A stretch of 64,000 bases of DNA from Eukaryota sp. GEM-RC1 (Eukaryota). This document shows positions 1-64,000 of this stretch, one piece after another. The stretch's first letter is position 1. Each line of letters begins with the position of its first letter. The stretch lies in contig JAUFOQ010000001.1 of assembly GCA_040285855.1 (NCBI GenBank), forward strand, positions 2,666,001-2,730,000, in the 5' to 3' direction. A program made the position numbers and the translations under genes. The notes beneath the pieces were generated by a model. That model was given only the letters and a program-made list of their open reading frames with translations, was not told the DNA's origin and made no database searches.

Positions 1-2840
1 AAGTTGTCCCTTTTCTCCTATACCAAACGAAAACACTTTGCCATCCTGGCGCAGTAACAACACATGAGTAGCACCAACAGAGATAGAATGGATGTGATCC
101 AAGTGATAAAGATCACATCGTGGATCAATTTCAGGATAACCAGTGTTAAGAGTACCAAATATAAAGAGATCACCTTCTACAGTTAAGATTGCACCAGCTC
201 TATCGCCAACTGAGATCATTTTGATTGGAGTTTCCTTGATTGGCAAATAGTTGGTATCATATTGAATGCAATCGCCGGATTTACGAATATTGACTCGTTT
301 TTCAAGGTTCTCAACTACTACTGGTAATTTACTGCCATTTCGTCTAGCACTAGAACCGAAACCAGCTGGTACAAAGTCAATACTCCACATTTTTAAAATA
401 TCATTATCGTAGTGGAATCCCCAAGTTTTAGAAATTCCAAACTTATACTGGAATTTGTCAACTTCTGGGAGGATAAAGTCGTCAAGAGGTGGAATAACAA
501 CTTGAGGTAGTTCAATTGGTGGCGAATTATTTAGCAAGTTGAAATTAATAGGTTTAAATTCAACTGAATGTCCAAAAGTCCCATCACCTAGCTGACCTCT
601 ATTATTAACACCACAAGCATAGACTTCTCCATTGGAAGAAACTGCTAAAGAGAAGCCATCACCAGCAGCAACGTATTTGACGTCATTTAAAGAGACTTTA
701 ACAGGACTATCTCTAGATTTACAATCACCTAAGCCCAATTGACCCAGACCATTTGCACCCATTGAAAAGAGATTTCTGTGGAAGTCAACAAACAACACGT
801 GACCACTACTACTTGCCACGTGGACAATGTTCTTTAGATAAGGAACAAACACTGGTGTTGTATATTCAGATGTCTTTTCTATATGAGAATAATTGGACAA
901 CGTGTAGTAAACAGTGCCGTTTTTCAAGAGACAAAATAACTGTGTTGACGTGGCAGTGATGTAAGCCACATCATCAATAAACCGTGATTTTACCGCAATC
1001 TCTGCAGCATCTTCTTCATTACCGTTTCCATATATTGCTCCATTACCACCCTTAAACCAAACACTGCCATCCTTTTCAAGACAGCAACACAGCCATTAGG
1101 AGCCGCAACTTGCTGAACGTCATCAAACCCATCAAAGTCAACAGCCTGAGTCAAGTCTTTTTTAAACACCGCTTTAAGTTCACCCCAAACTTTAATAGAA
1201 CCATCCTTCTGAAGAACAACTGAATGGTACATACTTCCAGTAATTTGAGCAGTAGAAGAGAGGTCCTTGAGCTTAGTAGCTTCGTAAAGGCAAGCACTGT
1301 TGTAATCTTTATCATGACCTTCAGCCATCTGTCTAATGTAATACCCCCAACCATAAGCTTGACCAGCTTCATCAATGGCATAGACAGTAAGAGCAGCAGT
1401 AGAGATGGAGGTTATGGGAAACTCAGTAGGAATGGGAATCTTTATAGGAACTCCTGAGCATAGGAATCCATCAACTTGAGGACGGCCTAACTGGCCACGA
1501 TCTCCATCACCCCAAGCATAGACAGAACCATCAGGTTTAAGAGCAACGGCGGAGTACATACTAGCCGCAAGTTTACCATAGAAAGGATTGGATGAGATTT
1601 CAGAGAAGGATATGGAGAAGGAAGAATCATCAACAGGGAAAGACAGAGGTTGTGAAGGAGAAGGAGAAGAGGAAACTCTAGTGAATGAGGAGATTCTAGT
1701 AGGTGAAGGAAGACTTCGTTTAAAAGAGGGGATGTCCGTAATGTCGATACCCAAAACTCCCATGTCTCCCCAACCAAACAGTCGTTGTTTGTCATCAAGC
1801 ATAAATATAGCGGAATCCATAGGAATTATAGCAGTTGCAAGCATAGACAATGTTGACTTGGACCAGGAAGTATTCCAGCGATATGCGGGAGTAGCATTCT
1901 CGAGAAGTAGACGGTTTTCCATATTTTCACCTGTACCAAAGACAGTACCATCAACGCAGATGGCGAATCCATGTTTCTCAGACAGAACGATATCTTTCAC
2001 GGGGGGTAGATCGACTTTCTTTATGGGTAAAACATCAGGATACACGTTGAGAGACCCAGGGCTTATTCCCCACTCAAACATCGATCCATCACTTGTTAAC
2101 GCCAAAAAGTATTGCTTTGTGATAGCGACCTCGGTGACAGTGACACTGGAGAGATCTTTGACAGGAAAAGGAAAGGTTTTCTTTGAATCAGTATCATGCC
2201 CAAGAGCAGTATGTTCTCCCCAAGTATATACAATTCCATCACTAGAAAGAGCGATTCCAGCGATTTCAGACAACCCAATTTGACAAATGTTGGGCAAATA
2301 AGGAATACGAATAGGTAATGGACGAGCATCACCTTTACAACCAGTTCCTAGAGAGAACCTCTCATTCTTTCCAAAAGCCCAGACGGTTCCATCTTTTTTG
2401 AGAAACAGGAATCTTCGATTTGAAACCTCAATTTGCATGACATCATCGATCGTCTTAACAAGTGTTGGTTTTGGCAGAATATCATCATCCTTTATTCCCT
2501 CAGTTTGTACAAGGTCTGCTACATAACGACCCCAAGCATAGAACGTTCCATCTTCCAACAGGGCAACAACAGTGTGATCACAGCAGGTAACGGACTTGAC
2601 TTTATTCAAGTGAGGGATTTGTGTAGGAATGTGTGGTGTTCCTGGTCTTCCAAGAAGGGAATCAGAATCGGACCAAGAATACAGTATCCCATCAGTATCA
2701 ACAGCAAACACGCCAGCTGAAGATCCAGCGACACTGCGAAATCGAGTTGTGGTCAATTTAGAAAGGAGGTTCCTAAACATCAAAATGGATAAATGGTCTT
2801 TTCTTAGCGTGATACTACGTGTACTTTTGACCCTAGACAT
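1..2840 (-). CDS. Large RCC1/BLIP-II repeat protein (several beta-propellers); 3' end runs off the window
   Basis: Many RCC1 motifs (LKPDGSVYAWGDGDRGQLG, LKKDGTVWAFGKN, VSSNGEVYACGVNNRGQLGDG, LRQDGKVFSFGIGEKGQL). Adding one base to the A-run at 1073-1076 restores LKKDGSVWF and leaves the frame open to position 1. Start is ATG 2840 or ATG 2780. Confidence 0.85.
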
Positions 2841-3884
2841 CACTGTTACGACATCACTTCTCAATGTGCTTAGAATACGACCATGTTCAAAGGGCTATGT
2901 ATCTGCCCTCATGGTAGAATCCTTTCCATTCTGGTTTCCGTTTTACAGCGCTCACTATTTGTCACGTAGTTACAATTTAACATCAAATAGCTTTACGGTG
3001 TTTCTTTTTATATATGCATCAATGGGAAACTCTCACACGTTTGGAGATGTCTAGACTAAATTCTGTTCCGTGTATACGCCACAATTGCACTTCGTTTTTC
3101 CTCTGTGGTCACACGTCTCAACCTTTCAAAGAGGGTTTGGTGATATGAAGGTCAATGCTCATCTCAATCCTACCTTCATTTTGAAAAACTGGCAGAATCT
3201 ACAATCTGTTTCTTTTTTTTAAGAAGGTGTTTTTCAGCGGTGTGAAAATATTTAATTATCTATTAGCTCAATAGATTGAGTAGTGAACAATATTCTGATT
3301 GAAGATACTTCTTTGAAGTAATGGCGATTGCACAACAACAGAATGAGTGAGATCCAAATATTTTTGGAAGAACAAATAGTGTCAAGTACAATTTTGAACA
3401 AGAGTAGTGGACATCAATTTCCTTAATTTCAGACAAAGAAGAGACTCAGATAGAATTGTATTGGCTTCAGCAACCTCCAATCGATCACTTTACAATGTAA
3501 TTCTTCAAAAAAATCACAATGTATTACTGTAAAAGAACAGCACTCCAAAATATTAATATATTGCAATGTATTGCAATAATATTGTTTATTGTTTCAGTCA
3601 ACAAAAATTGAATTGTTGGTCCAGTAACTCACAGAACAATAAATAAATAAATAAAGAGACATTTATATATTTTTCCCCACCCCTGTTCCACATAGCAATT
3701 TAAGCAGCAATAGTTCTGGGGTTTGACCATATGATGAGACGTGTCATTAAACACTTTACAATTACTGTGTATGTATCGATATGTGTCATGAAGAAAAACA
3801 GAATTAAACTAATGAGAGTGACGAAGTGAACGTGGTGATTTCGTTTGGTTGTTCAAAATGTTGCCAATGATATTACATTTGAAT

Positions 3885-4190
3885 TGCTCAAAGCTCATGG
3901 CAAAGTGGAATCCTTATTAAATCTGTAATTAAATGAACAATTCTCGTTTGAAGAAACATGCATGACCGCTTTATTCATTCCAGTCAAATAAAACGTGATG
4001 TTACAACATTAGATCCATGTACTCAAACAAAGGAGAATAACTTCAAAAGAGTTAACTGAAAAACGTACGACACATTTGCAATCTAACGTTAATGACGAAA
4101 TTATTAATGTTCCGTTTGCTCTTTCTATTTTTGATAGTATTGGTGACATGGCTTCTCAGTATTTAACATAGCTATCAATTACGAGAACGT
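3885..4190 (+). mobile_element. Degenerate 3' fragment of a CRE-like non-LTR retrotransposon
   Basis: Broken translation KAHGKVE..DVTTLDPC..VPFALSIFDSIGD matches the endonuclease region of the element at 55152-55991 (FKANGFHGKVEP..DFTTVDPC..QPFAVSLYG). Confidence 0.5.
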
Positions 4191-4193
4191 CGC

Positions 4194-6224
4194 ATGTCAT
4201 TCTGCTTCAGTGAAAATTTCTCAACACATGTTCTGATGTTGATTCTGCCCACACCAATCGTTTCTCTCATCCAGTATCGTTTGTTGGATCGATATCTCCT
4301 TGTCGATCACAGTGCTAAGCATACAGTATCCTTATCCGATGTTGTATCCTCATCTCCTACAGCAACTTCTTTCTCTACTCTCATCCGCTGTTGTAAGAGG
4401 CTCTTCGTGACTGTTGGAATTCTTTCTGATCGTTTCTTTAAATGTCATCTTTCTTGTGTCCGCTTAATTCTTCGAGATGCTCAACTACTTGTCCAATCCT
4501 CTGATGTTCTGTTGTATACTGAATTATGTGCTCTTTTTGAAGCTAAGTTGGGATCTGTCCATTTACAAGCCACTGATGTCGATCTTTCCTCTTTCCTAAC
4601 CTCATCTTCTTGTATAAACACTTCAAATATCAAGTCCATCATTGAACCCACTGGTCCTTACTTTTCTTTCCTTTGCCAATCATCTCCTTTGTTTTGTCCT
4701 CATTTGCAAGAACTTTCTCTAACTCTTTGGGACATAAATAAAGCTACTCATTTAGGTGAAGCATTGCAAGAAAACCATACTCTCAAGTCATTATCATTGT
4801 CTGATTCACCCAACCATGATCACATTGGACCTGAAGTCACGGTGTTTCTTGCTGACGTCATCAGAAAAAACACCTCTATAACACATCTCAACCTTTCACA
4901 AATGACTATTCATGACCAAGGCCTCCTTTCTGTAAGTGCATCGTTATCAACCAACTCAACTTTGGTTTACCTAAATCTACAACGAAGTTCTCTTGGATGT
5001 GATAGTATAGCTGCTATGGCCATAGCTCTAAGCAACAATTCATCTATCAAAGAACTAGATTTAAAAGGTAATGAAATCGGAGATGTTGGAGCTCTAGAAC
5101 TTGCTAGATTACTCAAGAAGAATATCAGTATTTTAAAATTGTCTCTTCAGAGTAATTCCATTGGCGTTAATGGTGCGAATGGATTATCAGAAGCGTTGAC
5201 TGTTAATTCTACTTTAACCAACTTGAATTTAATGCATAATGCTTTTAAAAGACGTGGAGTTGAGGTATTAAGTGAGGGTTTAAAACTGAATTCTGGACTG
5301 AAATATTTAAATCTTAGTTACAATTTCACTGAATCACTAGGAGCAATAGCTCTCGCGGAAGCTTTAAAGATTAATTCTGTTCTTGAGAATTTACTTCTTG
5401 ACGGATGTTCAATTGGTTCAGCTGGAGTTACAGCTCTTGCTAATGCTCTTGCTTCAAATTCTTATATCTTAGTTATTTCTCTAAGTCAAAACAGTGTGGA
5501 TTCTACTGCAGTTAAAGCTTTGAGCGAAGGATTGAGAACTAATTCTTCCTTGAATAGTTTAATTTTTGAAAGTAATTCATTGGACGATGATGGACTTTTT
5601 GCTTTATCAACTTCTTTACAGAATTCCAAACTCAAACTACTTGATCTCGACTATAACTCACTCAAATCCAAATCAGGAGATAATCTGGCTATTATTTTAA
5701 ATACTGTTACTAATCTTCAAGTACTCCGAGTCGGTTTTAATTCACTTAAATGTAAAGGAGTAGCCTCCTTGTCTCAAAGTTTGAATTTAAATTTCTCATT
5801 AAAAAGGTTATATTTGAATAACAACTCTATTCAAAAGTCAGGGGCTATAGCTTTAGCAAATGTATTGTCATCTAATTCTACATTAGAAGTCCTTTCGTTA
5901 AATTACAACAATATTGGAGACAAGGGGTTTAAGGTTTTGGCGGAGTCTTTATGTGTTAATTCTACTTTGAATACGTTACAAGTAGAGGGGAATTTTATTG
6001 GAAACAAGGGAGCCATTGCATTTGCTGAAACTTTAAGAAATAATGTTGCTTTAACTTTTGTTAATCTTCATGGTAATATCATTGATAACAAAGGTGTTGA
6101 TAGCCTTGTGCCGGCATTGGAGACTAATCTCTCAGTTGCTTTAATTGATCTGTCTTCGAATAATGTAGATGGAAATGCTTTTAATTCAAAAGGAGGTAGA
6201 ATTCGATGGTACAGTACACCTTAG
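4194..6224 (+). CDS. Leucine-rich repeat protein, ribonuclease-inhibitor/NLRC3-type 28-aa repeats, with a non-LRR N-terminal region
   Basis: 676-aa ORF with many LxxLxLxxNxIGxxGAxxLAxAL repeats. No NACHT/P-loop seen. Confidence 0.88.
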   Translation: MSFCFSENFSTHVLMLILPTPIVSLIQYRLLDRYLLVDHSAKHTVSLSDVVSSSPTATSFSTLIRCCKRLFVTVGILSDRFFKCHLSCVRLILRDAQLLVQSSDVLLYTELCALFEAKLGSVHLQATDVDLSSFLTSSSCINTSNIKSIIEPTGPYFSFLCQSSPLFCPHLQELSLTLWDINKATHLGEALQENHTLKSLSLSDSPNHDHIGPEVTVFLADVIRKNTSITHLNLSQMTIHDQGLLSVSASLSTNSTLVYLNLQRSSLGCDSIAAMAIALSNNSSIKELDLKGNEIGDVGALELARLLKKNISILKLSLQSNSIGVNGANGLSEALTVNSTLTNLNLMHNAFKRRGVEVLSEGLKLNSGLKYLNLSYNFTESLGAIALAEALKINSVLENLLLDGCSIGSAGVTALANALASNSYILVISLSQNSVDSTAVKALSEGLRTNSSLNSLIFESNSLDDDGLFALSTSLQNSKLKLLDLDYNSLKSKSGDNLAIILNTVTNLQVLRVGFNSLKCKGVASLSQSLNLNFSLKRLYLNNNSIQKSGAIALANVLSSNSTLEVLSLNYNNIGDKGFKVLAESLCVNSTLNTLQVEGNFIGNKGAIAFAETLRNNVALTFVNLHGNIIDNKGVDSLVPALETNLSVALIDLSSNNVDGNAFNSKGGRIRWYSTP

Positions 6225-7134
6225 ATTTAGGCTCGTTTTCGACTTCAACTTTCAAGTATCTGGTTCAGAATTTACTGTAGATGGGAGCCGGCTTACAATT
6301 TGCTCACGACTCAGCCACATGTATTAACTAGCCAGATCTGGCTTACAACCCATTTTAGCCGGCTAAAGCCGACTCAAACTCATCGATTTTTGCTTCAATT
6401 ATTTAGGCCAACTGTTTAAATTTGTTATCGACTTGTTGATTAATATATCAGTAAAATGATACATAACGATTGTTAATGACAACTACATACATTCCAGTTT
6501 TCACAGATTTTATCAGGTTAGATACATGAGTTCATTTTCGAATAGACAACAAGTTTACAGAATTGTATTGGTGTCCACTGTGTATTGTACAAGTAAAATC
6601 TGTTGACTCTTGAGGAATACATAGAGAACGTAAATTCATTACGTTTATAAAAGCATCTCAGTCAAATGAAGTAATCAACTTTAAAAAATATATGTACAAT
6701 GTAGACAAAAGATTCATGTAAATCTATAAGTATAAGTCGTTCTACTTTCTTTTCAAGCACTAAATTTCCATATCCAATCCAGTTGATAAGCAACGTATGT
6801 ATCGTTTTTTGATTGAACTCAGATAATGCTTAGTCGTTTGATATCTGTGATTATCATGGTCTTCCTTTTATTTGAACTTGATATGTCCTTTGTTTTTTTA
6901 CAACTAATTACGTGTAGCTTAAATCTCAATTGGAACTGCTATGTTTTTGCTTCCAAAAGTATAAAGTACTTATACAGTGTTTATGGTGGTGACATTAATC
7001 ATTATCTATACTTAAGTAAACAACTTACATTGAAAATCGGAATATTATCTAAATTGCAGTTCAGTAGATACAAATGTACTGGGTAACATCTTACTGTATT
7101 TACCAGAAAAGAAATACCTTTTGCTTTGCTTCTC

Positions 7135-8690
7135 ATGTCATTCTCTCTTCCCCCAACAGAAACTCTTTCTGTCATTCTGGATGATCCTTCCCTATGCAAT
7201 CAAACCATTACATTTGCAGAAGAGTCTATTGAAGTGAACAAATTCATCCTTGCTGCTCTTTCTACCTACTTTCGGTCTCTGTGGTTCTTGGAGTTTGGCG
7301 ATAGAGACGAAAACCCAATCGACTTCTCCCATCTACCTGTCCATTCCAACAACTTTCTTGCCTTCATCAAGTCCTTCTTCGGACGATCATTCACCCTCAA
7401 CGAGAACAATGCCTATGACTTCTACTACCTTGTCCACTACTTCCAAGTGGACAAACTTATTTTACAGGTGGAAAACCACCTCAACACTAATCTCGTGACC
7501 TGGGCTTGGTTAAAACCATTCATTAAGGAAGCAGATGAAAGGAATGACTTGAGAGCTCTGGAATTTGTTGGTCCTTTTTTTTCTAAGATTGATGACCTTG
7601 TGATTGATGAAGTGATGGAAATCACTACTGAAGGGTTAAAAACTCTTTCAAAATACTGCACTTCCACTCAATCTCAATCGTGGTTCGTCAAATCAACGGT
7701 GGAATCAATTTTGAATCAGAGTTTTGATTTGAATGAGTTTTTAAATGTTCTAAATTCTTGTTCAATTGAAGCTCTTTCTTATTCACAATGGGATGAGTTC
7801 CTGTTTGTTCCTTTAAAAGATGTTGAAGAATTGGAAGTCGATTTGATGAAGTTTTTGTTTACAAGAGTTAAGAATCTTTATTTTGACTCTTTGGTGAAGG
7901 AAGTTTCTGATTTAAAGGAAGAAGTATCTGAATTGACCTTACAGAATTTTGAATTAACTACCAAAAATTCGGATTTAGAAAGTAACAATTCAGACTTAAA
8001 CACACTTACCACTGATTTAACAACGGAAATTCATTATTTGAAGACAACAATTTCTGAGTTAGAAACAAACAATGCTCGTTTAACAACTGATATTCAGAAT
8101 TTGACCACTACAAACTCTTACGAAATTGCTAAACTAAAACAAGAAATTGAACAACTTAAAAAGTCAACTACAGAAACTCAACTGGTGTCTCAATCAGTTC
8201 CTCAGTCAAAGGGATTAGATTCTCCCCAACTAAGAAACATTCTCAGTTACAAGTTAGTGGGGATAGAAAGAGAGTTGTTGTTGGAAGTGGTGGTCATGGG
8301 GTCAGACATATCTTGGGAGAAGATCCACTTCTTCCAGGTAATGAGTATACTTGGAAGTTGAGGTACCAGGGTCTTACTGGTGGTCTTGTTGTTGGAGTCA
8401 TTGACGAGTCAAAGTTTAGTGTCGAAAGTAATTGTTATCAGAAAGGTCACTGTTCCTCCAATTGTGGTCTTGTTTGGGGTTGTCTCTCAGGAAACAAAAC
8501 TCAGTGGAATCCTGGTGAATTACTCGAAATCAGTGTAAATCTCATTAATCACACTTTAACAATCAAATCTGTGAGTAATTCTTCAATTAATCTTACTGGA
8601 ACTCTTCCCAGATTAAGTAGTGGTAATTATTATCCGTATGCTTATATGTATTACAGTAAACACGTAGTTGAAATCGTTGAATATACTTGA
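7135..8690 (+). CDS. BTB/POZ - coiled coil - SPRY/B30.2-like protein, copy 1 (one frameshift near 8210)
   Basis: BTB motif VNKFILAALSTYFRSL..YFQVDKL, heptad repeats, and a SPRY-like C-terminus (YTWKLRY..LVVGVIDES..PGELLEISVNL..YYPYA). One base is missing relative to intact copies 3 and 5. Confidence 0.85.
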
Positions 8691-9247
8691 TAACGTTTAT
8701 GTAAGTTTCCCAATTTGAAGTAGTGATTCAAATTTATGGATGATGACACTAATATAGAAGACATACTTCTGAAAATCGACATCAGTACAACTGTTGATGA
8801 GCGTGATTAGAACTTTTGCTTCAATATACGTAATTTAGCTTTTTGGTAATGTATGCATTGTTTTAAACAGCTTTAAAGAACATTAAAAACTAAAACTCAG
8901 CTAAACTCCCGGTATCTGTGCAATAGTACATAAGATATGAACTTTTAAATTTGTATAATTTCCAAGTGAACTTAAATTATGACAAAAACTCAAAATGGTA
9001 CAAATAAAATCCAAAAAGCGTCTAGTATCATTGAAAAACAAAAGAAACAACGACAACTTCGACATCAGAACGAACAATGGATTCATCTGCTTCCATCAAA
9101 ACGAAAAAGCCTTTGATAAATAGGTATAAACTATGAATTAATACTCTTTAATTTTCATCTATCGACTTATGACATACATTAAAAATTTTAAAAATTATTT
9201 CCAAAATAGATTGAAGAAGTGATGACGTATCACGTGCAAGACTAAAA

Positions 9248-9432
9248 TTATTCCAATATATACATAAAGATCTTTCTAGATTCAAATTATTCCAATTCTG
9301 ATTCAAATGTTACAGCATAGACTCTAAAAAACCAATCCTAATATTATTCCAAACAATACATAAAAATCTTTATAAATTCAAATTATTCCAATTCTGATTC
9401 AGGTCTTACAGCATAGACTCTAACTAACCAAT
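9248..9432. repeat. Imperfect tandem duplication (~95 bp unit) of the STT3 3' end and 3' flank
   Basis: ttcaaattattccaattctgattca..ttacagcatagactctaa occurs at ~9281 and ~9376. Confidence 0.75.
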
Positions 9433-10511
9433 GTGAAGAAGTATAAACTTCATCCAAATAATCAAATGAAATATCCTTATTTCCAATCTCCACGTTTCTA
9501 ACACGATCAAAACCAGCAGGTCGTTGATAATCAAGCTGAACTTCTCCAAATCTATAATAAACTGTCTTATACAACAACGAATTGAACATCGCTGGTGGTG
9601 CTTCCTTATCTACTCTATACTCTCCTCTTTCAGTTAGATAGTCTGACTCCTTAATATCACCAAACTCTCCACCTCCAATACGTACCATCCACAAGAACTT
9701 GTTAACGTCATCAGAAGCGAATCCAGAAAGACCACCAAAGAGAACTAAAATATAGTCAACATCTAGCTCTCTGAGAGTTTTAATAGCTTGGTCCTCAGGT
9801 AAAGCAAAGGCTCGACCAACAGTAGCAATAAGAGAGGTATTCCAGGTATTGTTGTCTACCAATACTGTTCTATTAGCCATACCACTAATTTGATATCCAT
9901 AATCCCACCAAGACATAATCCTGGCATCTTCAGGTGTATTGTTGTTCAACCAAGCATAAGCTTCTCTGAAATCATCAAAGATAACTTTAGATCCATCCCC
10001 ACCTCTAGCTGCTAGGACAACTGAAGGAGAGGAGTAAGCAGAGGAGGTAACCCATACACAATGACGAATGTAGAAAGCCAGAAGGATAGTGATGACAGCG
10101 ATTGCAGTGTATGAGACTTCAGTTGGAATAGTTTTGATTCCAATTTGAGGTTTGACAACCTTTTTAGGTTTTTTAGAATCTTTTGATGAAACAGGAGGAC
10201 TGACACGTGCCTTTTTCTTTTTCTTGAGTTTTCTTGACCATTTTGTCGTTGATTGCAGTGAAATGAGGCTGAAGTACTGATGAAATACCAATTCCACTCA
10301 ATATACACACGACTGGAGAAAGAATCAACATTAACCGAACCATTACTCCAGTGAAATACACAGAAGTAACAAAATAGAGTACAACAAACAGAGCTTCAGG
10401 AGTCAACTCCTTCTTAAACAAACAATAAACATCAAAAGGAGCAAAGATTGTTAGCAAATGAAGATCAAAGAAGAAATACCTGGATAAACACTTATCCTCA
10501 ATGTTTACCAT
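9383..10511 (-). pseudogene. STT3: STT3 oligosaccharyltransferase catalytic subunit, C-terminal half only
   Basis: [28 protein letters not shown] and YFTGVMVRLMLILSP motifs. One frameshift in a purine run near 10215. No N-terminal half is recognisable upstream of ~10490. Confidence 0.8.
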
Positions 10512-10742
10512 AGTAAAAGAGTCCTCATCATGTAGATGACGTAGAGAAGTGATGGTGAGAGGAAGTGCAATGGAACTCTGTTCTTAGTCGAAAGTAATAG
10601 AGTACAAAAGATAGAATCTTTGGATATGATGAGTAGGTGTAGGATGAATGACAGTGGTACGATGTCACTGTTTTGTTTTTTGACTTCTACTAGTAGTTGA
10701 GTTTAACTGAACTATTTCTCTTCTCATTTTGTCTTGATCCTG

Positions 10743-12270
10743 ATGTCGTTCTCCCTTCCCCCAACCGAAACTCTTTCTATTATCCTTGATGAACCGTCCC
10801 TATGCAACCAAACCATTACATTTGGAGAAGAGTCTATTGAAGTGAACAAGTTCATCCTTGCTGCTCATTCTACCTACTTCCGATCTCTTTGGTTCTTGGA
10901 GTTTGGTGATAGAGACGAAAACCCAATCGACTTCTCCCATCTCCCTGTTGACTCTAACAACTTTATTGCCTTCATCAAGTCCTTCTTCGGACAATCTTTC
11001 ACTCTCAATGAAAACAATGCTTACGACTTCTACTACCTTGTCCACTACTTTCAAGTGGAAAAACTGATTGTACAGGTGGAAAACCACATAAACACTAATC
11101 TCTTGACCTGGGCTTGGTTAAAACCATTCATTAAAGAAGCAAATGAAAGAACTGACTTGAGAGCTCTGGAATTCGCTGGTCCTTTCTTTTGTAAGATTGA
11201 TGACCTTGTGATTGATGACGTGATGGCAATCACTACTGAAGGGTTACAAACACTGTCAAAATACTGCACTTCTACTCAATCACAGTCGTGGTTTATCAAA
11301 TCACTGGTGGAATCAATTTTGAATCAAAGTTGTGATTTGAATGATTTTTTAAATGTTCTAAATTCTTGTTCAATTGAAGCCTTTTCTTTTCAACAATGGG
11401 ATGAGTTTCTGTTTGTTCCTTTAAAAAATGTTGAAGAATTGGAAGCCGATTTGATGAAGTTTTTGTTTACAAGAGTTAAGAATCTTTATTTCGATTCCTT
11501 GGTGAAGGAAAATTCTGATTTAAAGCAAGAAAATTCTGAATTAACTACTAAAAATTTGGATTTAGAAAGTAACAATTCTGACTTAAACACACTTACCACT
11601 GATTTAACAACGGAAATTCATTATTTGAAGACAACAATTTCTGAATTAGAAACAAACAATTCTGGTTTAACAACTGATATTCAGAATTTAACTAGTACAA
11701 ATTCTAACGAAGTTGCCAAACTAAAACAAGAAATTGAACAACTTAAAAAGACAACTACAGAAACTCAACCGGTGTCTCAATCAGTTCCTCAATCAAAATG
11801 ATTAGATTCTCCCCAACTAAGAAACATTCTCAGTTACAAGTTAGTGGGGATAGAAAGAGAGTTGTTTTTGGAAGTGGTGGTAATGTGGCTAGAAATATCT
11901 TGGGAGAAGATCCACTTCTTCCAGGTAATGTGTATACTTGGAAGTTGAGTTACCAGGGGCATACTGGTAATCTTTTGTTGGAGTCATGGACGAGTCAAAG
12001 TTTAGTGTCAAAGGTAATTGTTATCTGAATGCTCACTGTTTTCACAATAGTAATGGTGTTCGTGGTTGTCTCTCAGGAAACAAAACTAAGTGGAATCCTG
12101 GTGAATTACTCGAAATCAGTGTAAATCTCATCAATTCCACTTTAACAATCAAATCCGTGAGTAATTCTTCAATTAATCTTACTGGAACACTTCCCAGATT
12201 AAGTAGTGGTAATTATTATCCATATGCTTTGTTATTTTATAGTGATCATGTACTTGAAATAGTTGAATAA
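10743..12270 (+). CDS. BTB - coiled coil - SPRY-like protein, copy 2 (frameshifts near 11795 and 11973)
   Basis: Same architecture as copy 1. Both breaks are single-base losses in A or T runs when aligned to copy 5. Confidence 0.83.
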
Positions 12271-13397
12271 AGTTGATAACGTTTATGTAAGTTTCCTCAT
12301 TTGAAGCAGTGATTCAAATCTATGGTTGATGACACTAATAGAGAAGACTTTTACTTCTAAAAGTTGACATTAGTACACCTGTTGATGAGCCTGCTTTTAA
12401 TATAGAACTAGATCAAAAACTATTATTATTTAGTTTAGCATGACAGGAATTCGTGAAGCTTATCCTGATTAGAACTTTTGTTTCAATATACGTAATTTAT
12501 GCAGCTTTTTGGTAATATATGCATTGTTCTATACCACACTTGGGTATCACACTTTATAGTGACTTGACATTAGTGAGTCATATTAGTGAGTTATTTTTGT
12601 GAGTGATTTTTGGGTCAAAGTATGGTGTTATATTCTAATTGAAGAATAAACCAGATCAATGTTTACTATTATGTGTGTAATATCGAACGATTTATATGAT
12701 TCAATCTAAAAGAATGCAAGAGATCACATTTTACTTCTCTATCACATGACCACATCTATATACTACATAAAGGAACTCACATCTAGTAAAGCTTTAGCGA
12801 CGATTCAGGGAATTGTTTCACACACAGAATAACTAACAACTTATACTCTCACATGATCAAAACGGTTGCTCATCCTCTGTTTACGATTTTTCCGGTATTA
12901 TTTAGAAAATTGAGTCCACTTTTTCATAAACTAGCGTAAATTGAACATCCAAATGACATATTTCATATTCAACACGTTTCACATGTTTAAGAGTCATCAA
13001 TGGTTTTTTGTACTTATCTTGGTTCCACAGCGACATTGAAGATCATTAAACAGTAATGACACAATTCAACCCAAAAGTCATCTAGTATCAATCAAAAACA
13101 GAAGACACAATCAATTCTTGGGAACTAGCACCATCAATAGTTTTGGATTGTTATGTTGTTATCACAGTGGCAAAGCCTTTGATAAACAGGTATATTTGTT
13201 AATATCTATATTACTATTGATATTAGACCGAATGTGAACAATATTTAATGTTCTTCCCAAAATGAAATCAAAAAACTGGTGACGTAACTTGTGAGGTCCA
13301 AATATTATTCCTATCAATACTTAAAAAGATCTATAAATTCTACATAGACCATTTTGAAACTAGGTTATGACTAATTGTTGTGACCAGTGTAGTTATG

Positions 13398-13495
13398 CCA
13401 ATTCTGATTCAGGTCTTACAGCATAGACTCTAACTAACCAATGTGAAAAGGTATAAACTTCATCCAAATAATCAAAAGAAATATCCGTATTTCCA
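13398..13495 (-). pseudogene. STT3: Second short fragment of the STT3 3' end
   Basis: Near-identical to 9388-9485 (caattctgattcaggtcttacagcatagactctaactaaccaatgtga...). Confidence 0.75.
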
Positions 13496-13529
13496 TGGTT
13501 GTGATTTATCATGTACTGTTTCACTTAAT

Positions 13530-14200
13530 TTATAGAACCAACTTGGAACTGAATTGCTGGCTATTCATAACAATGCCACTAAGCAAATAACAGACGTTTT
13601 TCGACAATATTGCAGTTACATGCCACTTCCAAAACTAATCAGTTTGGATCATCAATGCTGTGAATTATTGAAATGGGTTGTTTTTTAAAATATTCACCTT
13701 GCTTTGTAATCATGAAGAAGGAAAATGATATAAGTTACCAGGCACTTGAAAAATTCAAGTCGATTGTCCAAATCTCACCAGAAATAGTTAATAAAATTAA
13801 AAGTATTAAATTAATTAATATAAGAGAACATAATACTTGTTTAGCTAATACAATACCAGCAATGAAACCAGACCAATACACAAGTTGTATGTTATTGACA
13901 TCTAGAACTTAACGATAATGTACAATTCACTTCGAAAAACGGTATTCTTTAGTTCTTAAGAATTTAAGGAATCCGAAGTCTCCAACTGAAAATCTTAATA
14001 ATGCAGAAATGAATATGTTATAAGAAAAGTAACAGTGAACTTCCAGAATGTACCAAAACAATTGATTATGTTAATGAAAATGTCCTTTCCAAAGAGCAGC
14101 AATATGTTCACTGTTTTGTCAATCAAACAACGAATCTTGGAACATCTACAAACTGTAGAATTGAAGGAAATCGTTCAATTTTGAAACAAATCGAAGCTTT
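13530..14200 (+). mobile_element. Degenerate MULE/FAR1-like transposase remnant
   Basis: KEQQYVHCFVNQTTNLGTSTNCRIEGNRSILKQ (~14090-14190) resembles the MULE C-terminal catalytic segment. Many stops. Confidence 0.45.
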
Positions 14201-16831
14201 GGCTCAAAACGATCTGTAAGGAGGAATGCGACAAATTGATTTTTTTTGCAGTATATCAGATTAATGAATTTGATCAAAGGATTGATAAAGATCAACTGTT
14301 TGTCGATTCTGTGATCGTAAAAATCCAGTGTTTTAAAAAAGTGTGATTCAAGGTGTTATCTCTTGACCTCAGAAAAGCATTTGTCATTTACCAAGAAAGT
14401 CCTAGGACTCCGCCCAATCAAGAATGTAAACGTCATCACAATGAAGGGCGTTCAGAGGGTATACATTGTCTATACCAATTAATAGAATTGATGTTGTGCT
14501 TATGGCCTGTAGAGAGTGACGTTAATGTTGATGCATTCGAAATTATGATGGACACATATAACAACTCAATTACCTGAAAAAACGCATGATATTTGATGAA
14601 ATAGGATTATTGGTCGTCTAAGTTGATAGCAGAAAAGCTGCTTAACTGGTTGAACTAGCTTAATTTCTAATGGATCAAATATAGTTGTCCAATTTCTAGT
14701 TTTGGCATTGATGTAAAGAACTACAAAATTAGCTGCACAGTACAAAAATTGCTGGTAAGAATATGGACAAAACTGTGAGTTTTGTTACGGATCCATATGC
14801 TTTACTATATGGGTTAGATCCACATAGTTAGATGCTTTACATCATAACCTATGATGCTTTACATCATCACCATGTTATTTCATCATCTGTCATTCTTACT
14901 ATAATCCAGTTAATTTCATTAGGACTAAACTAACCAATGACAAAAAACGTCATAAGTGCCAAAAACGATGAGTTTCATGGCTTTGTGCGGACATCGAAAA
15001 CTTATGTAGGCACTTACAAACATTAAAAGATGATCAACCGTCAATCAATAATAATGGCATTTTTTTGTTTTCCGTCCAACATTCGACTATAACTTTGTAA
15101 TAAGTGGTCTGCTGAGTGTTTACTTAAAAACCGTTAGTCTTACTCAATTTTTTTTGCCAAAAAGAGTTTCAACTAGTGATAGTACCTACAAAACAAACAT
15201 GGATCAAGATTGAAGTGGAAGGTCAACTGTTATTGTCTTCAGTGACATCATGGGACATTGGAGAAAAAAATAGTGCAGTAGTCCAATTTGTTTGTTTAGT
15301 TAGAATTATTTAATTGTTGTAAATAAATACATGTTTCTTATCTACTATATTTGAGTTCAGCTTGTTGAGCTTTAAAATAATTACGTGGGTTCACACCCCA
15401 AACAAGATCTAACTCAATAATGAAACTTACTTTCATTATATTTACATTCAATATTGTTACTTTTCTTATCGTGTTTTCCGTGATAGAAAGCAATTTGAAT
15501 TTAAAAGATACCAAAACAAAACAACACAACTCAGGTACAAAAGATCAAAAAATGATCAAAAAAAAAGAACACAATGTGAGTTAAATTTCGATACTATGTA
15601 TAATCATCAATCCATTGATACATTAGATCGTCTTTGTAGTTAATCTTCAACTAAATCCCAAGGAATGCCAATCCCCTCTTCAAAGCTAGCTCTGGTTAAA
15701 ACAAATACCACGAGGATATCATAGAGGTGATTATAAACAAAAGATTAGACTAGAGAAATCAATAAGATTGATTGAAAACGACTTACACGATTGCATTAAA
15801 TCAAAAACAACTGAGACATCCGACTAAAAATCTTCAAAGAATAGAAAGTAAGTCATTCTCAAGAGTAGAAGGGACGTCAATAGTGTAGTCAGTATGAAGA
15901 AGATGCCACGTGGCATAAGAAAGCTATCAAGTACTGAAGAGTATGATCACAATGATCATTGGTGAAGACTAAACTTATTCAACCCCAGGTAAAAGATAAT
16001 TAAAAGAAGGACGAGAAGGAAAGAGATGATGGGAATGTTAAACGAAAAGAATTACAAGAAGACTTATGAAAAGCGGAGTTCAAAGTGATGACGTGATACG
16101 TGAGCTAAGAGACTTCATTAAAGAAGGAAAAGGGAGCTATGATCTGGATCCAGACGGTGGAAGGGAACGTGAAGAGTATCTGCCATTCAAACAAGTTCTG
16201 TTTCAACTGAGAGGTTGTTTTGAGCCGCTAACCACATCACTTGTAACTGAGGTATTGAGTGGACTTGTCTAAGCGCAAAAAATTTCCCTATCTTTCTGAA
16301 TCACTGAACTATGTCTTTCTGCATCTCCTTCATTGTGTCTCTCTTCTTTATTGTGTATGCCTTGTCTTTATGTCTTTCCCACAATTTTTCTTGATCTTTC
16401 CACTCTTTCTTCATTCAGATCTGCCCTCCGTTGTCTTATAACCACCACTTCTTTTCGTCTGACTGATCATCCTGAATTTTGAAACTCATTTCAACTAAGC
16501 TCATCAATGAGACATTTTCAAGATGTTCTTCAGACTTTTCTCCACTACAAATGGATCGTTTCTATGGCTATTGTAGTTTGTAGTTTCTCATCGTGAGTTC
16601 TGTACTTTGGAGGAGAGCGACTTTGATACGATCTGTATCGTGTCCAAACTTCAGAGTGACCAACACTTCAATCACGTCATCATTTATTTATATTTTGAAT
16701 TTTATGTACTTTATTTCGTTGTTGTGTCAAGTGGTCATTGCTGAGTTGAACATATCATATTTCCGTTAAATTTGGGTGGTTTTGTGACTCCTCGTTTGAA
16801 ATTACTTCATAATGAATGGTCGAATTAACTA

Positions 16832-18938
16832 TCGTCGAGGTCCCAATACAAGCAAGGTCCCAATACAAGCATAGTAGAGGGTATGCTTGTATAGTTTGAT
16901 ATACTCGGCCAAATTTTAATAAACAAACTTACATTATTACTCAAAATGGGATGTGTTTGGGACCAAAAATGGTGAAAAACTTCGACCAGTGTGACACTAC
17001 ACAATACACAAATTTTCTTCTTACATACTATGGCTTCTCTACAGAATAACCCTTCTCTTAAAACCCAGTTTGAACTTTTTGTTTCCGAGGAATGCGAACA
17101 CTTTGATCCTATGCAAAGCATTTCCAATTATTTTCTTTCTGTTGGTACAATTTTCAAAAAGGTGCATCGTGACGACCTCAAGAAACTGCTCTTATTTCTC
17201 AATAACAAATTTGGAACTACTTGTAAAGTACATAACAAGAACAAAGACGTACTTAGCAATGAACTTTTTGACCTTATCCCACGAGTTTATCCAAGCCTGG
17301 AGCTTGTAGATAATGAGCGTGTCGTTTCCCCGCCCCGAAAAAAGGTCTCTCTTGAACATAAACTGTCAATGGCCAATGAAGCCGCCCGAACCAATAATGT
17401 TTCATCCGTTGCAAAACAAAACCGAATCACTATTTCTTCTGTGTCACGGTATCGTAAAAATCTTGAGTTCTTGCAGTCGGGTGGGGCCACTTATCGTATC
17501 AAAGGTGCTGGACGCAAATACAACAGTGCGATAGAATTCATTTTATTGGAACGTATTAAGCAAGAACGAAGTGATTTTAAAAGTGTCACAAAACAAAAGT
17601 TAATCAACTGGGCCTTGGAAATCGACTTCAATCGTGAGTTTTGCTCCTATAGTCTCAGTTGGGCCAAGAAATTTTTCAAACGAAACAGATGGGTCAAAGA
17701 AAAGTGAACAACAGGCTTGTTGTCAGTGATGAAGTACTAGTAGAAAGTGCGGTAAGATTTTTGGAAGCAAATTAGAACCCTCATTAATGATCATGGACTG
17801 GATCCAGACCAGATTTATAACATTGATGAAACTGCAGTTTGGTTGGATTTGGATGAAAGTCATACTTATAATCCCAGTGGATCCAGAGAAGTTGCCGTGA
17901 GATCTTCAGGCCTTGGTAAGATCAGGGTCACTGGGATTATTGGAGCATCAGCTTCTGGTAGAAGGTTAACTCCAACACTTCTCCTACCTGCTCCAAAGCC
18001 AAAAAGGAACCTTACACCTCCCGCAGATGGCCAAATTTCCATGTCATTGATGGGAAATTACGCTTCACAGTTCTGCACTACAAATCAATCGTGGATGAAT
18101 TCGAAGAGATTTATCAAGTATTTAGAATTCCATTTTCCAAGATTTCTTGCACGGAAAAAACTCGTCATCTTTGACAAAGCCCCCTGTCATACTTCAAAGG
18201 AAGTAGCTCAATATTTACAAAGTCGTTCTCCCAATCTTTTTGTATGCTGTCATTCCAGGGCACTTAACTCCATGGTTACAGCCAGCAGATGTTTTTTGGT
18301 TTTCTGGAATGAAGATCGCATTGAGACGGAAACTTAGAGAGCTATACAATGGACCTCTAGCACCCAAAACAAGAACCGGAAACTTAAAAGCTAGTAGTGT
18401 GGAAGTATTAGGAGAATTTCTTTCAGACGCTTTCAACGAGATTGGCAGTGAATTCATCGCCAACTCCTTTCAGAAGGTATTACTTGGAGAACTGCGTAAC
18501 CTTTATATTGCACAATCAGAGACACTTGGTCAAAAGTTCTTGGAGGTATGGAATCCAGGAGATGAACTAGACCAAGAAAATCTTGAACAGTATTTGAACT
18601 TGCTGGATCTAGATGAAGAGAACCTCAGCAGTGCTGATGAACAAAATGATACAGGAAGTGAAGAAGAAGAAAGTGTTAATGAGGAGGAGAGCATTTTTTA
18701 GCCCTACAAGTTGCCTTTTATTCTACTAGTAAAGTGCTTGATATCATATCATAAAAAGCACTGATTAACTGTTTATTTATATGTAATAAGTTTTGATGCG
18801 CTACAAAATTTCAAGTTACAACCCATTTGAAGGACCCTAATACAAGCAAGGACCCTAATACAAGCAGGTTCCAATACAAGCATAGTAAGGGGTATGCTTG
18901 TATAGTTTTTAAGGTTGCTTGTATTGGGACCTCGACGA
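16832..18938 (+). mobile_element. pogo-type (Tc1/mariner superfamily) DNA transposon with both ends intact
   Basis: Perfect 24-bp TIRs TCGTCGAGGTCCCAATACAAGCAA / TTGCTTGTATTGGGACCTCGACGA, flanked by TA on both sides (16830-31, 18939-40), with internal AATACAAGCA repeats. Confidence 0.92.
17030..18701 (+). CDS. pogo/CENP-B-type DDE transposase (frameshifted)
   Basis: HTH region (SWAKKFFKRNR), then IYNIDET, WMNS, VIFDKAPCH and IPGHLTPWLQPADV. Reading-frame breaks near 17700-17780 and 18240. Confidence 0.85.
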
Positions 18939-19139
18939 TATTTCAAGATGATATTTGAATTATTAATGTTGAGAGCAATTTTCTACATTATTGGTTGATT
19001 TACGACAATTTTAACTATTAACTATCCGAGATTACTCAATCTGAGGACTCAACGTGAAATACAAAGCTCATCGTTTATGTGATTTGTGCCAATATAAAAG
19101 AAATTAAGTCTAATTTTTCAAACAGTTAAAAAAAGCTCT

Positions 19140-19880
19140 GGAATACTATTGCTAGTTAGTAGATCATTAAGAAAACTCAAAGCCATCCACCGTCCAAGAT
19201 TCAAGAGTACTCGAACATTGTCTTTGTTGAGTCTTTTTCGTCTATTTTTAACAATCAGGCCAGCCAACGAAAACACTTTCACACGGAACAGAAGTTGGTA
19301 GTGTTCCAAATAAATGTTCTAGCATCATAGCAAGAACTAGAAGTCTATCGAAGTTAGCTTTCCAATAGCTGAGAGCACTAAAATCCTAAGTTATGTTACT
19401 CTCACTAATATGAACTGTTAATTCTTCTGCTACTGAGACCTCGTTTTGTGAAGCTTCTGCTTGTTTAAGTCAAGAGTCTCAATAGTTGTCAGAACTAGCA
19501 GGTACTTCATTCGTAAAAGACATGTAGTAGAAGTAGTTCATCAGGATACCGTTCTTTATGTCATCAGGAGCTGCAACTGAGATCTGGTTCTTGGTCTTCG
19601 TTCTGGGATCTAACTCAGTGGCGGCAATTGCAGAAAAGTCATCGAATTATAGCAGATACTTCTCTAGTTTAGTTTGAATAGCACTACATGTTTCAGTAGT
19701 TCAGTTGGAGATGATAGATAGATTGTTAGAATTATTTTGGTTTACAAGGACAAGTTTCAAATCTAATTGACTGTAGAAGATGTCTACCCATTTCAGTGCA
19801 AATCTGTTATAGGAATATGTTGCACCACTCAGTATCAGTGTTGTTTCGAACACCGTTAAAGTATATTTTGAATCATCTCA
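19140..19880 (-). mobile_element. hAT transposase C-terminal remnant
   Basis: IAATELDPRTK (~19590-19630) and the dimerisation-domain motif YWKANFDRL..LPTSVPCESVF.LAGLIVKNRRKRL. Confidence 0.7.
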
Positions 19881-22383
19881 AGCACTTGTTTTTAAGTGGA
19901 AGCAACATTGATGTCTGTCCCATTGTGTTTCAACGCTTCCTGAATAGCACCAAAGACTGATAAATAAACTTTCATCATCAAATAGCAGGAATTCTACCAA
20001 ATTGTTATTTTTTGGATCACCATCATTTGATGATGATCTTCGTTGTGTCACTGTAGAATTTTACACACATCTTCCTTACATCTTTCTCAAAAAACTTTTT
20101 GTATATCTTTTTGATGAATGAAGATATACGATCTTTTTGAGAACGTGTCTGATCAGAGTCTCCAAATTCCGACTCAAGAAATTAAGAATAGTACAGCTTC
20201 TAGGTCCACCTGTTGTACTTAAGAAGTCTAAACGAAGGAAAGAAAGAAGAAAACAAATAAACTCGTGCCAGTCAAAGTAGCCTTCTTGTGACAGCCATTG
20301 CCACGCAGGCTGATGTCTGGGTGTAGTGAATTTTCCAACAGTAGTTGTTTGGGGACAACATCACAGTCAATTGAATGAGCTTTTACAGCAATATATGGAA
20401 CTTTAGAGTGGGATATCCGGAGTTTGGCAATTGCTACCTGTGAATCGCTCTTTGACACAACATTAATGACTATTCTGCTCATGTTTTCATGGCCACATCT
20501 AGTCAGCTACAGTGCCTTACTTCTGGCCTTAAACGTGGCTTCAACATTCTTTTGTCTTACTATTTCACGTCACCTGGGACTTTCAACAGTACGTAATGGC
20601 AGACGTCGATCAGGGACTATAAACATGTATTCATCCACCTTGTTCATAAACCATTGTTGTTGTACTTTCGGTCAACACTATGCTTTGCCAAATCGTCAAC
20701 AAAAGAATTGACTCTCTACATTTGATAATTTTAATTAGCAGCTGTTAGTATATCTGGTACTTCGTACTTGTTCTCCAATATCACTAAGTCAAAAGTTCGT
20801 AAACGTCACCTTGTCCAAGTAATACTCAAACGTGTCTTCTCAACCATTATTATAATTGGTACTTTTGTGACGACATTGTCCATAACTAACCCAGGTCTCC
20901 TACCACTGTTCATATCTTTACTTTTTTTGACCATCGAAGTACTGTTTTTTTCACATGTATTAAACCTCTTAAATAGACATGAAATGACGAAGTTAATGGA
21001 GGAATATGTCGAATGTTCAGCCCACCCGTTAAGAACAAAAGTAGACTTTCACTGGAAGTACAGTGAATTCCACTCTACAGCAGATGACGAGTTTTCGAGA
21101 GAAAGTCATTCATAAGATGAATGAATGTAGTTAGTGTGTTAAAGAAAGACAACAAAACATATTTTTTTAGTAAACATAAAAAGAGTTATTCGATAATTAA
21201 ATGCCAGAAAGATCAAATAGGGAACAAAACAACTCCGGATTTAACAATTTGATACTCTTGTTGAACCCTAAATATTATAGCAGCAAATTATAGCTATAAT
21301 GAGAATTACAGACTGTTTTATAACATGAATGTTTTTATATGCGACAACTGAATTAAACAAGATCTATAACAATATACATTAAACGTGGTGTCAGATTATC
21401 TGGCAATCTAATCAACAAAGCCAATTTCGACAAAGTACAGACAAAAAAATGAAGAATTACTGTACTAAGCGGCCGTCTTAAATGCTCCGAGAGCGGTTTA
21501 AAGCGACCACAAGCTTTTCTACACATCCACAAAAACTGAAACTTCGGGAAACCAGCGGTGATAGAAGGAGCCAGAAAAACCAAACCACAATCATTGTAAA
21601 ACTGAGAAGAAGGAGACTCATGAATCAGCTCAGATGTATTTGGAAGGAAAGAGCAACCTATAGAAAAAGTTAACGGCAAAGAACACAATAACCACTAATG
21701 TATGAAAATGATCGTAGAAGGAGGTCCAGGCTTGTGAGGTGGAAGAACAAGATTCTTCATTCGTAGTCTAGATTGGTACAAAAATTACAAACCACACTTG
21801 TAAATTATAGATTCAGATACATTGCCGAAAAAGTATAATCCCACTTCTAGTTTGCCGCAAATTAAAATTCAATAATACTGTTCACTAAACCATCGGTTAC
21901 TGTTCATGAACATTTATTGATATTATAGTACGGGAAAATACGTCGTTGACATCAAATCATGTCTATTCTGATGATTAAGCGTGAGTCAAGAACTGAAACT
22001 CAAGTTGAAAAGACTAGCAACAGTTTCATCAACTTGTAGATTGTGTGATGTGCTTTTGTCGCTCTAACGCAGACAGGCTCCAAAGACAAGTATATATGAC
22101 GGAATGTGTGTATTCCATAAAAATCTCGTAAGGACTTACTTTGGATTAGAACGATAAAATACTCCTACAAGAGTACATTTACATTTACAGAGTATATAAA
22201 AGTTAGCTAATTGTCTCCATGTGATTCTTCCATTTACGTTAGTTGTTCAAATAAAGTAAAACTGTAAGAAATTAATTATTATAATATGTCACCTTAATTT
22301 TATTCATATTGCTGCATTTTTTCTATATTTCCAGTCCATAGGCAACACACATGGTTATGTGCGTTTAACACTAACCTCAGTGG

Positions 22384-22758
22384 ATGCTTAGGCAATTACA
22401 TAAAGAAAAAGATACCTATGGGTATCATCCTCATTGTAAATCGAAATTGAACATAATCAAAAATGAACTCAAAAGAGTTGATAATACAGTTACAAGTGTT
22501 CATCTGGAAAAGAACTCTATTAAAGCTGACGGTGCTGTGGTTGTGGCAGAGGCATTAAAAGTTAATACTACAGTTACAAGTTTTGATTTTAGACTCATTC
22601 CTACGGGTGATGAAGGTGCTAGGACATTTGCTGAAAGGTTAAACATCAACAGTAAAATTACAGTAGAGGAGGTAGAAGTGGATCCACCGGACTGTTTTCA
22701 ACATTCAATACAATTAAGTAAACATCAGACCTGTATCTTTCTATCTTTGGGATTTTAA
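22384..22758 (+). pseudogene. Fragment of an RNI-type LRR gene
   Basis: NSIKADGAVVVAEALKVNTTVTSFD..GDEGART; only about two repeats. Confidence 0.6.
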
Positions 22759-24776
22759 TAGTTACAGTGAAAACACACTTTTGATTTAACTAAGACTCGT
22801 ATGCAAATGGTGTGAACAGAACTTAGACAATTTTCGAAAACACACTTCATTTCGATAAGAACAGGTCTGAACATTTTGTTCACCACCTTCTGAAACCGAA
22901 AGTCCTGTAACTGAAAAGGTTACAGATACTTGCAAGGAATGTTATACGTGAACGATGAGCAACCAAACAGTTGTCGCTTCAGAAAAAAGTTATTCTCACA
23001 CGCAGATTCATTATTGAATATTTGTACTCTTTGTCTTTTTCCTTTTTCTCATTCACTTATCTACAGAGCGACTTTACTCTATCAGGATTATTTCTATAGG
23101 TAATACGTTCATTTGTCTTTTCAAACTAAGACAACACCATGGCCAATGATGAAGATTCGTGTCATGTTTCAGCTGTTTTGACTTTGTTCTCAAGATTCAT
23201 TCTTGGGTTCTGGAAGATTTCTTTACTGTTTCATGTCGGCTGAATTGGTTTCTATCTCAACAATTGTTCGTCTGTTACTCAAATACACAACCCTCCTCAT
23301 TTTTCCTTCCATTACATGTGATCGCGGAGTCATTTCCCTCGGATCAAGAATTGCTGAGAGCTCTGAAGTCCGTAATGGTCTTGACACTACCTCCTGAGAA
23401 ACATAAAACCAATGCGTTCTTTCTAACAAGTTTTATCGCACTTCCCGTTGTGCGTATATGAGTCTTTACTGAACCAGTTAGTTATGGATACGTTTTTCAG
23501 CTGCTATCTCATTCACTCCTTTCCAATTAAACTCTATTTACCTATTCTTACTGACTAGTAGACGGTTCTTTGCATTGTACGTTCTTCTTTAGTGCTCTCC
23601 ATCCTTCTGCAAGCAGATGCCTAGTGTTTAGTCTCATTATGATGCAATGTCACTGTGACGTCATCGAATACAGTGTTGATCATGCCTTTCCACCATTTAA
23701 TGGTAGAATAATGGACTTTTGGACTATACCTGTTGATCACACGTGTTGTGTACAAATTAAACACTGGTAACAACATCAGTTCTTTCGCATAAATCCCGAA
23801 AATACACACTGTAAGACTTCTCGGGATAATGAGATTGTATTGATGGATCTATGAAGCTAGTTTGTAAAAAAAGGACAATACAACATTATTTTCAATATTC
23901 ATTATTGTTGTTATTGTGGAAATACAAAGTGTGTTTCGGTAATTGAATGCCAGAAAGAAGGGTTCTGGAAAAAACGAATGATGGTTACTTTTTTCCCTTT
24001 AGATTTCAAAGATCGGAACTTTTTACAAAAACTCTTGCAATATATATTGTTATAGGTTTTGAAATTCTTTACCATTTGTAACTGAACGACTTGGATTCTG
24101 GTCTTCATCTCAACAAGGGATCTCGTTAATTTAAAACACTTAGGTCAATGTTCATCAGAACTGTTGTATTATATTGTGTATATTATTTCAGACACAATGC
24201 CGAAGAAGTATACTTCCACTTCTAGTATGTCCTCAATTCTAAATTCGATAATAATTTATAACTAAATTACTAAGTACAGTATAAGATTACTTTATCATTT
24301 TTTATTATTTATTGTTGCAAACGACAGTGATCATTGGGATTCTCAGTCCCACTACAAAATTCAGCATAATTTCCAAAAAAAATTCAAAAGCAATGTACAT
24401 TTGATTATATATTTGTTTATATGTTCATCAAAGTCCAAAGAGAGTCCACGTCTAACCATGGCTTGTACCCGAAATACCCTCAGAATCCCAGATGTCTTCT
24501 TCGGAGGTAATAACAGCAGGGTCTTGAGGTCGTAAGATGCGTGAAACGATTGGTCATGATGGAACATAAGAATAGTCCGTAAAGCCAACCAGAGCATAGG
24601 AAACAGAGAAAACAAAAATCAATCTATATCGAGTACACTTGGATTATAGTCTCATTGACAAAGGTCAACTTTAGAATTAGTCTCACTGAGACTAAATTGC
24701 TGATGAGACTAATTAGGCAATCCAGTGCAGTAGAAAAACATTGTACCATTTCTCACCTCCTTTTGCACTGCTTCTA

Positions 24777-26348
24777 ATGTCATTCTCTCTTCCCCCAACA
24801 GAAACTCTTTCCATCATCCTCGATGACCCTTCCCTCTGTAATCAAACCATTACATTTGGAGAAGAGTCTATTGATGTCCACCGAATCATCCTTGCTGCTC
24901 ATTCTACCTACTTCCGATCTCTTTGGTTCTTGGAGTTTGGTGATAGAGACGAAAACCCAATCGACTTCTCTCATCTCCCCGTTGATTCCAACCACTTTCT
25001 TGCCTTCATCAAGTCCTTCTTCGGACACTCTTTCTCTCTCAATGAAAACAATGCTTACAACTTCTACTACCTTGTTCACTACTTCCAAGTGGACAAACTG
25101 ATCGTACAAGTGGAAAACCACCTTAACACTAATCTCGTGACCTGGGCTTGGTTAAAACCATTCATTAAAGAAGCAAATGAAAGAAATGACTTGAGAGCTC
25201 TGGAATTCGTTGGTCCTTTCTTTTCTAAGATTGATGACCTTCTGATTGATGACGTGATGGCAATCACTACTGAAGGGTTAAAAACTCTTTGCAAATACTG
25301 TACTTCCACTCAATCTCAATCGTGGTTCGTCAAATCATTGGTGGAATCAATACTGAATCAAACTTTTGATTTGAATGAATTTTTAAATATCTTAAATTCT
25401 TGCTCAATTGAAGCCTTTTCTTTTCAACAATGGGATGAGTTTCTATTTGTTCCCTTAAAAGATGTTGAAGAATTGGAAGCCGATTTGATGAAGTTTTTGT
25501 TTACAAGAGTTAAGAATCTTTATTTTGACTCTTTGGTGAAGGAAGTTTCTGATTTGAAGGAAGAAGTATCTGATTTGAACATTCAAAATTCTGAATTAAC
25601 TACCAAATGTTCGGATTTAGAAAGCAACATTTCTGACTTAAACACACTTACTACTAATTTAACAACGGAAAACCATGATTTGAAGACAGAAATCTCGCAA
25701 TTGAAGACAAACAATTCTGATTTATCCATGCAAGTTTCTAGTTTGACAACTGATATTCAGAATTTAACTGCTACAACGTCTACCGAAATTACCAAACTAA
25801 GACAAGAAATTGAACAACTTAAAAAGACAATTACCGAAACTCAAGTGGTGTCTCAATCAGTTCCTCAATCAAAAGTGATTAGATTCTCCCCAACTAAGAA
25901 ACGTGATGAGTTACAAGTTAGTGGGGATAGAAAGAGAGTTGTTGTTCGAAGTTGGTATGGTGCAGTTAGAAATATCTTGGGAGAAGATCCACTTCTTCCA
26001 GGTAATGAGTATACTTGGAAGTTGAGGTACCAGGGGAATACTAGTGGTCTTGTTGTTGGAGTCATTGACGAGTCAAAGTTTAGTGTTGATAGTAATTGTT
26101 GGGAGAATGCTCACTGTTTCTACAATGGTAGTAAAGTTTTTGGATGTCTCTCAGGAAACAAAACTAAGTGGAATCCTGGTGAATTACTCGAAATCAGTGT
26201 AAATCTCATCAATCACACTTCAACAATCAAATCCGTGAGTAATTCTTCAATTAATCTTTCTGGAACTCTTCCCAGATTAAGTAGTGGAAATTATTATCCG
26301 TATGCTAGGTTACATTATATTGATCATGTACTTGAAATCGTTGAATAA
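24777..26348 (+). CDS. BTB - coiled coil - SPRY-like protein, copy 3 (intact)
   Basis: Uninterrupted ORF from the conserved ATG (MSFSLPPTETL) to VLEIVE*. Confidence 0.92.
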   Translation: MSFSLPPTETLSIILDDPSLCNQTITFGEESIDVHRIILAAHSTYFRSLWFLEFGDRDENPIDFSHLPVDSNHFLAFIKSFFGHSFSLNENNAYNFYYLVHYFQVDKLIVQVENHLNTNLVTWAWLKPFIKEANERNDLRALEFVGPFFSKIDDLLIDDVMAITTEGLKTLCKYCTSTQSQSWFVKSLVESILNQTFDLNEFLNILNSCSIEAFSFQQWDEFLFVPLKDVEELEADLMKFLFTRVKNLYFDSLVKEVSDLKEEVSDLNIQNSELTTKCSDLESNISDLNTLTTNLTTENHDLKTEISQLKTNNSDLSMQVSSLTTDIQNLTATTSTEITKLRQEIEQLKKTITETQVVSQSVPQSKVIRFSPTKKRDELQVSGDRKRVVVRSWYGAVRNILGEDPLLPGNEYTWKLRYQGNTSGLVVGVIDESKFSVDSNCWENAHCFYNGSKVFGCLSGNKTKWNPGELLEISVNLINHTSTIKSVSNSSINLSGTLPRLSSGNYYPYARLHYIDHVLEIVE

Positions 26349-27250
26349 AGTTGATGACATTCGAATTGTTTGTAGCACACATTAATATTCTGTTATTACA
26401 TAAAAGCATCTACAAACCCTGTCTTCTTAAAACTTTGGAAATGATCAAAATATTTTGACACAATTGTTCACACTAAACTTGGTGGCTATTTTGGGTATTT
26501 GTTAGAAGTTAGGCTAATAGACATGAACAGTCAACTAGTAACAGTACTAGTAAGTTGTTTACTGAAACGAATACATCATATTCTAAAAGCGGCTTCACTA
26601 TTAAGGAAAAATAAGCTCCACAAAAAAACTTCAACAAAATTTAAGTCCTCCTTCATTACTCTATCTACTTTTCAAGTCTGAGTGGCAGTTTCTCATTCTG
26701 AAGTAAACCCCGACCATCCCTTTTGGAACATGGTAGAAACAGAAAAATAGTATTGTCCAACAACAAAGAAATTAATTGGTAGACAATTGATGAAATAAAG
26801 TACAAATAAACATATGAATCTAAGTTCGTGATAAATTAACAGTTGTTCTACTGTTGTTTGAGATCAAATTGTGTGGAAATAGATCAGAAAATGATAATTT
26901 TTCATATCACTTATGAAGAGTAAACTGTCAGATCGTGTGTAATTGTTGTAGTCACAAATTACAACGCAGAGAAATATTGCTGGGCAGTAAAACTATAAAA
27001 GACACTAAGTGACACGGAATGAGCAATATTGTTTTTAGAAATAACAAATTTTAAATTTCTATCAAATTCTTTAATACGTAGTACTGTTACATTGTATTGA
27101 TTCATCCACCAGATGGTGACCAAGAACACACAAAAGCCTTGAGAAAACAAGATCAAGAGGATTCTTTATTTTTTATCTAACCTGGGAAACAGTTTACAAG
27201 TCATTATACAGCTTAAAAAGGATCGACTCACAATAACGATGTTATCAACG

Positions 27251-29081
27251 TTATTCAACTATTTCAATCATATGATCACTAAAATACAAAAAAGCATATG
27301 GATAATAATTACCACTACTTAATCTGGGAAGAGTTCCAGTAAGATTAATTGAAGAATTACTAGTAGATTTGATTGTTAAAGTGTAATTAATTAGATTCGC
27401 ATTGATTTCGAGTACTTCACCAGGATCACACTTAGCCCTGCTTCCTGAGAGACAACCATAAACAGCACCATCAATGTTAATACAGTGACCATCCGCATAA
27501 CAAAAACTACCAACTTTAAACTTTGACTCATCAATGACTCCAACAAACAAATTCCGCGTAGTCCCACCATACCTCAACTTCCAAGTATAATCAACACCCG
27601 GAAGCAGTGGATCTTCTCCCAAGATACTTCTATTCTGTTCCCATTCAATTCCAAAAACAACTTTAAGTTTATCCCCACTAACTTGTAACAGAGGGTGTTT
27701 TCTTGATTCTGAGAATTCAATCATTTTTGATTGAAAACTTGACTGACTCTTTTCAAGTGTTCAATTTTTTGTAGTAGACTGGTGTTATCAGCAACAATTT
27801 TAGAATTTGCAGCTTTCAAACGAGAGTTTTCAGAAGTAATCTCTGAGTTTTTTTGAGAAAGGGTGTTTGAATTCAATTCTAATTTGGAGATCCTATTTTT
27901 TAAATTTGTAGAAGACTGTTGATACTCGGATAACTCACGTTCTTTTGCAGTAATTGCTGATTGCAGTGACAAAACTCGATTGGACAAATCCGTAATCTGA
28001 TTTGATAATTTCTCCAAATCAGCAGAAGATCGCTCATTTACATGACTGTTTAATTCATCTTCAACTGACTCAAATTCCTTTGGAAATTCTTCTGATAGTT
28101 TGTTCAAAGATTCATATATATCTTCTAAGCTTGGTCTTTCATTCATGTCCACGTGGCAACAACTTGAAACAAGATCAACAATACATTGATCAATATTTGG
28201 AGGAAATTTCAATTGCAAGGGCGACATTTTGGCTCCACAAATTGCTGCCACATCATATCCTTCAAAAACTTTTTCATTACAAAACAATTCATAAAGCATC
28301 AGACCAAGGCTGTAGATATCAGATTTGAGACACCTTCTATTTGAGAGAGCTTCAGGAGCTACATATTTCAAAGTAAAACATAGTTGATTAGTTCTGTGAG
28401 CAGTTGTTTCAGAAAGAACTTTCGAAGTACCAAAGTCACTCAATTTAGCTGCACCTCCTACAATCAACACGTTTTCTGGTTTAAGATCGCCATGTAGAAT
28501 GTTGTGGGAGTGCAAATGTAGAAGTGCTTCTACGATCTGTTTAGCATAAGTTAAGGAGAGAGGTGAAACTGAGGAAGGTACAATAAGGGAAGCGGACGCC
28601 TTTTCCATAACAATGCCAAGTTGATTCTCGGGTAACCAAACAAGGCCAAAGACACGCAAAACACACGGATGGTTGAGATTAAACATGGTCAGCAGTTCCT
28701 TACGGAGTCTAACTCTGTCTTTTCCGAGTTACAGAGAACAACCTTTATGGCAACCGCTGCATTGCTCCACGTCCCAGAGTAAACGCGAGATGACCCACCA
28801 ACACCAAGAGGTTTAGAGAAATCTATTTGGAGATCGTTACCAGGAATTTCACAAAGAAAGTCTCCCGATTGAGAAGAAGTAACAACATCTAGTAATCCAA
28901 TATTAGTTACTATCGTGGGAAGTTTTGGGCTGCGGCAGAAAGGACATCCCGATACTGAGGAAGCACATATCAAACATGATGTGTGTTGATTAAGACAGAT
29001 GACAGTGGGAATGCGATCTTTGCCATTAAAAGACTCTTCACAGATTTTGCACTGTACATGTAGGATATTTGACAAAGACAT
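27251..29081 (-). CDS. RING finger - protein kinase (TKL-like) - coiled coil - SPRY-like protein
   Basis: RING CKIC..C..QH..CLIC..CPFC; kinase LGVGGSSRVY, VAIK, HGDLKPEN, DFG, APE, SDIYSLG; C-terminus of the same family as the BTB genes. Three track ORFs join after single-base fixes in runs at 28720-28723 and 27734-27737. Confidence 0.85.
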
Positions 29082-29122
29082 AACTTGACAGTTGCCTCAA
29101 ACAAACTGCAAAATTGGATTTG

Positions 29123-29811
29123 ATGAACCAAAAAATTTCTGACATAAACAGTCATGGTTTTGTCAGTATAGTCAAACTCTTTAATATGCTCTCTTTCGAT
29201 GAATCCCCTAATGCTGACAGTTCTCGTTTGTCGTCTCTCTTCTCTTTCAATGATTCTGTACCTGACTGTCAAATGGGAACTACAAAGCTGTTAAATTCCA
29301 AACGTCCTCCTGAAATCTCTTTCCATCAAGACTTCTCAAGAAAACCCAAGTCCCCCTTCACTAGAAGACCAGAAATCATGCAAGAAACTCGCCCTGAACT
29401 TGTTAAAAGGACTATCAGTTCTACCTCTCCCGTCAACGATCTGCAGAACCTTCTAAACGACGTGCTCTTCACGAAAGACCTGATCTCGATGAATACGCCC
29501 GTTCTGTGGAAATCAACGCCAAGATTGCAGAACAAGAAGAAGTGTATGCCAGAGTACAACATCAATGTGATGTGAGGGAATCCTTGTTGACTTCATTTCA
29601 CGATAAACAACAACAACGCATGGATTTAGAAGCCACCATTGGACTTGACGTTCAACGCCAGCGACTGGCGGCTCAGGCTCTTAGAAAGGTTAAGCCTCCA
29701 GCTGTTTACCAGGAGGAGGAAGATGAGGAGGATCCGATGGCTGAATTGGATAGATTTGAGGAAAACTTGAGTTGTGTTCAAAAGTCTAGGGAATTAGCGG
29801 GAGTACTATGA
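29123..29811 (+). CDS. Hypothetical protein with a C-terminal coiled-coil/acidic region
   Basis: Two overlapping ORFs joined by one frameshift near the C-run at ~29430. Divergent from the kinase gene. Confidence 0.5.
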
Positions 29812-30044
29812 TTTATTGGACTGGGAGTCAAAACAAAAGGGTGATTTGAAGTGTTTTCAACATTTTTTTATGTATATTATGTACAATAATTCCAAAAATG
29901 ACTAACTGTATTTACAAGAAAATTGTTTTTTAATAAATTACAAAAAGTTTGTCAGATTTGTCTTAATCAAAATCGAAAACAGATGGAAAAATTAGTGCTA
30001 AAAAGCTGGTATTTTTTAAAACACGTATCAAATTAACAATCATA

Positions 30045-32299
30045 TCACACAACAAAAGATCTCAATTTTTTGTCAATCAATTTTAATTTGGCCGGTGATA
30101 AATTAGCAGCATTTTTCATTGTTGACCCTCTTACAGCATCATACTGATTCTTGATTGATTGCCGATTGTGCAAATCACGTGCCAGTCTTCGCTCTTCTTC
30201 TTCCTTACCCCACACAAGAATATTCTGATGTTCATCGATGATAGCATATTCATCTTCAATTTGCCTTAGCGTGTCTGAATCGGGATGAAACTCTGAATAA
30301 TGAAATTTAACCTGGAAAAAGACTTCTTCTATATCAAAAAGACAAGAGTTAACGTCAACAACTTGCCTGGAATCCCCAATCTCGTTGAAAAAAGACACTC
30401 CAGAGGCAAGCAGGGCTTTTACTGAAATAATACTGGTAAGGATTAATTCAAATACATCAAATCCTTGACCTTGTATAGCGACATTTTGGAGAATTTTCAA
30501 ATATTTGTCCAGGAAACGATCAATGAAGTAGGTGGCAGGACACTGATTACAAAGGGCTCGACAACCTTCCAAAAACAGTAGATGATGTGCCATTGATTGA
30601 CCGTCAGCTAAACCTTCCAAAAACGACTCAATCCGCTCAAAAACCTGAATGCCAGTAAACGATGGCAGACTATCGAAAATAGTGTAAACAATACGTTGTA
30701 GAAACAATTGGGGTAGCACTGTCACGTTTCCGTTGGAATCAATTTTTCTATAATTCAAAACAATTTCAATAAGCGCAGAAATGTAATCCAAAATTTCCTG
30801 TGATGACAAATATTTGATAAACAATTTTAAATATTTGCAATACACGAGTCGTTGTCGCCAGGCAGCGAAATTCAGCGAGTGATGTGTTGAAAGTAAAACA
30901 CGATGCAAATTTAATAAATTTCTAATAATTAAAACATCATTTTGCACAGCTGATAAAAAGTTCGAATTAAATCTGATTGAACTTAAACGAGGATCTTTCT
31001 TGAAAAATTTCAAAAAATAAGTCAAAAATTGAATTGCTTGTTTAATGACAGATGAGTTAGAATCTGCCAACCCTGAAGAGATACAATTTAAAAATTTGAC
31101 AATAATTTTAGGAACAAAGTGGGGAGAACCCATTGTCGATGCAAGAGACATTAAGAGGAACAATTCTTGAAGATTCTTCAAGACTAAAACTTTACCAAAT
31201 TCTTGTGATTCAGCGAAAACAACTTTCAAAGTTTGTAAAACATTTGAATTAATTCCAACGCAATCCACAGAAAAAGAAGGAACAATCGTTAGAGGTGAAT
31301 TCGGCTGTTCATTGAAAAATTCTACAAAATTTGAAAAATTCTCCAACAACTCAGTTACTGGAGTTTGTTTTTCCAACGACAGCGACACAGCTAGCCACTT
31401 TACTGCCAAAAGTAAATTCTTGCGTGCGAGCGACCCTTGCGAAACCCTAATCTGTTGCAAAAGCCCATTTGTTAATTTTTGAAAAAACTCTGGATATTTA
31501 GAAGAGATCAATATAACCGACCCCGCAACAATCACATTATCAAATTCTCTAACAAAATCTAAATTTCCTGAGAATCCCAAAGTCTCAGTGATCTTAGACG
31601 CCAGAGTACTACTCAATGAACAAATAGGTAATTGATCCAGAACAACCACAGCCACTCCAAAGGCTACCTTCTTTACTTGAGCAAGGGTATCAGAAAGCAG
31701 AGCTTGGCACGCAGAAAGGATCTTCTTGGACAGCTCAGCGTTGAGAAGCTTTGCGCGATGTGATTTTAGTTTGGCTGGGTTCTTGGCTACGAGTTTGCAT
31801 AGAAAGGGAAGGCATTTGCAGACTGATAGACGGACTGTTGAAGAAGGAGAGGTACAACAGAGTAGAGTGTTGTGGAAGAGACGGGAACGCTCGGGAGTAG
31901 CGGGGTTGGAGAGGAGAGAGGGTATGAGACAAAGACATTCAACATTCTTGCTGGGTTGAGTTATTGAAGAAAGGCCGGAAATGCAGTGTGAGACAATGAG
32001 GGGAGGGGGAGATTGGGTGTGTAGGAGGAGTGTGGAGAGGACTTCGCAGAGCTTGGTTGAGTCCCGGAAATCGTTGATCTTGGAAAAAGAATGGATATGA
32101 ATTTATCGCAGAGATCAGCAGATAGGAAGCTGGTATTATTGAAGAGATCTTGAAGTTCGGAAGTGTTGGAACGGAAGAATTCTTGGTCACCTTTGGATAC
32201 CAGGGCTAAGATGTGATCAACAACGTCATGAGAAAATGAAGCAGATGAGCATGTTGCATAGTATTTCAGTACTTGAGAGATGGGAACATTGTCAGTCAT
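30045..32299 (-). CDS. ~750-aa alpha-helical (HEAT/ARM-like) protein of unknown function
   Basis: The frame of ORF 30045-31655 stays open upstream to ~32085, where one base added to a T-run joins it to ATG 32299. Leu-rich helical composition. Confidence 0.7.
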
Positions 32300-32720
32300 T
32301 CAATGTATTGTTATGAATCAAGTGAGCTAATTTCCCCAATTTGCTGCTTAACTGCACTTCACCGCAATTTCAGCAATGCTTCAAACTAGCAAGATCGTGA
32401 ACGAGTGTTATACTGGTGACGTTAAATTTGATGATACTAAGAAATGGCATTACTTTGATCTGATACAAATGAATACTCAAGACTACAATTCCAAGCTGTG
32501 TTTAATGTTATAAATATGATATTTGTATCATAGAACAGAATTTTATCGAACACTAAAGAGGAAGCAACCATTGTCCAGTTACTACAGCCCGTGTCAAATT
32601 TCTGTTTTCTACAAGTGTGTAACAGTGAAAGAATCGCATCATATTCACAAAGCAGGAAGAAATCTTAACAAGGGATAACAGTTGGTGTCTAGGTGAGATT
32701 CTTTAAAGCAAAACTCATCA

Positions 32721-32725
32721 GGGGG

Positions 32726-32769
<44 letters not shown>

Positions 32770-32793
32770 GGGGATCAAAACCCTGCTCCTCCA
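32721..32793 (+). tRNA. tRNA-Ala (anticodon AGC)
   Basis: Cloverleaf: GGGGGTG/CTCCTCC acceptor with G3:U70 and A73 (one U-U mismatch), D arm GCTC/GAGC, anticodon stem CGCGC-TTAGCAT-GCGCG, T arm CGGGG-ATCAAAA-CCCTG. No encoded CCA. Confidence 0.95.
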
Positions 32794-32798
32794 TTTTT
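32794..32798 (+). terminator. RNA polymerase III terminator
   Basis: TTTTT directly after the tRNA discriminator base. Confidence 0.75.
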
Positions 32799-33568
32799 GT
32801 GAATTCCTTCACTGTACTTTTTACATATACTCTTGAATTTTGATCGGCAAAACACTGTCTTTTCTGTGTCTCTAGAGTGTTTTGTATTTGTTTAACTATT
32901 ATTGTTTCATAAACTTTCAATCATTTGTCTAGAGTGTTAATGGCATTTCGAACAAATTTCCACTGTCAAATTAACAGTGTCAATGCCAGAACTACAAGGT
33001 GATTTCTGTTTTCAAAGACGAAGCTCAGTTGCTCTTGTTTCCCTGTAAATGTATTCCTTTTACTATTGAAATTCTTGAAACACATTGAAATGCTACAAGA
33101 TGATGCTTTCATTTCTATTAAATTGTGTTACGACCGAATGCAAAACCGAAGCAGCGCTGAAGGCTTTGAATTTGTATGCATATCGTCAGTGTTTTGTGTG
33201 ATACACAGCAATGAAGCACAGAATTTTTAAAACCACAATTAGTACAGTGAAAGAATCAAGATCAGCTAGAATCCTACAGTAAGTAATTTCGAATATTTGA
33301 ATATTTGAATTATAAGATAGAATCAATTATATTGAAATTGGTTATAATCTGATCTTTAAGTCCCTGAAATACTGTAACATCAATTAATCACACCATTGCG
33401 ACAGATCCAGATTATGTTCTAAATATCAAACTGTCCTCTAGTCGTGTATATGGTGTCCCTAGGTGTACTTCACCGAGACTGGTCTCCCACACAGAACCTC
33501 CAACGAAGAATATTCGTACATGAGCTGTACTTCAATCAATTTCTAGTAGTGGAAAATTAACATTTTTT

Positions 33569-34591
33569 TCATTTGAAGGAGACTCCTTTAAAGCATATTT
33601 CACCTCTACCATCTGCTGTATGTAAACTGCAAAGTAAATTAACAAAGGAGTTTGTACTCTTGGACTTTAATAATCGTATTAGCTTGCCTAAAACTAATAG
33701 TCCCGAGTTCGCTGCTTTGTTAATGGACCTTGTAATAGTGGACCTTCTGGATTTATTTCTCAAATTCCGAAGGTGTTTGGATTGCATCTATCTGATGAAG
33801 CTTGGATGATCAATATGCTTCTTCGTTTGGCTATTTGGCCTGTAAACTTATTAAACTATTCAACTTGCTCTTGTGGAGCTAATGGTGTTTATTCGTCATT
33901 TAATTAATTGTCGTTATTTTATTCATCTACGTGCAGTAATTCATGATGGTGTACGTGATTCTTGTTATTCCATGTTTAAAGCACATGGTTTTCACTCTAA
34001 AGTTGAACCAGTTTTGAGTCATCTTTCAGAAAATAAATTTACTGATCAAAAAGAGGGGATCTTCATACTCCGTGGCTTAAATCGAGTCAATCACTAATGG
34101 ATTTTACTACAGTAGATGTTTGTAACACATCGTGTGTTAGTAGGGTATTAGATTCTTCTTTTAACCCGTTAACAGCTGCTGAAAAGCTCAAACACTCCAA
34201 GTATGACTCTCAAGTAGAAGAATTAAATAGAAACTCATATTCCAAATTTGTGTTTCAACCTTTTGCTGTTTCTCTTTTTGGATCTATTAGTCCTGCTGGT
34301 GATCAATTTTTCAAGGATTTCGAAGAATTGTGTAAAGAAAAGAAGCGTAAGTTTAGAATGGCTGAATGGAAAAACCGTATAGTGTTTTCCATATATCGGA
34401 ATATGCCCTTCTTTTTCTCTAGATTAATTGAGAAATTGTACAAGTTTGATGTGAAGGTTAATGTTGAAAAACGTAGTATGTTACCGGGTGGTGATGAAGT
34501 CGTTTGGATTTAATCATAGTATTATTTGTTTGTTTTTACAATTTCATAGTTTTGTAGGAAGGTTACCTTACTGGGTACCGAATAAAGTTTT
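33569..34591 (+). mobile_element. 5'-truncated CRE-like non-LTR retrotransposon (restriction-like endonuclease region and 3' UTR)
   Basis: HLINC..HDGVRD..KVEP..MDFTTVD..AEKLKHSKY..FQPFAVSLFG. Closely similar to the inverted copy at 39170-40290. Confidence 0.85.
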
Positions 34592-34844
34592 ATATAGTGT
34601 TTTTCATATCTGAATCCAATTGACTTCATCCCTATCAGGTAAAAGATTACGGTTTTCAACATTATTCTTCACACCAAACTTGTTTAGTTTCTCAACTGAT
34701 CGAAAGAAATAGAGAAGCGTATTCCAATAATTGGAAAACACAATAGTTTTTTTTCATTCATACCTTCGAAAAGAAAATTTACACTTCTTTTCTTTACAAA
34801 AGTTCTTGAAAAACCTGAAGCATTAATCGGCAAAAGTATAGACG

Positions 34845-36184
34845 ATGTTCAACTCCTACTCTGATGCTCTCCGCGTTCCTTTTCACTCACATACACATCC
34901 TCCTAGGCACATACATTTCCAGCAGTCGTTGTTGGTATTGATCGTTCACCATTGGCTTAGACTTGCTTTTGAGTTGTCTCTTAGGCTGAATAATGAAGAT
35001 CCTCGCTCTGCTCTGTATCATTTGACCAACAATCTCCCCACCTTCGTTAAAAAAGGCTGGATATGTAAGTCATCATTTCTTCGAATCTGTTATTCAGGCT
35101 GTTAAGTTGTTTTTTCAAACAAACACATTTCCTCTTGTTCTTGCAGATCTCCCTAAACTTAATTCATTGGCTTCCTTCTTTGGAACAGAGATCAATTCTG
35201 TTTTCATTGACTTGGGATCGGCTTTTAGAGAATCAGAATTGTCATCACATTCCCAATTAATTTCAGGATTGAGAGTGAAGTTCGAATACCTCCATGATTT
35301 TTTCTTTTCTTAAGGAGTGCGTTGCATTTCCAAAACTAAAGGAGGTTAAGATACGTGTTAACGCTCGTGTGTCAATGTCATTTCTTGATATTTTAAAAGT
35401 CAATAACATGGTGACAAGCTTAGACCTCCGTGGTAACGGCGTTGGAGATGATGGAGCGAGACAATTGTCAGAGATGTTAAAAGTAAATACTTCATTAAAA
35501 AGTCTTCTTCTTGTTAAAACAGGTATCAGAGTGGGTGGTGGCAGAGCATTGGCTGATGCATTAGAAGTCAATCATACATTGACATTTATCAATCTCTTCT
35601 GGAACTCCCTTAGAGATGAAGGTGTTAGAGCTTTGTCACGAGGTTTGACAATCAATTCTGAGTTAAGATCCATTGATTTGGGGAATAACTCTGTGAACAA
35701 TGAAGGTGTTGGCCCACTGGCAGAAGCATTGAAAGTCAATACATCATTGATATCTCTTAATCTACGTGGAAACTTTATAAGATCTGAAGGTGCAACAGCA
35801 TTGGCAGAAGCGTTAAAACATAATAACTCGTTAATGTCTCTTAATCTACGTGGAAATTTTATTAAAGCTGAAGGTGCTTGTATATTGGCGGGTGCATTAA
35901 AGGTCAATACTACCTTGAAACGTCTGAACCTACATGGGAACTTTATTAATGTGCAAGGTGCTAGAGCATTGGCAGAAGTGATAAAAGTCAATTCTTCGCT
36001 GACAGGAATTAATTTGGCTTGGAACTCTATCGGAAATGAAGGTGCTAGTGCTTTAGCATCCGCGTTAACAGTTAATACTACTTTGAGAAGTATCAATTTG
36101 AGGGACAATTCTGTTGGTGATGCAGGTATTAGAGTATTAGCAGAGGCTTGTGTAGTCAATAATAGAGTTGAAATAGAAGTATAA
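34845..36184 (+). CDS. RNI/NLRC3-type LRR protein with a disrupted N-terminal region (possible pseudogene)
   Basis: About ten 28-aa repeats (ALAEALKVNTSLISLNLRGNFI) in 35294-36184. The upstream part resembles the N-terminus of 4194-6224 but is broken. Confidence 0.75.
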
Positions 36185-36883
36185 TCACTCAATTTAGAAT
36201 TAATTTGTGTCTTACCCTGAGTTTTAGTCACAAATTTCAATTACTGATCAACAGAAGTCAAATATTTAGTTAATAACGTCAATCATTCTGACTCTCAATT
36301 TATGTACATGTACTATTTCAGTATATTTACTGCTTTAATCTGCTTTTGTAAGAATTTGTTTATGTATTTGTTTCTTGATAGAAATTAGAGTGAACAAACA
36401 TGGTGGACAAAAGGCTACTGAAAACAGCTTAAAGTGATACTTCACATAGAATTAAAGATTCGTTAATTAGAATGGCAGTGAGAATGTCAATTTTTGAAAA
36501 ATATTCCAAATTAACAACTGTTAATTGTTTTTAGTCTGAGGAATGAAATGGCAACATTTTTGAAACAAAACTGATCAAATTACTTCTGAACAATAGAGAT
36601 AGTTTGGTTATGATTTATGGCGTATCACTAGGGGTTGAATCAGTCTGTTTAGGAAAGAACATGGAAGCTACTTGGGGGGATACGTTGAAAGAGGTTTCTG
36701 TTCTAGAAGAACTTGCTGTCTGAATGACAAAAGAATCTTTGGGATCACAGGAGACACCACCTGAAGAACTTTCTGAGACAAACTTGTCCATCCCACAATG
36801 TCTTTATGAGCCAGAACAAACTAGAAGATAATCTTTCTTTTTGTTGAAACCTCCAGTTCATTTCCTTCTCGCTTTGATTCTTG

Positions 36884-38400
36884 CTGTCATTCTGGATGAT
36901 CCTTCCCTCTGTAATCAAACCATTACATTTGGGGAAGTGTCTATTGAAGTGAACAAGTTCATCCTTGCTGCTCATTCTACCTACTTCCGATCTCTTTGGT
37001 TCTTGGAGTTTGGTGATAGAGACGAAAACCCAATCGACTTCTCCCATCTCCCTGTTGATTCCAACAACTTTCTTGCCTTCATCAAGTCCTTCTTCGGACA
37101 ATATTTCACCCTCAATGAAAACAATGCTTACGACTTCTACTACCTCGTCCACTACTTCCAAGTGGACAAACTTATTATACAAGTGGAATACCACCTAAAC
37201 ACTCATCTCGAAACCTGGGGTTGGTTAAAACCATTCATTAAAGAAGCAGATGAAAGACATGACTTAAGAGCTCTGGAATTCGTTGGTCCTTTCTTTTCTA
37301 AGATTGACGACCTTGTGATTGATGACGTGATGGCAATCACTACTGAAGGGCTAAAAACTCTTTGCAAATACTGTACTTCCACTCAATCTCAATCGTGGTT
37401 CGTCCAATCAATGGTGGAATCAATTGTAAATCAAAGTTTTGATTTGAATGAGTTTTTAAATGTTCTAAATTCGTGCTCAATTGAAGCCTTTTCTTTTCAA
37501 CAATGGGATGAGTTTTTGTTTGTTCCTTTAAAAGATGTTGAAGAATTGGAAGCCGATTTGATGAAGTTTTTGTTTACAAGAGTTAAGAATCTTTATTTTG
37601 ACTCCTTGGTGAAGGAAGTTTCTGATTTGAAGGAAGAAGTGTCTGAATTAACTACCAAATGTTCGGATTTAGAAAGCAACAATTCTGAATTAAACACACT
37701 TACTACTGATTTAACAACGGAAATTCATGATTGGAAGACAGAAAACTCGCATTTGAAATTAAACAATTCTGATTTATCCATGCAAATTTCCGGATTAACA
37801 ACTGATATTCAGATTTTAACTGCTACAAACTCTAACGAAATTGCTAAACTAAAACAAGAAATTGAACAACTTAAAAAGACAACTACAGAAACTCAAGTGG
37901 GGCATCAATCAGTTCCTCAATCAAAAGTGATTAGATTCTCCCCAACTAAGAAACACTCTCAGTTACAAGTTAGTGGGGATAGAAAGAGAGTTGTTGTTGG
38001 GGATGGTGTGGATAGAAATATCTTGGGAGAAGATCCACTTCGTCCAGGTAATGAGTATACTTGGAAGTTGAGGTACCAGGGGCATACTAATAGTCTTATT
38101 GTTGGAGTCATTGACGAATCAGAGTTTAGTGTTGAAGGTCATTTTTATGGGAACGGTCACTGTTTCCGCAATGGTAATAATGTTTGGGGCTGTCTCTCAG
38201 GAAACAAAACTAAGTGGAATCCTGGTGAATTACTCGAGATCAGTGTAAATCTAGTTAATTACACTTTAACAATCAAATCCGTGAGTAATTCTTCAATTAA
38301 TCTTACTGGAACTCTTCCCAGATTAAGTAGTGGTTATTATTATCCATTTGCTTTGTTGTATCATAGTGATCATGTACTTGAAATAGTTGAATACAATTGA
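36884..38400 (+). pseudogene. BTB - coiled coil - SPRY-like copy 4; open frame but the start codon is deleted
   Basis: Homology begins at VILDDPSL. The ATG and about 11 codons are missing while a leader-like sequence remains upstream. Confidence 0.75.
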
Positions 38401-38559
38401 TCACACTTTCGATAAGGTCACTAAAATACCTCATTTGAAGTATTGATTCAAATCATGTTAGTATAAAGCTAGTACTGGTTTTTCATCCTCTCTTTTGTAC
38501 ACATAAAACCTCATTACTCGTAAACCCCCATTAAAAAAAAATCCATCGTATAATTATAG

Positions 38560-39075
38560 GTTGTAGGCGAAATATCTTATGAGAGACCTGCTCACAGAAT
38601 ATCTTAGGTTTTTAAGTTTTTTGAAATATTTTCTATCAACTTGCAGAATTTGTTTACAACATGCAGCTGGAGAATCGCTTAATCACCAGAAAATCATCTT
38701 CTTCAGAAGAAACACCTGAAGATGTTTCATAAGTCTGTTACTTTACCAGAAGACTTCTGCATTATTTTAACACTCAATAAATACACTTTTTTTACACAAT
38801 GACTGACCAACATAGTGTGGCCATTTTTTCCACTACATTTCCATTTTTAAAAATTACAACCACTATTTCAATTACTATTTGAAACCACAAATGAATCAAT
38901 CAAATCACTAAGCAACTCCACTTACAGGCCCCTTCGATTTGGCGAATCAAGAATGGAACTTGCCGTTTATTCACAAACCAATCTGTACGTAGTTCAACAA
39001 ATTGTCTGTGATCCTGGACTTGGCCATTCTGCGTCACTTATTTCGATACTAAACTGAATGTATCACAGTGATAGA
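38560..39075 (-). pseudogene. 3' fragment and flank of the unknown gene family at 58192-59870
   Basis: Aligns with ~57830-58370 (ccacta.ttcaatt.ctatttgaaacca.aaatga..aatcaaatcactaa). Confidence 0.65.
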
Positions 39076-39169
39076 GAAACGCGTTTAGGTAAACATTGTA
39101 GTATATTTATTAAGTAGTAGACCTAAACTGGAGTTGTTTAACCTCTTAAATTATGTCATCAGCATAGAG

Positions 39170-40290
39170 AAAACTGTATTCGGCACCCACTAAGGTAACC
39201 TTCCTACAAAACTATGAAATTGTAAAAACAAACAAATAATACTATGATTAAATCCAAACGACTTCATCACCACCCGGTAAAAAACTACGTTTTTCAACAT
39301 TAACCTTCACACCAAACTTGTACAATTTCTAAATTAATCTAGAGAAATAGAAAGGCATATTCCGATGTATGGAAAACACTATACGGTTTTCCATTCAGCC
39401 ATTCTAAACTTACGCTTCTTTTCTTTACACAATTCTTCGAAATCCTTGAAAAATTGATCACCAGCAGGACTAATAGATCCAAAAGAGAAACAGCAAAAGG
39501 TTGAAACACAAATTTGGAATATGAGTTTCTATTTAATTCTTCTACTTGAGAGTCATACTTGGAGTGTTTGAGCTTTTCAGCAGCTGTTAACGGATTAAAA
39601 GAAGAATCTAATATCCTACTAACACAAGATTTGTTACAAACATCTAACGTAGTAAAATCCATTAATGATTGACTCGATTTAAGCCACGGAGTATGGAGAT
39701 CCCCTCTTTTTGATCAGTAAATTCATTAGCTGAAAGATGATTCAAAACTGGTTCAACTTTAGAGTGAAAACCATGTGCTTTAAACATGGAATAACAAGAA
39801 TCACGTACACCATCATGAATTACTGCACGTACATGAATAAAATAACGACAATTAATTAAATGACGAAAAACACCATTAGCTCCACAAAAAGTTGAATAGT
39901 TTAATAAATTTGCAGGCCAAATAGCCGAACGAAGACGCGTATTGATCATCCAAGCTTCATCAGATAGATGTAATATATACACCTTTGGAATTTGAGAAAT
40001 AAATCCAGAAGGTCCACTATTACAAAGGTCAATTAAAAAAGCAGCGAACTCAGGACTATTAGTTTTAGGCAAGCTAATACGATTATTAAAGTCCAAGAGT
40101 ACAAACTCCTTTGTCAATTTATTTTGCAGCTTACATACAGCAGACGGTAGAGATGAAATATTTTTTAAAGGAGTCTCCGTCAAATGAGCAGGGTACAAAG
40201 ATTCCTACATTTCAGGAGACAAGGATGATACCAAATCTTCAGCAGATTCAATCCAACGGCAATTACTGGAATTCAACAGATTGATTCCAT
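39170..40290 (-). mobile_element. 5'-truncated CRE-like non-LTR retrotransposon
   Basis: Inverted copy of 33569-34591 that extends about 100 bp further 5'. Shared 3' end GAAGGTTACCTTA.TGGGT.CCGAATA.AGTTTT. Confidence 0.85.
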
Positions 40291-41130
40291 CCAAGGGAAA
40301 AACCAGCATTGTACATAATAGTTCTAAAACAAATTTGTAGCTTCGTGAAGTGCTTGTTCAGTCATTTGCAACTTCAAAAGACGTTTTTTGTATGGTAAAT
40401 TTCAGGATACATTGATTCAAAGTGGTTTCTCTAACAAAATTAATTGTTGCTTATGAATTTCTTTTACCAACAAGGGTCAGAAAAATATACTAACATCCGC
40501 AATGGTTACTAATTAATTACAGGACTGCAGGTACTGTGTAGATAAATGTGCTCAAACATAATGTAACACAATCTATTTTATACAGCTGATATTATTTTAA
40601 TTTATTGCATTACTACAGGTGATCACGTCATCACTATACTGCAACAGTTGCACTTATGTAGGCTTAATTGTATCATTTCATCAAAAGTAACTAGGCGCTG
40701 TTTCCATAAATACAAACGTGATCTGGTACCGACTGACTAAGATTGAATCACAAGCATATACATTAGATTCAGCCTGCAAGAATCCACTAAGAATAGAATA
40801 AGTGAGTAGACCAGAAGAAGTGAGTAGATCATGCTATTGAACCACAACCTTCAGATCTTCCAACGGGGAAAGTCTCATACACTTGTCAGAGATGTCAGTG
40901 TTTCTATCCTTAAAAACAGAGGATATTTTTCTTTACAGAAATGTCTAAAAGGGACCGTCACTAGATCCAATTAAAGGATACTGGTCAGAAACTTCCTGTG
41001 TTGTCGTCGATAGACTACATGTGGTCCATTGCCCTTCTCAATTGAATTAAAATATGGTTGAATTATTTTTGAATGATGTATAATAATGATCCATTAAACC
41101 TTAAACACAAGGATAGCTCACAATAAATGT

Positions 41131-43986
41131 CTACTTAAATGGTAATGATCGTCTTGATTTTCGAGGGAGAAGATGATCCAACTCAGTGATTAGATCACTT
41201 CTTGACACTGGTTTTGCCATCCATGAGTTCATTCCGCTTTCAATGGTATGATATCTGGATTCCACAGAAGCATCACCAGTTAAACATAGAATCTTTACCT
41301 CAGGAAGACTGTTAACACCTTCATATCTACGTATATCCTTTGCGGCTTGAGTTCCGGAGTACGGCATTCTGTAGTCTAAACAAACCAGATCAAAAGCACT
41401 TGGATTCTCCCGGTACTTCTCCACAGCTTTATCACCATTATCTACTAGAGTCACCACACATCCCAATGAACCTAACAACAGACTAATAACTTTACGATTG
41501 AGAGGATGATCATCTGCAACAAGAATAGAGAATTGTCCTAATGTTAGAGTGTAATCACAACAAACCTCCGTTTACAGGAGTTCTTAGAGTTTGAGTCTGA
41601 CGGTGATGAATGTACGCAGTAGACCGTTTTCGTCCACTTAAGAACTGCTTTACCATCTTATATGTAATTGGAGAATGAACAGTGAAGTACTCGTCATAGA
41701 ATCCTTTGGGATCAATTACCATTACTGGTGATCCTTCGAACCCTGCCTTAATTAAAGGAATGAACTCTGAAAAGACTTCGTGATCAACAAAGACGTATTG
41801 CTCAAAAGATGTATCTATTGCTGTTATTCTATTGAGAATTGTTTGTCTTGATGGCTCTTCAAATCCATGACACTTAGTTTTCATTAGTCTCAGTTGAGCC
41901 AGAAGAAAATGGGACAGTAACCGTCTTCTACAAAACACAAAGCATTGGTGATCTCGGAAGTAAGTGGGAGTTGCTGCTTCATGAGGATTTACCAGAGGAA
42001 GAGTCAGTTGCAGTTTGAACACCGATCCTTTGCCTTCCTTACTTCTAACGGTAATGTTAGAACCCATCATTCTAGCAAGAGAACCTGAGATAGCTAGTCC
42101 TAGGCCTGAGCCTCCGTATTTGGTAGTGATCTGGGCATTGGCTTGAGTGAAAACATTGAACAATTTGCCGAGGTCTTCAGGGGGAGATGCCGATACCAGT
42201 ATCATGACAAGACAGAGTAAATGAAAGGTTATCATCAGCAATTGACTGTTTTCGAAGTTGGATTCTGACATAGCCATTGTGAGTAAATTTTAGCGCATTT
42301 GAGACCAAGTTAATTAAAATTTGTTGTAGTCGATTACAATCACCGACTACCATCACATCACAGACAGGGTCTACAGTGCTCACTAGTTCAACTGAAATTT
42401 TTGATCTGGCAATGTCTGAGTGCATTTCGACCACATGATCAACAATTGACGGAAGATTAAACTCTGTTTGGTCAAGCTCAATTTTACCACTTTCGATTCT
42501 GGTAAAATCAAGAATGTTAGTGATAATAGAGAGCAACGATGACGAGGAATGATTCACAATCTGAAGTATTCTTTGACATTCATTACTCAAATCTGGACTT
42601 TGTTCCATAAGAGAAATCAATCCAATAATACTTAGATGAAAGAGAGAAAACAACATACGAATTTAGTGCTGCAATGAGGAAACCAGCGGAAACAAACGTG
42701 TTCTCTAAGGTGAAAAGTAGGTTGAAGTGAACATACAATTTCATGAGATATTGTTGCCAAGAACAATGATTTTGCTCTGTTTGCTTGATCAGCAGCTACT
42801 ATCGCATCCTTTAGTTCTGTTAGATCAATCATCACACCAGTTACCTCAAGTACTTTACCTTCTTCATCAAACATTGTCGGGCGACCGGACTTTCTTACCC
42901 AAATCAAGCGTGGAGGATCATGGAAAGTATACCGATGTTCATCAAAGGTTGGAAACTCTTTCCCTTCAAGCACATCGTGCCAGGACGAATCCCATCGGGC
43001 TAATTGCTCCGGTACTAACTTGTTCCTTAACTCATCATAAGAAACAGATGACGAATCAAGTCCGTGAATTTCTTGGGCTGTTGGGCTGGGGTTAATTGGA
43101 CATGATGTGGAACATACGTTAAGAAAAAAAGTCTCTCATTACAATAAAATCGCCAAAATCCCAATTTGGCAAGCCTCTGAGCTCCTTCTAGTTCTTCTGT
43201 TAACGACTGCAGTTGATTTTCCTTGTGGTCCAAAGTCTTCACCAACTTCTCCTTCTCCTCAAACTCCAATTCGTGTTGTTTGAAATCAGGGATATCCGTG
43301 GTTGGTTTGATAACACCAAAGACTCTAACAATTTGACCATTTAATTCAACTCCACAGGCTTGACAGCTGATTAGATCAGTATTGCCATTAATGAGGAACG
43401 GTGCAGTGAAGGTAGCATCAGAGCACACCCCATTGAGAACGTCATCAAACTGCTGTTGGATGTGAATTCTATGGATCGAATCAAAGTGGTTAATAAAGTC
43501 TTGTAAAATCTTTGGAATATCAGTAGGAGTGTTGAATATTTTCAAATATCTGTCATCAACATAGAAGGAGTCATGAGAAGGGTTATAAATGAATGTTGAA
43601 ACACCACACAGTGACAAGCATTTCTCCAGCAACCAAGATGAAGTGGTTTCTTTTGGTGGAGGTTTTACATCGTTAAATACAAAAAGAAACTCGAATGAGT
43701 TTAATGCGATAACATTGATGAGGAAGGATCGGGGTACTCCAGTTGGAGATTGAAGTGTGATGATCTGATCTTCCATAGGAACTGAATGAGAGAGACATTG
43801 TATCAATTCCTGAGAGAACAAAGAGGCTTCGTAGAAGTTCGGGAAGAGTGTTTGAATGTCTAATGATATCAGGGTTTCAACATCGGTTTCAAGATGAACA
43901 GCCAACTTACGAGAAACATCAACAATTAACCCATCCACGTTGACAAGAGCAATAGCTGAAGGAGATTCAAGGATTGTGTGTGTCAT
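41131..43986 (-). CDS. Hybrid histidine kinase copy 1: PAS-like domains, HisKA, HATPase, degenerate receiver, receiver; 5 introns
   Basis: H-box SHEIRTPLNSIIG after splicing; N box NLVSNALKFT; HDTGIGI; GGSGLGLAIS; receiver VADD..LDYRMP..AKP. Introns at 43086-43117, 42705-42736, 42669-42697, 42631-42658 and 41538-41565. One extra base in the run at 42180-42184. Start codon uncertain. Confidence 0.9.
41538..41565 (-). other. 28-nt spliceosomal intron
   Basis: GTTTGTTGTGATTACACTCTAACATTAG. Removal gives PVNG-GQFSILVADDHPLNRKV. Same intron at 44743-44770 and 62078-62105. Confidence 0.9.
42631..42736 (-). other. Three introns (32, 29, 28 nt) with 7-nt and 10-nt micro-exons
   Basis: ATT|GTATGT..TTAG|AGAACAC|GTTTGT..GCAG|CACTAAATTC|GTATGT..TAAG|TATT splices to I-R-T-P-L-N-S-I. 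Confidence 0.9.
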
Positions 43987-44329
43987 CAAATGTAGAGAAT
44001 CAAGACGAACGGAGATATCCTCATCAAAATGACTCTCATATGTATGAGTGGCTTCACCTCTGCTTGTTTACTGTAGTACTGTGTTAGTGATAAATCCAAT
44101 ATCTTTCGTCCATTGTGGATTCCCTTTTTAACAACGACCTATAATCGTATTACCAAGAAAAATCAACTCATACTGAGGGAGTGGATTGTATGTAGGTAGA
44201 TAAAGCATGATTATGCTGATTGAGTAAAACAATTCCGATTGGTCACTCAGGTTGTTGAATCAAAAAACTCTGATGTACACGATAATAAAAAACAGAAAGG
44301 GTTCTAGATTCTAGAAAAAAAATGCAAGC

Positions 44330-47169
44330 TTATCTACTAGTAGACCGTGGAGATTTTCTTGTTTTTCGAGGAAGAAGATGACCCAACTCTGTGATTAGAT
44401 CACTTCTTGACACTGGTTTTGTCATCCATGAGTTCATTCCGCTTTCAATGGTATGGTATCTGGATTCCACGGATGCATCACCAGTTAGACAGAGAATCTT
44501 TACCTCAGAAAGATTGTTAATGTCTTCATATCTACGTATATCCTTTGCAGCTTGAGTTCCGGAGTACGGCATTCTGTAGTCTAAACAAACGAGATCAAAA
44601 GCACTTGGATTCTCCCGGTATTTTTCTACAGCTTTATCACCATTTTCTACTAGAGTCACCACACATCCCAATGAACCTAACAACAGACTAATGACTTTAC
44701 GATTGAGAGGATGATCATCTGCAACAAGGATTGAGAATTGTCCTATTGTTAGAGTGTAATCACAACAAACCTCCGTTTACAGGAGTTCTTAGAGTTTGAG
44801 TCTGACGGTGATGAATGTACGGAGTAGACCGTTTTCGTCCGCTTAAGAACTGCTTTACCATCTTATATGTAATTGGAGAATGAACAGTGAAGTACTCGCC
44901 ATAGGATCCTTTGGGATCAATTACCATTACTGGTGATCCTTCGAACCCTGCCTTGATTAAAGGAATGAACTCTGAAAAGACTTCGTGATCAACAAAGACG
45001 AATTGCTGAAGAGCTGCATCTATTGCTGTTATTCTGTTCAGTATTGTTTGTCTTGATGGCTCTTCAAATCCATAACACTTCGTTTTCATTAACCTCAGTT
45101 GAGCCAGAAGAAAATTGGACAGTGGTCGTCTTCTACAAAACACAAAGCATTGGTGATCTCGGAAGTAGGTTGGACCTGCTGCTTCATGAGGATTTACCAG
45201 AGGAAGAGTCAGTTGCAATTTGAACACCGATCCTTTGCCTTCCCTACTTCTAACGTTAATGTTAGAACCCATCATTCTTGCAAGAGAACCTGAGATAGCG
45301 AGCCCTAACCCTGAACCTCCGTATTTGGTAGTGATTTGCACATTGACTTGAGTAAAAACATCGAACAATTTGCCATGGTCTTCAGTTGAGATACCGATAC
45401 CAGTATCGTGACAAGAAAGAATAAATGAAATTTTGCCATCAGCGATTGACTGTTTTCTGAGTTGAATTCTGACATAGCCATTGTGAGTAAACTTTAGTGC
45501 ATTAGATACCAGATTAATTAAAATTTGTTGTAGTCGATTACGATCACCGACTACCATCACATCACAGACAGGGTCTACAGTGCTCACTAGTTCAACTGAT
45601 ATTTTTGATCTGGCAATGTCTGAATGCATTTCGACCACATGATCAACAATTGACGGCAGATGAAACTCTGTCTGGTCAAGCTCAATCTTACCACTTTCGA
45701 TTCTGGTAAAATCAAGAATGTTAGTGATAATAGAGAGCAACGATGACGAGGAATGATTCACAATCTCCAGTATTCTTTGGGATTCATCACTAAGGACTGA
45801 ACTTTGCTCTAATAAAGACAACATTCCAATTATACTGGGATAAATGATAAGGAAAACATACGAATTGAGTGCTGAAATGAGGAAAAGTGGGGAAACAAAC
45901 GTGTTCGCTATGATTAGACTGTTGCAGTTGAACATACAATTTCATGAGATACTGTTGCAAAAAACATTGATTGTGCACTGTTTGCTTGATTTCCAGCTAC
46001 AATAGCATTTTTTAGCTCTGTTAGGTCAACCAGCACGCCTGATACTTCCAATACATTACCTTCTTCATCAAACTTTGTTGGACGACCAGACCTTCTTATC
46101 CAAATCAAGCGTGGAGGATCATGAAAGGTATAATGATGTTCATCAAAGGTTGGAAACTCTTTTCCTTCACACACATCATTCCATGACGAATCCCATAGCT
46201 CTAACTGCTCCGGTACTAACTTGCTCCTTAACTCATCATAAGAAACTATGGAAGAGTTTAGTCCTTGCATTTCTTGCGTGGTTTTGCTGGGATAAATTGG
46301 AAATGAACATAATATACGTTAGACAGAAGATACGATTTTCACAATCGAGGCGCCAAAATCCAAACTTTGCAAGATGTTGTGCTTCTGTTAAATCATTCTT
46401 TATCAATTGAACTTGTTTTTTCGTCTTATGCAGAGCTTTCACCAACTTCTCCTTCTCCTTGAACACCAATTCATGTTCTTTGATATCTGAGGTTGGTTTG
46501 ATAACACCAAAGACTCTAACAGTTTGACCATTTAACTCAGCTCCAAAAGCTTGGCAACTGATTAGATCAGTATTGCCATTAATGAGGAACGGTGCAGTGA
46601 AGGTAGCATCAGAGGTCACCCCATTGAGCATGTCATCAAACTGCTGTTGGATGTGAGTTCTATGCGAAAAGTCAAAGTGATGCATAAAGTCTTGTAAAAT
46701 CTTTGGAATATCAGTAGGAGTGTTGAAAATTTTCAAATATCTGTCATCAACATCAACGAGAAGGATTGTAAATGAATGTTGACACTCCACACAGTGACAA
46801 GCATTTCTCCACCAACCAAGATGACGTGGTTTCTTTTGGCAGATGTTTGACGTTTTCAAATGCAATTAGTGCCTCAAACGAGTTTAGTGCAATAACATTG
46901 ATGAGGAAAGTGCGGGGTACTCCAGGTGGGGATTGAAGAGTGATGATCTGAGCTTCCATTGGAACCGAGTGTGAGAGACATTGTATGAGTTTTTGGGTGA
47001 ACAGAGAGTCATCGTAGAAGTCTTAAAAGAGTGTCTGAGTGTCTAATGATATCAGGGATTCAACATCAGTATCAAGATGAAAAGCCAACTTACGAGAAAC
47101 ATCAACAATTATCCCATCGACGTTGACAAGAGCAATCGCTGAAGGGGATTCGAGTAGTGGTCGTGGCAT
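44330..47169 (-). pseudogene. Hybrid histidine kinase copy 2, 5' part damaged
   Basis: Same domains and introns (46287-46317, 45908-45937, 45872-45900, 45835-45861, 44743-44770). In-frame TAA at 47023-47025 and a net 8-nt deletion near 46755 relative to copy 1. Confidence 0.8.
45835..45937 (-). other. Three introns (30, 29, 27 nt) with 7-nt and 10-nt micro-exons
   Basis: Exons CGAACAC (45901-45907) and CACTCAATTC (45862-45871) give SHEIRTPLNSIIG. Confidence 0.9.
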
Positions 47170-47744
47170 CCTGGGTGGAGAAACAAGACTGACAGAGATA
47201 TCCTAGCACAAGCGTATATAAATGACTTATAGATCAGATCCAGTAACTTACTGTAAATAACTATGTTCGATTAACGCGTTGTTGAACTGTGACACTACTC
47301 CATAAGAAACACGCACTATATTGAAGATACAGCGGGTGACTTGCGATTTGTAGGTATAAACTAGGAGGTTCTATATAACACGAACAAGGATTTATCATTA
47401 ACAATAGTTACTCCCAATTGCTTGTGAGAAGTACAAGTGTATTAATTCTGAAGCAATGTCCTGTGATCAGATCAAACGACATAAGATGCACGTTTGAGCA
47501 CATACATACACAATAAAGTGTACTAGAATTTTTGGTCGAGTAGGCGACTAGTTTACTTGTAAAATTTATTGTTCGGTGTGAAGTGTAGTTGAAGCTCTAA
47601 TATTTCTACGAGTGGAGTTTCCCCCATCCCTAGACATCATGGTGTTGTTCTTTAGATCTCATACAATAATGTGACTAATAACGAAACTATTGTAAAAGAT
47701 TTACATAAACAATATACTTGGACACCTACTGAATGAAGAAAGTG

Positions 47745-48200
47745 AATTAAATGTGGCAAAAAACACACAACAAGAAAACAAACTATCAAACAAAGAGGAT
47801 TAAAATAAACTATCAAACGAACTACCTAATTGCCTCCAAACAATATAGACCAAAATCGAATCAACAAATCTATACATCGACTTCAAAATCAAAAAACTGA
47901 ATCATGAACACTACTTCTAAAAGAGGTAAAACGGTTACAATTCAATAACTTTATAGGTGTCATTGATCTGGCATTTAAAATTATGCGGAAGATTATCAGG
48001 CCAAACAAATCACCATAAACGCATATTGAACGACCAAGAATTATCATAACGAAGAAAAGATCGTATGCTTGAGGGATTTGAGTAATCAGACATGAAGCAG
48101 AACTGTGAGAAATATCCATCAGAAGTTCTGCAAAATCTGAATTTTTTCCGTAATTCAAGTAATCCTTTAATAGTACGAACGAGGTTACTTTTGCTCTTGA
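47745..48200 (-). mobile_element. Internally deleted 3' fragment of a CRE-like element
   Basis: DFAELLMDISHSSASCLITQIP..LLNC..SVHDSV, plus a 3' end matching 55890-56040. Confidence 0.65.
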
Positions 48201-50601
48201 TGTGCCCACCGTTTCACAGGGATTAGAAGTTGTAGCGATCTTGTCGGCGTTGCCAAATTGATACGATGAGTATGTTACTGTGGGGCTTAGATCTATTAAA
48301 ATCTTAGAAGTTATTTCCACATTACTACCAAAATTCGAAATATGAACTGAAACAAATACACTTTGATGATTGTACGTTGATTGAACTTAGTCATTGGAGT
48401 ACAACTCTGATATGTTTTTCAGATGCTTCTTAAGCAATAACATTTTGAAGTCATACTGATAACATAAGTGCGAGCACATAGATCTAATATTGTGTGATTA
48501 ATTAAATTTTGACTGTAACCAATAAAGAGACCTTGTGAGTTTTCACAACGAGAATTATTAATCAATCAAGACCGAACTTACTGAAAAGGAGTTTTGCTTT
48601 GATATGAAATCCATGGGATTCAAACCTTTCAAATGTAACATCTCTAACAGTATTATTATGAAGTAGGGCGCCCGTTTTACCTGACCCGATTTTTCCAAAT
48701 ATCACCCGTTCCACCCAGACTATTCCTCACCCGTTCCACCCAGTGTCACCTGGTACATTATAGTGTAATTGGGAGGCATTGAAAACGTTTGAAGCAGCAG
48801 AGATGGAAACTGTATTTATTTGCGGTTGATCAAGATGGCTGAATGTGCTTTCTGGCAAAGAAATGTCAGCTCAGAACAAGAATTTTACTTGATGAACGCC
48901 TTTTTAGCATGATGTGGACATTGGCTACAGATTTGTACATTTGCTGTGTGATTCAAATTTTGATTTCTTTGGCGATTGTTATAAATACCATATTTAGTTC
49001 TTGTCTGTGGGTAAAAGAGGATTTGAGGATTTGAACGAAAATGGGCGGGGTAGAATCATGGCAAATCTCGACGCTTGTCTCAATCTGGAAGTAGCTCAGG
49101 AAATATCCGTAGAACCAGTGCCCAATGAGATTGAAGTAGAAGAATCTGATGAAGACGAAGAAGAGGTTTATAGAATAGACTAAATTATGTTTGATATCCT
49201 TATAAACTTTGAGTCGATAATTGATTGTAATAATTAAATTACCAAAAATAATGTCAACTTTCTCCGAAGACAGATGATGGGAAATAATGGTAGTGCTTTG
49301 GCTGAGATTTGTGCCAAAAACCGATTTAATCGGTGCAACATTTTTCGGAATACGTTATTCGATTATTATAGTTGAGTTTATCTGCATTGGATGAGATTAC
49401 TGGTAACATTCGATTTTTTTTTCAAAAATTGAAACGATACACAAGATGTGTTTTTAGCTTATTCACTTTGTCCTCCGACAGAATTCAGTAGTGAAGGACG
49501 TGAATTTTGCAATACTATATTGAGAAGTAAGAGTTATTCTGGCTGACGTGATCAAGACCACGTGACATTGATCGAGAATCACACTGCACTGTCCTACTCA
49601 CACTCAATTTCCAGGATTGAGAGTGATCTTAGTGTGTCCGGCAAATGAAAGATCCATGAGAAACTTTCTTTAAAGCTACTAAACAGGTCTTTGAAATACA
49701 ATCAGAAACCTACTGGATTTTGTTATTAGAAATAGCCAAGTTTTCCACTCAGCCCACTTTAGAAAATGTAATAACTTGATTGAAATTAAATAATTTAATA
49801 TTATCCAATACTGTTAGATAACAATGCTTATATAGTAGTAAACGAACTTTCTTCACTCACTGAAAAACGACAGATTTAGTTTTTAAAACAGCGAAATCCA
49901 ACTTTAAATCTAGGATCAAAACCAAACTCACGATCAAACTCTGATTAAAATTTGATTGATAACTTGCAACTTCACTAATGGTGCGTTTAATCCTGTAATC
50001 AGAACACTTTCGAATTTAATATTAGATGATTATTACAATAAATTAACAGAATTTCCAAAAATTCTGATCTCTCTTTAGGGACACTTTTACAGTAGAACCG
50101 TGTAACTGATGACGTGACTCTTGAAGCAGACCATCATTGAGATAAGAAGTGATTCTGTAAGGAAAAGCAGGGTAGAAATGCCACATTGATTGAGTTCAGT
50201 GATGACGTGTCATTGAGTATTTACAGAGAGGTAGTAAAGACCTAAGAAGTGACAAGTAAGATGTTCTTTTAGGAGTGAAGTGTAAGAGTTGTTTCTTGAA
50301 AGAAGAACTGAGGTGATAAAGACCAGGCATCTTTGAGAGATCGTAATCTCAAATACAAGGAACAGAGACCAGAAGATGCTTTGAAGAGAGAAGGACTGAA
50401 GATTAGTAGGAAAGACTTTAAAGATTATGACAAGAGGAAATTAGAAAGAAACAGGTTCACCCACAAGCATTGTAAAAATGATAGAGAAAGAATGCGTAAT
50501 GTACACTACTCGTAGCTGGGATCGTGGTGGAAACTGACAAATGTAAGGATTCTCTTACCAGAAAAGAACCACTGTATTTCTCTCCTTTTGCATTACTTCT
50601 C

Positions 50602-52131
50602 ATGTCATTCTCCCTTCCCCCAGCAGAAACTCTATCTATTATCCTCGATGAACCTTCTCTCTGCAACCAAACCATTACATTTGGAGAAGAGTCTATTGAA
50701 GTACACAGAATCATCCTTGCTGCTCATTCTACATACTTTCGGTCTCTTTGGTTCTTGGAGTTTGGTGATAGAGACGAAAACCCAATCGACTTCTCCCATC
50801 TCCCTGTTGACTCTAACAACTTTCTTGCCTTCATCAAGTCCTTCTTCGGACGATCTTTCACTCTCAATGAAAACAATGCTTACGACTTCTACTACCTCGT
50901 CCACTACTTCCAAGTGGACAAACTGATCGTACAAGTTGAAAACCACCTCAACACTAATCTCATGACCTGGGCTTGGTTAAAACCATTCATTAAAGAAGCA
51001 GATGAAAGAAATGACTTGAGAGCTCTGGAATTCGTTGGTCCTTTCTTTTTTAAGATTGACGACCTTGTGATTGATGACGTGATGGCAATCACTACTGAAG
51101 GGTTAAAAACTCTTTGCAAATACTGTACTTCCACTCAATCTCAATCATGGTTCGTCAAATCAATGGTGGAATCAATTTTAAATCAAAGTTTTGATTTGAA
51201 TGAATTTTTAAATGTTTTAAATTCTTGTTCAATTGAAGCCTTTTCTTTTCAACAATGGGATGAGTTTCTGTTTGTTCCTTTAAAAAAAGTTGAAGAATTG
51301 GAAGCCGATTTGATGAAGTTTTTATTTACAAGAGTTAAGAATCTTTATTTTGACTCTTTGGTTAAGGAAAATTCGGGTTTGAAGGAAGAAAATTCTGATT
51401 TAACCACGGAAATTCATGATTTGAAGACACAAAATTCTGGATTATCTGAGGAAAATCATGATTTCAAAGTAGAAATTTCTCATTTGAAAACATTAGTTTC
51501 TGATTTAGAAACAAACAATGCTGATTTATCCACGAAAATGTCTAGTTTAACTACTACTAAGTCTAACGAAATAACTAAACTACAACAAGAAATAGAACAA
51601 CTAAAAAAGACAATTGTAGAAACTCAACTGGTGTCTCAATCAGTTCCTCAATCAAAAATGATTAGATTCTCCCCAACTAAGAAACATTCTCAGTTACAAG
51701 TTAGTGGGGATAGAAAGAATGTTGTTATTAGAAGTGGTGGTTTTGAGGCTAGATGTATTTTGGGAGAAGATCCACTTCTTCCAGGTAATGTTTATAGTTG
51801 GAAGTTGAGGTACCAGGGGACTACTGATGGTCTTTATGTTGGAGTCATTGACGAGTCAAAGTTTAGTGTTGATGGGTATTGTTATGGGAATGCTCACTGT
51901 TTCTACAATGGTAGTGGTGTTTATGGTTGTCTCTCAGGAAACAAGTTCAAGTGGAATCCTGGTGAATTACTCGAAATCTATGTAAATCTCATCAATCACA
52001 CCTTAACCATCAAATCCGTGAATAATTTTTCAATTAATCTTACTGGAACTCTTCCCAGATTAAGTAGTGGTAATTATTATCCATTTGCTAAGTTTTATCA
52101 TAGTGAACATGTTCTTGAACTCGTTGAATAA
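50602..52131 (+). CDS. BTB - coiled coil - SPRY-like protein, copy 5 (intact)
   Basis: Uninterrupted ORF from the conserved ATG (MSFSLPPAETL) to VLELVE*. Confidence 0.92.
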   Translation: MSFSLPPAETLSIILDEPSLCNQTITFGEESIEVHRIILAAHSTYFRSLWFLEFGDRDENPIDFSHLPVDSNNFLAFIKSFFGRSFTLNENNAYDFYYLVHYFQVDKLIVQVENHLNTNLMTWAWLKPFIKEADERNDLRALEFVGPFFFKIDDLVIDDVMAITTEGLKTLCKYCTSTQSQSWFVKSMVESILNQSFDLNEFLNVLNSCSIEAFSFQQWDEFLFVPLKKVEELEADLMKFLFTRVKNLYFDSLVKENSGLKEENSDLTTEIHDLKTQNSGLSEENHDFKVEISHLKTLVSDLETNNADLSTKMSSLTTTKSNEITKLQQEIEQLKKTIVETQLVSQSVPQSKMIRFSPTKKHSQLQVSGDRKNVVIRSGGFEARCILGEDPLLPGNVYSWKLRYQGTTDGLYVGVIDESKFSVDGYCYGNAHCFYNGSGVYGCLSGNKFKWNPGELLEIYVNLINHTLTIKSVNNFSINLTGTLPRLSSGNYYPFAKFYHSEHVLELVE

Positions 52132-52357
52132 AGTTGATGTTATTATTATTGTCGGTAAGTCTCCTCATTTAGAACAGTGATTCAAATTTATTTATCAATT
52201 CTGAAACTAATTCGAGTAGCATCAACAACTAAAAGTTGGCATTTATACAGTGTGATGAACATCTTGCTTTAAATAGGAGGTTTGGGTACAAATCTGCCCT
52301 TCTTTTCTACTCCCATTCGAACTTTATGTCTTTGACTTTTCGAAACACACTTTACAT

Positions 52358-52440
52358 CATAGTGCACAAAACAGGGTGTTGAGTGTGAACGTGTTCTGAA
52401 CGTGTTGTAACTGGAAGAACCCGTGTTTTAGTGCACTATG
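52358..52440. mobile_element. 83-bp miniature hAT-type element
   Basis: TIRs CATAGTGCAC.AAAC / GTTTTAGTGCACTATG; 8-bp flanks CTTTACAT / ATTTACAT. Confidence 0.65.
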
Positions 52441-52489
52441 ATTTACATCATAGATGGGAAATACAGAATACAGTCAAACCTCAATAATT

Positions 52490-52830
52490 TCTTTTTACAC
52501 TGAAAATCATTTATCCAAAGCTGAGAAAAAAAAGATCGATACATATTCTGACACACTGAATGACAAACTGAATTCCAATTTGTATTTTTCTTTTAAGTTC
52601 ATTCTTTTGCTGATTCAATTCTTGGTAATATTGGAAGTGCTGCTGAAAATTTCTTTGATGCCTTTTCAAAGTTGTGCCGTGACCATAGCAAAAATTTTAA
52701 TCAGTATCTTTGGCGCAATCGCATTGTTTTTTCCTTATATAGAAGTTTCCCAAAGTTTTTGAATCGTATTCTGGACCAATTGTATCGTGGTAGTGCAAAA
52801 GTAGATGTGGATCATTTAATATCTTTTAAG
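52490..52830 (+). mobile_element. 3'-terminal coding fragment of a divergent CRE-like element
   Basis: KAEKKKIDTY..GNIGSAAENFFDAFSKLCRDHSKNFNQYLWRNRIVFSLYR matches the C-terminus of the other copies (WKNRIVFSIYR). Confidence 0.7.
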
Positions 52831-53350
52831 TACTGTTCACAAACTTGAACTGTTGCATCCTCTTAAAGAACCTTTAAACTATTCAAGTAATACTTCCAAT
52901 TATTGGATTGATTCACTCATAAGCTCTGAGGAAGTTTTACTTGCAATTCATAAATCAAGATTTAGAAAAGCAGCTGGTCCTTCTGGTCTTAGCTTCGACC
53001 ATTTAAAGTTATGTGTCAATCATTGCCCTGAAATTGCTGATGATTTAGCTGTTTTTTTCAATCTTGTATTGTTGAATCCAGCAAAATGTCCTGATGATTT
53101 AAAGACTAGTCGGTTAGTTGCTTTAGATAAGCCAGGTGGTGGCGTTAGACCAATCGCTATTGGTGAATGTATTTCAAGATTGTTAGCATCGATCTGTTTT
53201 GGTAGAATCAAATCGAAGGCGATTGAATTCTTCCACCATTTCAATATGGAATTGGAATTGTGGATGGCACTGATTGTGATTGTCTAACAACTGATCTATT
53301 TTTTAATGATGATGTTGATAATTTTGTGTTAAACGTTGATTACAAGAATG

Positions 53351-54110
53351 TGTTGGTCCGTGCACAGGGAATAGGGAAAAGTATTTATAAATAGAAGTTC
53401 TAAGACTTCAACACTGGTCTTTCTTCTTTTTCTTCTTCTTTCTTTGAGATATAAGTAAATAAAACTAGTAATGATACATAGCAGAACAACTACTGGGATA
53501 CAAACTGTAACAGAGGAGACAACCACTTGGTGATACAAACCATCTACAAACTGGCGACTCAATACTAACATCAGCGTAAGGTAGCTACCACCTTATTTAG
53601 GGACTTTCTACCCAAGGCTCTTCTACGGCAGCCTGATACCGTCAAAACTCCATTCTCGGAGTGCAGAGCGTTTTTACCATCAGATGTTCAGCAGGGCCAA
53701 GTTTGGGGGCATATACACAGCAACGTGGGACAGATATAGACAACAAACATAAGCAGATATACACATCAGTGCAAAGTTCGGAGGAACACATCAACGTGGA
53801 GCAGAAGAAGCAAGAAACATAGGCGGATATACACATCAGCACTAAGTACGGGGGAATTCATAGCAACGGGGAGCAGAAGAAACCAGGACACAAGAGGATA
53901 AACACAACTTTCTCGGTATCTAGGGTGAAATGAGGAGAAAGGGCAGAGCCTTGAATTGATGTTGGCCAGACACATTCAAGCACTAGAAGCAACGGGAAGC
54001 CAACCCGAAGCAGCAACTTAACCCTCGGAAAGGGACAATGATATCATTGTTGGTCCGTGCACAGGGAATAGGGAAAAGTATTTATAAATAGAAGTTCTAA
54101 GACTTCAACA
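53351..54110 (-). mobile_element. Non-autonomous miniature LTR element (TRIM-like), 760 bp
   Basis: Identical 63-bp direct repeats at 53351-53413 and 54048-54110, bounded TGTTG..CAACA. 4-bp TSD AATG. Purine tract on the minus strand next to the left repeat. Strand is inferred. Confidence 0.9.
53699..53907. repeat. About three imperfect ~70-bp tandem repeats inside the mini LTR element
   Basis: Recurring AAGT..GG.GG..CA.CAACG.GG..CAGA..GATA.ACACA. Confidence 0.7.
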
Positions 54111-56101
54111 AATGCTTTTAATTGTGTTTTTAGATCTGTAATTTATGATCAACTGGTGGAGCATTTTCCTGAACTTGTTCCATATTTTGAATCATTTTAT
54201 GGAAGTCCTACTGATTTGATTTTTAACGAATTTTGTTTGAAATCGTCTCGTGGTGTGAAGCAAGGTGATCCTCTTGGCCCTTTTCTTTTTTGTTTGCCTT
54301 TGCAGAAAGAGTTACGAGTTTTCCATAGTGAGTTTCCAGGTAAAATGATTAGTTCGTATGCTGATGATACTTCTTTGGTTGGCAAAATGCATACTTTGAA
54401 ACCAAGTTTTGCTCCATTCGTTGATATTTCTAGTCAAATTGGTTTGACAATCAATTTGAGCAAATGTGCTGTTATTGGTCGTGTGGATGACACTGTTTTG
54501 CATGAAAGTGTTGCTATTCCTTTTATTAATTATTCTTCTGATTGTATCAAGTTTCTTGGAAACTTTATTGGCAATTCCTCTCAAATTGTGAATATGCTGG
54601 AGAAGAAGATTGATTCTCTTGATCAAAAGTTGAGAAATGTGTTAGATTTGAATGTAGGTAAACAAGTATCCTTTGCCACTTTGCAAGTTTGTTTTGCAGG
54701 TAAAGTCAATCATTTTTTACGTGGGTTACCTCCTGAGCTTACGGTAGACCTTTTTCGTCGTTTTAACGCTCTGAAAACAGAGTTTTTGTCAGAGCTGGTA
54801 GAGTCGAAAAAGCTTTCCATTCATCGTCATTCATTTGCTGCTGTGAGATTTGGTGGAATTGGTTTTTCCAAAGCTCGTTATATGCGTGAAGGCGCTTTTT
54901 TAAAATGTTTGAAGAATGTGCTGTATGAATTTAAGTTACGATATCCCTTACTTTGGTCTTATGAAGATCTCATTCGATATTCGCCTTGTCAATGGCTTAT
55001 ATCACTTCAAAATCATGTAGATGGTATGAACCCTGATGTTTGGGAATCCTTGTTCCCTGCAGCTGTGACGGAAACACCTCAACGTACGCTTTTTTCCCTT
55101 CCTCTTGGTGTTAGAAAATTTTAGCAGAAATTTGTATCTTTCCATGAGAGCTTGGACTATACTAACTGCATTAGCTTGGCTAAAGTTAAAAGTCCCGCTT
55201 TCTGTGCATTTTTACAAGACATGAGTAGTGATTCAGCATCTACTTTCATTACTCAATTGCCAGGGAGATTTATTTTTAATCCAAAAGATCATGAATGGCT
55301 TGTTAACATGAGACTTCGTTTAGGTTTTTGGCCATTTGGTTTGTTACAGAACAGCACGTGTATCTGTAAAAACAAACATAAGGCTAGCTTTCATCATTTG
55401 GTCAATTGTTCAACGTCCATATATTGTCGTTCAATTTTGCACAACAGTCTTCGAGATACATGTTTGGAAATGTTTAAGGCGAATGGTTTCCATGGCAAAG
55501 TCGAACCATTTCTTTCTCATCTTTCAGATCACCCTGGTTCTACTCAGAAACGTGGTGATTTTATTGGCCCTTGGTTGTCATGCCAAGAAATTGTTGTTGA
55601 TTTTACGACCGTTGATCCTTGCAAAGCTTCAGCTATTGCCAACATTTTGAATACTTCAAATGATCCGCTGAAAGACGCTGAGAACGCCAAAGTGTCTAAG
55701 TACGGACATCAAGTTGCTGCATTGAATTCACGAAGACACAATAATATCGTCTTTCAGCCTTTTGCAGTTTCATTGTACGGAAATTTCGGTTCTTCTACCA
55801 AGGAGTTTTTAAGTTTATTTGAAAATTTGTGTTCAGAATTTGGCAAGAAGTTTAACAGATCGTACTGGAAGAGTAAATTTGCTTTTTCGATTTTTAGGTC
55901 TATGTATAGATATGTTGATTCCATTTTGTCCAAGTTGTTTGGAGGCAACTACTTTTCGGAAGTAGGTAGTTCGTTTGCTAATTTGTTTTAATAGTGTTTA
56001 TTTATCTGTACTTATCTTATTATCTGTTTTTCTCCGCACATAAATCCGTTTTTTTAAGTACTAGTTGTTTGTATTTCGTTAATTTTTAACATAATAATTT
56101 C

Positions 56102-56409
56102 TGAGGCTGTTAAAAATATCAGGTTACAGGTCAGATCAAAGTCTTGATCCTATCTTGACCTGTTTTTTGACCCGATGGGAGAACTGTTGTGTTTTATAGT
56201 TGCTGTTCAGTTGTTTGTTATGTTGAACTCAAAAATAGTGTAGAACATTTTGATAAATAACAATAGATCTGTGCTGTCAATCCATCATGATTTTCAACTA
56301 GAGCACAGACATTGAGCAGAGAAGACCGAATCTGAGATATGTTTACCTGACCTGAGACATGACCTGGCCCGAGTTCCGATGATCTTATCTTAACTTTTTA
56401 ACAGCCATA
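56102..56409. mobile_element. hAT-type MITE, 308 bp
   Basis: TIR core GGCTGTTAAAAA / TTTTTAACAGCC, perfect 8-bp TSD ATAATTTC, subterminal TGACC repeats. Confidence 0.8.
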
Positions 56410-57419
56410 ATAATTTCTCTCTCTATTATTTCTCACCCTCCATAATTTCTCGGTCCCAAACATCTTAAACATTGTGATCACTTATGAACAGCCTGATATT
56501 GTATCAATAGCTTCCTTTTAGGTGACAATTCAACCATTTATGATCATCAGATCCATCACTTTTCAGTGTTAACTTCGCATCTAGCCTCTGAAAAACATCA
56601 TTTATATTGGTTGAGATCCCCAGTTCTTATGTTCTAAAAAGCGTTGTTGGAAGCATGAACTACATCGACTTTACGGTAATCTTAAGCATAATCTCGTCAA
56701 TAGATCTTCTGTAGAGTATTGTTGACATCTGTGCATGTGCGTTCTTGCTTTCGCTTTGAATTTTACATGTTCTTTTTGTTGTTTCGAGAAATGATAGAGG
56801 TGTGGCTGTACATGTATTCTGTGTGTTTTGTATTTGTATTAGTATTTAGTCCTATTTATTCTAATTATTTGCATATTCAATGCAGATTCATGTGACAAAA
56901 ATACTGATTGATTACCAAATACAATGTTGCGTTTGCAAAAGTACGTACAATAAACATTGTACGTAATGTGAAGTACGTAGCAAGTAATGTGAAGTTGCGT
57001 GCGTACAGTAAATTCCAATTCATCAATTAGGCTATGACTTCTACTGATTCAAGAACACTTTCCTCCTCTCCACATTTCAGTATGTTAACGGCATGGAAAC
57101 GTAAATTTCGGGTCTGGTTTTAACTTGTTTGTGGACCAAAGAAACTCATTAACTACTAGTACTACAGATTAAACAATGTGAGTGAGCACTGAAGATAATT
57201 CTCTAAAACTCAATTTCAAGCCACCAAGAAGGATATTGGCAATTTCATCTTGTCGTTGAACTAAATCATCCGAAACGTCTTCGTCTTCTTCAACTTCTAT
57301 GACTAATGATGAATCCTATAAACTTCTTTTCATTCGTCTACCGACCATCTTTTTTAACGTGATGTACGCTTGATTGCTTTATTCAATAACATTATTAACT
57401 TCTATAAAAATAACATGAC

Positions 57420-57545
57420 CACAGTGTATCTTCAAAATTTGCAATAGTTGTAATACAACCGTATACCCTTGCACCATTAGGTGTAGCAATGTTAAAGATC
57501 ATATGTGGATCATTCCATCCATCTAACATAAGGAAACATCCAGTT
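57420..57545 (-). mobile_element. Possible hAT transposase N-terminal catalytic remnant
   Basis: GCFLMLDGWNDPHMIFNIATPNG resembles the first catalytic D(G)W motif. Very short. Confidence 0.3.
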
Positions 57546-58191
57546 CGAAGAGGCCGTGCTCACAAGATAATCAGAAGAGTCTTTTCTTCGGCAACTGGGA
57601 GAGAAAAGTGACGAAGAGTCGTCGCTGTCTGCAATCTGAACGACTTCACCTTCATCATTGTCGTCCAGACATACTACAAAATAGTGAGAGTGTTGATATT
57701 TTAGAAATTATGGAAGAGAGAAATTGGATAGGAAGAAATGAGATTTGAACACACAAAAACGTTTCGGAAACGTTTCCAGATTAATTTTGGTGCGTTTCTC
57801 GTAACACTAGAAAATTGTGTACATAAATAAAACCTCATAACTGACAGAATATCTCTTGTTTTTAAGTTTATTGAATTATTTAGAGATAATTACACGGTCA
57901 GATATCAGACCTTGGTTCACAGACAGGTTTACAAAGTGGTGTCATTATAAAAACTTCCTACTCTATAGTGTCATTCTCACAAACACTTCCTAATTATGAG
58001 CTCTTTACCTGAAAACAGTGATCCTGAACTAAAAAGTTGCAGAATCACATAGTCCACAGAAAAAAAATCAGTTGGACTTTTGAATTATTTCAATACTGAA
58101 TAAATACACTTTTTATATACACAATGGCTGATAAACACAACGTGGAAGGTTTCTTTCGTACATTTCCTTTTTGATAAAAACAACCACTACT

Positions 58192-59870
58192 TCAATTGCT
58201 ATTTGAAACCATAAATGACGTAATCAAATCACTAAACAACCTCACCTGTAGATCACTCCGATTTCTATTCACAAACCAATCTTTACACAGTGCAAGAACT
58301 TGTTGATGATCCTGAACATGGCCATTCTGCATCATCCACCGCAATACCAAACTGAATATATCAAGTGGACTTAGATTGCTGTTGATTGCCTTCATTCCGA
58401 GTGATGACGCGATCAACAGAGTTCTAGCAAAGTGATCAGGTGTAGCCAAAAGGTTCGGGTCTTGTCCAGAAGCAATTGAGAAGGGTCTGGAATCATAAAT
58501 CAAGGTTAGAACAAGATTTAAAAAAGTAGAAAGCTGGCTTGGATCATCATGATGTGACTTCATGAACAACTTCAATGACAAAGTCATCATTCTTCCATAG
58601 AAAAAGATCATGGAATCACTATGTGACTTAACGCAATGATAGAGACAAGCGTGTAGGTAAACACCAAGATGAAGTTGTTGAGCGTCTTGCTCAGATAAAG
58701 GACTGAGAGTCCTTATTGATCGTTCTAGAACATCATAGATGAAGGGGTGTAGGACATGGTAAGAATAAGTATCAAGAACTTGGAAAAAAGTTGGATCAGA
58801 GTAATGATCACGAACTTCGGTTAAATGGTTGAGATTCTGCATAAAGCTCCAATGTTGTTTGAAGTGGTGACAATCATCGGCAACGATCTCCAAGATTGTT
58901 GATCGATCTTGTTCGTCATGAATGTTTAAGTTAGAGAAACGTTTAAACAGTGGTTGATCCAGGTTATAGATATCATGATGAAGGGTGTTGCTTCCTTTAC
59001 ACTCATTGACTTGTCGAAGATGAAGAATGAAGTCAGGGGAGACGGTTGAAGGACACCTCGCTTAAAGATCTACTTCGGCTAGTGTCAGAAGCAGTGCTTC
59101 CTCTGCGACGCTCGTGGGGTGGAAGATATGCCATTTGATAAGTCTCACTAACAGAGATGCAAAATGTAATTTTTTCAATCCAGATTCTTTTACTACCAGA
59201 CTGATAGTATCAGTCAGGGGTGGGAAAACAATATTGCTCTTCCGACATTGAAATAAATATTGCTCCAATATTTATTTCGGCTCTTTGAGGTGGACCAATA
59301 TTTATTGTTACACCGGTTAATTATTGCATTATTGCAATATTGCTAATATACTTTTAGTTGTTCCTTTTGTTGTTTTACTTCACAATTTGGACTCCTACAA
59401 CCCGTTTTGTTGTCTTATGTGTTTAACTAAAGTGAGCGTTGATTTATCGGTGATGATTTCTAGTTGTTGGATTTTCGAGTGTTTACTGAAGTGCAATATA
59501 TATTCTTTCTTCTGAAGCATTTCCTCTGAAACCCTTCAGTCTTGAAATGCAAATATTGAGGAAAGAAAACAGTTATTTTTGGGATGAAGCTACTGTAAGA
59601 CGTATCATGAGCAGTAAAAAACTTGAAGATGTAGATAATGGTATTGAGATTATTTCGGATATTTCTGATGATGATGAACAATTGAATATGTGGGATTTTT
59701 GTAATAATTACATCATATGATTCATATTGTAGCAGTATTGAAATATTGCAATATTGGTTGAAGAATTGCAATGTTTATTGGTACTGTTCCAGAATTGCAA
59801 TATATATTGTGTGGCTAAAATATGGTTATATTTATTGTAATATTGTTTTCCCACCCCTGGTATCAGTCAT
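58192..59870 (-). pseudogene. Unknown helical protein gene disrupted by a MITE and a nonsense codon
   Basis: Removing the MITE and one TSD restores ATG ACT GAT ACT ATC (MTDTISLVVKES). A single in-frame TAA at 59062-59064 separates this from ORF 58192-58893. Confidence 0.7.
59215..59859. mobile_element. hAT-type MITE, 645 bp
   Basis: Perfect 21-bp TIR CAGGGGTGGGAAAACAATATT, perfect 8-bp TSD GTATCAGT, many CAATATT/TATTG subterminal motifs. Confidence 0.92.
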
Positions 59871-59897
59871 GGTGTTGTTTTTTAGATGTCATACAAT

Positions 59898-60646
59898 CAG
59901 GGCTATGTAACATTGAATTGCCAATACAATATTGCCAATAAATATGTACCAATAATGATTGTTTGGTGAAAAACCAATGCCAAAATATTGACAATATTGG
60001 TCAATATGGATGTTTGGGTATTGTGTCGCAAACATCTATGGGACAATGTATATGATTGTCTGTCAGCTACACATTAATTGAACTTCTGAAGCATCAGTTG
60101 AGTCAACAATTTACATGTACATGTAGTTAAAACAATCTGTCACATCAACATAAGAAATCTATTGATAAAATTCTATACTTCTTAACATATTCGTAACCTC
60201 TTTATGACCGACCATAGAACAATCTCTGTCACCGTTTTTACCCTCAACTCCACGTCAAACTTACGAATGGAATAACTCGCTATTATTTATACAATAGGCG
60301 TTTAGAAGCTCATCTTTGGTTGAATTAAAACAGAAGACCATGGGGTGTTGGAACTGTTGGTAAAGCTTGTGTTGTCAATTGGTCCCCAGAAGATGAGCTT
60401 GTTGAACCAAATTAATAAATCTAAATAAAATTTTACATAAATGGTATGTTTATGTCATAAATTAAAACAAATTCAGAACATGTACTTTAACTTAATAAAT
60501 TTCACAAGTAAATCTTAACAAATCTTCTGTGTTTGACAGTTTCAATTAAATTGCAATATTGACCAATAAATTGATCGCATTCCAAAATTGATTGTAAGTT
60601 TAAAAACCAATACCAATATATTGCAATCCAATCTTACAGAGCCCTG
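59898..60646. mobile_element. hAT-type MITE, 749 bp
   Basis: Imperfect TIR CAGGGCT.TGTAA.ATTG.ATTGC; 8-bp TSD CATACAAT / TATACAAT. Confidence 0.82.
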
Positions 60647-60659
60647 TATACAATTGTGT

Positions 60660-60735
60660 GAAGTAAACGGATTTATGTGCGGAGAAAAACACACAACAAG
60701 AAAACAACAAATAAACAAACACTATTAAAACAACT
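60660..60735 (-). mobile_element. 3' UTR fragment of the CRE-like element
   Basis: Reverse complement matches ~55984-56050 (gttttaatagtgttt..ttttctccgcacataaatccgttt). Confidence 0.6.
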
Positions 60736-60859
60736 TAAAGTGTAGTATATGTAAAGTATAAACTCAAATGTTTATTAAAGAAGTAAAAAACAACATTGAA
60801 TCAGATTACAACCTGTATCCAGGCAACACTTTTCGTGATTGAAAGCATGCTTCATAATC

Positions 60860-61068
60860 AAAGTAATGATCACGACCTTGGTTAAATGCTTCAGATACAT
60901 GTACTACATAAAGCTCCAGTGTTGTTTGAGGTGGTGATAATCACTTCTTCATGAATTTTTAAGTTACAGAACCTTTTAAACAGTGGTCCATCCAGGCTAT
61001 AGATATCATGATGAAGAATGTTGCTTCTTTTACACTCATTGACTTGTCGAAGATGAAGAATGAAGTCT
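60860..61068 (-). pseudogene. Internal fragment of the 58192-59870 gene family
   Basis: Matches 58800-59035 (ttacactcattgacttgtcgaagatgaagaatgaagtc is identical). Confidence 0.7.
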
Positions 61069-61637
61069 TTGGATTTTTTTAGTAGTAAGGTCCAATAATA
61101 TCCTTTAATATTAAAGAGACGACGTTCCGTTCAATGTAGTATTAATTTTTGACCATTTCAAATCATCATCCTCAATTCAATACAGCTTCATAAGTTCAAG
61201 ATATAACGGTTACAATATAAAATCCTTTGCAACAGTACACTCAGTTTTGCGTATGTAAACCGCTTTGACAACCAAATAGCAAAGCACTTGAACGAAATAT
61301 AGAATAAACGAGACCATCCTTCAAAAAGCTAATGTTGAAGTTCTTGCCAAATTCACAACACACATCATCATTAGAAGTGGCTGAAAACGATTGTTAAATG
61401 TTGACACGACTTGTTCTGTATATAATGACTGTTCACCTATTACTCTTTGCTTCCTGCCTGAAGTGCCAGCCAGCGGTAGATTCTTTCACAGAAACTGTTG
61501 GAGTGTTGTGAAAAACGTTGAAGAGATTGTTTTTTGTCAAAAACACGCTAAAACCTTTTTATTGAAAGTTTTTAATATGAGTTAGTTTATTTCAATGGAT
61601 TTATGCAGTAAAAGTACAATGCCAACACTACAAGTTC

Positions 61638-64000
61638 TTAAATGCTAACTACATCTTTCTGTAAAGTAGAACTCCTGGATCGGAACGGTCTTCGAGTACT
61701 TCGAGGAAGAAGATGATCCAACTCTGTGATTAAAGCACTTCTGGACACTGGTTTTGCCATCCATGAGTTCATTCCACTTTCAATTGTATGGTACCTGGAT
61801 TCTATGGAAGCGTCACCAGTCAAACAGAGAATTTTTACCTCAGAAAGACAATTAATGCCCTCATGTCTACGGATATCCTTTGCAGCTTGAGTTCCAGAGT
61901 ACGGCATTCTATAGTCTAAACAAACGAGGTCGTATGCACTTGGATTTTCTCGATATTTCTCCGCTGCTTTGTCACCATTATCAACTAAAGTCACCACACA
62001 TCCCATTGAAACCAACAACAGACTGATGACTTTACGATTGAGAGGATGATCATCTGCAACTAGAATAGAGAATTGTCCTAATGTTAGAGTGTAATCACAA
62101 CAAACCTCCGTTTACAGGAGTCTGACTGTGATGAATGTACGCAGTAGACCGTTTCCGTCCACTTAAGAACTGTTTTACCCTCTTATATGTAATTGGGGAA
62201 TGTACAGTGAAGTACTCGTCATAGAATCCTTTGGGATCAATTACCATTACTGGTGATCCTTCGAACCCTGCCTTAATTAAAGGAATGAACTCTGAAAAGA
62301 CTTCGTGATCAACAAAGACGTATTGCTGAAGAGATGTGTCAATAGCTGTAATTCTATTGAGAATTGTTTGTCTTGTAGGCTCTTCAAATCCATAACACTT
62401 GACTCTCATTAGTCTAAGTTGAGCCAGAAGATAGCATGGCAGTGGCCGTCTTCTAGAAAACACAAAACATTGGTGATCTCGGAAGTAAGTGGGAGTGGCT
62501 GCTTCATGAGGATGAACTAGAGGAAGAGTAAGCTGCAATTTGAACACAGATCCCTTCCCCTCCTTACTTCTAACGGTAATGTTTGAGCCCATCATTCTAG
62601 CTAGAGAGCCTGAGATAGCTAGTCCTAGTCCTGAACCTCCGTATTTGGTAGTAATATGTGCATTGGCTTGAGTAAAAACAGTGAATAATTTGCCGAGGTC
62701 TTCCGTTGAGATGCCAATACCGGTATCATGACAAGCAAGTGTGAACGATAGATTTCCATCTGCAATTGACTGTTTTCTAAGTTGAATTCTGACATAACCA
62801 TCATGAGTAAATTTTAGAGCATTTGAGACCAAATTAATTAAAATTTGTTGAAGTCGATTGCAATCGCCAGTAACCATCACATCACAGACAGGGTCTACGG
62901 TATTCAACAGCTCAACTGAAATTTTTGATCTAGCAATGTCTGAGTGCATTTCGACCACATGATCAACAATTGATGGCAGGTGAAACTCTGTCTGGTCAAG
63001 CGCAATTCTACCACTTTCAATTCTGGTAAAATCAAGAATGTTTGTGATAATAGAAAGCAACGATGACGAGGAATGATTCACAATCTCCAGTATTCTTTGG
63101 GATTCATCACTAAGGTCTGTACTTTGATCGAATAGAGATAACAATCCAATAATGCTGAGATGAATGATGAAGAGAACAACATACGAATTGAGCGCTGCAA
63201 TGAGGAAAACAAGTTTAACAAACGGGTTCGCTATGATAAGAGACATGTAAACTTGAACATACAATTTCATGAGATATTGTGGCCAAGAACAATGATTTTG
63301 CTTTGTTTGCTTGATCAGCAGCAGATATCGCATCCTTTAACTCTGTTAAATCAGTCATTACGCCAGTTACTTCCAGAACTTTACCATTTTCATCAAACTT
63401 TGTTGGACGACCAGACTTTCTTACCCAAATCAAGCGTGGAGGATCATGAAATGTATACCGATGTTCATCAAAAGTGGGAAACTCTTTCCCTTCAACCACA
63501 TCGTGCCACACAGAATCCCATTGGGCTAGATGCTCTGGCACCAACTTATTTCTTAACTCATCAAATGAAACAAATGAAGAGTGAAGTCCATGCATGTCTT
63601 GTGCTAACTTGCTAGAATGAATTGGTAAAGACCATACGTTAAGGAAAACACCCGCTCATTACAATAGAATCGCCAAAATCCAAGTTTTGCAAGTCTCTGA
63701 GCTCCCTCAAGATCTTCAGCTAACGACTGAAGTTGATCTTCTTTGTGATCTAACGTTTTTAACAACCTTTCTTTCTCCCTAAACTCCAATTCGTGTTGTT
63801 TGGAATCAGGTGTCTCTGCAGTTGGTTTAATTACACCAAAAACTCTAATAGTTTGACCATTGATCTGAGCACCATAGGCTTGACAGCTGATTAGCTGAGT
63901 CTTGTTTTTGATGAGGAAAGGTGCAGTGAAGACAGCATCAGAGCACACTCCATTGAGAACGTCATCAAACTGCTGTTGGATGTGAGTTCTATGGTTCGAA
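61638..64000 (-). CDS. Hybrid histidine kinase copy 3; 5' end beyond the window; 5 introns; no lesion seen
   Basis: Introns at 63612-63637, 63231-63262, 63195-63223, 63155-63184 and 62078-62105 join the four track ORFs into one frame with all kinase and receiver motifs. Confidence 0.9.
63155..63262 (-). other. Three introns (32, 29, 30 nt) with 7-nt and 10-nt micro-exons
   Basis: Exons CGAACCC (63224-63230) and CGCTCAATTC (63185-63194) give SHEIRTPLNSIIG. Confidence 0.9.

Follow-up and report, generated by a model that had tools for sequence, protein, structure and literature searches.

The locus analysed here, a 64,000-nucleotide window of contig JAUFOQ010000001.1, raises the question of what a free-living anaerobic flagellate, a metamonad, does with multiple BTB-coiled coil-SPRY genes that differ from copy to copy in four short patches. 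A sequence-only reading had proposed that they form a TRIM-like intracellular immune repertoire. The five copies on which it was based are present, all on the + strand (Table 1), and one of them, c3, served as reference.

Table 1. Family members in the window and features of the reference copy c3.
Feature	Position in window	Strand	Remarks
Copy c1, BTB-helical-coiled coil-SPRY gene	7135..8690	+	One-base break at about 8211
Copy c2	10743..12270	+	Two one-base breaks (about 11798, about 11975)
Copy c3 (P0001), reference	24777..26348	+	Intact 523-aa ORF
BTB domain of c3, residues 19-119	24831..25133	+	Pfam PF00651, E 3.4e-13
phi-x-D/E Cullin-3-binding motif of c3, F54-G55-D56	24936..24944	+	
Post-BTB helical region of c3	25137..25523	+	BACK-like (lead only)
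Coiled coil of c3, variable length	25524..25823	+	Predicted parallel in-register homodimer
SPRY/B30.2 domain of c3	25878..26345	+	Model, fold search, profile search
V1 patch of c3, residues 389-399	25941..25973	+	Hypervariable: 395-397
V2 patch of c3, residues 420-426	26034..26054	+	Hypervariable: 421, 423, 424, 426
V3 patch of c3, residues 438-455	26088..26141	+	Hypervariable: 440, 442, 443, 449, 453, 455
V4 patch of c3, residues 509-516	26301..26324	+	Hypervariable: 511, 513, 514
Sixth member c6: RING-like finger, protein kinase, coiled coil, family SPRY domain	27251..29081	-	
Copy c4	about 36880..38400	+	Open from about codon 16 to stop
Copy c5 (P0010)	50602..52131	+	Intact 509-aa ORF

Nucleotide identity among the five copies is 88-96%. 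The earlier description of them as nearly identical even at silent sites was overstated, given dS values of 0.30 (BTB domain), 0.21 (helical region) and 0.13 (SPRY framework). Only c3 and c5 are intact; in the assembly the other three, like c6, are either broken or truncated. The frameshift of c1, directly upstream of its SPRY domain, and the two of c2 all fall within short homopolymer runs, and these one-base breaks are likely assembly errors. Database model P0037 agrees with c1 outside its break, and c1 and c2 have about 110 bp of 3′ flank in common. Copy c4, identical in sequence to model P0015, is missing a start codon and its first ~15 codons, the start region being decayed or different. 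The SPRY domain of c6 (27251-27734, - strand) closes a RING-kinase gene with two frame breaks, at about 28710 and about 27750-27800; unbroken paralogs of this gene are P0014, P0045 and P0064. The sequence-only reading had mentioned neither these defects nor the sixth domain. The window also holds a non-LTR reverse transcriptase and DDE elements.

The five copies belong to a large family, as had been supposed. Database protein searches recovered 110 proteins (76 + 34), 108 of which are named as coming from Skoliomonas sp. GEM-RC, and 90 of the 110 (82% of found members) are carried by a single 3.98-Mb contig; locus-tag numbers were not taken as positions, because two models for copies 30 kb apart differ by 346. 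Judged by these sequences, the family appears to be lineage-specific and to comprise about a hundred near-identical genes. None of 516 pattern matches in metagenome contigs and none of 109 in viral contigs was confirmed as a relative. A literature search on Skoliomonas, BTB/SPRY proteins in protists and TRIM origins found no description of the family among the papers listed, and the main text and 6 searchable supplements of the Skoliomonas genome paper make no mention of SPRY, BTB or cullin.

At the N-terminus, PF00651 was found in 48/48 aligned members, which had been chosen for carrying it. The Cullin-3-binding phi-x-D/E motif (described in PMC6484134) is retained, in agreement with the proposed recruitment of Cullin-3: F54 and D56 of c3 align with F54 and D56 of the vaccinia adaptor A55, and F-x-D/E is present in 63 of the 69 proteins matched by the anchoring pattern. 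PDB profile matches of the BTB domain include the Cul3 adaptors A55, KBTBD2 and KBTBD4 (E 4.5e-8 to 2e-4). The best PDB sequence match is ZBTB5, and the matches include BTB domains of ZBTB transcription factors, most of which are not known to act as Cul3 adaptors. Helices are predicted at residues 123-135 and 139-149, after the BTB domain of c3; Atlas matches of this region to BACK scored 0.84-0.86, below the 0.9 mark, and BACK was not among the Pfam families listed. The coiled coil that follows is predicted to be a parallel dimer which would hold a pair of SPRY heads and a pair of BTB domains at opposite ends. The dimer model scored 0.46 against 0.00 for the best control, with runs agreeing in at least 78% of contacts and pLDDT of at least 83; the mark applied was reached by 20/30 solved microbial homodimers and 1/23 single chains, and by 17/29 eukaryotic homodimers, but only 1/7 of those without an older solved relative. 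No confident BTB-BTB contacts were seen in the model. By inspection, the N-terminus of the BTB-SPRY protein has no signal peptide, hydrophobic leader or membrane segment.

The last ~160 residues had been taken for a SPRY domain, and structure prediction, fold search and profile search bear this out. The c3 domain model (pLDDT 86) retrieved SPRY/B30.2-bearing chains as the listed Foldseek matches, and a search with the full-length protein gave a list filled by SPRY matches. In VIA-align the model superimposed on a solved SPRY domain with Z 16.8 and rmsd 2.5 over 152 aligned residues, against a Z of only about 10 for lectins. The top fold match is SS15 (PDB 8bv0), a cyst-nematode SPRYSEC. Identity to these fold matches is only 10-20%; the Pfam search with the C-terminal domain returned no direct match, and SPRY was missed when the PDB was searched with a single sequence or a narrow profile. 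A widened profile matched RanBP9 (E 4.7e-7), HERC1 (2.2e-6) and SS15 (1.2e-5), Atlas SPRY clusters matched at 0.96, and the homologs P0158 and P0157 match PF00622 directly. On the strength of model, fold search and profiles, we assign the C-terminal domain of the family to SPRY/B30.2.

The four variable patches do exist: of the 20 peptides reported for them across the five copies, 19 were recovered in place on the + strand. The exception, the V2 peptide of c2, spans a one-base break which the sequence-only reading did not mention; the residue before QG is S-Y there. Of 113 SPRY domains examined, 20 were partial and were dropped. In the 93 near-complete domains that remained, mean entropy is 2.13 bits for patch sites against 0.77 for all others, 19 of the 20 sites that vary most belong to patches, and the four-patch combination is unique in 92 of the 93, a pattern far beyond chance. 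The patches had been called rich in Y, W, G, N and S. The 16 hypervariable sites are indeed enriched in tyrosine (13.2% vs 3.8%) and tryptophan (5.0 vs 1.5), and also in F (9.0 vs 2.9) and H, but show no excess of G, N or S. Along predicted strands, several of the variable sites alternate with invariant positions. In the model the variable sites occupy loops and the ends of strands and follow the order of SPSB loops B-E; the spacing from V2 to V3 is 19, as against 18 for SPSB T111-Y129. Going by strand order and spacing, the four patches may share one SPRY face.

Selection was measured on the five window copies, using DNA from one genome, and the 16 hypervariable sites were defined from 85 other paralogs, independently of these copies. 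At those sites dN is 0.875 and dS 0.144 (bootstrap 95% range of pN-pS 0.22-0.54), so that site dN/dS lies above 1 and not at or below it, in keeping with the sequence-only reading. Values for the contiguous patches are 0.40 and 0.14, for the rest of SPRY 0.066 and 0.126, and for the BTB plus helical region 0.042 and 0.246; the BTB half is under purifying selection. When compared with the highest regional dS (coiled coil, 0.32), the ratio is about 2.8 at the 16 sites and only about 1.2 for the contiguous patches. Codon site models, in our own implementation, favoured positive selection (M2a vs M1a, 2dL 26.3, p 1.9e-6; M8 vs M8a, p 4.5e-6), with 2dL of 25.9-32.8 across all 15 tree topologies and 7 sites at a posterior above 0.5, all in patches, though such tests can be inflated by gene conversion. 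Run on the BTB plus helical region and on the coiled coil, the same models gave no positive-selection signal. Positive selection is confined to the patches, at about 16 SPRY positions.

Exchange between paralogs may also have left traces. Homogenisation has been uneven, since dS is lower in the SPRY framework than in the BTB domain, and some gene models are mosaics of others, one of them without any private substitution. Across 92 SPRY protein domains, a PHI-like test for global recombination gave no signal (p 0.41-1.0); clustered fast sites bias this test. A longest-run permutation that ignored site rates was discarded. In a rate-corrected test of 4186 pairs, 3 reached a family-wise p of about 0.01 or less, and c1/P0016 reached only 0.08. 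No template copy was found within the window that would mark the genes as targets of a diversity-generating retroelement. Adenine-specific mutagenesis does not fit the patches, where 13 A columns are invariant and A is absent from 20 of 64 variable columns, and both retroelement-type mutagenesis and general hypermutation were rejected because silent sites have diverged as far in the patches as in the framework.

As an analogy, "TRIM-like" stands for a coiled coil followed by a C-terminal SPRY domain. It fails as a statement of membership in the TRIM (RBCC) family: the N-terminus is a BTB domain, no RING or B-box is among the Pfam families listed, and the coiled coil is predicted to be parallel; TRIM coiled-coil dimers are antiparallel. 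The same C-terminal arrangement is found in fish finTRIM, btr and trim35/hltr proteins and in TRIM5alpha, and according to excerpts of PMC3137616 the likeness extends to hypervariable selected loop sites in the fish B30.2 expansions and TRIM5alpha, including the loop after the second PRY strand, and to recombination among btr paralogs. Unlike these TRIMs, the present proteins have no RING or B-box, and the BTB domain would recruit an external RING via Cullin-3.

Nematode MATH-BTB and F-box adaptors are a closer functional precedent than TRIMs. In these genes positive selection acts in the substrate-binding and not in the Cullin-binding domains (Thomas 2006, as summarised in part of PMC4334554). 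The nematode and plant expansions, as portrayed in the same excerpts, are large birth-and-death families of cullin adaptors, as ours would be, and have in common with it positive selection on the substrate domain only and a proposed role in foreign-protein degradation. The present family is no member of the MATH-BTB group, as it has no MATH domain: its putative substrate domain, a SPRY, lies at the C-terminus after a long coiled coil, whereas theirs is an N-terminal MATH. Its host is a unicellular metamonad, and 82% of the members found lie on one contig. SPSB1/2/4 and GUSTAVUS use SPRY as substrate receptor of a cullin-RING ligase, the role proposed here; according to excerpts of PMC2923778, loops on one face hold the ligand, and the key residues lie in loops B, C, D and E, with which V1-V4 agree in order and spacing. 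They differ in being few, conserved and not hypervariable, with a fixed peptide ligand and a SOCS box that engages Elongin BC. Cyst-nematode SPRYSECs are likewise an expanded group of SPRY proteins whose stable scaffold bears a hypervariable surface under positive selection (PMC5071358, in part), but they are SPRY-only and are secreted into a host, and the organism studied here is free-living. A secreted effector of this type was rejected, as BTB and coiled coil precede SPRY and no hydrophobic leader is evident by inspection. BTB-BACK-Kelch adaptors (KBTBD2, KBTBD4, A55) share a BTB domain with phi-x-D/E and subsequent helices; in our family SPRY replaces the Kelch propeller, a 100-residue coiled coil intervenes and the BACK match is weak.

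Since the surface predicted to grip targets is different in nearly every copy and has changed under positive selection, the family likely serves as an intracellular recognition repertoire. We think it probable, with considerable reserve, that this lineage-specific, positively selected family encodes Cullin-3 substrate receptors that deliver fast-evolving foreign proteins to ubiquitination in an arms race. The BTB domain with its phi-x-D motif and following helices would dock Cullin-3/Rbx1, the four patches would form the canonical SPRY ligand face, and each paralog would bind a different target, a protein of a virus, of an intracellular or ingested bacterium or of another parasite. Duplication, selected point substitution and segment exchange between paralogs would supply the diversity, with no dedicated hypermutation machine. 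Little is known of how free-living protists ward off giant viruses, intracellular bacteria and mobile elements, and the family offers a concrete candidate in a cultured organism: its predicted ligase-docking half is constant, selection has acted at about 16 positions of a known binding fold, and about 100 variants occur naturally. If the receptor reading is true, ubiquitin-based surveillance of foreign proteins, as in nematodes, plants and fish, would extend to a deep-branching metamonad.

The opponents could instead be the organism's own mobile elements, whose transposon or retrotransposon proteins would be recognised and degraded by the same machinery. The assembly with the named paralogs is 48% repetitive, compared with 28% and 4.5% in two relatives (PMC11316075), no close homolog from these less repetitive relatives was among the protein matches listed, and the window itself carries the elements mentioned above. 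S. litria, however, is 55% repetitive and yet the source of none of the close matches and of only 6 of 30 distant matches looked up, and no direct link joins the family to any element; we regard this explanation as unlikely. Quite unlikely, in our judgement, is a role as sensors or decoys in which SPRY binds a foreign ligand and oligomerisation through BTB or coiled coil signals to RING-kinase-SPRY or MLKL-like partners without Cullin-3. The family SPRY does cap kinase and MLKL_N-kinase proteins, kinase-bearing SPRY domains are scattered among BTB-bearing ones in a quick tree (83 of 130 inner branches open; one 4404-aa match left out), and ZBTB5 is the best PDB match of the BTB domain; against this stand the retention of phi-x-D and the existence of a BTB-BACK-SPRY relative.

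The family might also tell self from non-self when cells or nuclei meet, as in mating or fusion compatibility, its diversity being kept by frequency-dependent selection; positive selection and mosaic genes are typical of allorecognition loci too. Here the diversity is spread over about 100 paralogs in one genome, not alleles at one locus, and the N-terminus bears no signal peptide or membrane segment by inspection, which makes this idea improbable. Equally improbable is a neutral birth-and-death expansion in which unconstrained loops vary and gene conversion and assembly chimeras sharpen the contrast, even with many broken copies, the mosaic models (one lacking private substitutions) and the lower dS of the SPRY framework in its favour. 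Under neutrality dN/dS cannot rise above 1, yet at the sites defined independently dN amounts to six times the local dS and roughly three times the highest dS of any region, and the alternation of variable with invariant sites along predicted strands and the enrichment of aromatics point the same way.

Beyond the receptor family, related SPRY domains in skoliomonads occur behind RING-kinase, RING-B-box (TRIM-like), B-box-UBA and MLKL_N-kinase modules, which are ubiquitin and cell-death contexts. A larger scenario, which we put forward only tentatively and doubt somewhat more than we believe, is that skoliomonads independently built a TRIM-like innate immune system: the SPRY module would have been placed in Cullin-3 (BTB), RING-kinase, RING-B-box and MLKL-like death modules, with ~100 genes concentrated on one chromosome and diversified at the four patches and by segment exchange, yielding a combinatorial intracellular repertoire against viruses or bacteria. 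Conventional relatives exist as well: P0148, a BTB-BACK-SPRY protein, is encoded by the organism that carries the family, and P0157, a BACK-SPRY protein with 31% identity (E 1e-42), comes from the amoebozoan Gocevia. The RING-B-box-SPRY proteins occur in Skoliomonas litria, and they bear on TRIM origins, because TRIM subfamilies other than the MATH type, or the tripartite motif itself, are treated as animal-specific in excerpts of PMC3503706 and PMC2533329.

The hypervariable BTB-coiled coil-SPRY family is real. With the SPRY domain as query, 76 long and 34 short proteins were retrieved; 108 of the 110 carry the organism name 'Eukaryota sp. GEM-RC1', which denotes Skoliomonas sp. GEM-RC, an anaerobic, bacterivorous, free-living metamonad of soda lakes (PMC11603281), and the other 2 are the window's own. 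Two of the database models, P0037 and P0015, match c1 and c4, so the window presumably comes from this organism. A single 3.98-Mb contig, about 12% of the 33.5-Mb assembly, carries 90 of the 110. Since some split genes may have been counted as two and near-copies are hidden by 90% clustering, a fair count is 'about 100'. The BTB half as query gave 80 matches, all from GEM-RC1, and an exhaustive profile search gave 56 representatives, of which 30 were looked up for source (19 GEM-RC1, 6 TZLM1-RC [S. litria], 1 Gocevia fonbrunei). Among the data searched, the young expansion is restricted to GEM-RC.

Variation was counted in the 93 of 113 sequences with near-complete SPRY domains. The four hypervariable patches, V1 to V4, occur there in 90, 86, 90 and 86 distinct versions and in 92 distinct combinations, with a mean entropy of 2.13 bits as against 0.77 outside. 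At the 16 SPRY sites above 2.5 bits, Y and W are enriched, as the sequence-only reading had claimed for the patches, along with F and H, but G, N and S, which it had also named, are not. When 48 full-length proteins are compared, mean entropy is 0.65–0.68 bits in each of the BTB, the helical region and the SPRY framework, and patches hold 15 of the 17 sites that exceed 2.5 bits. In the five window genes (c1 to c5), patch variation at codon positions 1, 2 and 3 is 0.33, 0.31 and 0.18, and the BTB has the opposite pattern. For the same genes, dN and dS are 0.875 and 0.144 at the 16 sites (defined from 85 other paralogs), and 0.042 and 0.246 in the BTB plus helical region. Codon site models, in our own implementation, favored positive selection on the SPRY (M2a vs M1a p 1.9e-6; omega about 10 at about 5% of sites) on 15 of 15 topologies, with 7 of 7 flagged sites in patches; applied to the BTB and to the coiled coil, they detected none. 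These are five sequences with uneven homogenization (dS 0.13 in the SPRY framework vs 0.30 in the BTB), and relative to the highest regional dS the ratio is still about 2.8 at the 16 sites and only about 1.2 for whole patches. The earlier claim of focused diversification held, with variability concentrated in patches and dN/dS above 1 at the 16 sites in the five window genes.

Hypermutation and DGR activity were ruled out as the patch source, because silent divergence is equal in patches and SPRY framework, invariant adenines are present inside patches, and no template copy was found in the 64-kb window. Segment exchange among paralogs is probable from the sequences, the cleanest mosaics being of a kind that assembly chimeras could imitate. 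The informative sites of the database model P0012 agree with P0054 for 12 in a row and after that with P0011 for 39, and not one residue is private to P0012 (p 6e-12 for this order, the best among 103,458 triples). P0081 matches P0040 perfectly over residues 412–510 but not in V1 or V4 (family-wise p about 0.01), and c1 is exactly like P0016 in V2 and V3 but unlike it in V1 and V4 (p about 0.08). The N-terminal half and the SPRY share a nearest neighbor in 4 of 48 proteins, and a quick tree intersperses kinase-bearing with BTB-bearing SPRYs (9 rows require 8 changes, and strong branches force at least 3 of these). Against exchange, a global PHI-like recombination test was null.

In the reference protein (c3), Pfam detects a BTB at residues 19–119 (E 3.4e-13) and otherwise only generic coiled-coil matches; in the last 160 residues it has no match. 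AlphaFold2 lays out a BTB, a helical region, a single long helix (230–349), a disordered linker and a beta-sandwich, which has a pLDDT of 86 when folded alone. Foldseek matches of the sandwich are SPRY/B30.2 domains (RanBP9/10, TRIM PRYSPRY and SPSB chains), and in structure alignments it pairs with SPRYSEC SS15 at Z 16.8 (rmsd 2.5, 152 aligned), the top 32 being SPRY chains and lectins following at Z about 10. A profile broadened with distant homologs matched RanBP9 (E 4.7e-7), and the ESM Atlas returned SPRY clusters at 0.96. Structure prediction, fold search and profile search thus confirm the SPRY fold proposed earlier for the last ~160 residues. By model secondary structure, V1 is the loop following the second PRY strand, succeeded by an arginine conserved in 55 of 67; V2 is the hairpin preceding a conserved VGV strand; V3 comprises the loop after that strand, a short helix and two paired strands in which variable and fixed residues alternate; and V4 is formed by the last part of the penultimate strand together with its loop. 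For SPSB1, the reported peptide contacts are R77 in loop B, T111 in loop C, Y129 in loop D and W217 in loop E (PMC2923778), and in TRIM5alpha the hotspot for specificity is the beta2-beta3 loop (PMC3137616). Because the patches parallel loops B–E in order and in C-to-D spacing, and because of that hotspot, V1–V4 would share one ligand face.

F54 and D56 of the BTB profile align with the residues of the same number in vaccinia A55. These belong to the phi-x-D/E motif, a Cullin-3 determinant (PMC6484134), and 63 of the 69 proteins where the anchoring pattern matched carry F-x-D/E. For the helical region, BACK is a lead only. A two-copy model of residues 8–300 scored 0.46, as against 0.00 for the best control, with contact agreement of at least 78% and a pLDDT of at least 83, which clears the tool's threshold. 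In calibration, that threshold was reached by 20 of 30 microbial and 17 of 29 eukaryotic homodimers, by only 1 of the 7 eukaryotic ones that lack an older solved relative, and by 1 of 23 single chains. The predicted parallel dimer has an in-register parallel coiled coil (250–299) as its interface, and the model shows no confident BTB-BTB contacts.

We consider it reasonably probable that such a dimer docks Cullin-3 via its BTB end while its two variable SPRY heads face a target that would then be ubiquitinated. Since selection acts on the putative binding face alone and the host is a bacterivore, the targets would be fast-evolving foreign proteins. Mobile-element proteins are unlikely as targets, and a family of signaling sensors or decoys is quite unlikely. 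Recognition of self versus non-self seems very improbable, and to the same degree so does neutral expansion plus conversion.

In its proposed mode of action the family would parallel the nematode MATH-BTB/F-box expansions (PMC4334554) and the fish B30.2 expansions, and in the variability of its surface it is similar to SPRYSECs (PMC5071358). As identities for the family, TRIM, MATH-BTB, SPRYSEC and DGR target were each rejected. Searches of the literature, largely of open-access papers, did not find it described. What is new is that a metamonad combines BTB, coiled coil and SPRY on such a scale, that the family is concentrated on a single contig, and that kinase, TRIM-like and MLKL-like proteins share its SPRY module.

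Architectures among the distant homologs show that an older BTB-BACK-SPRY type exists outside the GEM-RC lineage; they include BTB-BACK-SPRY (P0148), BACK-SPRY (P0157, 31% identical to P0148), RING-kinase-SPRY, RING-B-box-SPRY (P0136, P0149; weakly P0162), B-box-UBA-SPRY (P0153), Ras-BTB-SPRY (P0138) and MLKL_N-kinase-B-box-SPRY (P0126). The RING-B-box proteins with a C-terminal homolog of the family SPRY (P0136, P0149 and P0162 of TZLM1-RC, Skoliomonas litria; P0140 of GEM-RC1) have a TRIM-like architecture in a metamonad, of a kind that PMC3503706 and PMC2533329 take to be specific to animals. P0126 (TZLM1-RC), a 1115-aa model joining an MLKL_N-like domain, kinase, B-box, SPRY and hydrophobic C-terminal region, is possibly a sensor-executioner fusion or else a fused gene model. 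In P0138 and P0122, gene models fuse a Ras-family GTPase to the family's BTB or helical region; these may be real or merged predictions.

The window is eukaryotic DNA (36% GC, standard code). Its five copies are 85–89% identical at the DNA level, and just two of them, c3 and c5, have a complete ORF. Of the 20 patch peptides in the sequence-only reading, 19 were located, and the remaining one spans a c2 break. All c1 and c2 breaks sit in short homopolymer runs and are likely assembly errors, because the published assembly holding the named paralogs used Illumina-corrected Nanopore reads (R9.4 flow cell; PMC11316075). Similarity between copies reaches only about 20–35 bp 5′ of the start and 15–110 bp beyond the stop, which makes them gene-sized duplicates set among unrelated genes.

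Features of the window, with positions in its own numbering
Feature	Position	Strand	Remarks
c1	7135-8690	+	intronless; one single-base break; matched by model P0037
c2	10743-12270	+	intronless; two single-base breaks
c3	24777-26348	+	intronless; complete ORF
c4	about 36880-38400	+	intronless; lacks first ~15 codons; matched by model P0015
c5	50602-52131	+	intronless; complete ORF
c6	29081-27251	-	RING-like finger-kinase-coiled coil-SPRY gene; two frame breaks
21-bp imperfect palindromes	8713, 12299, 38433, 52167	+	after c1, c2, c4, c5
STT3 oligosaccharyltransferase gene, C-terminal part	9383-10583	-	frameshift in A-rich run
Second STT3 3′ remnant	13393-13495		after c2
DDE transposon	16827-18943		Pfam DDE_3/DDE_1; 29-bp inverted repeat at ends
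Non-LTR retrotransposon	52820-55991	+	RVT_1
Related non-LTR fragments	33569-34591, 39170-40187		include 95% identical inverted pair
Two leucine-rich-repeat genes	4167-6224, 35279-36184	+	LRR_6
RCC1-repeat gene	990-2894	-	
Putative hybrid histidine kinase, three copies	41131-44067, 44330-47204, 61638-64000	-	83-87% identical; frame breaks in each

The STT3 gene lacks its 5′ part at the point where c2 begins, which, with the second remnant, suggests local tandem duplication of c1/c2 plus flank. The SPRY of c6 is 63% identical to that of c3; c6 has paralogs without breaks (P0014, P0045, P0064), and the coiled-coil tail and SPRY of P0014 derive from the BTB clade. The three kinase copies we take, by eye from motifs, to encode a receiver domain as well. 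The palindrome, conserved about 25–35 bp 3′ of the stop in four copies and absent after c3, is perhaps a 3′-end processing signal.
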